The position numbers and the translations under genes are program-made. 64,000 nt of DNA from Macrostomum lignano. Its lineage: Eukaryota. The stretch spans positions 224,638-288,637 of the forward strand of contig NIVC01000762.1 in assembly GCA_002269645.1 (NCBI GenBank). Direction: 5' to 3'. This document shows, in pieces, positions 1-64,000 of the stretch (positions are counted from its first letter, which is position 1; the number at the start of each line of letters is the position of its first letter). The notes under the pieces were generated by a model that had not been told where the DNA came from, did not search any database, and saw only the letters and a program-made list of their open reading frames with translations.

Positions 1-1113
1 AAGACAGCCGCCTCGAGACAGCTCGAACTGGAAGCCGCACTTTGGACACGAGCTGCCCCGACTCTCCAGGAACTGCGCCAGTCCGCGCTCGCTCAAGTCC
101 GTCTGCTGACGCCACTCGCCGAACTGCTGGCAGCTCACGCCTCGGTGCCGCTCGTGCCACGCCTTGCCGCACTTCCTGCACGTCTCCTTGCCGCAGTGCG
201 GGCACCGCACCTGCCTGTCGTGGTGCTCCGACACCTCGAAACCGTTCGAGCACCCGCTGCACCAGCAGAAGTTGTCCGTCAGCTTCAGTCGCCAGTCGCG
301 CAGTCTCTCATCCAGCTTCTTCATCACTACGGGCTTCAGCTTGCCCGCCAGCAACCTCTGCAGCAGCGGAAAGTACTCGCACGACGTGTCCGTCAGAGCT
401 CGGTCGTCCAGCTTGTCGCACACCGGACACGTCAGCACCGACACCGAGCTGTCGTGCATCAGGCGCACCTCGATCTGCTGGCACAGACAGTCGCTGCAGA
501 CCTCGCAGCCGCACAGGGGAACCTCGACCAGCTTCTTCTCGTCGATGCACACCGGGCACTCTTTGCTAGCAGTAGTTTCCGTTGGAGATGCTTTAGAGTT
601 TCGAATAGAAATCGCTCTGAGCGGTCGAATTTGATCCCACTGCAGCACACCTTCAGTAGCCCTGTGAGTAGGGTAAAACGGCTCCAAACTCCTAGTGAAA
701 ATGTCATCCGCTTCTACAGCACCCGTGTCCTGCTCTTCTGCTAGGCGTCTTCGGAGACCCGAGGAGCTGCTTGTCTCGCTCATCCGTGTTTTTGAAAATC
801 GCTGAAACATATCTCTGAAAGGTTCGGCTGCTGCATCCGTTTTGGGGTCTCGCAAGCTCCACGAATCACAGGCTGCATCGTCAAAACGTTGCCTGTGGTG
901 CTGATTTTTACGAGACTTTGGCTTGGGTGCCCGTTCAAGATGCTGTGCTCTCTGCTGTCGCTGGTGCAGATCCAGAAGCTCCTCACAAGAGACTGACTTG
1001 GAACACACGCTGCAGATAATGCGAATTTTAGGATTGGAAGTGTCGCACGTAGCCGAGTTGATAAATGTGCAGTGCTGGCACTGCCACTCAATGTTTTGGC
1101 TAGCTGATGCCAT
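1..1113 (-). CDS. HOIP/RNF31-like RBR ligase paralog 1 (NZF-like + RING1-IBR-start of RING2), truncated by the window edge
   Basis: ATG at 1113 (MASASQNIEWQCQHCTFIN...). The frame stays open to base 1 and ends ...ELSRGGCL, with the catalytic Cys codon at 4-6. Nearly identical to 5716-6830. Confidence 0.85.
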   Translation of the reverse strand, partial: MASASQNIEWQCQHCTFINSATCDTSNPKIRIICSVCSKSVSCEELLDLHQRQQRAQHLERAPKPKSRKNQHHRQRFDDAACDSWSLRDPKTDAAAEPFRDMFQRFSKTRMSETSSSSGLRRRLAEEQDTGAVEADDIFTRSLEPFYPTHRATEGVLQWDQIRPLRAISIRNSKASPTETTASKECPVCIDEKKLVEVPLCGCEVCSDCLCQQIEVRLMHDSSVSVLTCPVCDKLDDRALTDTSCEYFPLLQRLLAGKLKPVVMKKLDERLRDWRLKLTDNFCWCSGCSNGFEVSEHHDRQVRCPHCGKETCRKCGKAWHERHRGVSCQQFGEWRQQTDLSERGLAQFLESRGSSCPKCGFQFELSRGGCL

Positions 1114-3110
1114 GCGATTTGGTGCTGCAAGCTTGCAAACCTTTGCTGCAAGGAGTTTATTTAAACAAAATTTAGTCAACTTTGAACTAAAAGGATAATC
1201 AGTTTGAGAAAACAATGTTGGAAAGCTTGCAATATAAATTTTTAAAACTTAGGAGGAACTCAAGAATATCATAGTAATGTAATATAATATAGGTAAATAG
1301 TATCCTATACTACTCATGTTAGATATATATCATAAGAGCGATTAGATTATGTATATTTTGTCAATAAACACCCGCCCCATATGCTCTTTTAGTAGTAAAA
1401 GTAGCGCTTTCAGCTGTTATCTAATTCAATAGAGAGTGGCATATCTAGTGACTTTAGCAGCTCGTAGTAGTACCAGTGGCCTCTACCATTAGCTAAATAT
1501 TTTCGTTAACTTTACTATGTAAAACTTATAAAGAAAAAAACGATTTGAGACTTGCAATGCAATGCGAAGGCAATTTAAATCTCAAAAGTATATTTTATAA
1601 AAATATTTTAAGCCATCTTGTTAAAAATACCGCTGTTGACTTAAAAAAATCAATTATTGTAGCAAAATATGAACTAGGATAAAAATAATTGGACAATAAA
1701 TTTGATTGGCCTAATTTGGAAACTTTTAAGAAACGTATCAACAGTGAGCATACCGGTATACAGGTACACACTTAAGGTGGAAACTTATGAAGGCGAAGAC
1801 ATAATTCTAATTCTAGACAAATTGGATTTTGAAAAAAACTTTAAACAAATCAAGAATTTAATACTAAAATCATTAAGGCTGATTAACATTATCATAGAAT
1901 GAGCAATCAAGTCGCACTATCGATGTAAAAAGGAATGAAAGCTGCTGTAGGAGTTACGAGCGTAACCACACGAAATTGGACCTTTATTTGATTTGATGTC
2001 AGTGTAAACAACACTTTACCTCTTTTGACGAACACACTTAAGAAAACTTTATTTACTAGCAGTCGAAAAATAGTGTCACGAAAATTTCCTACAAACAACT
2101 GCGTGTAGTGACGATTGAAAGTTTTCAAAATACACTACAAATCGATTGAGCATCAATTGATTGCTTGTTTAAGCTAATTCATTTTACTGCCATTATTCAT
2201 AGAACAAGCTTAAAATCAACTAATTGTCTACGCAGTAAATTGACTCAAATGTAATTAACTGTGTACCTGCAAATGTCATGCGACACAAAAAAGAAAGGAC
2301 ATCAAAACAACGAGAAACAAATACAAAATGGAAATATATAATAAAAATACTAAACGATGCTTTTTACACGTGCTTTCTTTGATTTCTTTCTAGCAAGCAG
2401 TTTCTGCCTACACTGCTCACTTTGGCAAGTGGCTTTTATCTACTTGTCGAAACTTGTCTCTGACAATGCTCTTAGTGCTTGAGCAGCTAGAATGCATTGT
2501 GCGCTGAAACTTACAAGAAAATATTTTTTAATTAAGACAAAAATTCGGCCGCAAGTGACGCCCGCCCCTCGGCCCTCGCCCATACAGCGAAGACGGGGTG
2601 AAAGGCCCCTGGCTAGAGGAAGGGGCAGATAAAACGCACGCAAAGTACTCGTACACAGAGTGCACAAAGCTGTCCCAGAGAGAGCAAAGTGACTCATAAT
2701 AAAACACACATATGCTTTGCCTACGGTAGTGTAATCAAAACACTTCCTCGAGAAACCTACACCACCACCTATCGATCAAAAAAGTAAGTGACAATGCGCT
2801 AGTATGCAAAATTAAAGTATACAAGGGCTATAAACAGAGAAAAAGTAAAAAACCATCAACGATTCATCACTTGCATAAAATCAAAAAGAGTCAGAAGTTA
2901 TTGAACATAGGAAACTTACAAAACTTCTCAAAAAAATCAGCAAAATACATGTTGTTTTAACAAAATTATGAAACATTTTAAAACAATAACTTGAACACAT
3001 ACTCGAAACGAGCATTTCAGATTTTGTAACATGGCAATTTAAAATCAAACGTTAAAGCCGCGAAGGAACGAATAGCTCGACTAACTGTTTTGTTCATCAA
3101 CGTTCTACAT

Positions 3111-4835
3111 TTACACCAAAACTTCTTTCTCTTTGCTACCCAACAGCGGTGGCACCATTTTTTTTAGCCGGTCGCGGTAAACTCTCATCTTCTCTCTTGC
3201 AGCAAAAGCAGGGTTGGAGGCGTTGACTTTCGGCAGGGCCAAACCAAACCTTCTGAACATCTCCAGCAGCTCATTCTCACTGGCAACATCTACTAAATCA
3301 AGCGCGTTTGCATTGATGAGCTGAATTAGATACTCACGGTAGTGCCTGTCGCATATACCCGGCTTGTTATGAGAAACTTTTTCGGTACAAGGATATATAC
3401 CAATCAACTTTCGTTCTATCTTCAAATCAGGAAGCTCACAAGCTTTGTTAACTTTTGAGCATGCTTCGCTTACTTTAATCTTATTTCTCCTCAACAAATC
3501 AAGTAGAGTCGTCTGTTTTACTTGCTTCAAATAAAAGTAGCACTGGCGCTGGTGGTGCACATGAATTCCTTTAATTTGGCAGCCTTCGTGAGGTCTCAAC
3601 TGAGGGCTTCGACAAAATGGACAGAATGAATGCCCACATCTGCAGTGAAACACAGGAACTCCAGATTTGGACACTCGTTGGTAGCAAAGAATGCAGACTG
3701 GGCAAACCAAATCAAAAGTCAGAAGCTCCATCATCTGATCGTGCAGGTTTGCGTCAGTAGGCGAGAAGCCTTGCTTTTGAGCAGCTATGTGCATTTCGTT
3801 ATAATCTCCTTTTTGTTGAATACCTGCTGCATAATCCCGATAACTGCTGCAGCCCATCCGATAGTGATCAACCCAGAACCCGAAGCATTTCTTGCAGGCA
3901 TTCCGTTTGCAAACTTTGCAGTAACTTTCGCACTGCCGAGTGTCCATTTTCGGTAGTCCACCATTCCTATGAGGACAATAACCATTCGAAGTGTTTAATG
4001 GAACTGTCGAGGCATCTTTAGAGGCTTTTGATTTTGTCCCTTTCTTTCCTGCGGCTTCGACCACTTCCCAACCTTCGTCGCTATTTTTGCTTGAATTTTC
4101 TTCAAGGTGCACCACTGCATACTCCACAGTGTCAGAGCCAAGCAAATCCGCCATTTCCATCAGCTGCATCCTCATGAAATCCCGACTGTCTTCATCATCG
4201 CACACATCCTTGCAGACAGGGCACTGAATTCTGCTGCTTTTCAGCTCAAGAAGAAATTTCCGAAAACACTCTGGACACATTTGGCACTCGCATGCTGCCA
4301 TGGCAACAAGTTTGTGACGCGGTAAATCATTCGAACAGCGGCTGCACTTGCGACGCAATTGGCTCAGCAGAGCATCGTCTTCGAACGCTAGGACACCACA
4401 CGACTCAATCGCAACTGCAAGGTCTGATTCGGAAAACTCGTTAAACTTGGGCATGCTTTTGACAGCCAGAACTCTCTCTGCTACCCAGTCTTCCACTCTG
4501 AGCTGCAAAGCCAGGTTTTGAGCTCTATCGGACCATTCGATAGAATCGCTTCCTGCTGCTCCGACTGCAGCACTGGCGGCTGATGTGGCTGCGGAGGTCA
4601 GCATGGACGCAGCAGCAGCGGCTTCACTGCGAGCGACTGCGCCTCCTTTAGTGGTTCCACCACTGAGTTCGGTAGTCTGTGCGCAAGCAGAGCAAATTCC
4701 AAGCCCAGTTTCTGGCTGCGATGGAGCCGGGTTCACCAGCGTGCAGTGATTGCAGACCCAGCTACCGTTGCTTTGAGAATTGTTTTCTTGGAAATTTTGA
4801 GAGGTTACATTTGAAGGAACATTTGTTGCATGATG
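3111..4835 (-). CDS. HOIP-like paralog 2, 3' part: NZF-like + degenerate catalytically dead RBR-LDD (type C), in frame with 4836-6830 across a TGA
   Basis: Open for 574 codons directly after the TGA at 4836-4838. RING1 reads CSRC..MAACECQMCPEC..CPVC. RING2 reads CPVC..SKSGVPVFHCRC..FCPFC..HVHH..C and lacks the GGC-x-H motif. LDD-like GICDRHYREYLIQLIN. Confidence 0.75.
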   Translation of the reverse strand, partial: HHATNVPSNVTSQNFQENNSQSNGSWVCNHCTLVNPAPSQPETGLGICSACAQTTELSGGTTKGGAVARSEAAAAASMLTSAATSAASAAVGAAGSDSIEWSDRAQNLALQLRVEDWVAERVLAVKSMPKFNEFSESDLAVAIESCGVLAFEDDALLSQLRRKCSRCSNDLPRHKLVAMAACECQMCPECFRKFLLELKSSRIQCPVCKDVCDDEDSRDFMRMQLMEMADLLGSDTVEYAVVHLEENSSKNSDEGWEVVEAAGKKGTKSKASKDASTVPLNTSNGYCPHRNGGLPKMDTRQCESYCKVCKRNACKKCFGFWVDHYRMGCSSYRDYAAGIQQKGDYNEMHIAAQKQGFSPTDANLHDQMMELLTFDLVCPVCILCYQRVSKSGVPVFHCRCGHSFCPFCRSPQLRPHEGCQIKGIHVHHQRQCYFYLKQVKQTTLLDLLRRNKIKVSEACSKVNKACELPDLKIERKLIGIYPCTEKVSHNKPGICDRHYREYLIQLINANALDLVDVASENELLEMFRRFGLALPKVNASNPAFAAREKMRVYRDRLKKMVPPLLGSKEKEVLV

Positions 4836-6830
4836 TCAATGTAGTTGCCGATTCTGTTCTTTCTTCTGTTGCTCTCTCAGCTGTTGCTCTCTCTGCTGTT
4901 GCTCTCTCTGCTGTTGCTCTCTCTGCTGTTGCTCTCTCTGCTGTTGCTCTCTCTGCTGTTGCTCTCTCTGCTGTTGCTCTCTCTGCTGTTGCTCTCTCTG
5001 CTGTTGCTCTCTCTGCTGTTTCTCTCTCAGCTGTCGCTCTCTCAGCTGTTGCTCTCTCAGCTGTTGCTCTCTCTGCTGTTGCTCTCTCTGCTGTTGCTCT
5101 CTCTGCTGTTGCTCTCTCTGATGTTGCTCTCTCTGCTGTTTCTCTCTCAGCTGTCGCTCTCTCAGCTGTTGCTCTCTCTGCTGTTGCTCTCTCTGCTGTT
5201 GCTCTCTCTGCTGCTGCTCTCTCTGCTGCTGCTCTCTCTGCTGTTCAGCCCGCTGTGGATTCATCTGCTGCTCAAAAAAATCATTTGCTTTATCTTGACC
5301 TTCAATTTTACCTCGCTGAGTCAAGAGCAAAAACAAATTCTGCTGCTCTCTCAGCGTCTTCTTGTTGCCATGCATGGCGCTGGCCAGGGCCTCCTTGAGG
5401 TGCGACTCGCACAGACCCGACTCGACCACCGGCCTCCCGCACTCCCCGTCCTCCAAACCGCCTCCTGACGTCTCCTTCTGCTCCTGGACGCTGCACCGAC
5501 CTACAGCGCCCGCCACTCCGACAAGCTCCAGCTGAACGCCCCGCTCCAGCGCCGCCTGCCGAACCTTCTCCAACGGCCAGTCTCTGAACGTCTCCACGCA
5601 CTCCGACCCGTGGTGGCAGTGGAGTCCCTTGTTCCCGCCGCAGCACTCCTGTCGAACAAACAGACTGCCGCAGTCGCTGCAGAACTCCGCCTTGCACTGC
5701 CTGCACGTCAGGTGAAGACAGCCGCCTCGAGACAGCTCGAACTGGAAGCCGCACTTTGGACACGAGCTGCCCCGACTCTCCAGGAACTGCGCCAGTCCGC
5801 GCTCGCTCAAGTCCGTCTGCTGACGCCACTCGCCGAACTGCTGGCAGCTCACGCCTCGGTGCCGCTCGTGCCACGCCTTGCCGCACTTCCTGCACGTCTC
5901 CTTGCCGCAGTGCGGGCACCGCACCTGCCTGTCGTGGTGCTCCGACACCTCGAAACCGTTCGAGCACCCGCTGCACCAGCAGAAGTTGTCCGTCAGCTTC
6001 AGTCGCCAGTCGCGCAGTCTCTCATCCAGCTTCTTCATCACTGCGGGCTTCAGCTGGCCCGCCAGCAACCTCTGCAGCAGCGGAAAGTACTCGCACGACG
6101 TGTCCGTCAGAGCTCGGTCGTCCAGCTTGTCGCACACCGGACACGTCAGCACCGACACCGAGCTGTCGTGCATCAGGCGCACCTCGATCTGCTGGCACAG
6201 ACAGTCGCTGCAGACCTCGCAGTCGCACAGGGGAACCTCGACCAGCTTCTTGTCGTCGATGCACACTGGGCACTCTTTGCTAGCAGTAGTTTCCATTGGA
6301 GCTGCTTTAGAGTTTCGAATAGAAATAGCTCTGAGCGGTCGAATTTGATCCCACTGCAGCACACCTTCAGTAGCCCTGTGAGTAGGGTAAAACGGCTTCG
6401 AACTCCTAGTGAAAATGTCATTCGCTTCTACAGCACCTGGGTCCCGCTCTTCGCCTATGCATCTTCGAAGACCCAATGTGCTGCTTGTCTCGCTCATCCG
6501 GGTCCTCGAAAATCGCTGAGACATACTAATGCTCAAAGGTTCGGCTGCTGCATCCGTTTCGGCGTCTCGCAAACTCCACGAAGCACGGGATTCATCGTCA
6601 AAGCTTTGCCTGTGCTGTTGGTTTTTACGAGGCTTTGGCTTGGGTGCCCGTTCAAGATGCTGTGCTCTCTGTTGTCGCTGGTGCAGATCCAGAAGCTCCT
6701 CACAAGAGACTGACTTGGAACACACGCTGCAGATAATGCGACTTTTAGGATTAGAAGTGTCGCATACAGACGAGTTAATAAATGTGCAGTGCTGGCACTG
6801 CCACTCAATGTTTTCACTAGCTGATGCCAT
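4836..6830 (-). CDS. HOIP-like paralog 2, 5' part: NZF-like, RING1-IBR-RING2-LDD (cassette A), Gln/Arg/Glu repeat linker; ends at an in-frame TGA
   Basis: 664-aa ORF with WQCQHCTFIN, CPVC..CDCEVCSDC, FCWCSGC..CPHCGKETCRKC, CPKC..GGCLHLTCRQC..FCSDC..CC..HCHH..C, FRDW, RCSVQEQKE..DGECG..LCESH. These match the HOIP RBR-LDD motif order. Confidence 0.88.
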   Translation of the reverse strand: MASASENIEWQCQHCTFINSSVCDTSNPKSRIICSVCSKSVSCEELLDLHQRQQRAQHLERAPKPKPRKNQQHRQSFDDESRASWSLRDAETDAAAEPLSISMSQRFSRTRMSETSSTLGLRRCIGEERDPGAVEANDIFTRSSKPFYPTHRATEGVLQWDQIRPLRAISIRNSKAAPMETTASKECPVCIDDKKLVEVPLCDCEVCSDCLCQQIEVRLMHDSSVSVLTCPVCDKLDDRALTDTSCEYFPLLQRLLAGQLKPAVMKKLDERLRDWRLKLTDNFCWCSGCSNGFEVSEHHDRQVRCPHCGKETCRKCGKAWHERHRGVSCQQFGEWRQQTDLSERGLAQFLESRGSSCPKCGFQFELSRGGCLHLTCRQCKAEFCSDCGSLFVRQECCGGNKGLHCHHGSECVETFRDWPLEKVRQAALERGVQLELVGVAGAVGRCSVQEQKETSGGGLEDGECGRPVVESGLCESHLKEALASAMHGNKKTLREQQNLFLLLTQRGKIEGQDKANDFFEQQMNPQRAEQQREQQQREQQQREQQQREQQQREQQLRERQLREKQQREQHQREQQQREQQQREQQQREQQLREQQLRERQLREKQQREQQQREQQQREQQQREQQQREQQQREQQQREQQQREQQQREQQLREQQKKEQNRQLH
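4860..5245 (-). repeat. Coding 15-bp tandem repeat (QREQQ) linker in paralog 2
   Basis: (ctgttgctctctctg)n on the + strand, about 25 units. Confidence 0.9.
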
Positions 6831-8320
6831 GCGAGTTGGTGCTGCAAGCCTGCAGGGATTTGCTGCAATGAGTTCAGTTAAACAAAATTTAGCTAAATTT
6901 GAATTAGAAGATCGTTAGTTCAAGAAAACAATGTTTGAAAGCTTGCAATATTAAAATTCTAAGGCTACGAGCTATGAGCTTCTCAAAAATATCATTGTAA
7001 TATAATACATTAAATAGAACGATATAATATTCGACTCACTTTAGATATAGATCATACGATCAATTAAATTAGATCAAACTCTATTAAAATGCATCCCATT
7101 TATTCTTTTCAGTAGCAAAATCGGCTTTTTCTGCATCCATCTATACGACTGGCAAATCTAGTGATTTTAGCAGCTTTTTAAACCTACGGCTACTGCCGCT
7201 AACTAAATATTTTCATAAATTTTACTGTGTAAAACTTAAAAGGAAGTAAAACGACTTGGCACTTGCAAAAATATTCTAACAATGCGAAGACAATTAAAAG
7301 TCGAAATTGTATATTTTATAAATAAAAATTTGTATGATCAATTGTAAAAAATATAACCGTTGTCCAATTGAAAAATATTGCAGATTGTAGAAAAATATGA
7401 ACTCTAAGGATGAAAAATCATTGGACAATAATTTTGATTGGCCTAGTTTGGCATTTTAAGAAATGCACAAACAGTGAGCGTGTACATGTACCGGTACACA
7501 CCCAACAACCTGTTAAAAGTTTCCATCCCGAAACAAGTGGTCAAATTTTCCCAGCTCTCAGTCCCAAGTGACGCAATCCACACTACGCCTGAGCGGTTCT
7601 CTTCTTAACTATGGGCGATGCAGTTTGCGCCACAAAGCCCAGCTGAGGCTGGTGAGGAGAGAGTGGAGTTATGGCTGGAGTTGGATTAAAACTGTCATTT
7701 GTTCACCATTGGATTGAAAAAATTAGAGTTGAATGAAAATCAGCCGATACTACTGGTATAAAGTATCGAAACTAATACGGTAAAGTTCGGCTTAGTCAGA
7801 GTACAAAACGGAAGCGTAGCACAAATAAATGGTTAGTATAACTTAAATTATAGTCTCAAATGGAAATAAAATCCAGATAAAATAAAAAAATTTGGATAAT
7901 TTGAAACGATTTAAAATTGTGTCACGATAAAATGGCCCATACGGTAAAAATCTACTGTAAAAAATTAAAATAATAAAATAAAAAATCAAAGACATTGTTT
8001 AGACTTAGCTCATGCAGATAATTTTCTAGTTCCAATGTTTCCTTGGATATCAAATAAATAACTAAAAAATTAAACATTGAAAAACCCATTCAAAGAAATA
8101 TTTTGAGGATTTTTTCTTAGTTTAGTTTTCAGATTGTACACTCGTATAAGATTTTGACTCATTTGTTCCGTTAATACGGGTGTTAGGGTGTGAAAAAACA
8201 AGTTCAAAGTATTTGAAATTAAATATGTCTATTAGCGAAAATTTTTATTTTAACTAACTATTAAATCGATCCATTAACAGTAGAATTACAAAAGATACTA
8301 CGTTTTTACTACCAAAAAAC

Positions 8321-8809
8321 TTTTTATGCTGCGCTGAACGGAGCAACGCAGGCAACATGCATACCTTGTTGCGAATTTCTTTATTTTCGCCGATCGAACC
8401 TCGACAGTGGGTAAACCTCAACTGCTGGACATCCTCAGCTAGTCTCTCAAAGCATTTCCGTCCATAGTCACCTGATGTTACCTGTTGAAGGTCAAGAAGC
8501 TACGCCTGTGTGAAGGCATGTGACCAACGAAGTCAAAGCTGATGTAGACACGTGGCCGTCGTGCTAATAAAATTTGGAGGCTTGGAACGGCTGCACTGAG
8601 AAGCAGTGCTGATTGGCGCAGAGGGGAGCATTGAATACAATAGGGCTTAAGAGAAAAATCCAATCTTCTAGCAGGATCGTCGAGTATCTCGACGGTCTGG
8701 AATGCTGGCGACTTGATTGTTGTTTAAAAAGTTGCGCAGCAAAAAGTTAGCCAGAAAACGATCTTTAATTTCGTTTTCCTGCGTTGCTCCGTTCCAGGGC
8801 AGCAAAAAA
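8321..8809. mobile_element. MITE-like insertion with ~30-bp imperfect terminal inverted repeats
   Basis: Left gctgcgctgaacggagcaacgcagg (8328-8352) is the inverse of right cctgcgttgctccgttccagggcagc (8778-8803). The segment of about 8275-8880 is absent from the homologous flank of the canonical gene near 29060. Confidence 0.55.
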
Positions 8810-8978
8810 TTGTCAGGGGGGATTCCCCTCTTGGTAGTTCGACGGACGGCAAAATGGCTCTGTATTCCTACTGCTACGAGCGTAATTTGATACAGAGTAA
8901 TCCTATTCATGAAAATGTCTGATTCGAAAATAGGGAACATCTCTAAAAAATATTAGAAGAGTGTACCGTCATGGTGAG

Positions 8979-11900
8979 TCACTTCACAAGTGGCTTCTGC
9001 TGAGCAATCAAAGCTCGCAGGGCAGCCACGTTGTTCTCGCCGACTCCTGAAAAGTCAATTCCTTCCCGTAGACAGGCTCCCCTGAGCTCGCCTTCGTCCA
9101 TCACACTGACGGGATCCAGCTTTTGTTTGTTCACCAGCGATACAAGGTACTCAATGTAGTGCTTCTCGCACAGGTTCGCCTGGCCCGGTTTCACATCGAC
9201 ACCGCACGGCTCATCCTTCAAACCGTTTGCAACTTCCTTCTGCTCCATCACTTCGCATTTGTCAACTGGGTTCTCAGCTTCGCTCTCGAACTCCACCTTG
9301 TGTAAATTCAGCAGCCGCTGCAGCCGGTCCACTCCAAAGTCTCTAAGGTAAAAGAGACAGTCTCTCGGGTGTTTGCAACTCAGGCCTCTGCCGTGAATAA
9401 TTGTATGCTCGCCGTCACAGTCTGCGCAGAATTTAAAGCGGCACATTCGGCAGGTAAAGTGCAGAGAACCACCCTTTGCTAAGGCGTACTGGAAGCGACA
9501 ATTAGGACATTCAATGCCATTGGCTTGTAGAAAAAATCCAACACCTTTCTCCTGATATTCTGGATCATTGTCCATCAGCCACTTCTCAAACTGGTCGCAG
9601 TCAATGCCTTCATGCTGATCTTTCCACGGCTTTTTGCACTCTTTGCAGGTAAAGGCCTCACAATTAGGACATTGGAACTTTAAACCGATCATGATGTCTC
9701 CGAGAACCATTCCAAAGCCACAGCTGCTGCACCAGCGAAAGTTTGGATCTCGAAAAAGATTCCACTCTGTGATCTTCTTCTCGACAAGATCAACAACGTT
9801 TTCATCAAATTTATATTCAGATTGTTTAAAGCCTTGTATCTGTTTGATCTGTGGCAGAAGAATTCCGAAATGGCTTTCAAACTCCTCTATTTGATTTGCA
9901 TTGGGTACTTGGCACATTGGGCAACAAAGATCTGTGACATGCCCGCCACCTGTCATAGCCGTTGCTACGAAGTTACGAAAGCACTCGTGGCACAACTCAC
10001 ACTGGCATGAAGCCATTGGTAATAACTTGTGCTTTGGAAACTTATCAAAACAGCAACTGCACTCGCACTGCAAGTAACTTTTCACGAAGTCAACATAATC
10101 GCACCTGTTATTGCTGCCCTTTGCAGCCTCTGCAAGGTCGTAAAGATCGCGGCCCTTAAACTCGCTGTTTTGCATAAGCTGAAAAAGTATTTTAGCATCG
10201 CTAATCTTTCTTAAGTCGAACTCTACCATCAGAGAGCGAAGGGAGGCCTCACTTTCATTCACTTTTTCATTTTCAGCTTGAATATTAGTTTTGAAATCAC
10301 CGTCAAAAAGCTGTTTCTCTCTTTGCTTTTGCTCTCCCACACGTTGCTCTGTCCAACTGAGTTCGGTAGTCTGTGCGCAAGCAGAGCAAATTCCAAGCCT
10401 AGTTTCTGGCTGCGACGGAGCCGGGTTGACCAGCGTGCAGTGCTTGCAGACCCAGCTGCCATCACGTTGAGATGTGTTTTTTTGGAAATTTGGAGAGGCT
10501 ACTTTTGACGGAACATTTGTTGCATGATTTTCATGTAGTTGCCGATTCTGTTCTTTCTGCTGCTCTCTCAGCTGTCGCTCTCTCTCACGTTGCTCTCTCT
10601 GCTGGTGCTCTCTCTGGTGTTGCTCTCGCTCAAGTAGCTCTTTCTCGCGCTCTCTCTCCCATTGCTCTCTCTGCTGCTGCTGAAGGCTACTGAGATATTT
10701 TCTGTGCTGCTCATAAAGATCATTTGGCCTATCTTCACCTTCAAATTGACTCTGCACATTCACATCCAAAAAGAAATTCTCTTGCTGGTTCTGCTGCTGC
10801 TCTCTCAGCTTCTTCTTCTTGCCCCGCATGGCGCTGGCCAGGGCTTCCTTGAGGTGCGACTCGCACAGACCCGCCTCCATCACCGGCCTCCCGCACTCCG
10901 AGTCCTCCAGACCGCCTCCTGACGTCTCCTTCTGCTCCTGGACGCTGCACCGACCTCCAGCGCCCGCCACTCCGACAAGCTCCAGCTCAACGCCCCGATC
11001 CAGCGCCGTCTGCCGAACCTTCTCCAACGGCCAGTCTCTGAACGTCTCCACGCACTCCGACCCGTGGTGGCAGTGCAGTCCCTTGTTCCCGCCGCAGCAC
11101 TCCTGTCGAACAAACAGACTGCCGCAGTCGCTGCAGAACTCTGCCTTGCACTGCCTGCACGTCAGGTGAAGACAGCCGCCTCGAGACAGCTCGAACTGGA
11201 AGCCGCACTTTGGACACGAGCTGCCCCGACTCTCCAGGAACTGCGCCAGTCCGCGCTCGCTCAAGTCCGTCTGCTGACGCCACTCGCCGAACTGCTGGCA
11301 GCTCACGCCTCGGTGCCGCTCGTGCCACGCCTTGCCGCACTTCCTGCACGTCTCCTTGCCGCAGTGCGGGCACCGCACCTGCCTGTCGTGGTGCTCCGAC
11401 ACCTCGAAACCGTTCGAGCACCCGCTGCACCAGCAGAAGTTGTCCGTCAGCTTCAGTCGCCAGTCGCGCAGTCTCTCATCCAGCTTCTTCATCACTGCGG
11501 GCTTCAGCTGGCCCGCCAGCAACCTCTGCAGCAGCGGAAACTCGCACGACGTGTCCGTCAGAGCTCGGTCGTCCAGCTTGTCGCACACCGGACACGTCAG
11601 CACCGACACCGAGCTGTCGTGCATCAGGCGCACCTCGATCTGCTGGCACAGACAGTCGCTGCAGACCTCGCAGCCGCACAGGGGAACCTCGACCAGCTTC
11701 TTGTCGTCGGTGCACACCGGGCACTCTTTGCTAACAGTAGTTTTCGTTGGAGCTGCTTTAGAGTTTCGAACAGAAATTGTTGTGAGTGACGATTTTTTAA
11801 CTGGCCGATTTTGCTTATGATGCAGCATACCTCGAGTAGCACTTTGAGTAGGGTAAAACGGCTTCAAACTCCTAGTGAAAATGTCATCCGCTTCTACAGC

Positions 11901-12296
11901 GTCCGGGTCATGCTCTTCGCCTATGCGTCTTCGAAGACCCGAGGAGCTGCTTGTCTCGCTCATCCGTGTCCTCGAAAGTCGCTGAAACATACCAATGCTG
12001 AAAGGTTCGGCTGCTGCATCCGTTTCGGGGTCTCGCAAACTCCACGAATCACGGACTGCATCGTGAGAACTTTGTTCATGGTGTTGATCTTTACGAAGCT
12101 TTGGCTTGGGTGCCCGTTCAAGATGCTGTGCTCTCTGCTGTCGCTGGTTCAGATCCAGAAGCTCCTGACAAGAGACTGACTTGGAACACACGCTGCAGAT
12201 GATGCGGCTTTTAGGATTGGAAGTGTCGCACATTGCCGAGTTAATAAATGTGCAGTGCTGGCATTGCCACTCAATGTTTTGACTAGCTGATGCCAT
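8979..12296 (-). CDS. HOIP-like paralog 3: tandem double-RBR protein (NZF, intact RBR-LDD A, QRE linker, NZF, HOIP-derived RBR-LDD with catalytic Cys->Ser)
   Basis: Uninterrupted 1105-aa ORF. The first RING2 reads GGCLHL. The second reads GGSLHF (codon TCT at 9465-9467 versus TGT at 29635-29637 in the canonical gene). Confidence 0.9.
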   Translation of the reverse strand: MASASQNIEWQCQHCTFINSAMCDTSNPKSRIICSVCSKSVSCQELLDLNQRQQRAQHLERAPKPKLRKDQHHEQSSHDAVRDSWSLRDPETDAAAEPFSIGMFQRLSRTRMSETSSSSGLRRRIGEEHDPDAVEADDIFTRSLKPFYPTQSATRGMLHHKQNRPVKKSSLTTISVRNSKAAPTKTTVSKECPVCTDDKKLVEVPLCGCEVCSDCLCQQIEVRLMHDSSVSVLTCPVCDKLDDRALTDTSCEFPLLQRLLAGQLKPAVMKKLDERLRDWRLKLTDNFCWCSGCSNGFEVSEHHDRQVRCPHCGKETCRKCGKAWHERHRGVSCQQFGEWRQQTDLSERGLAQFLESRGSSCPKCGFQFELSRGGCLHLTCRQCKAEFCSDCGSLFVRQECCGGNKGLHCHHGSECVETFRDWPLEKVRQTALDRGVELELVGVAGAGGRCSVQEQKETSGGGLEDSECGRPVMEAGLCESHLKEALASAMRGKKKKLREQQQNQQENFFLDVNVQSQFEGEDRPNDLYEQHRKYLSSLQQQQREQWEREREKELLEREQHQREHQQREQRERERQLREQQKEQNRQLHENHATNVPSKVASPNFQKNTSQRDGSWVCKHCTLVNPAPSQPETRLGICSACAQTTELSWTEQRVGEQKQREKQLFDGDFKTNIQAENEKVNESEASLRSLMVEFDLRKISDAKILFQLMQNSEFKGRDLYDLAEAAKGSNNRCDYVDFVKSYLQCECSCCFDKFPKHKLLPMASCQCELCHECFRNFVATAMTGGGHVTDLCCPMCQVPNANQIEEFESHFGILLPQIKQIQGFKQSEYKFDENVVDLVEKKITEWNLFRDPNFRWCSSCGFGMVLGDIMIGLKFQCPNCEAFTCKECKKPWKDQHEGIDCDQFEKWLMDNDPEYQEKGVGFFLQANGIECPNCRFQYALAKGGSLHFTCRMCRFKFCADCDGEHTIIHGRGLSCKHPRDCLFYLRDFGVDRLQRLLNLHKVEFESEAENPVDKCEVMEQKEVANGLKDEPCGVDVKPGQANLCEKHYIEYLVSLVNKQKLDPVSVMDEGELRGACLREGIDFSGVGENNVAALRALIAQQKPLVK

Positions 12297-13014
12297 GCGA
12301 GTTGGTGCTGCAAGCCTACAGGCCTTTGCTGCAATGAGTTCATTTAAACAAAATGTAGCTAATTTAGAATTAAAAGGGTCATCAGCAAAAGAAAAATGTT
12401 GGAAAAAGTATTTAATTATGAATGTCTAAAATTAAGAGCAACTCAAAAATATCATTGCAATATGATATAATCTAGCCATATAAGATCATACTCATTAAAC
12501 GTACTTGTAGATACTATTAGATTATACATGAAGATACTTTTTAAGCTGAAAAAGCGCCGGATATTTACTTTTTTCAGTAGCAAACTTAGCTTTTCCTGCT
12601 GCTATCTAATTCAATAGCGAGTGGCATATCTAGTGATTTTAGCAGCTTTAAGTAAGCGTGGCAACTAGGCACTAGTTAAATATTTTAATAAATTTACTAT
12701 ATAGGTAAAACTTGAAAATAAGAAAAAATATCTAGGATTCGCAACGCAATGTGAAGACAATGGAAAGTCTCAATAGTATATTTAAAAAATGTTCAATTAT
12801 AATAAAAACGTACACACAGTGAGTACGAGCTATATACCGGTAAACACTCAGCAACCTGTCAAAGATTCCATCCCGAAACCTGTGATACAGCTTATCAAAT
12901 CTCAGCTTTAAGTGACGCAATCTACACTAAGCCCGAGCAGTTTTCGTCTGAACTTTGTGTGAAGCAGTTTGCGTCACAATTGGCCCCAGCTGAGGCTGGT
13001 GAGGAGAGATTGCG

Positions 13015-13368
13015 CTAGTTATGGCTAGTCTAGTCTAGTTATGGCTAGTCTAGTCTAGTTATGGCTAGTCTAGTCTAGTTATGGCTAGTCTAGTCTAGTT
13101 ATGGCTAGTCTAGTCTAGTTATGGCTAGTCTAGTCTAGTTATGGCTAGTCTAGTCTAGTTATGGCTAGTCTAGTCTAGTTATGGCTAGTCTAGTCTAGTT
13201 ATGGCTAGTCTAGTCTAGTTATGGCTAGTCTAGTCTAGTTATGGCTAGTCTAGTCTAGTTATGGCTAGTCTAGTCTAGTTATGGCTAGTCTAGTCTAGTT
13301 ATGGCTAGTCTAGTCTAGTTATGGCTAGTCTAGTCTAGTTATGGCTAGTCTAGTCTAGTTATGGCTAG
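13015..13368. repeat. 20-bp minisatellite (atggctagtctagtctagtt) x17
   Basis: Perfect tandem units from 13021 to 13360. Confidence 0.97.
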
Positions 13369-14664
13369 ACTTGGATTAAAGCTGCTACTAATTGTTGACG
13401 GCTGGTTTCCGGGTGGAAACTTTAACATGCTGCTGGGTGTACTTTAGCGATTAAAGAGTTACTGGAGAAAACCTACTGTTATGAAAGCGAAGACAAAATA
13501 CGGCTTGCCCAATTCTAGACAAAAGGCTTTTGAACAATCATACTTATAACAAAACAAAAAGTTAATACCAAAACCAATAAAAGCTGATTAACATTGCCAT
13601 CGAAATCGATGTAAAAAGGAATCAATGCTGACTTAGAAGTTACCTCCTACTCGTAGTGCGAGTACGAGTAGGTGTGACAAGTGCGAAATCGGACCTTTAT
13701 TTGATTTGATGTCGGTGTGAACAATAATTTAAATCTTTTGACAAGCAAACTTAAAGATAAAAGCAATCGAAATATAGATTTAAATAAAGCAGTCGAAAAA
13801 TCTTTTCACGAAAATTTCATACGAATTTCCTAAGCTTGTTAGTGACAATTGAATGTCTTCAAAATACACTGCAAATCAATTAAGCATACAAGAATTTACT
13901 ATTCAGTGTCTCCAGTTAAAAACATGAATTGATTGCTTGCTTAAGTTCATTCATTTTATTGCAATATTTCATGAAACCAGCTTAAAATCGAACCTAATTG
14001 TTTCCGCAGTAATTGACTCAAATGTAATTAATTGTGCACCTGCAAATTTCGTGCTACACAAAAAGAAAGGACACTGAAACAACGAGAAATAAATTAAAAA
14101 TGAAATACGAGTATATAATAAAAACTTAAACAATTCTTTTGACACGTGTAAGTCTGTACCGTCAAAAAGTCAGCTCGTCAAAAAGTTCCTCGATTTTTTC
14201 TAGCAAGCAGTTTCTGCCTACACTGCTCACTTTGGCAAGTGACTTTTATCTACTTGTCGAAACTTGTCTCTGCCGATGCTCTTACTGCTTGAGCAGCTAG
14301 ATGCATTGTGCGCTGAAACTTACAAGAAATAACTTTTGTCTTAAATTAAGACAGAAACTCGGCCGCAAGTGACGCCCGCCCCTCCCTCACAGAGCGAAGA
14401 CAAAGCCCCTGGCTAGAGGAAGAGGCGAATAAAACGCACGCACAGTACACATAGGTGTCCCGGCGAAAGCAAAGTGACTCGTTCAATAAAAAACACACAT
14501 GCTTTGCCTATGATAGTACCATCAAATACTTCCTCGAGAAACCACCTACATCACCACCTATCGATCATGAGCATTTTTAGATTTTTTGTACAATGGCGAT
14601 TTAAAAACAAACGCTAGAGCCGTGGAAGGAATGAACAGCTCGACTAACTTGCTCAATTTTACGT

Positions 14665-16497
14665 TTACACCATAGCTTCTTCGTCTTCGCTAAGTGGCAA
14701 CATTTCCTTCAGCCGTTCGCGGTAAATACTCGTTTTTTCTCTCGCAGCAGAAGCAGGGTAGGAGGCTTTGACTTTTGGCAGGGCCAAACCAAACCTTCTG
14801 AACATCTCCAGCAACTCATTCTCACTGGCAACATCCACCAAATCGAGTTTGTTTGCATTGATGAGCTGAATTAGACACTCACGGTAGTGCCTGTCGCATA
14901 TACCTGGGTTTTTATAAGTAACTTTTTCGGCACAAGGACAGACTTTCAGCTTTCCGTCCATCTTCAAATCGGGAAGCTCACAACCTTTGCCAAACTTTGA
15001 GCATACGTCGCTCACTTTGACCTTATTTCTCCTCAGCAAATCAAGTAGAGTCGTCTGTTTTACATGCTTCAAATTAAAGAAGCACTGGCGATAGTGGTGC
15101 ACATGAAGTCCTTTAATTTGGCAGTCTTCGTGAGGTCCAATCTGACGGCTTTGACAAAATGGACAGAATGAATTTCTGCAACTACAGTGAAACACAAAAA
15201 CGCCAGACTTGGACACACGCTGATAGCAATGACTACATTTTGGGCAAACCAAATGAAAAGTCAGAAGCTTCATCATCTGATCGTACAGCCTTTTGTCAGT
15301 AGACGAGTGACCTTGGTTCTGAGCAGCTATGTGCATTTTGTTATAATATTTTTGATGAATACCTTCTGCATGCTTCCGATAACTGCCGCAGTCCATCCGA
15401 TGGTGAACAACCCAGAAGCCGAAGCATTTCTTGCAGACATCCTGTTTGCAAAGTTTGCAGTGACTGTCGGATTGTCAAGTGCCCATTTTCGGTAGTCCAA
15501 TATTTCCATGGGGACAATAACCATTCGAAGTAACAACTGGAACTGTCGAGACATGTTTTGAAGATTTTGAGTTTTTTTTCCTTTCCTGTCTGGGGCTTCG
15601 ACCACTTCCCAACCTTCGTCGATATTTTGGCTTGAATTACCTCCAAGCACAAGGACTTCAAGGCGTGCCACTGCATACTCCACAGTGTCAGAGCCAAGCA
15701 CATCCTCCATTTCCATCAGCTGCATCCTCATGAAATCCAGACTGTCTTCATCGTCGCACGCCACCTGGCAGACAGGGCACTGAATTCTGCTGCTTTTCAG
15801 ATCAACAAGGAATTTCTCAAAGCACTCTGGACACATTTGGCACTCGCAAGCTGCCATGGCAACAAGTTTGTGACGTGGCAACTCATTCGAACAGCGGCTG
15901 CACTTTCGAAGCAGTTGGCTCATCAGACGATCAGAGCATCGTCTTCGAACGCCAGCCCGCCACACGACTCAATCGCCACTGCGAGGTCCGATTCGGAAAA
16001 AAAGTTTAAACTTGGGCATACTTTTGACAACCAAAACTCTCTCTGCTACCCAGTCTTCCACTCTGAGATGCAAAGCCAGGTTTTGAGCTCTATCGGACCA
16101 TTCGATAGAATCGCTTCCTGCCGCTCCGACTGCAGCACGGCGGCTGCTGTGGCTGCGGAGGTCAGCATGGACGCTGCAGCAGCGGCTTCACTGCGAGCGA
16201 CTGCGCCTCCTTTAGTGGTTCCACCACTGAGTTCGGTAGTCTGTGCGCAAGCAGAGCAAATCCCAAGCCCAGTTTCTGGCTGCGATGGAGCCGGGTTCAC
16301 CAGCGTGCAGTGATTGCAGACCCACCTGCCGTTGCTTTGAGAATTGTTTTCTTGGAAATTTTGAGAGGTTACATTTGAAGGAACATTTGTTGCATGATGT
16401 CAATGTAGTTGCCGATTCTGTTCTTGCTGTTGCTCTCTCTGCTGCTGCTCTCTTTGCTGTTGCTCACTCTGCTGCTGCTCACTCTGCTGCTGCTCAC

Positions 16498-16532
<35 letters not shown>

Positions 16533-19500
16533 CTCTCTCGCGTTGTTCTCTCTGCTGTTGCTCTTGCTGCTTTTTCTCTCTCTCACGTTGCTCTCTCTGC
16601 TGTTGCTCTCTCAGCTGTTGCTCTCTCTGCTGTTGCTCTCTCAGCTGTTGCTCTCTCTGCTGTTGCTCTCTTTTCTGCTGCTCTCTCTGCTGTTGCTCTC
16701 TCTGCTGTTGCTCTCTCTGCTGTTGCTCTCTCTGCTGCTGCTCTCTCTGCTGCTGCTCTTTCTGCTGTTGCTCTCTCTGCTGTTGCTCTCTCTGCTGTTT
16801 CTCTCTCTGCTTTCGCTCTCTCTCACGTTGCTCTCTCTGCTGTTTCTCTCTCTGTTTTTGTTCTTTCTGCTGTTTCTCTCTCTGCTGTTGCTCTCTCTGC
16901 AGCTGTTTTTCTCTCTGCTATTGTTCTTTCTGCTGTTGCTCTCTCTGCTTTCGCTCTCTCTCACGTTGCTCTCTCTGCTGTTTCTCTCTGTTTTTGTTCT
17001 TTCTGCTGTTTCTCTCTCTGCTGTTGCTCTCTCTGCAGCTGTTTCTCTCTCTGCTTTTGTTCTTTCTGCTGTTGCTCTCTCTGCTTTCGCTCTCTCTCAC
17101 GTTGCTCTCTATGCTTTTGCTCTCTCTGCTGTTGCTCTCTCTGCTTTCGCTCTCCTTCGTTGGCGGAGCCGTCCGTCCATGCCGTGATCCCGATCTCCAG
17201 GGCCGCTCTGGCTTGTTCTTCTGCTGCTGCTCTCTGCAAAAAATCGCTTCCTGCCGCTCCGACTGCAGCACTGGCGGCTGCTGTGGCTGCGGAGGTCAGC
17301 ATGGACGCTGCAGCAGCGGCTTCACTGTGAACGACTGCGCCTCCTTTAGTGGCGCTACCACTGAGTTTGGTAATGTATGCGCAAGCAGAGCAAATTACAA
17401 GCCCAGTTTTTTGCTGCGATGGAGCCGGGTTCACCAACGTGCAGTGATTGCAGATCCAGCTGCCTTTGCTTTGAGAATTGTTTTCTTGGAAATTTTGAGA
17501 GGTTACATTTGAAGGAACATTTGTTGCATGATGTCAATGTAGTTGCCGATTCTGTTCTTGCTGTTGCTCTCTCTGCTGCTGCTCTCTTTGCTGTTGCTCT
17601 CTCTGCTGCTGCTCTCTTTGCTGTTGCTCTCTCTGCTGTTGCTCTCTCTGCTGTTTCTCTCTCTGCTTTCGCTCTCTCTCACGTTGCTCTCTCTGCTGTT
17701 TCTCTCTCTGTTTTTGTTCTTTCTGCTGTTTCTCTCTCTGCTGTTGCTCTCTCTGCAGCTGTTTCTCTCTCTGCTTTTGTTCTTTCTGCTGTTGCTCTCT
17801 CTGCTTTCGCTCTCTCTCACGTTGCTCTCTATGCTTTTGCTCTCTCTGCTGTTGCTCTCTCTGCTTTCGCTCTCTCTGCTTTCGCTCTCCTTCGTTGGCG
17901 GAGCCGTCCGTCCATGCCGTGATCCCGATCTCCAGGGCCGCTCTGGCTTGTTCTTCTGCTGCTGCTCTCTGCAAAAAATCGCTTCCTGCCGCTCCGACTG
18001 CAGCACTGGCGGCTGCTGTGGCTGCGGAGGTCAGCATGGACGCTGCAGCAGCGGCTTCACTGTGAACGACTGTGCCTCCTTTAGTGGCGCTACCACTGAG
18101 TTTGGTAATGTATGCGCATGCAGAGCAAATTACAAGCCCAGTTTTTTGCTGCGATGGAGCCGGGTTCACCAACGTGCAGTGATTGCAGATCCAGCTGCCT
18201 TTGCTTTGAGAATTGTTTTCTTGGAAATTTTGAGAGGTTACATTTGAAGGAACATTCGTTGCATGATCTCCATGTAGTTGCCGATTCTGTTCTTGCTGTT
18301 GCTCTCTCTGCTGCTGCTCTCTCTGCTGTTGCTCACTCTGCTGCTGCTCACTCTGCTGCTGCTCACTCTGCTGCTGCTCTCTCTGCTGTTGCTCTCTTTG
18401 CTGTTGCTCTCTCTGCTGCTGCTCTCTCTCACGTTGCTCTCTCTGCTGCTGCTCTCTTTGCTGTTGCTCTCTCTGCTGCTGCTCTCTTTGCTGTTGCTCA
18501 CTCTGCTGCTTCTCTCTCTGCTGCTGCTCTCTCTGCTGCTGCTCTCTTTGCAGTTTCTCTCTCTGTTGCTGCTCTCTCTGCGGTTGCTCTCTCTGCTGTT
18601 GCTCTCTCAGCTGGTCTCTCAGCTGTTCTTCTCTCTCCTGTTGCTCTCTCAGCTGGTCTTTCAGCTGTTCTTCTCTCTCCTGTTGCTCTCTCAGCTGGTC
18701 TTTCAGCTGTTCTTCTCTCTCCTGTTGCTCTCTCAGCTGGTCTCTCAGCTGTTCTTCTCTCTCCTGTTGCTCTCTCAGCTGGTCTTTCAGCTGTTCTTCT
18801 CTCTCCTGTTGCTCTCTCAGCTGGTCTTTCAGCTGTTCTTCTCTCTCCTGTTGCTCTCTCAGCTGGTCTCTCAGCTGTTCTTCTCTCTCCTGTTGCTCTC
18901 TCAGCTGGTCTTTCAGCTGTTCTTCTCTCTCCTGTTGCTCTCTCAGCTGGTCTCTCAGCTGTTCTTCTCTCTCCTGTTGCTCTCTCAGCTGGTCTCTCAG
19001 CTGTTCTTCTCTCTCCTGTTCCTCTCTCTGGTGCTGGTCGCTCTGTTGCTGCTCCAACATCTGCAGCAGTCTCGCCGCCTCATCATTACCTAGCTGAGAC
19101 TCCAGCTCGTACACAAGAATCATGGTCGTGTTTCGAGCTACATGGTCTCCAGACCAGGCCACTCCACACACCGGACACTCCAGCTGCCCTGGCATTCCGG
19201 ACAGGAAGCTGCAGAAACAGCCACAGCACAGCTCGCACTCGCACGTCGCCATGTGAAACAGCTTGTGACGCGGCATCTGCTTTGAGCACTTGCAACACTG
19301 GCTTCTCAAGTGCGCTAACAGAGCTACCACATCATCGCAAGCCTTCCCACAAGACTGGATGGAGTCAATGAGGTCAGTATCGGAGAAGTCCTTGAACTCC
19401 CTAAGCTGCTTCACTTCCTGGAGTCGCTCGGTCAGCCAGGTGTCGCAGCGACGCTGGGCCTGAGGCGGCGGCGGCAGCACCTCGACTCGGTGATTCTCAA

Positions 19501-19627
19501 CGCTGTGCCAGTTGGTGTGGCAGGACTCGCAGATCAGTTGGAAGCCGCAGCCGGCCTCCAGGCACCGGATTGAGGCGCCTGGGCGGCCGCAGATGAGGCA
19601 GCGCTCGGCGAGCACTCGGTGAGCCAT
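14665..19627 (-). pseudogene. HOIP-like paralog 4: B-box, RING1, QRE repeats, three NZF modules and a dead RBR-LDD (type C); multiply disrupted
   Basis: ATG at 19627 (MAHRVLAERCLICG..CESCHTNWH). In-frame TGA at 17534-17536 and 16400-16402, TAG at 16918. Frameshifts near 16980, 16135, 16010, 15925 (8-bp insertion) and 15575 relative to the intact copy at 3111-4835. Confidence 0.75.
18595..19030 (-). repeat. Coding 42-bp tandem repeat (EQQEREEQL[RK]DQLR) in paralog 4
   Basis: About 10 near-perfect 14-aa units, followed by 15-bp QREQQ units. Confidence 0.88.
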
Positions 19628-20989
19628 GCGTTGCACAACCAAGTTTGCTTGTTGGTCAGGAGCGCTGCTGAAATTGAAAAAGGTTAGGAGCTTTGTACTC
19701 AATCGAGAGCAACTGTGGATTGACAAGTTTGAGTAATCTAGCTACGAGAGCATAAACTAAAGAGAAACAAAGTGATCTCTAGAGGGTTTTTTCGAGAAAT
19801 ATTCAGGTAGGGTGTTGATTTCTAGGCGATATGAAGAATTAATAAGTAAATAATAAATATTAAAGTCAATAAATATTTCAACGCATTTAGCACTTTGAGA
19901 TGAATTGTCGAGTTTATTTGGCAACGAAAAAGAACAAAGTTTTGGTATTCCCACTGGGGAAACCAAAGTCAGCTGTTTACCCTAAAGGCTAAGGAGCAAT
20001 TTAAACCATCTGCAATACAAAATCATCTCATTCAGTATGATACGGTAAGTGCTGTAGTTGTAAACCAGAAAAGTGCTAAAAAATCTACAAATGCCAATTA
20101 GACTACAAACTCACTAATCATTAAAGTTCTGCCTAAGCTCGCCTAGCCTCAACACCCAGCCCTAGCACAGTGGCGCAGGTCACGTCCTCCGTATTATCTG
20201 AGAGTTGCACTACTGTATTCGTGCCTGTCCATGCTTTTAACCTGTTAATGTGCATTGATTGTTTTCTACCTTTACCAAAACTATTGATTTTTCACGACCC
20301 TTTCATTACGATTTAGTTTTTTTAAAAACTGAGTTTTGATACCGCATCACACAGTGAACCATAATTTGAAGTTGAGAAAAGAACAAAAACAAAAACGTTT
20401 CGTACCTTATAAATTAACACTTCAGCAAAACGCTTTAACAGCAAAACATTAAAATCTGGAGTATCTTAATAATGAAAAACAAAGACTATATGGATACAGC
20501 ACAGCTATCTTTGTCTTGAATCATACATTTAAATTTAAGGTAAATATCACGTTTATAAAATATAATACCATTGTATAAAATCACAGAGAATATTTTGGTA
20601 TATTCTGTGTTGAAAAACGGAATAATTGAACTTTTTGTTTACAAAAACAACTCAGCATTGAATCACTCAAATTTGGTTGGAACAAATCCATCACATTTCT
20701 CAATGCAGTGTTGGAAGCCCTGTACTCGACAGGAGTTCTAGTCGAGTCCTGCGTAGACTGTAGGCCTTCCCTAGATTTCGATCTGAAAGGGTGAAGTTTT
20801 TCGCGCTAAGAAATATTGTCTTACTCTACATGACACAATTAAATAAAACTTCTATGGTGTAATCTATTGTCCGCCCTACTCGTCAAGTTGCTATACAGCA
20901 ACAATCAATGAAAATGCATAATCAAACAAAAGCTGAGGATACGACCAGCCAATAATAGGAAGCAGTGGTGTACACCGCAAAACACTGAA

Positions 20990-21405
20990 AAATGATTTTA
21001 ACCCATTGTTCCACCAAGCAAGCAAGGCCCTGCTTGAACTCATCCGCAGGGACATCAGGGCGATGACCATGGCCCTCTTGAGTAATGGTTGTTTTTCCAA
21101 GCACCGCTACCTCCAGAGAGCCCATTTTGCCTCTCCGGTGTTCAGAATGCGGACCACTTCATTTGTGAATGCCAAGCCTTTACTCAGGACAGGCTCACCA
21201 ACTTCGGCCCAAACCCAGAGCTTTTTCACGTTTTCAGGACAGGAGAATCTCTGCCAGCTCGTCCGCTACCTAAGGGCTAGCGGGCGAGCGACCATCCACC
21301 TTCCGGACTCTCCGGAGGCGGGAACTGAAGCTCTAGGGCGACGACGCCTCCCCGCTGTATCCAGATGCCCGAAACCCCCCTGAAGCTAAGTCAAGTCAAG
21401 TAAGA
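20990..21405 (+). mobile_element. 3' fragment of a non-LTR retrotransposon (ORF2 C-terminus with CCHC motif), frameshifted
   Basis: LLELIRRDIRAMT..GCFSKH followed in another frame by PFCLSGVQNADHFICECQAF. Ends in a short tandem tail aagtcaagtcaagtaag. Confidence 0.6.
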
Positions 21406-21955
21406 TACTATACCCTCTAATAGACCTGCTCAGAGATAGCTAACCGAACTACTCTGATTTTAACATTTAAAGAATAAATCATCCCCCTCCATACACCAGA
21501 CCGAACTACTGGTTCGCCCAGACAGCAGACCTTTAGAGCGATTTCAAAATCATCGAAAGCATCTTACTTGAAGCCTTCCCCTTGTATCAACATCTTACTT
21601 TGCAAGTTAACATCAATGTGATTAAAACCATTGATTACATCAGACTGTAGGTAAACCCCCCTTGCGTGATCGCATCAACAGGAAAAGTCAGTCAGTCGAA
21701 TCCAACGCCTCGGTTTTTTGGTTCGAATACTCGTAATAGAAATAAAATCATAAACAGAGCCACAGTAGTTAGAGTCCCAAACTCTAATCCAAACAAACAG
21801 AAACTCGAACTGCCATTCAGTTGAACCAATAAAAATTCACCTCAGTAAAGTTATCCAACTTGTTATTAAATAAAAAAAACAAATCTGCTTCGAGTCTCAA
21901 TATCTTGTCTGAATAGACGATTTCAACTGAAACCTAACCAGTCATTGCAACAAAA

Positions 21956-22345
21956 CTAACCTGCATCCACGGCGCCATCAGTTGCTGCTTGATCGCGAAC
22001 CTCCACCCTGTACGACCGGCCCATTGTTATATTGCCAAAGCCAAATTTTAACAGATGAACTCCCGGCATTTTCGGAGTAAAACTGCAGAGGTATTTCACT
22101 TTGCCTTCGGAGGCTTCAATTCTGAATCGAACTGGCACTTGAGCACCGTCACTTTCAACGCCTTCCGGTACGAGACGGAAAAATGGTTCACGTCTATCAA
22201 CACCTTTGGTGTCCGTTAAAATAAACTTTGCCTCTTTGCCAACAGTGGCCACAGTCCAGTCCTTGCCACCGATGGACAGGTGGTTGCGTGGCTTTCTGCG
22301 GCTTCCAGGATTAGTCTTCTGACTGGAACCGGCGCCAGTAGCACC
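21956..22345 (-). CDS. HOIP-like paralog 5, exon 2: filamin/ABP280-type Ig-like repeat
   Basis: Acceptor ttcccctatccag|GGT at 22346, in frame with exon 1 across an 86-bp intron. ATVGKEAKFIL...YLCSFTPKMPGVHLLKFGFGNITMGRSYRVEV matches the filamin repeat pattern. It ends at TAG or splices onward at G|GTTAGT. Confidence 0.65.
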   Translation of the reverse strand, partial: GATGAGSSQKTNPGSRRKPRNHLSIGGKDWTVATVGKEAKFILTDTKGVDRREPFFRLVPEGVESDGAQVPVRFRIEASEGKVKYLCSFTPKMPGVHLLKFGFGNITMGRSYRVEVRDQAATDGAVDAG

Positions 22346-22431
22346 CTGGATAGGGGAATTTATTCGTCAAGACGTTAGCGACATCTCTTTACTACGTGCA
22401 AAGACAAAATATACCTTCTAGAATAGCTTAC

Positions 22432-23541
22432 TGAGGTTTGCTTTCGCCTTGAAGATGCGACGTTAGCAACGCCTACACGGGGCTTCTTGTTGTCGCCACG
22501 CATGGCGCTGGCCAGGGCCTCTTTGAGGTGCGACTCGCACAGACCCGCCTCGACCACCGGCCTTCCGCACTTCCCGTCCTCCAGACCGCCTCCTGACGTC
22601 TCCTTCTGCTCCTGGACGCTGCACCGACCTCCAGCGCCCGCCACTCCGACAAGCTCCAGCTGAACGCCCCGCTCCAGCGCCGTCTGCCGAACCTTCTCCA
22701 ACGGCCAGTCTCTGAACGTCTCCACGCACTCCGACCCGTGGTGGCAGTGCAGTCCCTTGTTCCCGCCGCAGCACTCCTGTCGAACAAACAGACTGCCGCA
22801 GTCGCTGCAGAACTCCGCCTTGCACTGCCTGCACGTCAGGTGAAGACAGCCGCCTCGAGACAGCTCGAACTGGAAGCCGCACTTTGGACACGAGCTGCCC
22901 CGACTCTCCAGGAACTGCGCCAGTCCGCGCTCGCTCAAGTCCGTCTGCTGACGCCACTCGCCGAACTGCTGGCAGCTCACGCCTCGGTGCCGCTCGTGCC
23001 ACGCCTTGCCGCACTTCCTGCACGTCTCCTTGCCGCAGTGCGGGCACCGCACCTGCCTGTCGTGGTGCTCCGACACCTCGAAACCGTTCGAGCACCCGCT
23101 GCACCAGCAGAAGTTGTCCGTCAGCTTCAGTCGCCAGTCGCGCAGTCTCTCATCCAGCTTCTTCATCACTGCGGGCTTCAGCTGGCCCGCCAGCAGCCTC
23201 CGAAGCAGCGGAAAGTACTCGCACGAAGTGTCCGTCAGAGCTCGGTCGTCCAGCTCGTCGCACACCGGACACGTCAGCACCGACACCGAGCTGTCGTTCA
23301 TCAGGCGCACCTCGATCTGCTGGCACAGACAGTCGCTGCAGACCTCGCAGCCGCACAGGGGAACTTCGACCAGCTTCTTCTCGTCGGTGCACACCGGGCA
23401 CTCTGCTGATGTCTGCAGCTCTGAGAGGTCAGTGGACTTTCCGCACACTGAGCAGATCAGCCTTCTGTGCAGTTGGCGACCCTGTGCTCCATCATTGATG
23501 AAGGTACAGTGCGGACACTGCCACTGCGATCGGCGTGGCAT
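22432..23541 (-). CDS. HOIP-like paralog 5, exon 1: NZF-like + RBR-LDD cassette A
   Basis: ATG at 23541 (MPRRSQWQCPHCTFIN). Intact GGCLHL and FRDW. Phase-0 donor TCA|GTAAGC at 22431. Confidence 0.82.
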
Positions 23542-24261
23542 GTTAGATTGTTCAATCCAACTGAAATGAATTTTAAGAAACAATGACTAGCCATTTAGAA
23601 TAGAACCGGGAGTTTTAAAGCTCCTAAGCCTTTTCATACTTACGCTAAGCTCAAACTTTGTCGCTAAAAGAAGTGGCTGTGCTTTGAAGTAAAAAAAAGA
23701 GCAAAGTAGAAGACTCTGAAATGTTGCTCGAAAAAATAACCGATATATTTTTAGACAAACAGGCACTTTTGTAATAACACATCAGCTGATAAATAGATCA
23801 GCACGAAGCGTGTAACACACAAAGTGTCAATATCATTCAAGCAGTTTTATCAGGACCAAAATGAAGGGTTAAATAACTAGAAATGAGCACATTGTGACAA
23901 ATACGATTGCCTCCAGTCATTATACTGTAATTGAATTATAGTCAATCATGCCATTAACCAACTGCCATTATCATTTGCTAATATAGAAAACTTTAAGTAT
24001 AATTATTGCATGGCTCAGTATGTCAACAGTACAACCAGCAACATTGAGACATCAACGCTGAGACCAAAAAAGTGAAAAAGCAAATGATTAAAACGAAAAT
24101 ACTATAAATTTGCACACCTGCGACAAAGACAAAAAGTCGCACAAGTCTTCATGAAACATGAAATGCTGCATCAGGTCTTCGATTTTGCACTAATAGCTGG
24201 TGAAAAACCACAAAAACTTTAGCATGATCCAAAGCAGCGTTTTAGTTAGAGGCAGCCAGGG

Positions 24262-24545
24262 GCTGCGTGCACCAGCTGGCGCACTTTAAGCGACATTGTC
24301 ACACAACCGGCGAGAGGCATTACTGCCCATTCCGCCGACTCCCCTGAGCAGGCACACAAGCGCGCAGATACGTACGCAGTCATACGCACAGGCACATGTA
24401 CACATGTACACTTCACTGTGCCTTGGGGGTTGGCACTCAAGGCCGTTAATTGCACAAGCAGAGCCAAGCCGAGATTCCAATTCAGCCCCAAATTAATGTG
24501 ACTGCACTTGGAATCGAGCCTGGGCCACTGAGCTACGGGTCCCCT
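24262..24545 (-). mobile_element. tRNA-derived SINE-like repeat, copy 1
   Basis: Minus-strand head GGGACCCGTAGCTCAGTGG...GGCTCGATTCC (A/B-box-like). The body is homologous to 59036-59345. Confidence 0.6.
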
Positions 24546-25053
24546 CTAAAACAGCCAAGTTACTAGGACTAGGGCAAACTGTTGTTACACTGACAAATAG
24601 AACGCTCTTTTTCCCCAAATATTAGCTAAATAATTCAATTAATATTTATATAAATTGCACGGCACTAAATGAAGCGGTCGTTTTCTGCTTTTGCGGCTAA
24701 TTTAGAGTTAAACTAAGTCATCTAACGCTTACTGACAACACATGATAAAAGCAGTAATCATTATTTATTAGAAATGCTAGGCTGAGCATCAAACATAAAT
24801 GTTTATTAAAAAATATAATAATTTGACTAAAATATATCGGAGTATTTGCATTCGTGTGGAGACAATTTGATGAGATTGGAGAGAAAAAAATGCTAGCTTA
24901 AATACATTAGACTCCTTGAGAGATTGGTAAAAATCACTCTGCATTAGATATTAGATAAGGATATTGAGTAATTAGAAGCTAAATACTTGCATAATACAAT
25001 TGGAACAATTCAAAAGTATTTTATTCAACATTGCCGTCTACATTCTGTGCGAT

Positions 25054-27504
25054 TTAATTCTGTTGTTGATAGTGGTAAGATTTTAGATTCTGTTGAGTCG
25101 CATTTATTGGCTGAAACGGGCTCGTGAACTGCTGCATTCTTGAGTTCATGCTCTGCATTGGCGGTACTGGTGAGTTCATGCTCTGCATTGGCGGTACTGG
25201 TGAGTTCATGCTCTGCATTGGCGGTACTGGTGAGTTCATGCTCTGCATTGGCGGTACTGGTGAGTTCATGCTCTGCATTGGCGGTACTGGTGAGTTCATG
25301 CTCTGCATTGGCGGTACTGGTGAGTTCATGCTCTGCATTGGCTGCATTGGCTGCATTGAGTTCATGCTCTGCATTGGCTGCATTGAGTTCATGCTCTGCA
25401 TTGGCTGCATTGAGTTCATGCTCTGCATTGGCTGCATTGAGTTCATGCTCTGCATTGGCTGCATTGAGTTCATGCTCTGCATTGGCTGCATTGAGTTCAT
25501 GCTCTGCATTGGCTGCATTGAGTTCATGCTCTGCATTGGCTGCATTGAGTTCATGCTCTGCATTGGCTGCATTGAGTTCATGCTCTGCATTGGCTGCATT
25601 GAGTTCATGCTCTGCATTGGCTGCATTGAGTTCATGCTCTGCATTGGCTGCATTGAGTTCATGCTCTGCATTGGCTGCATTGAGTTCATGCTCTGCATTG
25701 GCTGCATTGAGTTCATGCTCTGCATTGGCTGCATTGAGTTCATGCTCTGCATTGGCTGCATTGAGTTCATGCTCTGCATTGGCTGCATTGAGTTCATGCT
25801 CTGCATTGGCTGCATTGAGTTCATGCTCTGCATTGGCTGCATTGAGTTCATGCTCTGCATTGGCTGCATTGAGTTCATGCTCTGCATTGGCGGTCTGTAA
25901 TGCGACGGTCTCAAGCTCTGATTCGGCAGCAGAGGCGGTGGAGGCCGAGCGAACCAGTTTGTCACAGAATGCATGGAAGTCCTGACTGCCTGCAACGCTG
26001 TTGTGCCACCTCCAGGCCTTTGATTCGAGGTCGCAGAAGCGGCAGCTGCTGGTGAGTCGCACATCTCACAGCTGGCAGGCGAACCGGATTCAACGTTGAC
26101 CGGCGAGTTGACATTGTGGCACAAGCTGCAGATCCACGGCTGCTGCGGAGCGGCCTCCTGCGGCGTAGAAGTCGGCAGTAACGGCGGAGGCAGGCGCGTC
26201 ATCATTTCGATGAGCATCGGAGTGAGCTTGAACTCCACTGGACTGGATGCGGCAGGGGCGGCGGCGGCGGTGACTGCCTGCTTGACTTTCCTGCCACGCA
26301 TGGCGCTGGCCAGGGCCTCCTTGAGGTGCGACTCGCACAGACCCGACTCGACCACCGGCCTCCCGCACTCCCCGTCCTCCAAACCGCCCCCTGTCGTCTC
26401 CTTCTGCTCCTGGACGCTGCACCGACCTACAGCGCCCGCCACTCCGACAAGCTCCAGCTCAACGCCCCGATCCAGCGCCGTCTGCCGAACCTTCTCCAAC
26501 GGCCAGTCTCTGAACGTCTCCACGCACTCCGACCCATGGTGGCAGTGGAGTCCCTTGTTCCCGCCGCAGCACTCCTGTCGAACAAACAGACTGCCGCAGT
26601 CGCTGCAGAACTCCGCCTTGCACTGCCTGCACGTAAGGTGAAGACAGCCGCCTCGAGACAGCTCGAACTGGAAGCCGCACTTTGGACACGAGCCGCCCCG
26701 ACTCTCCAGGAACTGCGCCAGTCCGCGCTCGCTCAAGTCCGTCTGCTGACGCCACTCGCCGAACTGCTGGCAGCTCACGCCTCGGTGCCGCTCGTGCCAC
26801 GCCATGCCGCACTTCCTGCACGTCTCCTTGCCGCAGTGCGGACACCGGATCGCCAACTCCTCGACGTTGTCGTCAACTTCAAAGCCGAAAGCGCAGCCGC
26901 TGCACCACATGAAGTTGCGACTTCGCTCCAGACGCCAGTCGCGCAGTCTGTCGTCGAGCTGCTGCATCAGGTCGCGGCTGAGCCGGCCCGCTAGCAGACT
27001 CCGCAGCTGGGGAAAGTACTCACAGCCGGGATCGGCCAGGGTGTCCGAATCTGGCCGGCTGCAAACCGGACAAGCAAGCCGGTCAGCCGAGCCGTGACTG
27101 CGCAAGCTGACTCGGACGAATCTACACAGACAGTCGCTGCAGAGCCGACAGCCGCACAGAGGGACTGTCAGAAGTGCCAGCTGCGACTCCAGGCACAGCG
27201 GGCAGTCGCCACAGTCGGAGTAATCGGCAACCGCAGTCGGTGCAGCGTGGGGAACGCCAACGGGCTCGCTAGATTTGCCGCAGACTTCGCAGATGAGTCG
27301 ACCAGAACCGGCGGTGCGACGCGTCTCAGCCAGCTGATTCTCGTAGGTGCAGTGACGGCAGCGCCAAGTGGCAGCGCTGCTGCTGTTCTTCTTGACAGTT
27401 GCCTTGTTTTTATGGCTTTTTTGTTTTTGTTTTTCATTCTGATGCAGCACGAATGAAGCTGAATGATTGCCTCTACGTTTGGAGCTGTTGCCGCTCGATG
27501 TGGC
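25054..27504 (-). CDS. HOIP-like paralog 6: NZF-like, divergent RING1, IBR-RING2-LDD cassette A, NZF, then a PMQSMNSMQ tandem-repeat tail
   Basis: 798-aa ORF (GTG at 27450) with no ATG before the first NZF. It is open back to the acceptor ttttttccag| at 27505, implying an unlocated upstream exon. Catalytic GGCLHL is intact. Confidence 0.8.
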   Translation of the reverse strand, partial: ATSSGNSSKRRGNHSASFVLHQNEKQKQKSHKNKATVKKNSSSAATWRCRHCTYENQLAETRRTAGSGRLICEVCGKSSEPVGVPHAAPTAVADYSDCGDCPLCLESQLALLTVPLCGCRLCSDCLCRFVRVSLRSHGSADRLACPVCSRPDSDTLADPGCEYFPQLRSLLAGRLSRDLMQQLDDRLRDWRLERSRNFMWCSGCAFGFEVDDNVEELAIRCPHCGKETCRKCGMAWHERHRGVSCQQFGEWRQQTDLSERGLAQFLESRGGSCPKCGFQFELSRGGCLHLTCRQCKAEFCSDCGSLFVRQECCGGNKGLHCHHGSECVETFRDWPLEKVRQTALDRGVELELVGVAGAVGRCSVQEQKETTGGGLEDGECGRPVVESGLCESHLKEALASAMRGRKVKQAVTAAAAPAASSPVEFKLTPMLIEMMTRLPPPLLPTSTPQEAAPQQPWICSLCHNVNSPVNVESGSPASCEMCDSPAAAASATSNQRPGGGTTALQAVRTSMHSVTNWFARPPPPLLPNQSLRPSHYRPPMQSMNSMQPMQSMNSMQPMQSMNSMQPMQSMNSMQPMQSMNSMQPMQSMNSMQPMQSMNSMQPMQSMNSMQPMQSMNSMQPMQSMNSMQPMQSMNSMQPMQSMNSMQPMQSMNSMQPMQSMNSMQPMQSMNSMQPMQSMNSMQPMQSMNSMQPMQSMNSMQPMQSMNSMQPMQSMNSMQPMQPMQSMNSPVPPMQSMNSPVPPMQSMNSPVPPMQSMNSPVPPMQSMNSPVPPMQSMNSPVPPMQSMNSRMQQFTSPFQPINATQQNLKSYHYQQQN
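25141..25890 (-). repeat. Coding tandem repeats in paralog 6: 27-bp (PMQSMNSMQ) x ~20 and 30-bp (PMQSMNSPVP) x ~6
   Basis: (tgagttcatgctctgcattggctgcat)n and (tgagttcatgctctgcattggcggtactgg)n on the + strand. Confidence 0.93.
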
Positions 27505-29145
27505 CTGGAAAAAAGTACGCGATACAGTCCTTAGTTAGGATTACGGCTTGAAATGGTAGCTAGGCACTAGACTATTTGCGGTTTAAGTTTTGGTCTAACT
27601 GCAAAATCGTTTCTATGACGGTAGGTAACTTACAGGATTTTTTACTTCTTAAACCAAAAAATTAGAATAAATATAAACACGAGACTTCCTAACATGCTAC
27701 AGGTGTTATTAATTTCGATTGTAGCACATCGTTAGTAAACTACTAAGAAAGCGGCAAGGCTCTTTTTAAATATCATCAATAAGGCACTGGATAAGTAGTT
27801 TCAGAGGTACGAGTATATAGCGATCAGAGACTTGCACAATATCATGCTAAAATTACCTTGCAACTGCTCGTAGATTGATTCTTTCTCGCATGCATTTCGC
27901 TGTCTTACGTTCATAAGTGATGCAATAAATGAGAGTCTCTCTCAGAACACCAGCCTTGTCTGAAAAAATGTCATTAACACTGTTTATTATTCATTTCCAA
28001 TTGTCAAGTGGACGTCAATTTAAAGACCTATCATTTTTTACATACGAGATTGTGTAAGCCTGACTAACCTAGCTCTTATTTAACTAATCAATCTCTGCAA
28101 CTACTAATCAAATCCAAAGCCACTAAAATTTAAGTTTAAGAACATATCTGAGTCTGCGGTTTGAGCTACGATAAAGACACTTGACTTTCTGTACACACGT
28201 CGTACGAGTTGCATTGGCAAAGTAGATAAAAAATAAAATATTTAAATGGCAAATCATAAGCATAATATTTGGCTTCATTATTTATTTGTTGAAAATCACC
28301 CCAGCTAGATAATAAGCTGGTATATCTGAATAACAAAATAAATCAGGCGAAACATGAAAATAGATACGATCTTAAACACTGAAGAACAGGGGACAGCACT
28401 TATGTAAAATACCAGTGGAGCATTTTAAAAAGAAATTCAGTTGAATGAAAAACAGCCAATACCACTGGTATAAAGCATCGAAACTAGTATGGTGGAAAGT
28501 TCGGTTTAATCAGAGTACAAAGACGACAGAGTAGCACGAAAATTGGTTAATAACTTTTATCATAGTCTCAAATGGCAATAAAATCTTGATAAAATAACAA
28601 AATGTGGACAATTTGGAACAACTAAAAATTTAAGCACGATGAAATGGACCACTTATAGCAAGCTACTGTAAAAATTCAAAACTTCTAGAGTAATTATACG
28701 AACACGCCAACTGATTTATAAAAAGGCGTTGTTTAGACAGGTTGATTATAATTTGCTACGGTTTAAAATTTCCAGTTCAAAAAGTTTCCTTGGATAATCA
28801 AATTAAATATTGAAACATCAAATATTAACAAAAACATTAATTCAATTCACAGAACCGGGAATTATATTGACGATTTGGTTCTAATCTAACAGACAAAAAA
28901 TCTTAGGTTAGTGTCCAGATTTTACGCTTGTATTAATTAGACCTTGACTCATTTGTGCCGTTGATTAGGGTTATAAGGGTGTGAAAAACATACAGTTCAA
29001 GGTCTTTAAAACCATACTCGTCGATTAGTGAGGATGTTCAGATTTAAACTAACACTACTCGAAACTTCATTTAATTCATAGTAATTCTATTCACAAAAAT
29101 GTCTGATCGGAAAGTAGGGAGTGTAGATAGAACCGTCGTGACGAG

Positions 29146-32100
29146 TCACTTCACAAGTGGCTTCTGCTGAGCAATCAAAGCTCGCAGGGTTGCCACGTTG
29201 TTCTCGCCGACTCCCGAGCAGTCAATTCGTTCACGCAGACACGCTCCCCTGAGCTCGCCTTCGTCCATCACACTGACGGGATCCAGCTTTTGCTTGTTCA
29301 CCAGCGATACAAGGTACTCAATGTAGTGCTTCTCGCACAGGTTCGCCTGGCCCGGTTTAACGTCGACACCGCACGGCTCATCCTTCAAACTGCTTCCAAC
29401 TTCCTTTTGCTCCATCACTTCGCATTTGTCAACTGGGTTCTCAGCTTCGCTCTCGAACTCCACCTTGTGTAAATGCAGCAGCTGCTGGAGCCGGTCCACT
29501 CCAAAGTCTCTAAGGTAGAAGAGACAGTCTCTCGGGTGTTTGCAACCCCCAAGGCCTCTGCCTTGAATGATTGTATACTCGCCGTCACAGCCTGCGCAGA
29601 ATTGAAAGCGGCACATTCGGCAGGTAAAGTGCAGACAACCACCCTTTGCTAGGGCGTACTGGAAGCCACAATTAGGACATTCAATGCCATTGGCTTGTAG
29701 AAAAAATCCAACACCTTTCTCCTGATATTCTGGATCATTGTCCATCAGCCACTTCCCAAACTGGTCGCAGTCAATGCCCTCATGCTGATCTTTCCACGGC
29801 TTTTTGCACTCTTTGCAGGTAAAGGCCTTGCAAATAGGACATTGGAACTTCAAACCGAACATGATTTCTCCGAGAACCATTCCAAAGCCACAAATGCTGT
29901 TGCTGCACCAGCGAAAGTTTGGATCTCGAATAAGATTCCACTCTGTGATCTTTTGCTCCACAATCTCAACAACGTTTTCATCAAATGTATATTCAGATTG
30001 TTGAAGGCCTTGTATCTGTTTGATCTGTGGCAGAAGAATTCCAAAATGGCTTTCCAGCTCCTCTATTTGATTTGCATTGGGAAATTGGCACATTGGGCAA
30101 TGAAGATCTGTGACATGCCCGCCACCTGTCATAGTTGTTGTTACGAAGTTACGGAAGCACTCATGGCACAACTCGCACTGGCATGAAGCCATTGGCAATA
30201 ACTTGTGCTTCGGAAACTCTCCAGTACAGATACTGCACTCGCACTGCAAGAAACTTTTCACGAAGTCGACGTAATCGCACCTGTTATTGCTGCTCTTTGC
30301 AGCCTCCGCAAGATCATGAAGATCGCAGCCCTTGAACTCACTGTTTTTCATAAGCTGAAAAAGTGTTTGTGCATCGCTAATCTTTCTTAAGTCGAACTCT
30401 CCCATCAGACAGTGGAGGGAGGCCTCACTTCCATTCATTCTGTCGAACTTAGGTGGCTCCTGGCCCTCCTTGCAGAACAAAAATTGTGCGAAATCTCTAA
30501 AGACCCGTTCGTTTTCGGCTTGATAAAAATTAGTAAAATCACCATCGCCCTGAAAATCAAGGTTTACCTCATGGGCTGACTGCAGCAACTCTGGGCAGTT
30601 CTCCGCAATCCAAGCGACCTTTGCTTTGTGACGTTGGGCGCACAGCTGAATAGCCGCTTCAAGGTCGCATGTGTTGTCCAGCACAGCAGATGCGACATCG
30701 TCAAATGAGGGTCGCACACCTGCATTATCATCCTGCAACACTTTCGCTACCTCGCAACCGACCTGCTCAATCAGTGCCGGCCATTTTTCTGCCACCCAGG
30801 CCTTGAATCTAGCCTCCGACTGGGCGCCATCATCAGCAGTTGCCACCAAATACAGCTGGCCCAACCGACCATCGAAGCCTGAAAATTCGATATCTTGTAT
30901 AAGCTTCAACAGCTGTCTGTTTGCAGCCTCCTCCATCTCTGGATTTCGCTGACGGGCTACTGGCTTGACTTCAAAGGGAAGCTTGATACCGTCACTGCCA
31001 CCGAGTTCGCGTGGAGTTTGGCAAATTGCGCAAGACTTTGCAGTAATGGGATTAAACATTGTGCATGCCGAGCAAGACCAATCTTGGTCATTGGACAGCG
31101 GCTCTTGTTTAGGCTTCAGTGGTGCGCGATCTGGAATCTCCACCTGCTTTGGAGCTTCTGGCTGTTTTATTGCTGGCTCCTGCTGCTGTTTTTTGACTTT
31201 TGCAATAATTTCCTTATCGTCGCAAGTCATCGAACAAACTGAGCATATGACGCGGCTACTTTTTATTAGCTTCGTCTCGGCTATAGGATTTAGCGCCGTA
31301 CAAACGGGGCAAGGCCAACTGTTCGCTTCCGTTGGTTCGGTAGGCACCGGCCTTGGAGGCAACTGCTGCTGCGGAGGGGGTGGAGCTGTCTCAGGTTTCG
31401 GCACAATTGATTTAGACAGACGTGGCTTGGGCTTCGGTATCGATTGTGGCTGCTGAGGCGGTTGCGGAGCTGGCAGCGATGGCTGCGGAGGCAGCTGATC
31501 TGAGCAGTCAAAAAACTCTTCTTCAGGCGTCGGCGGTCGACGAATGTCGCCAGCTGGCTTCGAAAAGCTGCGCTCCTCGCTAATAGGCTTTAACGACATC
31601 ATGAACTCATTGAGTTTCATTACACGGGCATCTGACTCGCTGGTATCGCTAGGCTGCTGTCGCGGTGGCTGTCGCGGTGGCTGCTGTGGCTGTTGTTGAG
31701 GTAAAACATATCGCGGTTTTTGTCCAGGATACTGCGGCGGTGGAACCCTCGGAGGCGGCACAGCAACAGCAGGTGCAGCAGCAGCAGCAGCAGCAACAGG
31801 CGCAGGTTGCTGCTGCTGTTGAGCTAGATTTGGACTATTATTACCCATGAGACCAATTTGAGACTTATAACTAACCGCTTGACTGTTTGACACAACCTTT
31901 CTAACTCCAGAGTTCAACTGCACACTGGCAGGTCCCACCACGCCCGGTGGCACCAACCGCACAGCGTTGGATCCGACGGCGTCGCTGATTTTACGTCGAT
32001 TATGACTGCGCCGGTCCGGATGCCCGTGCCAGCGTCCGTCGCAACTCTCGCACAGGCGCCGCTTGGAGCAGTGCTTCTCCTGGCAGGCCACCGTTGCCGC

Positions 32101-32712
32101 GGCCTCGCCGCACAGGTCGCAATTCTGGTTGAGCTTGCGCTGCATTGCGTTTACTCTATCCTGCATCCCGGAGGGTCCGGCACGCTTAAGAGCTGGCTGT
32201 TCGTTCTTGGCGATAAGCTTAGTACCCAACGGATGGTTATCCTTAATGATGAGGCTCAGCTCTTCAGCCAGCAGGTACAAGTCTACAAGAGTATCAGCAA
32301 GGGCTTCGTTCGACAATCGTTCAGATGTAATGGTGAAATTCTGATCGTTGCGCTCGAAACCAATGCGTTCTAATAGTTGGTCAACGCCCGAGAGGCACTG
32401 GCAGAATGAGGCCTGCACCCTGTGCCAATCCGGTGGTCGGTCTCTCTCTGGACGCAGCAGGTGCTTGAGCTTGTTGCGCAGAAATAAACAGGACCGCTTG
32501 ACGTCTTCGGCTGATTTTTTGTCACCCGACATGGCGGCGCGAGCATCCACTAGCTTGTACTTTTGGTTGATCTGCATTTGCAGCAGTTCGCCATAGTCTA
32601 GCTGGCGACTATCTCGGATGGCCTCAAGCAGATTAGATCTGGCATTGCGAACTGAAACATCGCCAAGACCTCCGGAGTTCGGAATCGGGGGCAACGGCCT
32701 CGATTGGGCCAT
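29146..32712 (-). CDS. RNF31: Full-length HOIP (RNF31), catalytic subunit of LUBAC; intronless ORF
   Basis: 1188 aa with a PUB-like N-terminus (RPPDWHRV..LLERIGF..TLVDLYLLAEEL), B-box (LCESCDGRWHGHPDRRSH), two NZFs and a UBA region. RING1, IBR, RING2 GGCLHF, HPRDCLFYLRD and LDD EQKEV..DEPCG..LCEKHY.EYLVSLVN are closely colinear with human HOIP motifs. Confidence 0.93.
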   Translation of the reverse strand: MAQSRPLPPIPNSGGLGDVSVRNARSNLLEAIRDSRQLDYGELLQMQINQKYKLVDARAAMSGDKKSAEDVKRSCLFLRNKLKHLLRPERDRPPDWHRVQASFCQCLSGVDQLLERIGFERNDQNFTITSERLSNEALADTLVDLYLLAEELSLIIKDNHPLGTKLIAKNEQPALKRAGPSGMQDRVNAMQRKLNQNCDLCGEAAATVACQEKHCSKRRLCESCDGRWHGHPDRRSHNRRKISDAVGSNAVRLVPPGVVGPASVQLNSGVRKVVSNSQAVSYKSQIGLMGNNSPNLAQQQQQPAPVAAAAAAAPAVAVPPPRVPPPQYPGQKPRYVLPQQQPQQPPRQPPRQQPSDTSESDARVMKLNEFMMSLKPISEERSFSKPAGDIRRPPTPEEEFFDCSDQLPPQPSLPAPQPPQQPQSIPKPKPRLSKSIVPKPETAPPPPQQQLPPRPVPTEPTEANSWPCPVCTALNPIAETKLIKSSRVICSVCSMTCDDKEIIAKVKKQQQEPAIKQPEAPKQVEIPDRAPLKPKQEPLSNDQDWSCSACTMFNPITAKSCAICQTPRELGGSDGIKLPFEVKPVARQRNPEMEEAANRQLLKLIQDIEFSGFDGRLGQLYLVATADDGAQSEARFKAWVAEKWPALIEQVGCEVAKVLQDDNAGVRPSFDDVASAVLDNTCDLEAAIQLCAQRHKAKVAWIAENCPELLQSAHEVNLDFQGDGDFTNFYQAENERVFRDFAQFLFCKEGQEPPKFDRMNGSEASLHCLMGEFDLRKISDAQTLFQLMKNSEFKGCDLHDLAEAAKSSNNRCDYVDFVKSFLQCECSICTGEFPKHKLLPMASCQCELCHECFRNFVTTTMTGGGHVTDLHCPMCQFPNANQIEELESHFGILLPQIKQIQGLQQSEYTFDENVVEIVEQKITEWNLIRDPNFRWCSNSICGFGMVLGEIMFGLKFQCPICKAFTCKECKKPWKDQHEGIDCDQFGKWLMDNDPEYQEKGVGFFLQANGIECPNCGFQYALAKGGCLHFTCRMCRFQFCAGCDGEYTIIQGRGLGGCKHPRDCLFYLRDFGVDRLQQLLHLHKVEFESEAENPVDKCEVMEQKEVGSSLKDEPCGVDVKPGQANLCEKHYIEYLVSLVNKQKLDPVSVMDEGELRGACLRERIDCSGVGENNVATLRALIAQQKPLVK

Positions 32713-34961
32713 GACTGACAGTTTCTAAGTCGAATTTCAGTTAATTTAGAACACAGATTTTGCACAGGAATGTCAATTTTGAAGTTTGCTATTGAGTGTT
32801 GCTTTTATAAAGTTGTCCAAATATGGCATCAAGCCTCTCTATCTGGCCCTCGAATCCTTTGAAACTTTAAAATTGCAATCCAGCCCTTCTTTTCTAAGCT
32901 CTCTTCTCTCCCGTCTTCTCTTTCTTTTTCTCTCTCTATTCTGATTTCCTCTCTCATCTCTTCTTTCTTTTTATCTCTAATCGCATTTATCCTCTTATTT
33001 TCTCTCTCTTATCTTCCCTCTCATCACATCTCACATCTAATCTTATCTTTTCTCTTTCATCTCTTTTGTCATCCTGTTTCCCATTTCTCATCTCTCCCCT
33101 CAGCATATAGACCTTGCAGTTACACAGATAGAAAAGAACTGCTCTTATAGCTATGACTACATAAATCTGGTAGTTTGAACTCTTTCCTATAGATTTCAAT
33201 AGTCATCGTTTTGACTTTTCAAACTATTGTTAGAAAAAATAATGTAAAACAATGTAAAAATGTAAAAATACAGCTTTATAAAAATACAGTGATTTAGAAA
33301 GAAGCTATAATTCTGCATACAACTATGCTTATTATAAAAAATTAAAAGTCTAATACTAGGATAGGCATAAATAAAATACAAACTAGCTTACTAATAAGTA
33401 GTAGGTTGGGACTGTGATACAGCATTTATTTTTACATATGGGACAAATGTATACCTACTATTAATAATGCCAATATTCTTTTATAGATCTTTTAATAATT
33501 TCCAAATAACATAAATTCTGATATAATTGAAATCTCATAAGAATAACTTAAAGCACTTAATACTCTAATATTTAGTTGAATTACAGTAGGATTGTCATAG
33601 GATCTGTCTCTTTAACAAACTTCTAGCTTGCTACCTATAGATACTATATTTTTAACATACATTAAGTATATAATTATAGACTAATACACTTCTTGATTTA
33701 GAAAATATGTCTAAAAAAGTTTTTTTAGATGTTTCAGATTTTTTTTGCTTTTAGCTATTCATTTTAAATTTTTTTAAATGCTTAGTTTCCCAATTGCAGC
33801 CAAAGTCTTACCTGTGGAAGATACCTTTTTTAGACTAGACTTTTTTCTTTCTCATGCATGGTCTTATACCTTTCTCCCTCTGTCTAATATAAATTATAAA
33901 TTGATAATGCTATTATTGCCTACAACTCTATGAAATCTATTGGACTATTCACAAAAAATTGGACTATTTTATGCTTAAATGCATTATTACATAGCTTTTA
34001 CTTGTATGTTGTAATATATGACTATCTTAAAGATATTTGAAAGGAATTTCTCAATATATAAGTATTAAAAAGTTTAAAATAGTTACAATATATTGAAGGA
34101 CATCTATACCTTAGAAAGAATTCTTTTATTTTCCTTTTCCTTCCTTTCCTTTCTTTTCCTAAATGAAAACATTTAACATTTTTTATTTAACATAAGCTTT
34201 AAGGTAAGTTTGGCTATGATAGAATTTTACCTTTTAATTTAGTTAAAACTAAACATATATATATATTTTAAATAATTATGCTATAAATCTAATAGCTAAG
34301 TTTATCTGTTAAAACTTTAACAATTTAGGACCATATCTATTTGGCATTGTAGGCATAGGCATTAGAATATTTAAAAAAGTAAGTGGCCAGCTAGCCCTTT
34401 TCCAAAGCAAACCACTTCAATCAATAAATGAAAGATTGATTTTATTCAATTTTTTTAATTTCCAGAAACTGAACTAACATATAAAATCATGATATTTTCT
34501 ATATTTTTATATGAAGACAAAGTCCTTATCTTATAATTTTAGAAGTCATTTGCAAGAAAATATATCAAGAGTTGCTTAAAAATGGATGGGAGGCCAGGTA
34601 CCACTGATGCCCCTAACTTCAAAAGTGGTAGGGGGCATGACCCATTGCCCTCCCCTCATTTTATGTCAAAATTTAATAATATATATAATCTTAGGTCAAA
34701 ATTAAAAATGCCAAATTGAAAACTAAGATATTAGCTGGTACAAATATTATTTAAGACATTCAAAATCAAATAAATTTCAACATCCATCATTTATCCCTTA
34801 TGTAGCAAAGCCTTTCTGACCAAAGTTGCTAAGGTCTACAACTTTCATAGTTACATTAGAGCCTAATCAAACTTTACAACTTGATAGAAGTCTTAAGAAA
34901 ACCCAATAATGCCAGTGACTAGAAGTATCAATCAATATTCTAAATTTAATATGAACTACAA

Positions 34962-36960
34962 CTTACTTACTTACTACTGACGGGGGGCGCAGGCGCCGCG
35001 AATAGGCCGCGAGGCCCCTATCGCAACCCCAAGGTAAAAGAGCACAAGGATTAGCCTTGGGGGTGCGCCCAGTCCCCGCCAGTAGTCGGCAGGTCCGCAG
35101 TGGAGGCATCGGCGACCCTCATCCGGCCGGAGTCCCGGACGAAGGCGCGGAGGTCTCGGATATTGTCCGCGGTGGTCAGCTCGTCCATCCGCTGGGGTGG
35201 CCGAGGTATTTGTGCCGCGCCTTGTTGAAGTAAGGGCAGAAGGTGACGTGATGCTCCGCGGTCTCCTCTCCTATGCCACAGAAGGGACAGGTGGGAGGGC
35301 AACCGGTTTGCAACGATATATGTCTCTGGAAGAATCCGTGGCCGGTTAGGACCATGCACATCTCCCTGAGGTCGGTTCTGTTAAGCGAAATCAGATAATC
35401 AGAGACTTTCCTGTTCAGGTTAGGCATGGCAGAGCGGCTCTGCCTGTACTCGGTGCAGCTGTTCCAGTGGAGCTGGTGCTGCTGATGGAGCCACCTGTTG
35501 ATATGGCGGGTGACTTGCGACCTGGGAGTGGGTAGCCTCATCAGACGGTGGTTGCCGTCTGGGTTGCTGCCCTCCTTGGCGAGAGAGTCTGCGAGCTCGT
35601 TGCCCAGGATGTTGCTGTGACCAGGTGTCCAGATAATTCTAATCCTGTTAAGGACTGAGAGAGATTGCACACTGCGGTGGCATTGAGATACTGTAGCAGC
35701 GGAGATATTCTCAGTGGTTAAGGCCTTAATAGCAGCTTGGCTATCAGTGTAGAAATTAATGTCAAAATTATTAATGTTCGCCTGAAACAGTTGCTGGGCA
35801 CACTGCTCGATGGCGCAAATTTCAGCTTGGAAAACTGAGGTGTTCTCACCGAGGTGCAGACTTTCCTGGAGAAGCATCTTACCCTCGTGGAAAATGGCAA
35901 TACCCGCTCCAGCGCGGCCGTTGAACAGCGAGCCGTTGGTGAAGCAGTGAATGCCCTGGCTGCGCCGGTTCACACCGACATCCAGCGGAATGTTGTCTCG
36001 GCCAGGGATGGCGGTCTTGAAGCCCCTCCTGATGTTGAGGGCGGGAGGTCGACTATCCACATTGCCCAGGTCCATGTGGATGTTGTTAAGGTCGCGGCGG
36101 ACAAAGTCCATATGCGGGATTAATGTTTTCATTGGCATAAAGCCAGAGGGCGCGTTATTTAACGTTTTATCTCTGATAAGCCGGGAGGCAGACTTCATAG
36201 CCTCCGCCCTAATAAATAGGTGAAGCGGAGGTAGGTTAAGGATAGTGTTCAGCCCCTCGTAAGGGGTGGACGGGTACGCACCTGTGATGGCACGGCAAAT
36301 GCTGCCCTGAAGCTGGTACAGCCGCTGACGGGCGGCCTTCTGCTCCAGCACGCTAGTCCAGATGAGACTCGCGTATGTGATACTGGGCCGGATGATGTCG
36401 GTATAAATCCAACGGACCGTTCTAGGCGAGAGGCCCCAAGTCGGCCCGATGGCTCTGCGCAGCTGGGCAAAGCAGCGTTTTGCCCGACCGATGACGTTAT
36501 CAAGGTGCTTCGTCCAGCGCAGGTCATGCGTTAGCGTCACACCGAGGTATTTGACCTCCTTCTTGAAGGGGATGTTTCTGCCATAGACAGTGAGGTTTTT
36601 CATCTCCCACTTACGGCGCTTGGTGAAAACGACAGCGACAGTCTTAGTGACGCTGATTTTTAGGCCATGCTGTGTAGCCCAGTCGGCCGCCTTGTCGGCG
36701 AATTGCTGCATCAGGTTGCGCAGAGTGGCGGGGTCGGGTCCGCTGACGACCGCGGCAACGTCATCGGCGTAGCCCGCCCTGGTGATACTGCTGGGAATGT
36801 CAGCGGTTAGAAGTTCGTCCATGACGAGATTCCAGAGAAGTGGAGTTAGCACGCCACCTTGCGGGCCGCCTTTCATCACCGCCCGGGTGAGGGTAACGCC
36901 CATAAGTGTGGATGTCACAAACCTTTTGCTTTAGATGTCAAAAGATGTCACAAACCTTTC
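34962..36960 (-). mobile_element. 5'-truncated LINE with RT C-terminal half + RNase H + CCHC motif (LOA/R1-like clade), 11-bp TSD
   Basis: ORF 35176-36918 has [20 protein letters not shown], RNase H motifs (FTNGS, FQAE, YTDSQ, WTPGH..GNELAD) and CPFC..H..FC. There is a 3' (TAAG)3 tail. TSD atgaactacaa lies at 34951-34961 and 36961-36971. Confidence 0.92.
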
Positions 36961-38673
36961 ATGAACTACAAGACATAAAACTTAAAATGGTATCTAATAT
37001 CCAAGTCCGAATCCTAATAGTAGTGTAGGGCCTATTTGACATAACAGCTCTGGCTATAGTATATATTTGTAGCACTAAAAAATATAAAATAGAACTTAAC
37101 CAAAAAAGCACTTTTATTTTTTCCTTCATATAATAGGCTTGTGCAATTTTTTTTACATCTTAAATTTTGTCAGTCAGATTCAGAACAAGGTACAAAAATA
37201 TCTAATTTTTTTTGACACTCCCAAAACTAATTACAAGTCAGCATAAAACTACCCATACAAAATCTGTGCCAAAAAGTTGCTTAAGCATCAATAATAAAGT
37301 AGAAACTGATCTAATTCAATGTAAGGACAATATTTTAAAAGCTATCAAAAAATGAAGTGCAAAGTTGAGCATTGCAACTCGTCCGAGACAACTTTAGTAC
37401 CTGGTTTAACAGGACCTTGTTAAATTAAATGCGAAAGCGAAAACTGATAAAATTACTAGGGTTTATTTTCTATTGTAAGTAAAAGTTTACATAAATAACT
37501 TAAATTCAAATTAGTATCGGTCTTTAAGTTTTGGCAGTTCAGTCAGTCTTGTTATTTTATTCATTTCATTTTCTTAATTCACTCAATTATAAAGCCGCTA
37601 AAAACTTGAATAAAAAAATACGACCCATTTAAAATATTACCGTAGGCGTAGGCTCGTAAATTTGTGCTTTCTAGCTCATTCAGTTTTAAAAAGCATAGCA
37701 TGAAATACATTTAACTACAGCCAATTGATGGGCTTGTCCTACATGCACTGATCGCCTATGCAGGCTAATACATGATAATGTATTTAAAGCTTAGCTTTGA
37801 TCACTTAAGGAAGGCCTTTGAAAATCCATTATTCTTTTCTTTAAAATAATTCTTGCCACTCCGTTGCCTGAAACAGCAATAAATCGAGTACAAAATACTA
37901 AATGTATAAACTGAACATAGTGTATACGTATGTTTGATTTCCAATCTGACTAAATTGACGATAGATCGTTGTGAACACAAGCGTCTGACTTTGACAAGAG
38001 GGCTGAAAAGTAGACCATAAATTTCTCTTCCAGATACTTTGGCACCAAAAGTGATACGTATATAATCAGAAATAAAAGTTTCCCCAGGACAGTAGTTTGA
38101 CTTTGACTTCTCATGTATCATAAACAACTTCTTCAATCTTTAGTTTTAAATGCCATGTCAGTCGAGTCATTATTGACCCAGAAGTTACTCACAGTAAAAC
38201 TGCAAGCCCAATATCAAAATATAGAAAAATCTAAATCTCGCCTATACTAATTAAATGTCATAATAGAGATATGGACATTGAATCTCAGACGCGATTTTAA
38301 TATAAAAGGAATAAGGCTGAGAGCTCATCTATCTAAACTGTAGTTATAGTTAGTTAGTTAGCTAGTTAGTTAGTTAGTTAGTTAGTTAGTAGATAGCGAG
38401 AAAGAGCGAGCGAAGCGAGCTCTTTCGAGCTTGCTTGCCGCAGCCAATCAAGCTGAATGCACGCACACAAGATCACCGGAAACGATTAAGGCAGCTGAAA
38501 AGCCAATGGGCGCGGTAAGCGCTTTTATCCAGAGGAACTACCTGCTGGAACCAGCCATGCCGAACGAAAATCAGACTACTCAAGTAGTGCAAAAGAGTGC
38601 GAGCAACTACCGAGAAATCTAATTTTCGTAACCGCTCCGGTGCAGGTCCTGGCAATAGATGGTAGATAGCCGC

Positions 38674-42116
<3,443 letters not shown>

Positions 42117-42361
42117 CCTTTCGGCAATTCTATACCCAATCCAATCCTCCAATCCAAACCCAAGTCTCTCAACCCCTCCGCCCGCATCGCCCCGCGGAAG
42201 GCACCTCGGGTTGCTCCTATTGGTTGGCTCGACCGGGAATCTGAATCATCATATATCTTCATTATTAGCGGCCGCATTCATTAATAACAGAAGCTCCAAA
42301 TCCAAACGGTTGATTTTTTATCTGCTCGATTGCGCGCACTACAAACTACTGAGGCGGAGAC

Positions 42362-42497
42362 ATGATTCGAGCCCTGGCATCCAGCGGCTGCGGCGAGCAG
42401 GCATCGAGCCGACGAAAACAGGAGAAGCCGACCCAAATCAGCCCCGGAGATCGAAGCGGCTCAGGACGTACCGAATCCGAGGAGACTGCTCCCAGTG
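42362..42497 (+). CDS. BCL11: BCL11-like gene, predicted exon 1 with NuRD-binding SRRKQxKP motif
   Basis: MIRALASSGCGEQASSRRKQEKPTQI resembles BCL11 MSRRKQGKPQHL. Phase-1 donor G|GTGAGT. Confidence 0.6.
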
Positions 42498-42699
42498 GTG
42501 AGTTCTTGAGCTCACTAGTGCCATGCATTTTCTCTGATAAGTGCCAATGATCTGACTAACAACTACAGAGACCAACTACTGTAGCCATAGAGTAGAACTT
42601 TATTGCTTAACCCCACTTTGATATCCTGCTCTAACATAAGACTTCTATCATCTCTCTCGCCCTTTTGATCAGCATTTTTCTATTCTTTCTTTTATTCCT

Positions 42700-43470
42700 A
42701 TCTTTCTTCCCTCTCCGTGCCTTTCTTCTCCTCTCTCCCTGCCTTTCTCCTCCTCTCTCCCTGCCTTTCTCCTCCTCTCTCCCTGCCTTTCTCCTCGTCT
42801 CTCCCTGCCTTTCTTCTCCTCTCTCCCTGCCTTTCTTCTTTTCTCTCCCTGCCTTTCTTCTCCTCTCTCCCTGCCTTTCTCCTCCTCTCTCCCTGCCTTT
42901 CTTCTCCTCTCTCCCTGCCTTTCTTCTCCTCTCTCCCTGCCTTTCTCCTCCTCTCTCCCTGCCTTTCTTCTCCTCTCTCCCTGCCTTTCTTCTCTTCTCT
43001 CCCTGCCTTTCTTCTCCTCTCTCCCTGCCTTTCTTCTCCTCTCTCCCTGCCTTTCTCCTCCTCTCTCCCTGCCTTTCTTCTCCTCTCTCCCTGCCTTTCT
43101 CCTCCTCTCTCCCTGCCTTTCTCCTCCTCTCTCCCTGCCTTTCTCATCCCCCCTCCCTGCCTTTCTTCTCCTCTCTCCCTGCCTTTCTTCTCCTCTCTCC
43201 CTGCCTTTCTTCTCCTCTCTCCCTGCCTTTCTTCTCCTCTCTCCCTGCCTTTCTTCTCCTCTCTTCCTGCCTTTCTCCTCCTCTCTCCCTACCTTTCTTC
43301 TCCTCTCTCTCCCCCTGTCTTTCTCCTCTCTCTCCCTGCCTTTCTTCTCCTCTCTCCCTGCCTTTCTCCTCCTCTCTCCCTGCCTTTCTCCTCCTCTCTC
43401 CCTGCCTTTCTCCTCTCTCTCCCTGCCTTTCTTCTCCTCTCTCTCCCCCTGTCTTTCTCCTCTCTTTCTT
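42700..43470. repeat. CT-rich polypyrimidine minisatellite (ctctccctgcctttcttctc-like) in BCL11 intron 1
   Basis: Direct reading. Confidence 0.93.
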
Positions 43471-43989
43471 TAGTCTACTCACGCTTGCCTCTACCAGATA
43501 TTTGAATCACGGAAAGCTTTCGCGCAAATCCTGTACAATAGTCGAATTCTATAGCTGAGCTTGAAAACAAAACTTTTGACCTCCGCGAACTATACAATCG
43601 CACAAGTAGTAACAAAGACGCAAAAAGTTTTGCGTTAATATGTCCTCTCATTTTTTCTTGTTTTTCTAAGCTCGGTCAACACTGGAAAATCTAGTTGGCC
43701 TACGCATGACAGACAGCTGTCGCTAACTCAGCCTGATTACACAGAGTGGGATAAAGACTGGTTGACCAGTGAAAGCTTGAAAAAACTGTGAAATCTTTTA
43801 GCCTCATCTATATTAGCAATACAATAGGCTGCCTTAGACTCTTTGTCCACCCAACCCCCAAACGTCTTTCAAGAAGGGGATGCATTAGAGAGCAGTGTGG
43901 GAAAAATGCGATAAAAAAGTTGGTGTCAAGTGGCTTACAGTTTCACAAGTCTAGCTTTATTCCAAGTGACCTTCTACTCGTATCTGTCC

Positions 43990-44340
43990 TCAAATCCCCC
44001 TCATATCTATCCTCAAATATCCCTCATATCTATCCTCAAATACCCCTCATATCTATTCTCAAATACCCCTTATATCTATCCTCAAATATCCCTCATATCT
44101 ATCCTCAAATACCCCTCATATCTATCCTCAAATACCCCTCATATCTATCCTCAAATACCCCTCATATCTATCCTCAGATATCCCTCATATCTATTCTCAA
44201 ATACCCCTCATATCTATCCTCAAATATCCCTCATATCTATCCTCAAATACCCCTCATATCTATCCTCAAATACCCCTCATATCTATCCTCAAATACCCCT
44301 TATACCTATCCTCAAATACCCCTCATTCCTATCCTCAAAC
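43990..44340. repeat. 23-bp minisatellite (tatcctcaaatacccctcatatc)
   Basis: About 15 units. Confidence 0.9.
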
Positions 44341-44845
44341 ACTCCGCAAATGTGACACGGAGACAAAAAGGTGAGAAGTCTCTTTTTCGGTTCCGTAATT
44401 CACTGATGAATTTAAAAAAATGTTTAGAGTAAAAACTGAGCTTGAGTGTTTGAGGCTTCAGTGGCCTTCAGGACCCTGGCGGCCCTTCAGCCGCACTGAA
44501 GCCGCACTGAAGCCTCACTGGGGGGGGGGTGCCAGCTACAGAGGGGTTTAGGCATTCATTGACCGGATTGAGTAGGCTGGAGACAATGGGCTGCAAGCGG
44601 AGCACAAAGGAGAGCCAGCCATCGCTTTATCAACCTGAGCGGTGCTTTTTTTGCAATTTCGCTCAAACGAATCGCCACGCGCTCTCAGCTCGGCCAAGCG
44701 AATCGCCTGCCGGCTAAGAGCGACTCTGCGACTCTCTGCTTCTGAAGCCAAAAACCCGACTCGCTTGAGTTCACTTTGGCCCGAAATGAGAGCCATGGGA
44801 GTTCTGCGATGTGCTTTGACGACTGCCGCTCTGGTAGCTGCACAC

Positions 44846-45186
<341 letters not shown>

Positions 45187-45905
45187 CATTAATTCAGCAA
45201 TGGCTTGCGGGTTTTTTCGATCTGCCGCCCGCATGGCAGCCCGGCAGGTCCCAGACCGACCCTCGTGGGACAGCAGAAAGCGGCACTGGGCCAGGGGGCA
45301 GAGACAATGGAAGCAGCTCGCAGACAATAGCAGATCAGCGAAGAGTGGATTCTCCCCCCCCCCCCGGCTTGAGCTATCTCTAGAGAGGATGCCGCTCGGC
45401 TCAGCTGAGTGGAGTCTGAGCAACAATCACAGCCGTAGCTGCTCGGGCACTCAGAGGGCCATTTTCAATTTCATTTCAACAGGCGAGCAGGCGGGGAGCC
45501 CTCATCATGCCGCCCCAGCCTCCTCTGCCCATTCTTTTTCCCTGGCCACTCATGTATGCAATTTTTCTGCTTTTTTACTGAGCCTTTTTCCAGCTCTGCA
45601 TTTTTTGTCAGGCCCTTTGCCCTGATCCGCGGGTGAATTTAAGCAGCAGGGATAATATGCCAGCGATGGCTGATTTGATTGATTCAAGCCCAAGCATAGT
45701 GGCGATCGCATCTGTATGGGGGATTCTGGTTGCTCAGTTTGAAAATTGAATAATTTTATCATATCTGAGAATACGTGACCTCTTTGTTTGCTTTGCTTAC
45801 CGGGAGGAAACAGGTTATACCTGCTTAGTTTCACTTTACATTGTCAGCTAATTTTTTCTCTTCAATTTCTGTTGAGTTGCACCGGTTTAAATCTCTTCCC
45901 CACAG

Positions 45906-46049
45906 AGATTGCGGTCGCTTCTGCGGTCTTGAAGTCTTCGAACTCTAACGTGATGACGACTCAATCCAGCAGTCAGCAGCAGGGACCGTCTGAGTCGCTC
46001 ACGGAGAGCAAGGATGCCTGGACCAGCACCCGAGGCTGTGTGGACTCAA
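45906..46049 (+). CDS. BCL11: BCL11-like gene, predicted exon 2 (144 nt, phase 1-1)
   Basis: Acceptor ttccccacag| and donor A|GTGAGT. It is open and joins exons 1 and 3 in frame. Confidence 0.5.
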
Positions 46050-46059
46050 GTGAGTCAAA

Positions 46060-46742
46060 GGGGAACAGAGGGGAACAGAGGGGAACAGAGGGAACAGAGG
46101 GGAACAGAGGGGAACAGAGGGGAACAGAGGGGAACAGAGGGGAACAGAGGGGAACAGAGGGGAACAGAGGGGAACAGAGGGGAACAGAGGGGAACAGAGG
46201 GGAACAGAAGGGAACAGAGGGGAACAGAGGGGAACAGAGGGGAACAAAGGGGAACAGAGGGGAAGAGAGGGGAAGAGATGGGAAAGGAGGGGAACAGAGG
46301 GGAACAGAGGGAAACAGCGGGGAAAAGAGGGTAACAGAGGGGAACAGAGGGGAACAGAGGGGAACAGAGGGGAACAGAGGGGAACAGAGGGGAACAGAGG
46401 GGAACAGAGAGGAACAGAGGGGAAGAGAGGGGAACAGAGGGTAACAGAAGGTAACAGAGGGGAACAGAGGGGAACAGAGGGGAACAGTGGGGAACAGAGG
46501 GGAACAGAGGGGAACAGAGGGGAACAGAGGGGAACAGAGGGGAACAGAGGGGAACAGAGAGGAACAGAGGGGAAGAGAGGAGAAGAGAGGGGAACAGAGG
46601 GGAACAGTGGGGAACAGAGGGGGAGAGAGGGGAACAGAGGGGAACAGAGGGGAACTGTGGGGAACAGAGGGGAACAGAGGGGAACAGTGGGGAACAGAGG
46701 GGAACAGAGGGGAACAGAGGGGAACAGAGGGGAACAGAGGGG
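46060..46742. repeat. 10-bp tandem repeat (gggaacagag)n in BCL11 intron 2
   Basis: Direct reading. Confidence 0.96.
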
Positions 46743-46841
46743 AAAGAAGTGTAGTTGGGTGTGCGGAGAGGCGAGAGGGAGCAGAGGCACATTCATGCAT
46801 GTTACACAGACAAAGACGCAAGCCGCCAACTCACCCTCCAG

Positions 46842-47956
46842 CCCCTGGCAACGCAGCGGACCCGGCAGCCGGAGGTCAACAGTCGGACGAACCCAGCAGT
46901 TTCGTGTGCCGCAAATGCCTGTGCAGCTACCGAAGCGCCTGGCAGCTGCTGCAGCATGCCCAGTCCCAGCACCGGCTGGAGATCTTCCTGTCCTCGGGAG
47001 AGGGCATCGCTGCCGCAACGGAAAACGCTTCAACGACAAGCTCCTCGCCGCTGACGCACACGCCACCACCGCCGCCGTCGCTGCAACAGCATCCCGAGAA
47101 GCGGCGTCTGGCGCTCCAGGCCGGTCTGTTCGACCCGAGCCTGATGCTGCCGCCGCCGCCGCCGCCTCCACCGACCAGCTCGAGTCTGCTGTCATCGGCT
47201 GCCGCATTCTACGCTGCCAGATCGCCCTACAGTCCCCACTGCTGGCACCCAGCTGTCACGGCTGCTATGGCGGCCGCCATGGCGGCTTCCGCGGCGGCCA
47301 AGCGGCCAAGGCTGGATTTCGAAGGTCCTCAGCAGCAGCATCAGCTGCCTCTGCCGCTGCAGCTGCCACCACCGCAGCTCTGGCGACGCAGCTCGGTGGT
47401 ACCGCAGCCGCCGCCGCTGCCTCCGCCGCCGCTCCTGCCGCCAGCCCTGTCTCCGGCCGGACCTCCAGCCTCAAGCGTATCTCAAGCCGCTGCACCGCCG
47501 ACTTCCTCTGTGTCGCTACCGACAGCGGCTGTCGATATTGATTCTGGAAATGCTAAAAACGCCAAGAACCTCAGCAGCAGCAGCAGCAGCAGCAACAAGA
47601 ACAATCAACCTGCCTCAACTGCAGACGCCGACGCCATTGCAGCAACACCGTCGCCGACAAAGTCTCGACGCAGCGACACCTGCGAGTTCTGCGGCAAAGT
47701 GTTCAAGAACTGCTCGAACCTGACTGTGCACAGGCGGAGCCACACGGGTGAGAAGCCGTACAGCTGCCGGCTGTGCAGCTACGCCTGCGCGCAGAGCAGC
47801 AAGCTGACGCGGCACATGAAGACGCACGGCGGCAAGAGCGCTGCTGCGCACGTGTGCACCCGATGCCGCACGCCGTTCAGCGTTGCCAGCACTCTCGAGA
47901 AGCACCTGCGCAAGTGCCAAGCCGATGGAACTGACGACGTCCCAGAAGCCAATTGA
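46842..47956 (+). CDS. BCL11: BCL11A/B-family (Chronophage-like) C2H2 zinc-finger transcription factor, main exon
   Basis: [24 protein letters not shown] and a C-terminal triple finger [61 protein letters not shown], diagnostic of BCL11. Acceptor ccctccag| at 46841. Confidence 0.92.
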
Positions 47957-48552
47957 AGCACAACTGAGTTGTTGAGTTTGAGACTTTGTTCAACTGTACA
48001 CTTGTTGTTGTCTTTTTCGGTTTTGTCCAGTCCAGTCTTCAATGTACCGCTTTGCTGGCCAGAACAGAACAGATTTCTTTGATTAAATCTTCGTACCAGT
48101 AGAATACGATGGCCTCTATTCAAGCCAACATTACAGCCTGCAGCTTTCTATCGCGGTGAATAAATTTCAGCTTGTGGTTTAGTCTGATTGCACCTGGATA
48201 TTGTCGTTCTCTGAGCTTTTTTTCTGTGGCTTCAATTAGATCTCAGCTCTACTTGTACCTATATCTTCGAGACCTGTTTTTTGGACCTTCGTTATTATAA
48301 ACAAATTGTTCTAATTGTTATTAATTTCAAATCATCAATGTGACAAAATTTCAAATTGTGTCCAACCTGTGTGTCTCCTTGTTTGCCAAGCGCGCCTGTA
48401 ATCTGTTATTAAACGACGGCGTTTTCAAACAAACTCTTTTATCAGCGACAACATGAATTCGTTAATCAAAACAGCTCAATCATGCTCTTATTTAGTTTTT
48501 GTTTTTCTAAAATATTTGCAGGAGGGCTGTGGGCTGCCTAGCGCAAAGCCTT

Positions 48553-49118
<566 letters not shown>

Positions 49119-49519
49119 TAGCGTATAATTAGTTAAAAACGTGAGTTGAAGCACGCTGATTGGTTAAAGTCTTGCAGCTAAAGCCTTGCACAAAAATAAA
49201 GATGTTAGGTGCTATAGAAAAACAGATTTGAAGCGTAGAAGTGTATGACCAAGCATCTTGAAAAGTTTAACAAATAAGTTAATTACGCCCGTAGAAAAAA
49301 ACTAATATTAAATTAATACAGAGCACTGAGAACTTTGCATAAATAAGTGTAAATAATTAGATGTAACTATTGAATTCATATACAGTAATTAATTGGGTAG
49401 CCAGACAGGCCACGCGAGACGCAGTTGGCGAAGTCTGGTCATAGATCGCCGCCTGCACAGCCCCTGGTCACAGGCGGCTGGGCACTGCCGATTGGTTGTA
49501 CATTGATAGTAGAATAGTA

Positions 49520-49556
<37 letters not shown>

Positions 49557-50249
49557 AGTAGTAGTAGTCGTAATCGTAGTAGAGCCGTACTGGTAGCAGT
49601 AATTTGAAGTAGCCAGTCAGGCCACGAGGATCGCAGTTGGCGGCGTCTGGTCACAGGCGACTGGGCACTGCCGATCAGTTGAAGCTAGATTGTCAGTAGT
49701 AGTAGCACTAGTAGTTGCAGTAGTAGTAGAGTAGTAGTAGTCGTAATCGTAGTCGTAGTCGTAGTAGTGTCGTACATTAAATATTTGCAGCTGCAGAAAT
49801 AGTACTCTTGCTTATCCAGAGTAGATTTTTAGCGGAAAATATACGTAGACTTTTTGTTGACAAACATGGCGAGCCTCAATAATCCGGTCCTGGGTAATAG
49901 ATATGCAAAAGGCAGCTTCAAACTGCAAACCACACGGTGCTATTGTGTGCACATTCCCAGTTGTAGGACAACACTCCGCCCACCAGCAGCACTGACAAGG
50001 CCAAGTGAAACTTGATGCAATTCTGGTTCAGAATGCGAGTTGGTTAGTTCAGCCCCACAGCCAGGCTGTTAGATCTGTCTGGTGTCCAAGTCGCGTGCAG
50101 CAGCCAGGGTCACACGCGCAAGTCAGCGCTGATGGAACTGTCGTGCTATTCGATTCACAGAACTTGCCGAGGCCTAGACCATGGACTTCTTGACCATAGA
50201 ATCTGGACTGGACATTAGTAGCTGATGACGAATTTTTGGATATTTATAG

Positions 50250-50736
50250 CAGGATCGTCGCCATCTGTGGGGACAGGGGGACATGCCCCCCCCCCCCAGT
50301 AAAAGCTATTGATAGGACATGTAAATCCTGTGTCCCCCCCGTCCCACCTTGCGAATTGATATGAAAATCAATAATTTTGCTTCAGGGGTGACGGAATATA
50401 ACGCCTTCAGCGCCAAAATGAGTGTCTGCGGCGCCAAAATGAGTGCCTGCGGCGCCAAAATGAGTGTCTGCGGCGCCAAAATGAGTGCCTGCGGCGCCAA
50501 AATGAGTGTCTGCGGCGCCAAAATGAGTGTCTGCGGCGCTAAAATGAGTGCCTGCGGCGCCAAAATGAGTGCCTGCGGCGCCAAAATGAGTGCCTGCGGC
50601 GCCAAAATGAGTGTCTACGGCGCCAAAATGAGTGTCTGCGGCGCCAAAATGAGTGCTAACAACACCAATTCCAAAAATAATGTAGGAATTAAGTGCTGTA
50701 AAATTTTTGGCCCGTAGAACCCATAGCAACGCCTAC
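50250..50736. mobile_element. Possible MITE-like element carrying an internal 21-bp tandem repeat (gcgccaaaatgagtgtctgcg x ~12, 50410-50657)
   Basis: Poorly matched inverted ends with subterminal G/C tracts, similar in style to 58391-58621. The tandem repeat itself is certain. Confidence 0.35.
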
Positions 50737-51329
50737 CGTTTTTTACTTTTCTAATCAACTTTAAAATTTTATCTGATTTTCTGCTTCATAGACCCCCCTT
50801 TTTCGGCCATAGACTATATAAAGAATAAAGAGTTTCAATTCCAGATAACCAGACCAAGGCCTCCTTGGTCATTGGGGTTGACAGTATTTTTTACTTTGCT
50901 GCCCAGGACATCGGGTCTGCAGGAGGCTCAAGCGTGCGCAAAGGCTCTCTGCGAGATGGATGCTTGGTTGCGCAGACAATTGCGCAGTTAAATGGCACCA
51001 GAGACTCATGCATGTAGCTGCACTTCAGCTGTGCAATATAAGCCCCCATTGATTCACATGGTCTGCTCTGGTCACATGGGCCTGCTTAACTTTCAATTTG
51101 TATTATTTACTTAGCAGCGCGACACCATGGCACTGCCCCCGGGGCCGTGTCGGCAGCAGCGGCGGCAGCAATACGTCTTCCAGGCCAATGACGGAATAAC
51201 AGAATCGGCCCAAATTATGGATGATTTTTGGTCAGGCGGTTTGGTGAGAAAATAGAAACTCTCCGCTGCCACTTTTGTGCAGCGATGGGACCGCGCTGTG
51301 CTGCTGTGTAGATGTATACAGTAGCTAAA

Positions 51330-51990
51330 CAGTCTGGAGAGGGTGTGAAGGAGGTTGAAGATAGTCTGGAGAGGGTGAGGAGAGGGTAAGGAGGGGGTGT
51401 GGAGAGTGTGGAGAGGGTGTGGAGAAGGTAAGAAGAGGATGTAGAAAGGGTGTGCAGAGGATGTGGAGAGGGTGTGGAAAGCATGAAAAGAGAATGAAAA
51501 GAAAATGAAAAGAGAATGAAAAGAGAATGAAAAGAGAATGAAAAGAGGGTGAGGAGATGGTATAGAGAGGGTGTGGAGAGGGTTAAGAGAGGGTGTGGAG
51601 AGGGTGTGGAGAGGGTGTGGAAAGCGTAAAAGGAGAATGAAGAGAGGGTGAGGAGAGGGTATAGAGAGGGTGTGGAGAGGGTATAGAGAGGGTGTGGAGA
51701 GGGTTAAGAGAGGGTGTGGAGAGGGTGTGGAGAGGGTGTGGAAAGCGTACAAAGAGAATGAAGAGAGGGTGAGGAGAGGGTATAGAGAGGGTGTGGAGAG
51801 GGTATGGAGAGGGTGTGGAGAGGGTATGGAGAGGGTGAGGAGAAGGTGTGGAGAGAGTAAGAAGAAGAGGGTAAAGAGAGGGATGAGAAGTTGAAAAGAG
51901 ATGTGATGAAGAGAGGCTGAGAAGTGGTTGAGGCGAGGGTAAACAGGGTCAGGAGAGGGTGAACAGAGGGTGGATTGGAGGGTCCGGAAA
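51330..51990. repeat. GA-rich low-complexity repeat (ggagagggtgt-like)
   Basis: Direct reading. Confidence 0.85.
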
Positions 51991-53054
51991 TGATGAAGAG
52001 ACGATGAAGACAGAATCCCGATGCTGTAAAAAACATTGGACGCGCGCGTGCTAGCTGCGTACTGTAAGTGCTTTCTGACCCGAAGATATCTCGGCATTAT
52101 TAATCATGCAGTCTGGTCCGAAACTGTAACTCAGTCGAAGACCCACGCATACCAGATGGAAGCCATGCAGCCCGACATTGTAGCGGCTTGCCTTCTTTCG
52201 TCAAGAAAAGGAACTAAAGCTAAAAAGAAGCCGAATTTCCTGCTTGTGGACAATATTTTTGGTGAGGGAAGAAGCCGCCGGTAGCTGATGTAGCGGAGGT
52301 TCTCCAGCTCTCTGTGGTTCTCCCAGCTTTATTCTCACGCCTGCTTGGCTGCCACGGTCTCACGGACGGAAATCCGAGAGACCAGGAGACCAGGAGTTGT
52401 TTATTCTGCAGTAACAAATTACTGATTATGGTTCTTTATATTTTTAATGTTCAAATAATGCTACTGATTTCAGTAGTAGCTTTCAAGGTGAAGCTATTCG
52501 CAAGTGTCTGCTTATATGGATGAGCGTACCTGTACGTGAAGATTCGGGTAAAGATTGGAAATTCTAACCTAGGAGGGAAGGTGGGTCAGGGAAGGCAGGT
52601 GGGTCAAGGAAAGGGAGTTGGGTCAAGGAAGGCTGATGGATCAAGGAAGGCTAGTGGGTCAAGAGAAGAGATAAGTGAGAATTCAATCTAGACTACTTAG
52701 AAAAGTAGATGAATAAATATTTGAATCGTAAAATCTGCCTTGTAAAATCTTGAAAACTGCAAGTATTTTTAGGCAATTAAAAAGGCTGTGTTTTTGGTAT
52801 GCATACATCTTTGCTTTAGGCTAGCTCAGGACGTGTAACAAAAAGTGTTCAAGATTTGTTAAAATATGGAAATGGTAGCAACTCCTTTGCACAATTGGCT
52901 ACAAATCCTTAGCAAACAAAAGCGTGCAAAGTTGGCAACTAAGTTCAAACTCAAGTAATTTAGAACACTTTTGAGATTTTTCTTTACTTAGAGACAGCAA
53001 AGCTGATGGCTACTTTGAGTGGCAAGGATTTCTGAGCTGGCGATCATGATTGTG

Positions 53055-54003
53055 AGTTCATGAGTGAGTTCATGAGTGAGTTCATGAGTGAGTTAATGAG
53101 TGAGTTCATGGGTGAGTTCATGAGTGAGTTCATGAGTGAGTTCATAGGTTTTTGAGTGAGTTCATGAGTGAGTTCATGAGTGAGTTCATGACTTTATGAG
53201 TGAGTTCACGAGTGATTTCATAGATTTTTGAGTGAGTTCATAGGTTTTTGAGTGAGTTCATGACTTTTTGAGTGAGTTCATGAGTGAGTTCATGAGTGTG
53301 TTCATGACTTTATGAGTGAGTTCATAGGTTTTTGAGTGAGTTCATAGGTTTTTGAGTGAGTTTATAGGTTTTTGAGTGAGTTCATAGGTTTTTGAGTGAG
53401 TTCATGAGTGAGTTCATGAGTGTGTTCATGACTTTATGAGTGAGTTCATAGGTTTATGAGTGAGTTCATGAGTGAGTTCAAGAGTGAGTTCATGAGTGAG
53501 TTCATGAGTGAGTTCATGAGTGAGTTCATGAGTGAGTTCATGAGTGAGTTCATAGGTTTTTGAGTGAGTTCATGAGTGAGTTCATGAGTGAGTTCATGAC
53601 TTTATTAGTGAGTTCACGAGTGATTTCATAGATTTTTGAGTGAGTTCATAGGTTTTTGAGTGAGTTCATGACTTTTTGAGTGAGTTCATGAGTGAGTTCA
53701 TGAGTGTGTTCATGACTTTATGAGTGAGTTCATAGGTTTTTGAGTGAGTTCATAGGTTTTTGAGTGAGTTTATAGGTTTTTGAGTGAGTTCATAGGTTTT
53801 TGAGTGAGTTCATGAGTGAGTTCATGAGTGTGTTCATGACTTTATGAGTGAGTTCATAGGTTTATGAGTGAGTTCATGAGTGAGTTCAAGAGTGAGTTCA
53901 TGACTTTATGACTGAGTTCATGAGTGAGTTCATGAGTGAGTTCATGAGTGAGTTCATGAGTGAGTTCATGAATGAGTTCATGCGTGAGTTCATGAGTGAG
54001 TTC
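53055..54003. repeat. 12-bp satellite (tgagttcatgag) with higher-order variants
   Basis: Direct reading. Confidence 0.95.
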
Positions 54004-55086
54004 ATTTGTACTGGTAGGCATTTAATTTTTAATTAGAAGCGTATAATTGTTTTAATTGAAAAAAAGTATATTTATGATGTTTTCTGGGTAATTGCTCTGG
54101 GTAATTGCTCTGGGTAATTGCTCTGGGTAAGTGCTTCGAACTGAGCGCAAACGGGATAGCAGTGACTCCAAAATGATAGATAGGCAAGCAATATATTGTA
54201 AAGCTAAGAAGCTAGGAAAATAACCGATTACTGAGAACATCAAACTCGCACAATAACTAAAAAGGAGTCAGAGAAAAAAGTGTTTAAACAGAACCAACAA
54301 AAAGTGCAGACTATGTTGAACAAAGCTTGAATCAGAGGATAAATATTGTTCGTAAAACAGTAAGTTGGCTAACATTAATGAATAAATTCCGAATAATTAA
54401 ATTAACCATTTTTCCTTGTGGTTGCAAAATTCTGAACCTTGTCTGGCGCGCTCCCACGCGTGCAGCCCCGAGCAATCAAAGCCTTTGAAACGTGAGACCC
54501 TGCCAGTTGTTTGTCAATTCCCATCAAGGATGCAGGGCGGATCCAGCATGCAAAAAACGCAGACTTTTAGTCGGCACGCGAATGCATTTAGTCGGGGATT
54601 TCACGCATGGTAGAAGGACGCCAGACTGGAGTTTCTTAGAAATTAGATATTTGTCGAGAGAGCTGAATGGGGTTTTACCATAGACAACAAAACCGGAGGA
54701 GAAAACCTATTCATCAAGAGCATACCGAGCGTATGGTAGCGGCATTCGTTCAGTCTCGAGAAGAGGGATGAAATTTAAGCTTAAAACTAAAAAAATTAAA
54801 AATTTTACATCAAATTTGATTACTCTGGCCGCAGATCTTTCTCGCTTCTAAATTTCTCTATAGGAAATGTTTTTCCATGCTTCGACACCATGCATATTAC
54901 GCATCAGCTAAATATAGATTTTTTGCTATGGAATGGACCGCAATTTGCTGAGTTCTCACATGAGGTGCGAGTTTTGATTCGAATTTTGGTCAAATAGTGA
55001 CCGCTGACCCCCTATCCTCATTTCTTCCTTGCTTTCTTTTTTCCCTATTGCTGTGCAGCTGGGTGTGCTCAATACACACTTGTTTC

Positions 55087-55395
55087 TCATGCCACCAACG
55101 GCTGCACCGATCCTGTGCCAGATTTGCACAAGAAAAGCTTCTTCAAGCATCTGCGAAAGTTGGCATTGAACGAACAATAAAACAGAAAGCTGGTGCCATT
55201 GGCGCTGAAGTGAAACATCAACAGATAGTCGGCAAGCAGGTTGTTTACTTCTGGGTTCAGGCCGAGATTACCGTTGAAAACCCAGCTCAGAGCATAGAAG
55301 CCAATGCTGGGCAGGTTCGAGCACAGGTAGAATGCCGACAGGATTAACACCATCTGACTGCCTGAGCGGCTTTGGGATTCGGACTCTTCGTAAGC
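55087..55395 (-). CDS. Class A (peptide-receptor-like) GPCR, last exon: ICL3-TM6-TM7-helix 8
   Basis: Acceptor ttccttacag| at 55396. VLILSAFYLCSNLPSIGFY...HFSANGTSFLFYCSFNANFRRCLKKLF. In frame (phase 0) with exon 60189-60570. Confidence 0.75.
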   Translation of the reverse strand, partial: AYEESESQSRSGSQMVLILSAFYLCSNLPSIGFYALSWVFNGNLGLNPEVNNLLADYLLMFHFSANGTSFLFYCSFNANFRRCLKKLFLCKSGTGSVQPLVA

Positions 55396-55814
55396 CTGTA
55401 AGGAAAATACATGCGATAATTAATTGGTCATGTTTCCCGGAAATTTTCTATTCAGGATGACAAAATTCTACAAAAAATTGTCGACAAGAGTCTTACTATC
55501 AGAAGTAAACGTTTCCCTTGGAGTTATCTGTGGTTGTTCTTTTTAACTGTATGTCAGGTTCAACTCTTATAACACGAAAAAGTCACAATAAAGCAAAAGG
55601 CAGATTGTGAGTCTGAGATGAATCGAGGATGGCGATCAGGTGGGAGTCCAGAGTAGCAATTGAGGAGAAATCAGAGACAGCTGCGAAAGTCAGCAAAGAG
55701 GAGGCACCGACTCGGTTGCATCATTGTTCTTCTTTCGCAAAAGTTAGCCACTGGCGAAGCTTTTAACTTGCACTTTATTTCTTAGAAACAGAACACAGTG
55801 CAGCACAGACAGCC

Positions 55815-57750
55815 ATGACGGCCCATCAGCCGCCTCCGGTCACATCAGGGCGACCTCTCAGCCCACCTGAGCCGCCGCAGTTCGAGTCGGTGCTCGAGTC
55901 GCTCGAGTCGGGAGACTGCGGCCTCCTCAGTGAGTGGCGGGCAGGACTTTCTCGGCAGGTCCTTGCTGCACGTCGCCAGCTTTCTAAGAAACGCAGAGGC
56001 CGCGCGGCTGCTCGTGGAGGCCTCTGCGAACGTCAACCTGGCCGCAGCTGACGGCTCTACGCCGCTGCACTGTGCCGTCCTCGGCAGCAGCGAGCGACTG
56101 ACGCGGCTGCTGGCTGCTGCGAGCCGGAGCGAGTCCAGCCGTCCGGACGGGGACGGACCGACCTGCGCTGCCACCGACAGCCGTCAGGAGCCGCCACCGG
56201 TCTCGGGAGCCGCCGTCCCGCTGCCGACTTCGCTGTTTCTGTGCGTCCTGCACGGCCGGGCTGGCGTTGTGGACGTTCTGACGGGCAATGTCGAAATCGT
56301 TCGAATATTGCTGAGTGCCGCTGCAGATCCCGACAGGCGGAACCCGAACTGCCCTCGTGGTTCAGCTCCACTGCATGAGGCTGAACAATTTGGGAACATT
56401 GACGTCATGAGCCAGCTGATTAGCGCAGGTGTGAATACCGAAATTACGGATGAAGAAGGCTTCACTCCTGTTCACCGTGCGGCAGAAAGCAACTTGAGCA
56501 CTGAGACAGCCGCAGTTCTCACCAAAGCCGGAGCCAATGTTGATTAATCTCCAGAAAGGTTAGATAATCGTTTAAAGTATTTTTATTTCGCAGTCTGGTC
56601 TTATTATAAGGAGGACGTGAAGCGGAATATCGCCGCTGCACACTGCAGTTCGTAAAGGAAGAGCAGAGCTGGTTGCCATGCTGCTCAGAGCTGGAGCCAG
56701 GGTCGACCTGCTGAACAGCAATGGCCGAACTCCCCTGGCATTGGCTGTTTATATGAAAAACTCCGGAGATCGTCCGGAGAGCTGATTCGAGCTGGAGCTT
56801 CAGCCGATATGAGCAGCGATAACAACTAGGATTTGGTCAAGCAGGCAATCGAGCGTCGGTAGCTGTCCATGGCTCGGATGCTGATTGAGGCTTCTGCAGA
56901 CATCGATGGAAAAAACAGCTTAGAGTGGTTTATAGTTGCCTAAGCAGCTGGGTTCACAGAGGCGGTGCAACTTCTGATCGATGCTGGTGTCAGCTGGGAT
57001 CAGCCAGGACCGATGGTCTTCACGCTGTCGTTGTTTACTATGATGCTTCCAGGCAATGACTCAGTCAGAGAATTTTTAATTGCTGCTGGAGCGGAATCGC
57101 CACCAGATGCGATTAAGATATTTTTTCTGCATTCTTCTCAGCCCCTATATCGCAGCGCCGACCGTCCGGTCAGCGGAGGAGCAGCGCCAGGAGCAGCTCG
57201 CGGCTGTCCGAAGCCATGCGAGCCGCCGGGTTCAAGCAGGCCAACGCGGCAGTTCAGAGCGGCGCTGCAGGACATCCTGAGACACCCGATGGATTACAAC
57301 GACTTCTTTATGTTCGGTAGCTTCGCAGACGGGTGGGGCAGCAGCCTGGAGACTCTGAACGGGGAGATCAGCTGGGACTCCGACATTGACGTCACCTTCA
57401 TTGAGTCCGATAGACTGTCAGAGCTGCTGCAGCTGATCGGTGAGCTGCCAGACTGCGCCAGATTAGCCAGAGAGAGCCTCAGGTTGATGGCGCATCTCAA
57501 AGTCGGAGCACCGCTGGATGCGGCCGGTGCTGCAGCAGGACTGACGGGCCAGGAGAGCAGCGGCATCGAGTGTCCGGAGAGTCCTGGCGGAGGCAGCGAG
57601 CTGCTGTCGGTAGGCGAGGCGAAGGAGCTCGTGTGGCGGCACCTGGAGGAGACCGACTCCGCCGCAGTGCTTCAGTTTGTGTTTGAAGAAAGTCTGGATT
57701 TTAGATTTCTGCCGTCTCGCGTCAAGAAAATATTCAGGATTATCTTGTGA
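55815..57750 (+). pseudogene. Ankyrin-repeat + Mab-21/cGAS-like nucleotidyltransferase pseudogene, nested in the GPCR intron
   Basis: Several ANK repeats (GRSLLHVAS, GSTPLHCAV, GSAPLHEA, GFTPVHRAA, GISPLHTAV, GRTPLALAV) broken by frameshifts and stops. These are followed by FGSFADGWG..WDSDIDVTFI, a pol-beta-superfamily hGS..DhDh motif (about 57310-57405). Confidence 0.72.
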
Positions 57751-58390
57751 GACAGTTTTGCACCTGAATATGGCCGGTTGCTGATTCTCCCAGTAGATTT
57801 TAGAAAACTTCTGGCGAGTCTGGCTGCTCAGGATGAGGCAGCTTCAACTTCATACAGGCATTTTTGGCGCAAAGTCATGAACTCGTACGCAATTCGAATC
57901 TGAATAATATTTTAACAAATTTATTTTGCAAATTCAATTTAGCCTTGTAAAGTTCCAGTAGTTGTTAATCCTTGAAATTGTCAGTAAAGTGTGAATTTCA
58001 CTGTTGTACTTTTGCGACCTAAACCTAACCACGGAGCTGCTGCCCATGGCGCTGGATGCAGTTGAGAGGCTGAGATCCGAAGATGAAGCTGGCGTGGTGC
58101 AGCAGCTGCTCGGGCCGCAAGAGGATGCTGAGGGCTGACTGCTCCATGGATTTGGATCCCTGCTGACTGACATTTCAATTTGCATGATTTTTCCCGGATG
58201 GGAAGTCTGAGCATAAAGAGGCTGGACCCGTGCCTCTCACAAACTCTTTTGATCAAAATTTTTATATTTGAAACACAAAAGCGCCGTCTGACAGCAGACA
58301 TTTTTCCTTTTGATCATCTTTCAGTGTATACTTTTACATTACATTTTATTCATGAATATACCCTCGTAACTGTCTTTTTCTGTATTTTCG

Positions 58391-58621
58391 CGGGGCGTCG
58401 CCACAGATTCTATTGTGGGGGAAAGGGGACAACCCCCCCCCTACATGACTAAATTCCTGCATCATTCTGAGAATCGGTGTTTCTAGCACTCTTTTTGGCA
58501 ACGTGAAGCAAAATTATTGATTCCCACAACTGGGCACAAAGACTTTGCATCCACCCCATAGCTTTTACGGGGGGGGGAGGGCATGACCCCCTTGTGCCTC
58601 ACCCCTGGTAGCGACGCCCCT
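58391..58621. mobile_element. MITE-like element with GGGGCGTCGC terminal inverted repeats
   Basis: ggggcgtcgc (58392-58401) and gcgacgcccc (58611-58620) are exact inverses; subterminal C and G tracts; no ORF. Confidence 0.65.
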
Positions 58622-59035
58622 CATATTCTCTAGATTCTCTCTATGACTATCAATAATTTTGAGACTATAATTTTAATATCTGAACAAACGAGTTATGTAA
58701 TTCAATTATAACAACTTAAAAATCATAATTTTGTCCAATTAATAATTATTAATTCTCTTGATTATGAGATGATCTGTTCCTATCAAGTAAGCTCACCAGA
58801 ATTCTAGATTTGAGATCAAGGACACTGGGTGCTCACTCGAACGAAACAAGAAATCATTGAGTCAGAAGTCTGAGTCACACTCTTGCAATTGCACCACCAA
58901 CTTTACTACAGTCTTTTGGCATGCGTGTGCATTTTTGTTAGGGTCCGGGAGGCACCAGCCTTGGTGGCCATGGACTCTTAATTGCCCTTGAATCTGCTTT
59001 CAAAGCATTTTTAAAGCATTCAGAGACAGGTGGCT

Positions 59036-59380
59036 CCGTGCACCCTGGCGCACTTTAAGCGACATTGTCGCAACCCACGAGAGGCATTGCTGCCCATTAC
59101 GCCGACTCCCCTGAGCAGGCACACAAGCGCGCAGATACGTACGCAGTCATACGCACAGGCACACACCCACACAGGAGTGCACAGCGGCCCTAACTTTATT
59201 TATCGTTAGGCATGTACACTTCACTGTGCCTTGGAGGTTGGCATTCAAGCTGGGCGTTAATTGCACGATCAGAGCCAAGCCGAGATTCCAATTTCGCCCC
59301 AAAAGCCCCAAATTAATGTGACTGCACTTGGAATCGAGTCTGGGCCGCTGGCCGCGCCAGACGACTGGACTACGCCCCCA
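59036..59380 (-). mobile_element. tRNA-derived SINE-like repeat, copy 2
   Basis: Homologous to 24266-24520. Head GGGGGCGTAGTCCAGT...GACTCGATTCC. Confidence 0.6.
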
Positions 59381-59619
59381 ACCCACTAAATCGAACATAC
59401 TGTTTAGGCTTTACCTTGATTAAACTTGATCAAACTAGATATTGCATGATCAATTTCATAACTACCAGAACGAATTGCCTGGCAAAACTAATTATATTAA
59501 TTAAAGCTAACTGTTGGTTCCGAGACAGGGTCATCGGAGCACGCGATGTTAAAAATAGAATCATTCAAGCAAACTTATTTCGTTGAAAATGTGAGTTTCT
59601 GGCATGTGAGTGATTGCAA

Positions 59620-60110
59620 AAGTTTATGAGTTCATGTGTGACTTCATGAGTTTATGAGTGAGTTCATGAGTTTATGAGTGAGTTTTTGAGGTCATTGAAG
59701 AGTCCATGAGGCCATTGGAGAGTTCACGAGTTAGTTCATGAGGTCATTGGAGAGTCCATGAGGCCATTGGAGAGTTCACGAGTTAGTTCATGAGGTCATT
59801 GGAGAGTTCACGAGTTAGTTCATGAGGTCATTGGAGAGTCCATGAGGTCATTGGAGAGTTCACGAGTTAGTTCATGAGGTCATTGGAGAGTCCATGGGAT
59901 CATTGGAGAGTCCATGAGATCATTGGAGAGTCCATGAGATCATTGGAGAGTCCATGAGGTCATTGGAGAGTCCATGAGATCATTGGAGAGTCCATGAGGT
60001 CATTGGAAAGTTCACGAGTTAGTTCATGAGATCATTGGAGAGTCCATGAGGTCATTGGAGAGTCCATGAGGTCATTGGAGAGTCCATGAGGTCATTGGAG
60101 AGTTCACGAG
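59620..60110. repeat. 20-bp minisatellite (gagagtccatgaggtcattg) and variants
   Basis: Direct reading. Confidence 0.9.
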
Positions 60111-60188
60111 TGACTTTATAAGTTGAAAGGTGGGTTAGTGAGTTACTAAAAGAGGGGTCTGTACATGAGTCGGAGAACAAATGCTCAC

Positions 60189-60570
60189 CGCGGCGGAGGC
60201 CCCAACTCCGAACTGTAGCCGGCGCCGCGCTGCCGCCCGGTACATAAGCGCCGCCAGGCAGATGTTGCAGCCGGCCAGCAGGAAGCAGGGCACGGCGCTG
60301 TACAGCACGAACTCAGCGGCCACGAATGCCTGAACAACCAACGGGTTGGAGAAGTCGCACACCTTCGGTTCATTCTGAGACTGTCCGGACTCCAAACCGG
60401 TGGAGTTGGTTAAGTTCACCGAATTGGAATTGGCCGGTGACGCTGGCGACGGCGACTCCAGGCTGAGGTAGTGCAGCAGCGGCCAGTTCCTTGCCACTGA
60501 GGCTGCCGTCAGCAGGGCGATGAGGACCGGCACGAAGCTGGGAGAGGTGTGCGGCTTGCGCCAGGTGGGT
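60189..60570 (-). CDS. Class A GPCR, exon encoding ICL2-TM4-ECL2-TM5
   Basis: Acceptor cttattgcag| and donor GCG|GTGAGC. PVLIALLTAASVARNWPLL..KVC..EFVLYSAVPCFLLAGCNICLAALMYRAAARRR. TM1-3 exons were not found in the window. Confidence 0.72.
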
Positions 60571-62245
60571 CTGCAATAAGGGCCATGGGGAGCGGTTTGA
60601 GGAATGTAGTGTGAGCATCTTTGCGTGTATTTTGTTGTAAATTGACTGCATTAGTTTCTATATTGTTATTGAATTGTTATTTTGCTTTAGTTTAGTCATA
60701 CGTTTTTGGTGTACTTTTTCCTTGTTAGTTAGAATCAATTTTGTAAACAGGTTAGAGTTAGACGCCAAATTTGTGACTCAGCGGAGGGTTGAGTTTGTCT
60801 GCGAACCCCAGCTTGCGCGGTCAGCCAATCAGAACCGGCCTGGACCCTGGCACGCGGCAAGTTTCAATTCTACCCGGCGCCGCGGGCACAGTGCAAATCG
60901 GCTTATCGAGCGGCCGGCCAGACGACCACCACCCGGCTTGAGGGGGTTTTGGGGGTTGTGACTCTGACTATATATGAAAGTGTGTTTTGGCAATCGGATC
61001 TCGCCTCTCTCCTTCTCGCCTCTCTTTCCCCGGTTTTGTTTGTCCAGCTTCCCGGCCGGTGGCCTGTTTCCCCTTGATTCGCGCTTTGAGGCGTTTTGAT
61101 TTCATCACCCCCGGTCCATATCTTTGTCCCCGCCCAACCGCAGTAGTCTTGTGACGTAACGTCTACGGCAAATTCCTGTCTGAAGTCGTCGCTATCAAGC
61201 GCGGTTAGATAGAGACTGTCGGATCTGATCAAGTACGCGGCCTCGATACCGAGGGCCTCAGTGTTACACTGAAGGGCAGTGCGATAGAATTTAGTCGGTA
61301 CTCCGTTGAACGGTCGATTCGGCAGGGCTCTCGTTGAGAGTAGGTTCTGGTTTAGGCCAGGGGTTAGGAGTCTTTCTCCATGGTCCTGTGTTCGGTGCCT
61401 CCTTCTTCTTCTTCTTCAGCTGAGATCCGCTTGTCAGTGCGTATATAGTCATTATTTATTAATCGTTATTATTCGTTATCATCAGTCTAATTATCTGCGC
61501 CGCAAATTTGTTTGAATCTTGTAACTCAGCTAATCAAATTAAACCGTCAATCAAGTTAGCTATTCTTGAAATAGGATTATCACTCTCTAAATCTTTCGGT
61601 TTGTGTTCCCTCGTGTTCTTTATTTTCTTGTACTGTACCTGCGGCTATTGGAGAAGACTGGTAGAACTCGCCGACCGGCGATAGGCGATTAGGATTAATA
61701 GCTTTAAAATCTCTGACGCTCCAAGTAGGTTTGTCTAGGGCCTAACTAATTGCTCACCGTGCATGCTATTATCTAATTGCCTATTTCATCACAGGAAGGT
61801 GCGTTACGAGCGTATGTGCTCAGTCATTTTTAGACTTCGATTTGGTCATGACTAGCTTACATTTAGGTCATACGACTTTAATTCGGTCATAACTGGTTTA
61901 GGTCATCTGATTTTGATAGATTTTGATTTTTATTTTAAATAGTTTAGGTCAGTAGTAATATACCATACAAAATTGCCAGCAAACCATTCTCATAAACCAA
62001 ATGATTTTAACCCTTTATCAGTGTGAAATGGCTCATTTGACTCAAAGTCATTCGACTTTCGCTCCGCTCATCCTCGCTTCATTTCGGTCAATCAACTCAT
62101 TTCACACTTACAACGGTTAATTCTCTTTGAATTCTGAGAATACGCTCTGCTCTCGTCGTTCGCTTTGGTTTGCTGGCAATTTTGGCTGTTTAAATTGGCC
62201 TGGTTTAAATATCAGGCATTTTATACAATAAAATTTATATAATAT

Positions 62246-62716
62246 TTATTCGAGATCTGCTTTCGGCAACAGTAGTCCACTGCCCATAACGTTTGCATTT
62301 AAGAAGATTCCAGAACCTGCTTTTGGTCGCATCTCGAGATATAATCCGCTTCCGTCATGTTTTTCAATGATGTTAAAATCTTTTCCTAATTTATTAAAAA
62401 TCTTCTGAACGGCTGGTCTAAAATTGGCTCCAATATTGTCAAAAAATCCTTTAGCTTTCTCACCCGTTTTTTCTAAAGTTTGCCCAAACTCGTGTAGTTT
62501 ATCCGCGAAAACTCCGCTTCCGTGGGTTGATCCTTGTAAGATTAAACCTTTTCCCGACGCTAACCTAGCTTCTGCATTTCTTTTTTGTGCTGGTGTTGCT
62601 GAACTACTATTAATAGTGTCTATGAGTTTCTGTTTGAATTGAGCATCCTGCGTTATTTGCTGTCTTTGAAATTCAGCATCTCGTTTAGCTTTTTCATCCG
62701 CAGCTTTTTTTTGCAA
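62246..62716 (-). CDS. Polinton small structural-like ORF, 5'-truncated
   Basis: Coiled-coil-like start followed by repeated GSG-hydrophobic motifs (GSGVF, GSGLYL, GSGIFL, GSGLLL). No ATG at the start. Confidence 0.45.
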   Translation of the reverse strand: MQKKAADEKAKRDAEFQRQQITQDAQFKQKLIDTINSSSATPAQKRNAEARLASGKGLILQGSTHGSGVFADKLHEFGQTLEKTGEKAKGFFDNIGANFRPAVQKIFNKLGKDFNIIEKHDGSGLYLEMRPKAGSGIFLNANVMGSGLLLPKADLE

Positions 62717-62719
62717 AAA

Positions 62720-63142
62720 TTATTGGGAGCAAAGTTGCAAGTGGAGGTATACCCCTTGTTTTGCTTTTAATTCTGCTAACTGTTTTCGATAATCATGAAT
62801 TCTTTTTCCTGCTAAACCGGCTGCTCCTGCTGCCCCAAGTCCTAAAAGAATTGGTAGAATGGGTAGTAATCCACCATCTTTTTTTATGTGGGTCTCCAAT
62901 AAAAATTTCACATCAGAGTCTGTTAGCCGATAATTTTTACCACGGTTGTTAAAGGATATTGGCCTTCCTTCTTGTGCATATTTTGAAGCAAGTTTAAATG
63001 TATCAATGTCGTAGTCAAGTTTTTTGCCTAAGCGATCCAATCTTTTCAACATTGCGTGGCTGTGTTTATTATCATCTAAATCTAAAGTGTCTACAACCTC
63101 TGCTATAAAATATGGCCGATTTTCGTCATTAACTGAGTCCAT
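62720..63142 (-). CDS. Polinton/adintovirus pX-like small core protein
   Basis: C-terminal GGLLPILPILLGLGAAGAAGLAG..KQLAEL..KQGVYL resembles the adenovirus pX C-terminus and Polinton small proteins. It lies inside the TIRs. Confidence 0.55.
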   Translation of the reverse strand: MDSVNDENRPYFIAEVVDTLDLDDNKHSHAMLKRLDRLGKKLDYDIDTFKLASKYAQEGRPISFNNRGKNYRLTDSDVKFLLETHIKKDGGLLPILPILLGLGAAGAAGLAGKRIHDYRKQLAELKAKQGVYLHLQLCSQ

Positions 63143-63164
63143 TTTTATATTGTTAAAATTTCTT

Positions 63165-63425
63165 TAATCCTTTTCCGCCTTTTATTGTGGTTAACACTTT
63201 ATTAAAATCCTGACTATCTTTATTGCAATAAAGCAATTCTGTTGGTTGTGCGTCTTGGGTTGCTTCCTGTGCTAGTTTCAAATCTTTTATTGCTTTTATT
63301 TGTGAGAGGGTGTCGTTAAATTCCCTCAATTTCTTTAGTTCTTCTGCTGCTCTCGCTGCTTCGATTCCGCCCTTTACAGCGTTTGTTATCGAACCTGCGG
63401 CAGAGCTTTCTGTTACTGTTTATTT
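63165..63425 (-). pseudogene. 5'-truncated pX-like paralog fragment in the mini-Polinton
   Basis: Manual translation: SSAAGSITNAVKGGIEAARAAEELKKLREFN...IKGGKGLKKF*. No start codon. Confidence 0.45.
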
Positions 63426-64000
63426 TTAGTAACAGAAAAAGAGACGAAGTGGAGGCACAATAGGTTGGGATAGAATTGGAGCTTTTCTTTTAGAATGGCG
63501 CTTTTCTTTATAATTATAAAGATTGGCGCTAGTTGTGTTGCTGCCTTTCTCTCTATAAAGGAACAATGGGTGGTAAGAGAAAAGAGACGAATTATAACTT
63601 ATGAATGGGCCAGTATGAAGTTTCATACTACAGAAAAAGACCCTTGGCGCCTGCGGCGCGGCCTGGGGTTACAGAGTGCTTGTGTGTGTTAGGGAGAGTT
63701 TGAGTACCATACAAAATTGCCAGCAAACCAAAGCGAACGATGAGAGCAGAGCGTATTCTCAGAATTCAAAGAGAATTAATCGTTGTAAGTGTGAAATGAG
63801 TTGATTGACCGAAATGAAGCGGAGGATGAGCGGAGCGAGTTGAGCGGAGTGAAGACGAGCGGTAATGAAAGGGAAATGAGCCATTTCACACTGATAAAGG
63901 GTTAAATCATTTGATTTATGAGAACGGTTTGCTGGCAATTTTGTATGGTATATTACTACTTAGGTCATACAGTTTTGATTCGGTCATAAATAGTTTAGGT

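What the first reader, a model, noticed from the sequence alone, without database searches (positions are those of the whole stretch)
1..32712. Tandem array of seven HOIP/RNF31 paralogs with shuffled modules: a diversified linear-ubiquitin ligase repertoire
Seen: seven same-strand genes carry eight RING2-containing RBR units, plus an orphan RING1, built from a few modules (NZF, RBR-LDD types A/B/C, QRE linker, filamin repeat, tandem-repeat tail) beside one canonical HOIP. Known: HOIP is typically single-copy in animals and is the recognised Met1-linked ubiquitin chain ligase in immune and cell-death signalling. Inference: this looks like birth-and-death expansion of the kind seen for immune genes, applied to the LUBAC catalytic subunit.
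Basis: partly seen in the sequence, partly recalled or inferred. Interest (0 to 1): 0.88.

Follow-up and report, generated by a model that had tools for sequence, protein, structure and literature searches.

The report
Tandem HOIP ligase gene cluster, flatworm
A flatworm (Macrostomum lignano) carries a real tandem cluster of about a dozen copies of the linear-ubiquitin ligase HOIP, a gene that is single-copy in the animals checked; the copies are reshuffled by recombination in coding repeats, and only some still look able to work as enzymes.

Summary
The minus strand of window 1-32712 carries eight RING2-containing HOIP-type RBR-LDD units, one orphan RING1 and a ninth unit cut by the window edge.

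The window is Macrostomum lignano, assembly Mlig_3_7, contig NIVC01000762.1:224638-288637. The array runs about 11 kb past the window start, giving at least 11 units in about 44 kb.

Every unit matches human HOIP far better than any other RBR ligase. All except type B group with the species' own HOIP, though with only 57% bootstrap support.

"Diversified ligase repertoire" is only partly right.
- Five units keep all catalytic and zinc residues: the full-length HOIP and four short type A/A' units.
- Three have lost the catalytic cysteine: type B (Val), its frameshifted pseudogene copy, and the second unit of the double-RBR gene (TGT>TCT, Ser).
- The type A catalytic cores are homogenised between copies. 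What varies is the set of attached modules.
- Breakpoints against a homeologous contig lie inside the Gln/Arg/Glu-coding tandem repeats. The four window-specific extra units carry most of the defects.
- Even the "canonical" HOIP lacks the ZF1 zinc-finger ligands kept in about 98% of other HOIPs.

An immune role and Met1-linkage activity are untested. I found no paper describing this cluster.

The parts
29146..32712 (-). G8: full-length HOIP/RNF31 orthologue. It is a 1188-aa single exon. Domains: B-box-like zinc finger about 31993-32121; NZF1 31234-31317; NZF2 31021-31080; UBA_HOIP about 30601-30825; RBR-LDD about 29233-30240. Catalytic Cys/His and R935/D936 are present. The ZF1 ligands C911, C916, H923 and H925 are absent.
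   Evidence: A transcriptome-guided gene model (1184 aa) exists on the contig.
25054..27895 (-). G7: type A' gene of 829 aa in two exons (27857-27895 and 25054-27504, GT-AG intron). Order of modules: NZF (27280-27366), RBR-LDD with the C-terminal helices missing (26284-27174), second NZF (26059-26136), then a PMQSMNS tail encoded by a 27-bp tandem repeat (25342-25891).
   Evidence: dN/dS against the homeologues is 0.30-0.32.
20700..23541 (-). G6: type A gene in three exons (22432-23541, 21961-22345, 20700-20782). Order of modules: NZF (23443-23523), RBR-LDD with the C-terminal helices missing (22480-23403), then a weak filamin/Ig-like exon.
   Evidence: P0173 is the annotated product on this contig. 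The orthologue P0003 matches contig 110 at 100% with the same exon structure.
17534..19627 (-). ORF with the orphan RING1, about 697 aa from its ATG. Order of modules: B-box-like zinc finger (about 19505-19600), RING1 (19166-19432), QRE repeats (18303-19028), NZF (18116-18193), QRE repeats, then an in-frame TGA at 17534-17536. It is the 5' half of a gene that is one intact 1188-aa ORF (ZnF-RING1-QRE-NZF-RBR(B)-LDD) on contig 110.
   Evidence: No gene model is called here on this contig.
14665..17533 (-). Decayed continuation of the previous part. It holds two more NZF-QRE repeats (NZF 17381-17458 and 16247-16324), a second in-frame TGA at 16400-16402, and a type B RBR-LDD pseudogene (14665-16369) with at least four frame changes, one internal stop and a lost IBR cysteine.
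   Evidence: Only the last 243-aa ORF is annotated.
8979..12296 (-). G4: double-RBR chimera, an intact 1105-aa ORF. Order of modules: NZF (12186-12269), type A RBR-LDD (10815-11747), QRE, NZF (10377-10454), then a type C RBR-LDD copied from the 3' end of HOIP (8982-10196). In the C unit the catalytic Cys is Ser (TCT at 9465-9467) and G900 is Asp.
   Evidence: The same Ser appears in the merged UniRef model P0174. No transcriptome-guided model exists on this contig.
4836..6830 (-). G3: type A gene of 664 aa. Order of modules: NZF (6720-6803), RBR-LDD with the C-terminal helices missing (5361-6275), then a QRE tail encoded by a 15-bp repeat (4858-5245). It ends at an in-frame TGA (4836-4838).
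3111..4835 (-). G2: type B unit in the same frame directly after the TGA of G3, 574 codons open. Order of modules: NZF (4683-4760), then RBR(B)-LDD (3267-4481). Substitutions are C885V, H887V, R935K, D936Q and IBR C802R. The LDD is full length, including its C-terminal helices. The first ATG is at 4604.
   Evidence: It is 91% identical at DNA level to the B unit of contig 110. dN/dS is 0.46.
1..1113 (-). G1: type A gene cut by the window edge. The ATG is at 1113, the NZF at 1003-1086 and RING1-IBR at 1-561. On the contig it continues into a C-terminal NZF.
4858..5245 (.). One of the QRE-coding tandem-repeat arrays. The others are at 16425-17154, 17559-17889 and 18303-19028. The rearrangement breakpoints against contig 110 (window about 5243 and about 18435) fall inside these arrays.

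Best explanation
This is a lineage-specific tandem cluster of HOIP (RNF31/LUBEL) family genes in Macrostomum lignano. It grows and is rearranged by unequal recombination and segmental duplication. The Gln/Arg/Glu-coding tandem repeats and the near-identical type A cores serve as recombination substrates, so modules (NZF, B-box zinc finger, RING1, QRE coiled-coil linker, RBR-LDD of several types) are joined in new orders.

The products fall into three classes.

1. Probably active ligases. These are the full-length HOIP and the short NZF-RBR-LDD type A/A' proteins. Both keep every zinc ligand, Cys885, His887 and Arg935/Asp936. Type A lacks the UBA region through which HOIL-1L and SHARPIN activate human HOIP, and the human RBR-LDD fragment is active on its own. 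Type A proteins are therefore predicted to be constitutively active and to be targeted by their NZF and variable C-terminal modules (inferred).

2. Catalytically dead RBR-LDD proteins (type B). These are transcribed elsewhere in the genome and keep long ORFs, NZFs and a full LDD. They are best read as ubiquitin- or E2-binding pseudo-ligases or regulators (inferred).

3. Young recombinant copies that are decaying. These are the type B pseudogene, the C885S second unit of the double-RBR gene, and the TGA-interrupted A-B fusion.

What is shown: family membership, copy structure, residue status, homogenisation of the type A core, and breakpoints inside repeats. What is inferred: enzymatic activity, Met1 linkage specificity and biological role.
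For: Identity and locus
- The window equals NIVC01000762.1:224638-288637 of Mlig_3_7 (100% over 6504 nt).
- It is colinear at 93-96% with contig 110 and at about 86-98% with contig 691 of the same assembly.

Family
- PF18091 (LDD), IBR and UBA_HOIP are found.
- Human HOIP is the best solved relative. Type A scores 3e-53 against 1e-4 for ARIH2. Type B scores 7e-22 with no other RBR ligase listed.
- The AF2 model of the type A RING2-LDD finds only HOIP RING2-LDD structures (E 4e-9) before RNF216 (E 0.1).
- In a library of 1.84 billion representatives, type A has no relative above about 45% identity outside its own cluster.
- NJ tree: A+A' 100% bootstrap; canonical+C+E 99%; adding D and P0078 88%; all non-B units together 57%.

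Residues
- See the table and the codon check.

Recombination
- The window has about 13 kb extra relative to contig 110, lying between 18435 and 5243. Both ends sit inside QRE repeat arrays.
- On contig 110 the B-box ZnF, RING1, QRE, NZF and RBR(B)-LDD form one intact 1188-aa ORF.
- The identical 'CAT TGA CAT' junction occurs in three of five copies.

Homogenisation
- Between G3 and G4, dS is 0.029 in the core against 0.166 in the N-terminal linker. Type A cores are 97-98% identical at DNA level while their flanks are about 85%.

Constraint
- dN/dS is 0.10-0.33 for HOIP, A', A6 and ZnF-RING1; 0.46 for B; 0.47-0.71 for A3/A4.

Expression
- The contig annotation is transcriptome-guided (PMC5730564). 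It calls HOIP, G7, G6, D and B-type genes (P0176-P0178).

Function background
- The human RBR-LDD fragment alone is active (PMC3463842).
- ZF1 and the helical base are both needed to position the acceptor ubiquitin (PMC5413910).
Against: - No biochemical or expression data specific to these copies were available.
- Type A lacks the last roughly 55 residues of the LDD, the C-terminal helices. The canonical group lacks ZF1. Met1 specificity is therefore uncertain for both.
- Pairwise dN/dS below 1 does not prove present function for young copies.
- Gene models in this region are partly chimeric: the 730-aa and 494-aa models join different type A copies. Transcript support for individual paralogues is therefore ambiguous.
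- The type A structure model is of low confidence (pLDDT 63).
- Type B is unplaced in the tree because of its long branch.
Confidence: 0.75

Rival explanations
1. One reading: an adaptively diversified, immune-type repertoire of linear-ubiquitin ligases, maintained by birth-and-death evolution under pathogen pressure.
For: - Copy number and architecture differ between homeologous contigs: about 11 units here, 7 on contig 110, and another arrangement on contig 691.
- Pseudogenes sit beside intact copies.
- Old, divergent RBR-LDD types D and E are still under purifying selection, with dN/dS 0.12-0.14 and saturated dS.
- HOIP acts in innate immune signalling in other animals (PMC5413910, PMC12154395).
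Against: - The type A catalytic cores are homogenised rather than diversified.
- No pairwise dN/dS exceeds 1.
- Three of the eight units lack the catalytic Cys.
- No infection or expression data exist. These genes do not appear in the stored supplementary tables of two M. lignano expression papers.
- The genome is generally rich in duplications (PMC5730564).
Confidence: 0.2
2. Mostly genomic debris. Only the full-length HOIP, and perhaps one or two old paralogues, are functional. The rest are non-functional by-products of repeat-driven rearrangement in a neopolyploid genome.
For: - The four window-specific extra units are where most of the defects are: the type B pseudogene, C885S in G4, and a TGA between G3 and G2.
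- There is no transcript model for G4 or for the ZnF-RING1 ORF.
- dN/dS is relaxed at 0.47-0.71 for A3/A4.
Against: - Type A, A', B and D units are conserved as long intact ORFs on three contigs, with dN/dS 0.27-0.46.
- Transcriptome-guided models exist for them.
- A' and A diverged long ago (dS about 0.31) yet both keep every catalytic and zinc residue.
Confidence: 0.15
3. Assembly artefact: uncollapsed haplotypes or mis-joined repeats inflate the copy number.
For: Mlig_3_7 has 180 Mb of duplicated blocks at 95% identity or more (PMC5730564). Three contigs carry versions of the locus.
Against: - Redundancy between contigs cannot create tandem copies within one contig.
- The tandem copies differ by 2-30% and have different flanks and architectures.
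- A merged UniRef/MetaClust gene model, P0174, which is absent from the NCBI annotation, runs through G6, ZnF-RING1, the type B pseudogene, G4, G3 and G2 in the same order. It carries window-specific substitutions, including GGSLHFTC.
Confidence: 0.04

Closest known systems
Human HOIP / RNF31, the catalytic subunit of LUBAC
   Same: - The same RING1-IBR-RING2-LDD catalytic module (5EDV E=4e-76 for the full-length gene; 3e-53 for type A).
- Catalytic Cys885/His887, acceptor-contact Arg935/Asp936 and the ZF2 ligands are conserved.
- NZF fingers, a B-box-like zinc finger and the UBA_HOIP domain are present in the 1188-aa gene.
   Different: - About 11 units in tandem instead of one gene.
- The full-length gene and types C, D and E lack the ZF1 ligands.
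- Type A lacks the UBA/PUB region and the last LDD helices.
- Type B lacks the catalytic residues.
- There are a double-RBR gene and an orphan RING1.
- No Pfam PUB hit was obtained.
- Partners (HOIL-1L, SHARPIN) were not examined.
Drosophila LUBEL (CG11321) and shrimp PvLUBEL
   Same: These are invertebrate HOIP orthologues with B-box, NZF, UBA and RBR-LDD domains. LUBEL makes linear chains in vitro (PMC5090701, PMC5413910, PMC12154395). The module vocabulary is similar.
   Different: LUBEL is one very long gene (2892 aa). Here there are many short genes carrying subsets of the modules, together with dead units.
ARI-1 (HHARI) family expansion in Caenorhabditis
   Same: It is a precedent for a recent lineage-specific expansion of one RBR subfamily (PMC6288150).
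   Different: It involves a different RBR subfamily. No LDD and no module shuffling through coding repeats are described there. I read only the abstract.
Ephydatia muelleri HOIP-like protein KAL5514972.1 (P0006)
   Same: It is another HOIP-family protein with internally repeated RBR parts: five RING1-IBR repeats before one RING2.
   Different: The repeats lie within one predicted protein of a sponge, not in an array of separate genes. It was not examined further and could be a gene-model artefact.

Membership tests
HOIP / RNF31 (LDD-bearing RBR ligases) | RING1-IBR-RING2 zinc-ligand pattern | tested here: met
   All of the conserved Cys/His columns listed for RING1, IBR and RING2 are kept in the canonical, A, A' and C units, and in types D and E on the homeologous contigs. 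Type B keeps all but IBR C802 (Arg). The unit at 19166-19432 has RING1 only.
HOIP / RNF31 (LDD-bearing RBR ligases) | LDD domain (Pfam PF18091), which is exclusive to HOIP | tested here: met
   PF18091 scores above its gathering score of 23 bits: canonical 93, G4 110, G2 (B) 40, the 243-aa ORF of the type B pseudogene 36, G6 30, G7 27. In type A only profile positions 26-75 of 92 match. G3 was not reported at E<0.01.
HOIP / RNF31 (LDD-bearing RBR ligases) | Catalytic Cys885 and general-base His887 in RING2 | tested here: inconclusive
   Met in the canonical unit, A (G3, G4 unit 1, G6) and A' (G7). Not met in type B (Val/Val; Ser or Tyr at position 885 in other contigs), in the type B pseudogene, or in G4 unit 2 (Ser885, His kept). 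The result therefore depends on the unit.
HOIP / RNF31 (LDD-bearing RBR ligases) | ZF1 zinc finger inserted in RING2-LDD (C911, C916, H923, H925), needed to position the acceptor ubiquitin | tested here: inconclusive
   The ligands are present in A and A', and largely in B. They are absent, together with a 9-residue deletion, in the canonical unit, C, D, E and P0078. C911, H923 and H925 are conserved in 98-99% of about 130 other HOIP representatives; C916 fell below the 80% filter in that alignment (role of ZF1 from PMC5413910).
HOIP / RNF31 (LDD-bearing RBR ligases) | Acceptor-ubiquitin contact Arg935/Asp936 and ZF2 (C969, C986, C998, H1001) | tested here: met
   Kept in all units, except that type B has Lys/Gln at 935/936. 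ZF2 is kept everywhere. That R935 and D936 contact the acceptor ubiquitin is recalled from Stieglitz et al. 2013, which I did not re-read here.
HOIP / RNF31 (LDD-bearing RBR ligases) | Complete helical base of the LDD (to about human residue 1072) | tested here: not met
   This applies to type A and A' only. Homology ends at about human residue 1013, after which unrelated linkers follow. The canonical unit and types B, C, D and E have the C-terminal helices.
HOIP / RNF31 (LDD-bearing RBR ligases) | Closest relatives are HOIPs rather than other RBR subfamilies | tested here: met
   PDB phmmer, Foldseek and the representative search all point to HOIP. The named representatives looked up are RNF31 or uncharacterised proteins. 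No outgroup-rooted tree could be built.
HOIP / RNF31 (LDD-bearing RBR ligases) | Synthesis of Met1-linked ubiquitin chains | not testable with these tools
   This needs an in vitro assay.
LUBAC complex | UBA domain that binds the HOIL-1L/SHARPIN UBL; PUB domain that binds OTULIN/SPATA2 | tested here: inconclusive
   UBA_HOIP (PF16678) is found only in the 1188-aa gene (28.8 bits, gathering score 22.4) and in P0002. No PUB hit was obtained at E<0.01. The presence of HOIL-1L and SHARPIN in M. lignano was not tested.

The most novel reading that the evidence does not exclude
The dead RBR-LDD proteins (type B, and perhaps the C885S unit), which keep NZFs, a long coiled-coil and a full LDD, may be dedicated non-catalytic partners or regulators of the active type A and HOIP ligases. 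That would be a LUBAC-like machine built entirely from HOIP paralogues. The complementary losses (ZF1 in the full-length gene, the C-terminal helical base in type A) might then be compensated within hetero-oligomers.
Probability: 0.1. Interest if true: 0.8.

Novelty: new variant of a known kind. Interest (0 to 1): 0.55.

Why it matters
HOIP is the only ligase known to make Met1-linked ubiquitin chains, and it has been studied as a single gene. A genome with about a dozen natural variants amounts to a natural mutagenesis series of the RBR-LDD.

The variants include:
- short UBA-less forms;
- forms without ZF1;
- forms without the C-terminal LDD helices;
- naturally Cys-less forms that are still transcribed;
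- a double-RBR fusion.

M. lignano can be manipulated by RNAi and transgenesis. It could therefore be used to ask which LDD elements are really needed for linear-chain specificity, and what pseudo-HOIPs do.

The cluster is also a clear example of coding low-complexity repeats acting as recombination hot spots that shuffle domains. The caveat is that the species is a neopolyploid full of duplications, and no functional data exist.

Tried and rejected
- Filamin exon. The structure prediction had pLDDT 48.6, and its Foldseek hits were meaningless. The filamin call therefore stays weak.
- Exact look-ups of the window ORFs (HOIP, G4, G3) found nothing on record. Context came instead from the annotated products P0173, P0175 and the 243-aa ORF.
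- First homology search. The full HOIP query was swamped by low-complexity words and returned only two hits.
- 730-aa gene model. I tried to decide whether the model starting at G3 reads through the TGA into G2. It does not. It is a chimeric model that ends in G1 beyond the window edge.
- Recoding of the TGA. I considered selenocysteine or read-through at the shared TGA. There is no evidence for it, and the sense codons GGA, GAA and GGG at the same site in other copies point to a simple nonsense mutation that was then copied.
- Polycistron idea. I considered that G3-G2 might be a transcript resolved by spliced-leader trans-splicing, which is known in this species (PMC5730564). This was not tested.
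- Placement of type B. Its grouping with fish RNF31 in the NJ tree was rejected as long-branch attraction (53% and lower support).
- Literature. Searches for RNF31 with Macrostomum, and for the Mlig gene identifiers, found nothing, including in the supplementary tables of two papers.

Full report
**What is in the window**

The long ORFs of window 1-32712 all lie on the minus strand. A tblastn search with the window's own HOIP RBR-LDD finds ten matching places, all on that strand and none beyond 32712:
- a type A unit cut by the window edge (1-561);
- type B (3267-4481);
- type A (5361-6275);
- type C (8982-10196), 88% identical to the canonical unit;
- type A (10815-11747);
- a broken type B (14812-15932);
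- a lone RING1 (19166-19432);
- type A (22480-23403);
- type A' (26284-27174);
- the canonical unit (29149-30372).

Pfam reports IBR, IBR_1 and the HOIP-specific LDD domain PF18091 above threshold. It reports UBA_HOIP only in the 1188-aa gene. Thirteen NZF motifs lie on the minus strand between 1003 and 31317, and none elsewhere.

The 'QRE linker' is encoded by 15-bp and 42-bp tandem repeats. The 'tail' is encoded by a perfect 27-bp repeat.

The 'filamin repeat' is a separate exon of the gene at 20700-23541. It is only weakly supported: Pfam E=0.0068, below the gathering score, and PDB filamin-A E=0.024.

**Where it comes from**

The window is the last 64 kb of contig NIVC01000762.1 (288,637 bp) of the Macrostomum lignano assembly Mlig_3_7, GCA_002269645.1. 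A locus fetched from that contig overlaps the window at 100% over 6504 nt.

The array goes on to the left of the window. It continues with:
- the rest of gene G1 (type A plus a C-terminal NZF);
- a type D RBR-LDD gene (533 aa, 52% identical to the canonical unit);
- a 1011-aa gene with B-box, NZF, QRE, NZF and type B modules.

That makes at least 11 RING2 units in about 44 kb.

Two other contigs of the same assembly carry colinear versions of the locus: contig 110 at 93-96% identity and contig 691 at about 86-98%. This fits the documented redundancy of this neopolyploid line (PMC5730564).

A merged UniRef/MetaClust gene model, P0174 (2624 aa), is not in the NCBI annotation. It runs through G6, ZnF-RING1, the type B pseudogene, G4, G3 and G2 in the window's order. 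It also carries window-specific substitutions. The copy structure therefore does not depend on one annotation, and probably not on one assembly.

**Are they HOIPs?**

- Full-length gene: it matches human HOIP RBR-LDD (5EDV) at 4e-76.
- Type A: it matches at 3e-53, with the next RBR ligase (ARIH2) at 1e-4.
- Type B: it matches at 7e-22, with no other RBR ligase listed.
- Structure: an AF2 model of the type A RING2-LDD (pLDDT 63, low) retrieves thirteen HOIP RING2-LDD structures (E down to 4e-9) before RNF216 (E 0.1).
- Wider search: a search of 1.84 billion representatives with type A gives 137 proteins below 1e-30. Those I looked up are RNF31 or uncharacterised proteins from animals. Nothing outside type A's own cluster exceeds about 45% identity.
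- Tree: in an NJ tree with 100 bootstraps, A and A' form a clade (100%). Canonical, C and E form another (99%). D and a further M. lignano protein (P0078) join it (88%). All of these together are recovered at 57%. Type B is a long branch of uncertain position.

I could not root the tree with other RBR families.

**Which units could work?**

I aligned the units with about 130 HOIP representatives and numbered the columns on human HOIP.

- Types A and A' keep every conserved zinc ligand, Cys885, His887, Arg935/Asp936 and the ZF1 ligands. Their LDD stops at about human residue 1013, so the C-terminal helices are missing.
- The full-length gene, with types C, D, E and P0078, keeps the catalytic residues and the full helical base. 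It has lost the ZF1 ligands C911, C916, H923 and H925 through a 9-residue deletion. Three of these ligands (C911, H923, H925) are conserved in 98-99% of the other HOIPs. ZF1 and the helical base are both reported as necessary to position the acceptor ubiquitin (PMC5413910).
- Type B has Val (Ser or Tyr in other copies) at position 885, Val at 887 and Lys/Gln at 935/936. It keeps a full LDD.
- The C unit of the double-RBR gene G4 has TGT>TCT (Cys885Ser) and G900D.
- The second type B copy (14665-16369) has at least four frame changes and an internal stop.

In total, five of the eight units look catalytically competent and three do not.

**How the array is built**

On contig 110 the B-box zinc finger, RING1, QRE, NZF and RBR(B)-LDD form one intact 1188-aa ORF. 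In the window the 5' half of that gene (19627-18435) and its best-matching 3' half (5243-3111, 91%) are separated by about 13 kb. That stretch holds the type B pseudogene, G4 (A-QRE-NZF-C) and G3 (A-QRE). Both breakpoints fall inside QRE-coding tandem repeats.

The C unit is a copy of the 3' end of HOIP. It is closer to the contig 110 HOIP (93% DNA identity) than to the window's own HOIP.

The junction between QRE and NZF carries the same in-frame TGA (CAT TGA CAT) in three of the five window copies, and sense codons in the others and on contig 110. One nonsense mutation was therefore copied along with the segment.

Type A cores are 97-98% identical at DNA level, while their flanks are about 85%. 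Between G3 and G4, dS is 0.029 in the core against 0.166 in the N-terminal linker. This indicates gene conversion or very recent exchange.

Contig 691 shows yet another arrangement. It has a HOIP whose N-terminus is 95% identical but whose RBR-LDD is only 58% identical, with saturated dS. It also has an A-QRE fusion to a longer piece of HOIP.

**Constraint and expression**

Pairwise dN/dS against the homeologues:
- HOIP: 0.22-0.33
- A': 0.30-0.32
- A of G6: 0.27
- ZnF-RING1: 0.10
- B: 0.46
- A of G3/G4: 0.47-0.71
- old types D and E against the canonical unit: 0.12-0.14

None exceeds 1.

The assembly's gene models are transcriptome-guided (PMC5730564). On this contig they include HOIP, G7 (829 aa, two exons; I verified the GT-AG intron), G6 (three exons), the last ORF of the type B pseudogene, a chimeric type A model, D, and the 1011-aa B-type gene. 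There is no model for G4 or for the ZnF-RING1 ORF. B-type genes have models on the other contigs.

**Reading**

The locus is a real, lineage-specific tandem expansion of the HOIP family. It evolves by repeat-mediated unequal recombination with concerted evolution of the type A core.

It contains likely active ligases, transcribed pseudo-ligases and decaying recent copies. The copies specific to this contig carry most of the defects. That is a birth-and-death pattern, but there is no sign that the catalytic cores are being diversified.

Nothing here tests an immune role or Met1 specificity.

HOIP is single-copy in Aplysia (PMC9334734). An expansion of another RBR subfamily is known in Caenorhabditis (PMC6288150). 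I found no paper on RNF31 in Macrostomum.

I rate it a new variant of a known kind, of moderate interest.

Noticed in passing
window 29146-32712 (RING2-LDD about 29500-29700): The 'canonical' M. lignano HOIP and its close paralogues (C, D, E, P0078) lack the ZF1 zinc-finger ligands C911, C916, H923 and H925. Three of these (C911, H923, H925) are conserved in 98-99% of other HOIP representatives. The short type A paralogues keep them.
   Followed up: partly
L003 10001-13543 (NIVC01000691.1), protein P0002: The homeologous HOIP has an N-terminal 780 aa that is 95% identical to the window's gene, but an RBR-LDD only 58% identical with saturated dS. The catalytic module has apparently been replaced inside an otherwise conserved gene.
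   Followed up: partly
window 38674-42116: A 3.4-kb (TTAG)n microsatellite with about 860 copies. It accounts for the extreme GC skew and low GC content there.
   Followed up: no
window 35176-36918 (-): A 580-aa ORF with reverse transcriptase and RNase H domains, that is, a retroelement fragment just beyond the HOIP gene.
   Followed up: no
window 46487-47956 (+): An ORF with C2H2 zinc fingers. It overlaps a 10-bp tandem repeat (46059-46744) and antisense ORFs.
   Followed up: no
window 13015-13368: A perfect 20-bp tandem repeat (17.7 copies, 100% matches) in the spacer between G4 and the type B pseudogene.
   Followed up: no
window 24254-24530 and 59024-59350: A dispersed repeat of about 300 bp (78% identity) that is also present near the array on contigs 110 and 691.
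   Followed up: no
protein P0006 (Ephydatia muelleri KAL5514972.1): A sponge HOIP-like protein with five tandem RING1-IBR repeats before a single RING2. It is either another case of internal RBR duplication or a gene-model artefact.
   Followed up: no
L002 10001-21167 and window 6860 to beyond the window start: The annotated gene models P0004 (494 aa) and the 730-aa product are chimeras that join exons of different type A copies 6-11 kb apart. The likely cause is that transcripts of near-identical copies cannot be placed uniquely.
   Followed up: partly
window 42704-43465, 43977-44339, 48553-49118, 51368-51972, 53052-54005, 59654-60110: The right half of the window is dense in micro- and minisatellites. 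The window ends at the end of the contig.
   Followed up: no

Follow-up and report, generated by a model that had tools for sequence, protein, structure and literature searches.

A double-RBR open reading frame with a candidate pseudoligase unit in a HOIP-derived tandem array of Macrostomum lignano

HOIP (RNF31) is usually a single-copy gene. LUBAC, which contains HOIP and HOIL-1L, brings two RBR units with different roles into one complex; these are separate polypeptides that associate via UBL-UBA contacts, and both are catalytically active. Replacing the active-site cysteine of human HOIP by serine (C885S) gives a mutant that folds and slowly forms an oxyester adduct that is resistant to DTT and cannot be passed to a substrate (Stieglitz et al. 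2012, PMC3432797), in agreement with the statement of the initial annotation that RBR Cys-to-Ser mutants can trap an oxyester. Literature searches on double or tandem RBR proteins, RBR pseudoligases, Macrostomum RNF31 and the Mlig gene identifiers returned nothing relevant.

We analysed the terminal 64 kb (hereafter, the window) of the Macrostomum lignano contig NIVC01000762.1, a PacBio contig of assembly GCA_002269645.1 (Mlig_3_7). The window contains a lineage-specific, fast-rearranging tandem array of HOIP/RNF31-derived RBR genes, in which HOIP has given rise to at least 4 paralogue types, 2 of them without the active-site Cys (RBR-C and the second unit of the fusion described below). Comparison of the array members indicates clearly that they swap segments via unequal recombination and gene conversion. 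As comparator we used HOIPw, the full-length HOIP/RNF31 orthologue in the window (29146..32712; 1188-aa ORF, annotated as the 1184-aa BOX15_Mlig021829g1), which contains a B-box-like region, NZFs, a UBA and an RBR-LDD with intact Cys. All features given here with window coordinates lie on the reverse (-) strand.

Architecture and origin of the fusion ORF

Reading 8979..12296 from ATG to stop gave 1105 codons (stop codon 8979-8981), and Pfam detected IBR, RING2 and LDD matches in both halves, which bears out two claims of the initial annotation, that of an uninterrupted 1105-aa ORF and that of two RBR units within it. The ORF, here named dbl, starts with an NZF-type zinc finger that resembles a HOIP NZF (12186..12269, aa 10-37, WQCQHCTFIN...CSVC). 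The first unit, RBR-A (11124..11723; RING1 aa 192-238, IBR 288-333, RING2 361-391), is a divergent paralogue (31% identical) and no copy of HOIP. Its Pfam matches (IBR aa 275-327 and RING2/IBR_1 aa 358-397) are above cut-off and define a RING1-IBR-RING2 with catalytic Cys, since Cys375 (11172-11174) and His377 are kept and GGCLH aligns with the HOIP C885/H887 columns. The description of this unit as an intact RBR-LDD stands for these two residues but is too strong for the LDD (10827..11123), which matches only positions 27-71 of the 92 in profile PF18091 (aa 448-491, 30 bits, cut-off 23). The FRD motif, equivalent to R935/D936, is kept; the C-terminal LDD helices are unmatched, and past 'HLKEALASAM' the sequence passes into a charged repeat.

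Self-blastn resolved dbl as a mosaic in which an RBR-A paralogue contributes its 5' flank and body, followed by a QQQRE-repeat/NZF module (10356-10681), a 94-nt junction, and a HOIP 3' half that includes the 3'UTR. The module is present 5 times in the window. Its short charged QQQRE-type repeat (10557..10681, a 15/45-nt tandem repeat), which at least 4 further modules of the window also carry, is likely a recombination substrate, and it is followed by a second NZF-type finger (10377..10454, aa 615-640). The junction to the HOIP-derived segment (10262..10355) has no blastn match elsewhere in the window and encodes a 17-residue peptide, WTEQRVGEQKQREKQLF (aa 648-664, 10305-10355), without counterpart; below ~10304 the protein alignment to HOIP restarts (DGDF...), with strongly diverged DNA. 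The HOIP 3'-half copy (8885..10261) is 90.6% identical in nucleotides to 29069-30437 and 92.7% identical to HOIP2, a second full-length HOIP gene on NIVC01000110.1, and it carries ~95 nt of 3'UTR (8885-8978). Homology begins at HOIP aa ~722, past the UBA_HOIP match at 630-704; by Pfam and alignment, dbl lacks the HOIP PUB, the B-box-like finger, the NZF region of HOIP and most of the UBA region, through which HOIP binds HOIL-1L/SHARPIN, and the NZF fingers of dbl are unrelated. Judged by this segment-by-segment homology, the dbl ORF is one product of recombination within the HOIP-derived array.

A sibling mosaic, p1 (3111..6830), consists of RBR-A, the QQQRE repeat, an in-frame TGA (4836-4838), NZF and RBR-C in a single frame, and its RBR-C has Val in place of both the catalytic Cys and the His. 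In-frame TGA codons occur in three sibling repeat/NZF modules, where the copy in the fusion has GAA after '...NRQLH', and one other RBR-C copy is frameshifted; the array is thus shedding genes. The fusion was absent from the two paralogous contigs that we examined, NIVC01000691.1 and NIVC01000110.1 (reached through a 243-aa neighbour and from P0197), where NZF and RBR-C are located in genes without RBR-A. Together with the p1 stop, which falls exactly at the module boundary, the latter arrangement would suit separate expression of the two halves of dbl through an internal trans-splice acceptor or promoter, yielding a stand-alone NZF with a dead HOIP RBR-LDD and no double-RBR polypeptide in vivo; trans-splicing affects 39% of M. 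lignano genes, and poly-genic precursors account for ~7% of assembled transcripts (PMC5730564). However, no stop lies between the two units of dbl, so any transcript starting upstream encodes the fusion, and the sequence has no ATG closely upstream of the second NZF in the dbl frame. We therefore consider separate expression improbable.

The GCA_002269645.1 annotation, which was RNA-seq-guided (PMC5730564), calls no gene over 8979-12296. An exact-product look-up of the 1105-aa ORF found no recorded gene, and the HOIP protein cluster holds two NCBI proteins only, without transcript-derived (Logan) members from M. lignano. In contrast with the initial view that no double-RBR HOIP is known, which holds in that we found no characterised one, both units are already present in a public merged gene model, P0209, with identical dbl residues, the same gene order and the GGSLHF motif (Ser included). 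Three residues in its p3 part are unlike those of the window, which makes another assembly the probable source of P0209. Raw PacBio data may be common to the two published assemblies, which would limit the independence of P0209.

These records also bear on whether dbl is an artefact, either a wrong join at a repeat-rich contig end or a consensus error at base 9466. The locus is part of a tandem array within the final 64 kb of a PacBio contig, and the genome has three near-identical paralogous copies, with 93% of read pairs multi-mapping (PMC10733133). Nonetheless, we regard an artefact as very improbable: no other part of the window matches the join at the nucleotide level, and the join lies outside the shared repeats, which makes a repeat-mediated assembly join unlikely; base 9466 differs by substitution, and 59 further private substitutions with a selected pattern occur alongside it; and P0209 agrees with dbl as described above.

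The catalytic site of the second unit

The second unit, RBR-B (9417..10061; RING1 aa 746-795, IBR 856-900, RING2 930-960), is followed by a full LDD (9099..9416). Pfam matches in the C-terminal half, with IBR and IBR_1 above cut-off, comprise IBR, RING2 (aa 925-964) and LDD (aa 990-1077; PF18091 profile positions 1-92 of 92, 93.6 bits). The high similarity to HOIP that had been reported for this RBR was confirmed, with 79% identity to the 1188-aa HOIPw ORF over 498 aligned positions and ~89% over the gap-free RBR-LDD. Against the human RNF31 RBR-LDD (PDB 5edv residues 6-338) the alignment of aa 745-1077 was continuous (E = 1e-76, ~45% identity), and this end-to-end match to solved HOIP structures fixes the fold of RBR-B.

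At 9465..9467, dbl has TCT (Ser944) in contrast to the TGT of HOIPw (29635-29637), as originally noted; HOIP2, the other full-length HOIP gene, has TGT as well. The 5edv alignment places codon 944 of dbl in the column of human Cys885, a numbering that we checked via His887 and Asp983. The column holds Cys in 10/10 outgroup HOIPs as well as in both M. lignano genes. A second change, absent from the initial annotation, puts Asp959 (9420..9422, GAC) in place of the RING2 Gly (human G900 in the C-x-G-C motif, C898-G900-C901), which is likewise conserved in 10/10 outgroups and both M. lignano HOIP genes. Of 26 amino-acid changes private to the second unit, only C944S and G959D strike invariant HOIP columns. 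The residues said to be kept are indeed present: the general-base His946 (H887), Leu-Arg-Asp 984-986 (9339-9347; L934/R935/D936) and Asp1028 (9213-9215; D983), the R935/D936 equivalents belonging to 'YLRDW', counted back from D983, and not to 'HPRDC'. The zinc ligands are retained too, since every Cys/His conserved in the two full-length M. lignano HOIPs, apart from Cys944, is found in RBR-B.

Because the catalytic Cys is Ser and the invariant RING2 Gly is Asp, the HOIP-derived RBR-LDD is predicted to be unable to work as a thioester-forming ligase. To our knowledge, no natural RBR has a Ser nucleophile. Ser944 could in principle act as one, making the second RBR an active ligase via an oxyester intermediate, as His946 and the surrounding loop are kept and human HOIP C885S does load ubiquitin, if slowly; yet the C885S adduct is not transferable to substrate (PMC3432797), and G959D affects an invariant RING2 residue, which leaves this as the least probable of the explanations we considered. 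By analogy with C885S, the second unit would at most trap ubiquitin slowly, in a dead-end oxyester.

Selection on the HOIP-derived half

We carried out the dN/dS comparison of the second RBR with HOIP that had been proposed at the outset, as a three-sequence codon analysis of the HOIP-derived half (dblB), HOIPw and HOIP2 (L004). The dblB branch carried 28.5 synonymous and 30.5 non-synonymous changes, giving an omega of 0.26 (bootstrap CI 0.16-0.42), indicative of purifying selection and near the values of the two bona fide HOIP branches (0.25 and 0.44). In 5000 neutral simulation runs with the same transitions/transversions as the dblB branch, the expectation was 41.7 non-synonymous and 13.2 synonymous codon changes and 2.4 stops, compared to 26, 24 and 0 observed; none of the 5000 runs had so few non-synonymous codon changes, and the probability of no stop was 0.08. 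Each of the three indels that set this half apart from HOIP preserves the frame, and 3'UTR divergence is similar to dS. Given the low omega, the absence of stops and the in-frame indels, the second RBR has not drifted like a dead pseudogene, and neutral decay accounts for its private substitutions less well than retention as a non-catalytic module does. An attempt to polarise changes with distant outgroup HOIPs was too noisy to part the branches (15 vs 17 derived changes), and the three-sequence analysis with HOIP2 was used instead.

Divergence along this half is patchy, reaching 19% in the first 40 codons but staying <3% in aa 704-823, where dbl is nearly equal to HOIP2. Gene conversion therefore blurs the dblB branch; some of the low omega could derive from sequence acquired from functional HOIP genes, and the Cys-to-Ser change could be very recent.

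The remaining parts of dbl behave differently. In the N-terminal linker (aa 50-185) private changes were 23 non-synonymous vs 4 synonymous, and this segment looks as if it evolves without constraint. For the RBR-A core, near-identity among copies was matched by equally low dS (0.03-0.07; omega 0.35-0.78), and we rejected very strong purifying selection as its cause; the pattern reflects recent homogenisation, and the core is uninformative on selection. RBR-C paralogues (window 3111-4736; NIVC01000691.1, 519-3863 and 14777-17725; NIVC01000110.1, 13643-17209) show V, Y or S in place of the catalytic Cys, V in place of the His and a full LDD match, and they retain open ORFs with an omega of 0.46-0.59 over ~530 aligned codons in 4 copies.

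These data were weighed against the view that dbl is a silent recombinant relic, i.e., a young chimeric pseudogene that makes no protein and has its frame open by recency or gene-conversion refresh. Such a relic would fit the lack of annotation despite RNA guidance, the absence of the fusion from two paralogous contigs, the TGA stops and the frameshifted copy among its siblings, the loss of both the catalytic Cys and the invariant Gly, the neutral-looking linker and the patchy divergence. It agrees less well with the strong skew of the private substitutions towards synonymous changes, with the lack of stops in all 1105 codons when ~2.4 are expected in the HOIP-derived half alone, and with the in-frame state of all three indels; moreover, private changes are by definition not imported from either sequenced HOIP gene. 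We regard a relic as a possible but less probable account than a retained non-catalytic module.

Proposed function and comparison with known systems

Taken together, the results favour, with a probability of roughly 0.5, an array-recombination fusion in which the HOIP-derived RBR-LDD would serve as a non-catalytic pseudoligase module tethered to RBR-A. The pseudoligase suggestion of the initial annotation is thus plausible though unproven: it is supported by selection on a HOIP copy that carries a Cys-to-Ser change and by the precedent of the older RBR-C family, whose ORFs remain open without Cys and His, and it is weakened by the origin of dbl as a mosaic in an unstable array, its absence from two paralogous contigs and its lack of annotation; the last two, like the in-frame TGA stops of sibling genes, speak against a working gene. 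As a pseudoligase, the second unit would have the remainder of its structure (RING1, IBR, His, LDD with LRD, and Zn ligands) retained under purifying selection, and it would bind E2~Ub and/or ubiquitin while tethered to an RBR-A unit that still has Cys and His. dbl may then represent an early stage of the route that the older RBR-C paralogues already took.

A more specific division of labour, in which the dead unit, with a complete LDD that keeps the acceptor-ubiquitin residues, would act in cis as a platform for acceptor ubiquitin (or E2~Ub) serving the live RBR-A with its partial LDD, seems unlikely on present evidence. The pairing of RBR-A, repeat, NZF and a dead RBR with full LDD is also found in p1, there with RBR-C, and this recurrence would suggest a two-module ligase architecture that is specific to flatworms and of HOIP origin.

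If expressed, dbl would be a natural counterpart of the HOIP C885S trap mutant, with a possibly active second RBR covalently linked to it, and a handle on non-catalytic roles of an RBR-LDD such as binding E2~Ub or linear chains, keeping acceptor ubiquitin in place, or exerting a dominant-negative effect. If not expressed, it would be an unremarkable side product of recombination within a tandem array of a neopolyploid genome. The M. lignano array offers a small natural experiment on an E3 ligase turning into a pseudoenzyme.

Among known systems, HOIP/RNF31 (human, PDB 5edv and 4ljo) shares RING1, IBR, RING2, the full LDD, H887, L934/R935/D936 and D983 with the second unit, which derives from the M. 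lignano HOIP 3' half by direct DNA copying; it differs from HOIP by Ser for Cys885, Asp for G900 and its position downstream of another, fused RBR. The C885S laboratory mutant has the identical residue change at the identical position, but there it was engineered as a point mutation into a fragment that is otherwise wild type, whereas the change in dbl is natural, is joined by 25 other private changes and lies in a predicted two-RBR polypeptide. Like the second unit, the RBR-C paralogues are HOIP-derived RBR-LDDs behind a QQQRE-repeat/NZF module that have lost the catalytic Cys and kept their ORFs, some as annotated genes; however, they are only 26% identical to dblB, with a wholly remodelled catalytic loop, no Pfam match for IBR and RING2, and the His lost, and on other contigs they are not fused to RBR-A. 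The only other multi-unit match among the 150 best representatives was the HOIP-like P0069/P0207 (KAL5514972.1) of Ephydatia muelleri, with 4-5 tandem RING1-IBR units, an arrangement that may be a gene-model or assembly effect; unlike in dbl, the repetition is confined to RING1-IBR, the one RING2 has an intact Cys, and a second LDD is lacking. Compared to LUBAC, the two RBRs of dbl are covalently fused, one is predicted to be dead, and neither is HOIL-1-like.

Domains of the double-RBR reading frame

The 1105-codon ORF at 8979-12296 (minus strand) forms a single uninterrupted reading frame, and both the frame and the Pfam matches bear out the two RBR units that the initial annotation had placed there. 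The first unit, of the HOIP-derived RBR-A type, contains an IBR (aa 275-327), a RING2-type IBR_1 (aa 358-397) and an LDD with a partial match to PF18091 (profile positions 27-71 of 92, 30 bits). In the second unit, dblB, an IBR and a RING2 (aa 925-964) are followed by an LDD that matches the whole profile (positions 1-92, 93.6 bits). This unit aligns continuously with the RBR-LDD of human RNF31 (PDB 5edv; E = 1e-76) and shares 79% identity with the neighbouring 1188-aa HOIP-like ORF (29146-32712) across 498 aligned positions. Codon 944 is TCT (9465-9467) and the matching HOIP codon is TGT (29635-29637), as first reported, and Ser944 occupies the column of human Cys885 in the 5edv alignment, with the numbering verified via His887 and Asp983. 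The residues initially described as kept are indeed present, namely His946 for H887, Leu-Arg-Asp 984-986 (= L934/R935/D936) and Asp1028 (= D983). These comparisons assign dblB, as a domain, to the HOIP RBR-LDD family; as a ligase, it lacks the defining catalytic Cys. The gene as a whole is not classed as a HOIP orthologue because the PUB, B-box and UBA regions are missing.

When the second unit was compared with 1.84 billion representatives in an index-free search, 638 relatives were returned, and among the best 150 of these the one multi-unit protein was a sponge model with repeated RING1-IBR and a single RING2. In this HOIP-like protein of Ephydatia muelleri (P0069/P0207), 4-5 tandem RING1-IBR units precede the RING2, which may reflect either a real exon amplification or an artefact of assembly or gene modelling. 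The literature search found no description of a double or tandem RBR protein, in line with the initial annotation, which knew of no double-RBR HOIP.

A mosaic within a HOIP-derived array

The window is the terminal 64 kb of contig NIVC01000762.1 (288,637 bp; window position = contig position minus 224,637); its DNA is eukaryotic and its closest database proteins are from Macrostomum lignano. Its minus strand carries a tandem array of HOIP-derived genes. The array comprises the full-length HOIP (HOIPw, BOX15_Mlig021829g1; 29146-32712), two RBR-A-type genes (25054-27450, equal to model P0002, and 22375-23583), a scrambled gene (about 16150-19726) that combines a B-box/UBA/RING1 fragment with NZF modules and long QQQRE repeats, the remnant of an RBR-C gene carrying a frameshift (14665-15965), the double-RBR ORF, and the sibling mosaic p1 (3111-6830). 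The frameshift breaks the RBR-C remnant up into overlapping ORFs at 15327-15965 and 14665-15396, of which the downstream one has been annotated as a gene of 243 aa. The paralogues fall into four types: HOIP; a 533-aa NZF + RBR-LDD type with an intact Cys (P0012; 52% identity to the second unit); RBR-A (31%, Cys and His intact, LDD partial); and RBR-C (26%). Two features set HOIPw apart from the HOIP of contig 110 (HOIP2), from dblB and from other animals: 2 residues are inserted in the first Cys pair of its IBR (C-x4-C, 'CSNSIC'), and an additional Gly precedes 'CKHPRDC'. Elsewhere the window contains long simple repeats, including a 4-kb, extremely G/T-rich block (38000-42000, GC skew up to 0.98), a C2H2 zinc-finger ORF set in low-complexity sequence (46487-47956, plus strand), and an ORF coding for reverse-transcriptase and RNase H domains (35176-36918, minus strand), which looks like the remnant of a retrotransposon that has lost its 5' end.

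Self-blastn of the window resolved the ORF into minus-strand segments. A copy of the HOIP 3' half (8885-10261, 90.6% match) extends about 95 nt beyond the stop into the 3'UTR, and is joined through a stretch with no nucleotide match elsewhere in the window (10262-10355) to a QQQRE-repeat/NZF module (10356-10681) present in five copies in the window. The upstream part of the junction codes for the unique peptide WTEQRVGEQKQREKQLF, downstream of which the HOIP protein alignment already picks up again, the DNA being strongly diverged. An RBR-A gene with its 5' flank (10549-12790) completes the mosaic, with 85% identity to p1, 90% to contig 110's RBR-A gene of the 667-aa type and, in its core, 97% to the gene located at 22482-23404. 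Directly after '...NRQLH', three of the five modules have the codon TGA (following '...EQNRQLH', at 4836-4838, about 16400 and 17534-17536, minus strand), the 1105-codon ORF has GAA and the remaining copy has GGA. Since the copies on contigs 691 and 110 carry GGA or GAG, the TGA is read as a nonsense change spread through duplication or conversion. In p1, RBR-A, repeat, in-frame TGA, NZF and RBR-C lie in a single frame, which the TGA at 4836-4838 divides into an RBR-A ORF and an NZF + RBR-C ORF. From this layout, the 1105-codon ORF corresponds to the p1 design without the stop and with a HOIP copy replacing RBR-C.

The M. lignano line DV1 carries three paralogous genome copies about 2% apart (1.1% in coding sequence) with many large indels (PMC10733133). 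In the corresponding regions of contigs 110 (NIVC01000110.1; L004 and L006) and 691 (NIVC01000691.1; L003) the gene order is simpler than in the window: contig 110 reads HOIP2, A', A, a [B-box ... repeat-NZF-RBR-C] gene, the 667-aa RBR-A gene and the 533-aa gene, and the stretch of contig 691, from the [B-box ... RBR-C] gene onward, has the same succession of genes. Neither the fusion nor a second HOIP 3' half occurs in the examined regions of these two contigs; by this comparison the fusion and p1 are additional units that only the window's contig carries. HOIP2, on contig 110, is intact, full-length and retains its Cys.

The deposited annotation of GCA_002269645.1 has no gene call over 8979-12296, although it rests on RNA-seq (StringTie/TACO) and de novo transcripts (PMC5730564). 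The missing call counts only weakly against expression, because array reads multi-map and the adjoining 730-aa NCBI model P0001 (window 6860 to beyond the window start) is visibly wrong, joining two RBR-A paralogues with an 80-aa block present twice. Public gene models in the array are unreliable in general: P0068 cuts the intact HOIP2 ORF short at 1056 aa, and the 2624-aa P0209 (UniRef/MetaClust) merges four neighbours, namely A, the scrambled gene, the 1105-codon ORF and p1. The parts of P0209 from the 1105-codon ORF are 100% identical to it, GGSLHF included; its scrambled-gene part and the window disagree at three residues, so P0209 probably derives from another assembly of the same line. 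It thus argues against a base error at the Ser codon or a contig-specific join, with the qualification that the assemblies may share raw data. The protein collections yielded no M. lignano proteins derived from transcripts, and the literature search found no mention of the array genes.

Selection on the second unit

The dN/dS comparison with HOIP proposed in the initial annotation was made as a three-sequence codon analysis (dblB, HOIPw, HOIP2), in which every difference can be assigned to one branch. The dblB branch has 28.5 synonymous and 30.5 non-synonymous changes, giving an omega of 0.26 (95% bootstrap 0.16-0.42) that applies to the whole branch, wherever along it Cys changed to Ser. The values were 16.5, 29.5 and 0.44 (0.25-0.89) for HOIPw, the highest omega of the three, and 10.0, 10.0 and 0.25 (0.09-0.63) for HOIP2. 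When the observed 32 transitions and 28 transversions were put at random positions (5000 runs), neutrality predicted 41.7 non-synonymous and 13.2 synonymous codon changes and 2.4 stop codons in dblB, against 26, 24 and 0 observed; no run gave so low a non-synonymous count, and P(no stop) was 0.08. The three indels that separate dblB from HOIP, of 66, 6 and 3 nt, all preserve the frame. Private amino-acid changes number 26, of which C944S and G959D (human G900) are the only two at columns invariant in 10 outgroup HOIPs. G934R returns to the basic residue (Lys or Arg) typical of most HOIPs. Together, the branch omega, the simulation, the in-frame indels and the rarity of invariant-column hits indicate that this copy has not drifted neutrally, even though precisely the catalytic residue was lost. 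The ORF's N-terminal linker, with 23 non-synonymous against 4 synonymous private changes, appears free of constraint, and the RBR-A core is too recently homogenised for a selection signal.

Divergence of dblB is patchy, with 23 private changes per 120 nt in the first 40 HOIP-derived codons, almost none at aa 704-823, where it is near-equal to HOIP2, and 3-6% in the RING2-LDD part. HOIPw and HOIP2 likewise differ by about 2% overall and by 5-10% in a 600-nt patch (window 29730-30330, HOIPw CDS nt 2384-2983) in which the fusion's copy is near-equal to HOIP2. Both patterns clearly point to gene conversion among the HOIP copies. At 0.08-0.11, the private dS is higher than the divergence between homeologues, yet no fusion occurs in the other two genome copies; given gene conversion, this dS is therefore no clear guide to the fusion's age.

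A putative non-catalytic module and the RBR-C family

Human HOIP C885S folds and slowly takes up ubiquitin from E2 as a DTT-resistant oxyester, with no onward transfer (PMC3432797). Because that mutant cannot pass ubiquitin on, and because G959D is present besides, the second unit is expected to be catalytically dead. It retains RING1 for E2~Ub docking, the IBR, and an LDD with the acceptor-ubiquitin residues, and on the best-supported reading it would be a module attached to RBR-A that binds ubiquitin or E2~Ub but does not catalyse transfer. More speculatively, the complete LDD of the dead unit could supply in cis what the partial LDD of RBR-A misses. The pseudoligase reading of the initial annotation is strengthened by the codon evidence and by the RBR-C precedent, and is plausible for the predicted protein, tempered by its setting in a recombination-prone, partly decaying array.

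The older RBR-C paralogues offer a parallel to such a non-catalytic second unit. Depending on the copy, they have Val, Tyr or Ser at the catalytic Cys position, with Val at the His position; they retain a full-length LDD Pfam match, and four copies, spread over three contigs, have open ORFs (window 3111-4736; 519-3863 and 14777-17725 of the contig 691 stretch L003; 13643-17209 of the contig 110 region L006), with pairwise dS of 0.15-0.20 and omega of 0.46-0.59. RBR-C thus has the look of a natural, established family of pseudo-RBRs, one that can probably tell more than the fusion on its own.

Follow-up and report, generated by a model that had tools for sequence, protein, structure and literature searches.

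Repeat databases contain non-autonomous Polinton entries, and amplification to many sites is the defining trait of a non-autonomous family. In PMC8097293, Mavericks are described with an end motif of the (AGT)2/(ACT)2 type and a 6-bp target-site duplication (TSD), and 96% of the vertebrate copies are defective, while PMC8502044 describes pX-like domains in adintoviruses. Non-autonomous Maverick/Polinton copies were not seen in the anole genome according to an excerpt of PMC3014272, and a term search for mini-Polintons in portions of a C. elegans preprint (10.1101/2024.01.15.575659) added nothing on minis. Our mostly title-level literature search found no title on amplified mini-Polintons.

Here, we examined a window of 64,000 nucleotides from Macrostomum lignano (contig NIVC01000762.1), in which an original prediction had placed a non-autonomous mini-Polinton of 2 kb with intact ends and near-identical terminal inverted repeats (TIRs). 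The element occupies 61951-63960 (2,010 bp), starts with AGTAGT, ends with ACTACT and is abutted on both sides by TAGGTC (61945..61950 and 63961..63966); when overlaps of 1–14 were tested for the TSD, the sole match was at 6, which confirms the predicted termini and 6-bp TSD. The ends thus have the (AGT)2...(ACT)2 or (AG)3...(CT)3 form and the 6-bp TSD taken to mark a Polinton/Maverick origin, and TIRs of the several hundred bp expected are represented by paired arms of 234/249 bp, the left one truncated. The element is not an autonomous Polinton, which would be 15–25 kb long with its own pPolB and integrase.

As predicted, the insertion lies inside a tandem repeat, an array of ~35-bp units (61840..64000) that the element splits and that runs uninterrupted, with more units, through an empty paralogous segment (G000:C110 near 273,000) with ~95–96% identity to the flanks. 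The larger minisatellite containing GGTCAT (59621-60110) is distinct from this target array. Because TAGGTC recurs in the array (9 in 560 bp), such a TSD would arise by chance alone in ~1.6% of cases and is by itself modest evidence; it becomes convincing through the pattern of the family, in which the TSD is 6 bp throughout and is exact in 10 of the 11 other paired members examined. The exception, C506:477342-494412, has 100% identical TIRs and flanks that form no TSD.

Just upstream of the element, a ~1.2-kb insertion (60601-61793) with AGGAA on both sides is likewise missing from the paralog; it is likely a solo LTR, and 377 candidate matches were obtained for its 3′ portion, many of them in pairs ~9–10 kb apart. 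Elsewhere in the window, 25054-27534 and 29146-32724 (minus strand) are long, apparently intronless ORFs that we take to be host genes with cysteine-rich, RING-between-RING-like motifs, and the end of 46445-47956 presumably holds C2H2 zinc-finger-like motifs. An array of 860 copies of TTAG (38674-42116) lies amid many other micro- and minisatellites.

The genome holds a family of long, coding relatives, the kind of partner that the original prediction had proposed to look for. Genome DNA searches scored 40 candidates each, and with the 2-kb element as query there were at least 127 matches (40 of 342 candidates scored). Two exact terminal patterns marked 32 and 58 ends in the assembly, against 0 for the reversed controls, and 25 pairs of ends facing each other within 40 kb can be drawn from these 90: 13 span 15.9–18.9 kb, 3 span >24 kb and 9 span <12 kb, the last including the 2-kb element three times. 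Members of 16–19 kb carry pPolB, an integrase and a packaging ATPase, and family member size fits that of Polintons/Mavericks as given in PMC6431247. In a copy of 17,950 bp (C734), pPolB was matched above the cut-off in several ORFs (PF03175, E 2e-15), the rve integrase just below it (PF00665, E 1e-6) and an A32-type packaging ATPase at it (PF04665, E 5e-5). Two further matches below the cut-off were a weak PLA2-like one (PF08398, E 0.007) at the N terminus of the integrase ORF (L045:5446-6594) and a weak restriction-endonuclease one (PF09553, E 8e-5) in the ORF beside it (L045:4533-5039). Other ORFs of this copy, without a match in Pfam, we take from their motifs to be protease-like and capsid-like.

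The 2-kb element shares its termini, and 81–94% internal identity, with elements carrying pPolB, the rve integrase and the A32-type ATPase. Sequence comparison thus supports a Polinton/Maverick origin, as originally proposed, and a link of the TIRs to a non-Polinton transposase, which would have refuted the prediction, does not hold, since the family carries Polinton genes. No near-identical full-length parent was found among the 40 candidates scored; the best blocks have 89–96% identity.

The ends are less well preserved than had been expected. The arms pair over 234 bp on the left (left TIR, 61951..62184, plus strand) and 249 bp on the right at an overall identity of 88%, where family TIRs measure 291–376 bp and are 96–100% identical in 11 of 11 other pairs, so that neither "intact ends" nor "near-identical TIRs" describes the element. 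They differ by 4 substitutions in 213 aligned bases, single-base gaps and a private scar at 62039..62058 (plus strand), where 20 nt found in no other family end examined replace a 35-nt TIR segment. The left arm stops ~100 bp before the family TIR length, cut at nt 234 within the inner inverted copy of the terminal motif, and the right TIR (63630..63960, minus strand) has the family length (~330 bp), with its inner inverted motif copy at 63705-63729. A derivation of the arms from two different subfamilies was rejected, the left-arm variant being absent from all other ends examined. Homology to the relatives ends at the polymerase start codon: comparison with 7 relatives and a relative's ORF assigns 62217..62245 (minus strand) to the start codon of the lost polymerase gene and the spacer upstream of it, after which come a 32-nt filler (62185..62216) at the main deletion junction and then the cut left TIR. 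Among 23 sequence stretches of relatives no source of the filler was found (longest match 11 nt), and the filler at both scars, the junction and the TIR replacement, is non-templated.

A tblastn search with the proteins of a full-length relative found no polymerase, integrase, ATPase, protease-like, penton or major-capsid-like match in the element. The predicted lack of polymerase, integrase and capsid genes was therefore upheld; remnants of three small Polinton genes, all on the minus strand, had been overlooked. The first, orfC (62246..62716), a small conserved Polinton ORF, matches the relative's protein along its whole length at 85% identity and has no Pfam match above the cut-off. The second, orfB (62712..63142), is weakly adenovirus-pX-like, with a frame broken near 62750 and 62–63 bp missing near 62711; its counterpart in C734 matched PF05829 (Adeno_PX) below the cut-off (E 9e-4), and in Atlas the best scores were 0.88–0.89, with pX-bearing clusters at 0.88, which are under 0.9 and serve as leads only. 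The third, orfA (63156..63407), has lost its 5′ third and matches residues 48–127 of 136. A Pfam scan of 5 ORFs of the window gave no match above the cut-off. Compared with its relatives, the element has thus undergone deletions beyond the main one, of 62–63 bp and of >100 bp.

The deletion junction, searched with ≤2 mismatches, occurs at 3 places in the 764-Mb assembly, all in different contigs (control 0). These three contigs have the same TSD, flanks of 98–99% identity and colinearity over ~34 kb, and they are 100% identical along 2.2 kb of host sequence located 4 kb away from the element. The common TSD and ~34 kb of flank mark a single insertion, multiplied along with the surrounding host segment or represented by several haplotypes, and rule out three independent transpositions. 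The three copies differ by 5–6 substitutions and by deletions of 14–46 bp, the latter showing that decay in place continues. That the ~34-kb block is itself a giant mobile element was not supported: one border lies inside a host ORF, with lower-identity sequence continuing beyond it, and the other falls in a GATA microsatellite. Triplicate loci are common in this assembly, since further Polinton ends share flanks over three contigs (C570/C619/C181; C52/C55/C600; C632/C665/C4756; C893/C1052/C3225); the internal content of the same-site copies C570, C619 and C181 differs.

Other members of the family have also been shortened. C578:51372-59186 (7,815 bp) and C2173:75438-75679 (242 bp) occupy one site, with both flanks common at 94–99%, and the 242-bp "solo TIR" keeps both its AGTAGT and ACTACT ends. 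In family TIRs the inner inverted motif copy (~nt 206–232) has the same orientation as the far terminus and repeats it directly, so recombination between the two likely collapses the element, as in solo LTR formation; a collapse during assembly may also have produced the 242-bp form. No title matching a solo-TIR collapse of this kind was found in the literature search. Two further minis, C1040:22365-25404 (3,040 bp) and C393:168308-172388 (4,081 bp), look young, with TIRs 99.5–100% identical, exact TSDs and, in each, a single clean junction near the beginning of the polymerase gene; C393 retains a full-length integrase match. A junction-spanning match was found for 1 of 40 scored candidates in both cases (of 183 candidates for C1040 and 277 for C393), and no same-site alleles were found among the 40 scored for each, their flanks being repetitive. 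The three shortest coding minis all retain the same three-gene cassette and break at polymerase codons 1 (the 2-kb element), 24 (C393) and 82 (C1040). Of 7 independent two-ended copies with deletions, 3 break at the polymerase start (p ~0.04 by a rough hand estimate made post hoc).

We consider that the 2-kb element, the relic of a Polinton at one site, probably lost its middle (~15 kb) after integrating at full length, and the single insertion site favours this alternative, internal deletion after insertion, which the original prediction had also named. An older duplication would have given rise to the empty paralog, after which the family integrase would have placed a full-length copy into the tandem array and created the TSD. 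Repair of a chromosomal break with filler would then have removed the sequence from nt 234 of the left TIR to the polymerase start codon, with smaller deletions in its aftermath, and the host segment would finally have been copied or split among haplotypes into the three contig copies. Deletion in place fits the cut and scarred left TIR, the piecemeal deletions and the single site, and C578 and C2173, sharing both flanks, give it a precedent in the family. As no full-length or longer allele was found at this insertion site (40 candidates scored per search), the timing of the deletion relative to integration is something we infer. Against such an order of events, what is left of the left TIR, its outer 234 bp including the terminal motif, might suffice in cis, and random decay would not predict C1040 and C393, with their matching TIRs, exact TSDs and nearly the same polymerase breakpoint. 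The 2-kb element itself is likely inert.

The strongest competitor, which we hold to be unlikely yet worth weighing, is that a genome replicating outside the chromosome suffered the deletion, and that a helper's integrase inserted the resulting defective 2-kb form a single time, with decay to follow. The TSD is exact around the short form, the two younger minis combine near-identical TIRs with exact TSDs, three minis break at polymerase codons 1, 24 and 82 with the same cassette, and polB-less Polintons are apparently mobile in butterflies, according to 10.1101/2025.02.07.637071; a one-off insertion of this kind keeps its place among the readings because no longer allele was found at the site and because of C1040 and C393. 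Against it, each of the three tested junctions lies at a single site, the left TIR bears a truncation and a scar, where the ends of a fresh insertion ought to match, and filler junctions with piecemeal deletions would suit chromosomal repair.

A bolder extension, which we judge rather improbable, is that the family recurrently sheds defective minis with both ends and the pX-like cassette, broken at the polymerase start, that helpers replicate and integrate, so that the minis would be fossils of defective interfering particles. If this were true, a helper could integrate an animal Polinton that has no more than short ends in cis, and the minis would be the first sign of defective-interfering genomes among Polintons within the literature searched (titles and parts of texts). 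Caution is needed, as TIRs and a perfect TSD, even in three assembly copies, do not prove mobility.

Far less credible is a family of identical 2-kb elements that spreads as a satellite or in defective-interfering fashion, for which the three near-identical copies in the assembly might speak. All three have one TSD and one set of flanks, and a fourth junction was not found in the 764-Mb assembly; moreover, such a family should show one junction at several sites with differing TSDs and two intact matching ends, and the element has neither, its left TIR being cut at nt 234 and scarred. The trans-mobilised miniature or satellite first envisaged is thereby disfavoured: no 2-kb copies with the same junction and different TSDs were found, and a single copy is what the original prediction had regarded as implying deletion in situ.

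It is equally hard to credit that the assembler collapsed a full-length element. The assembly is rich in repeats, and contigs of 3 of the 4 public runs leave the filler uncovered at 97% likeness; in the remaining run, a short record covers it together with a variant with 5 differences, and the gaps elsewhere are uninformative. The public-run data consisted of assembled contigs throughout, and no RNA run was listed for the sequence. Three separate contigs of the assembly, which diverge from one another in other places, nevertheless carry the junction, and collapse would create neither the 32-nt filler nor the private TIR scar, which also turns up in two public runs at the contig level. Contigs of three of the four runs cover the left insertion point and extend 14–27 letters into the element, too few for the bridging rule. 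A MITE-like element with similar ends, belonging to a non-Polinton transposase family, e.g. Ginger, would account for the TIR and TSD anatomy and the lacking enzyme gene and is refuted to the point of being negligible by ends and interior that match the 16–19-kb elements with pPolB, rve and A32 ATPase.

Read as a post-insertion relic, the 2-kb element matters little, since defective Polinton copies are the rule. Its parent family resembles Polintons/Mavericks in a size of ~17 kb, in the set of pPolB, rve integrase and packaging ATPase and in consisting mostly of defective copies, and the element itself resembles defective Polinton/Maverick (adintovirus) copies in its end motif, 6-bp TSD, long TIRs and pX-like gene (PMC8097293, PMC6431247 and PMC8502044). 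As a TIR-bounded derivative without a polymerase, it is also like the polB-less Polintons of butterflies (10.1101/2025.02.07.637071), but those are long, with several related insertions, whereas the 2-kb element occupies one site and has lost its integrase and capsid genes too. Unlike the usual defective Polintons, it has been reduced to 2 kb of termini and three small genes, with all core genes gone and the left TIR truncated. In keeping its ends and TSD while losing the enzyme across a filler junction, it is like internally deleted non-autonomous DNA transposons and MITEs, and unlike non-autonomous transposon families it has not been amplified to many sites.
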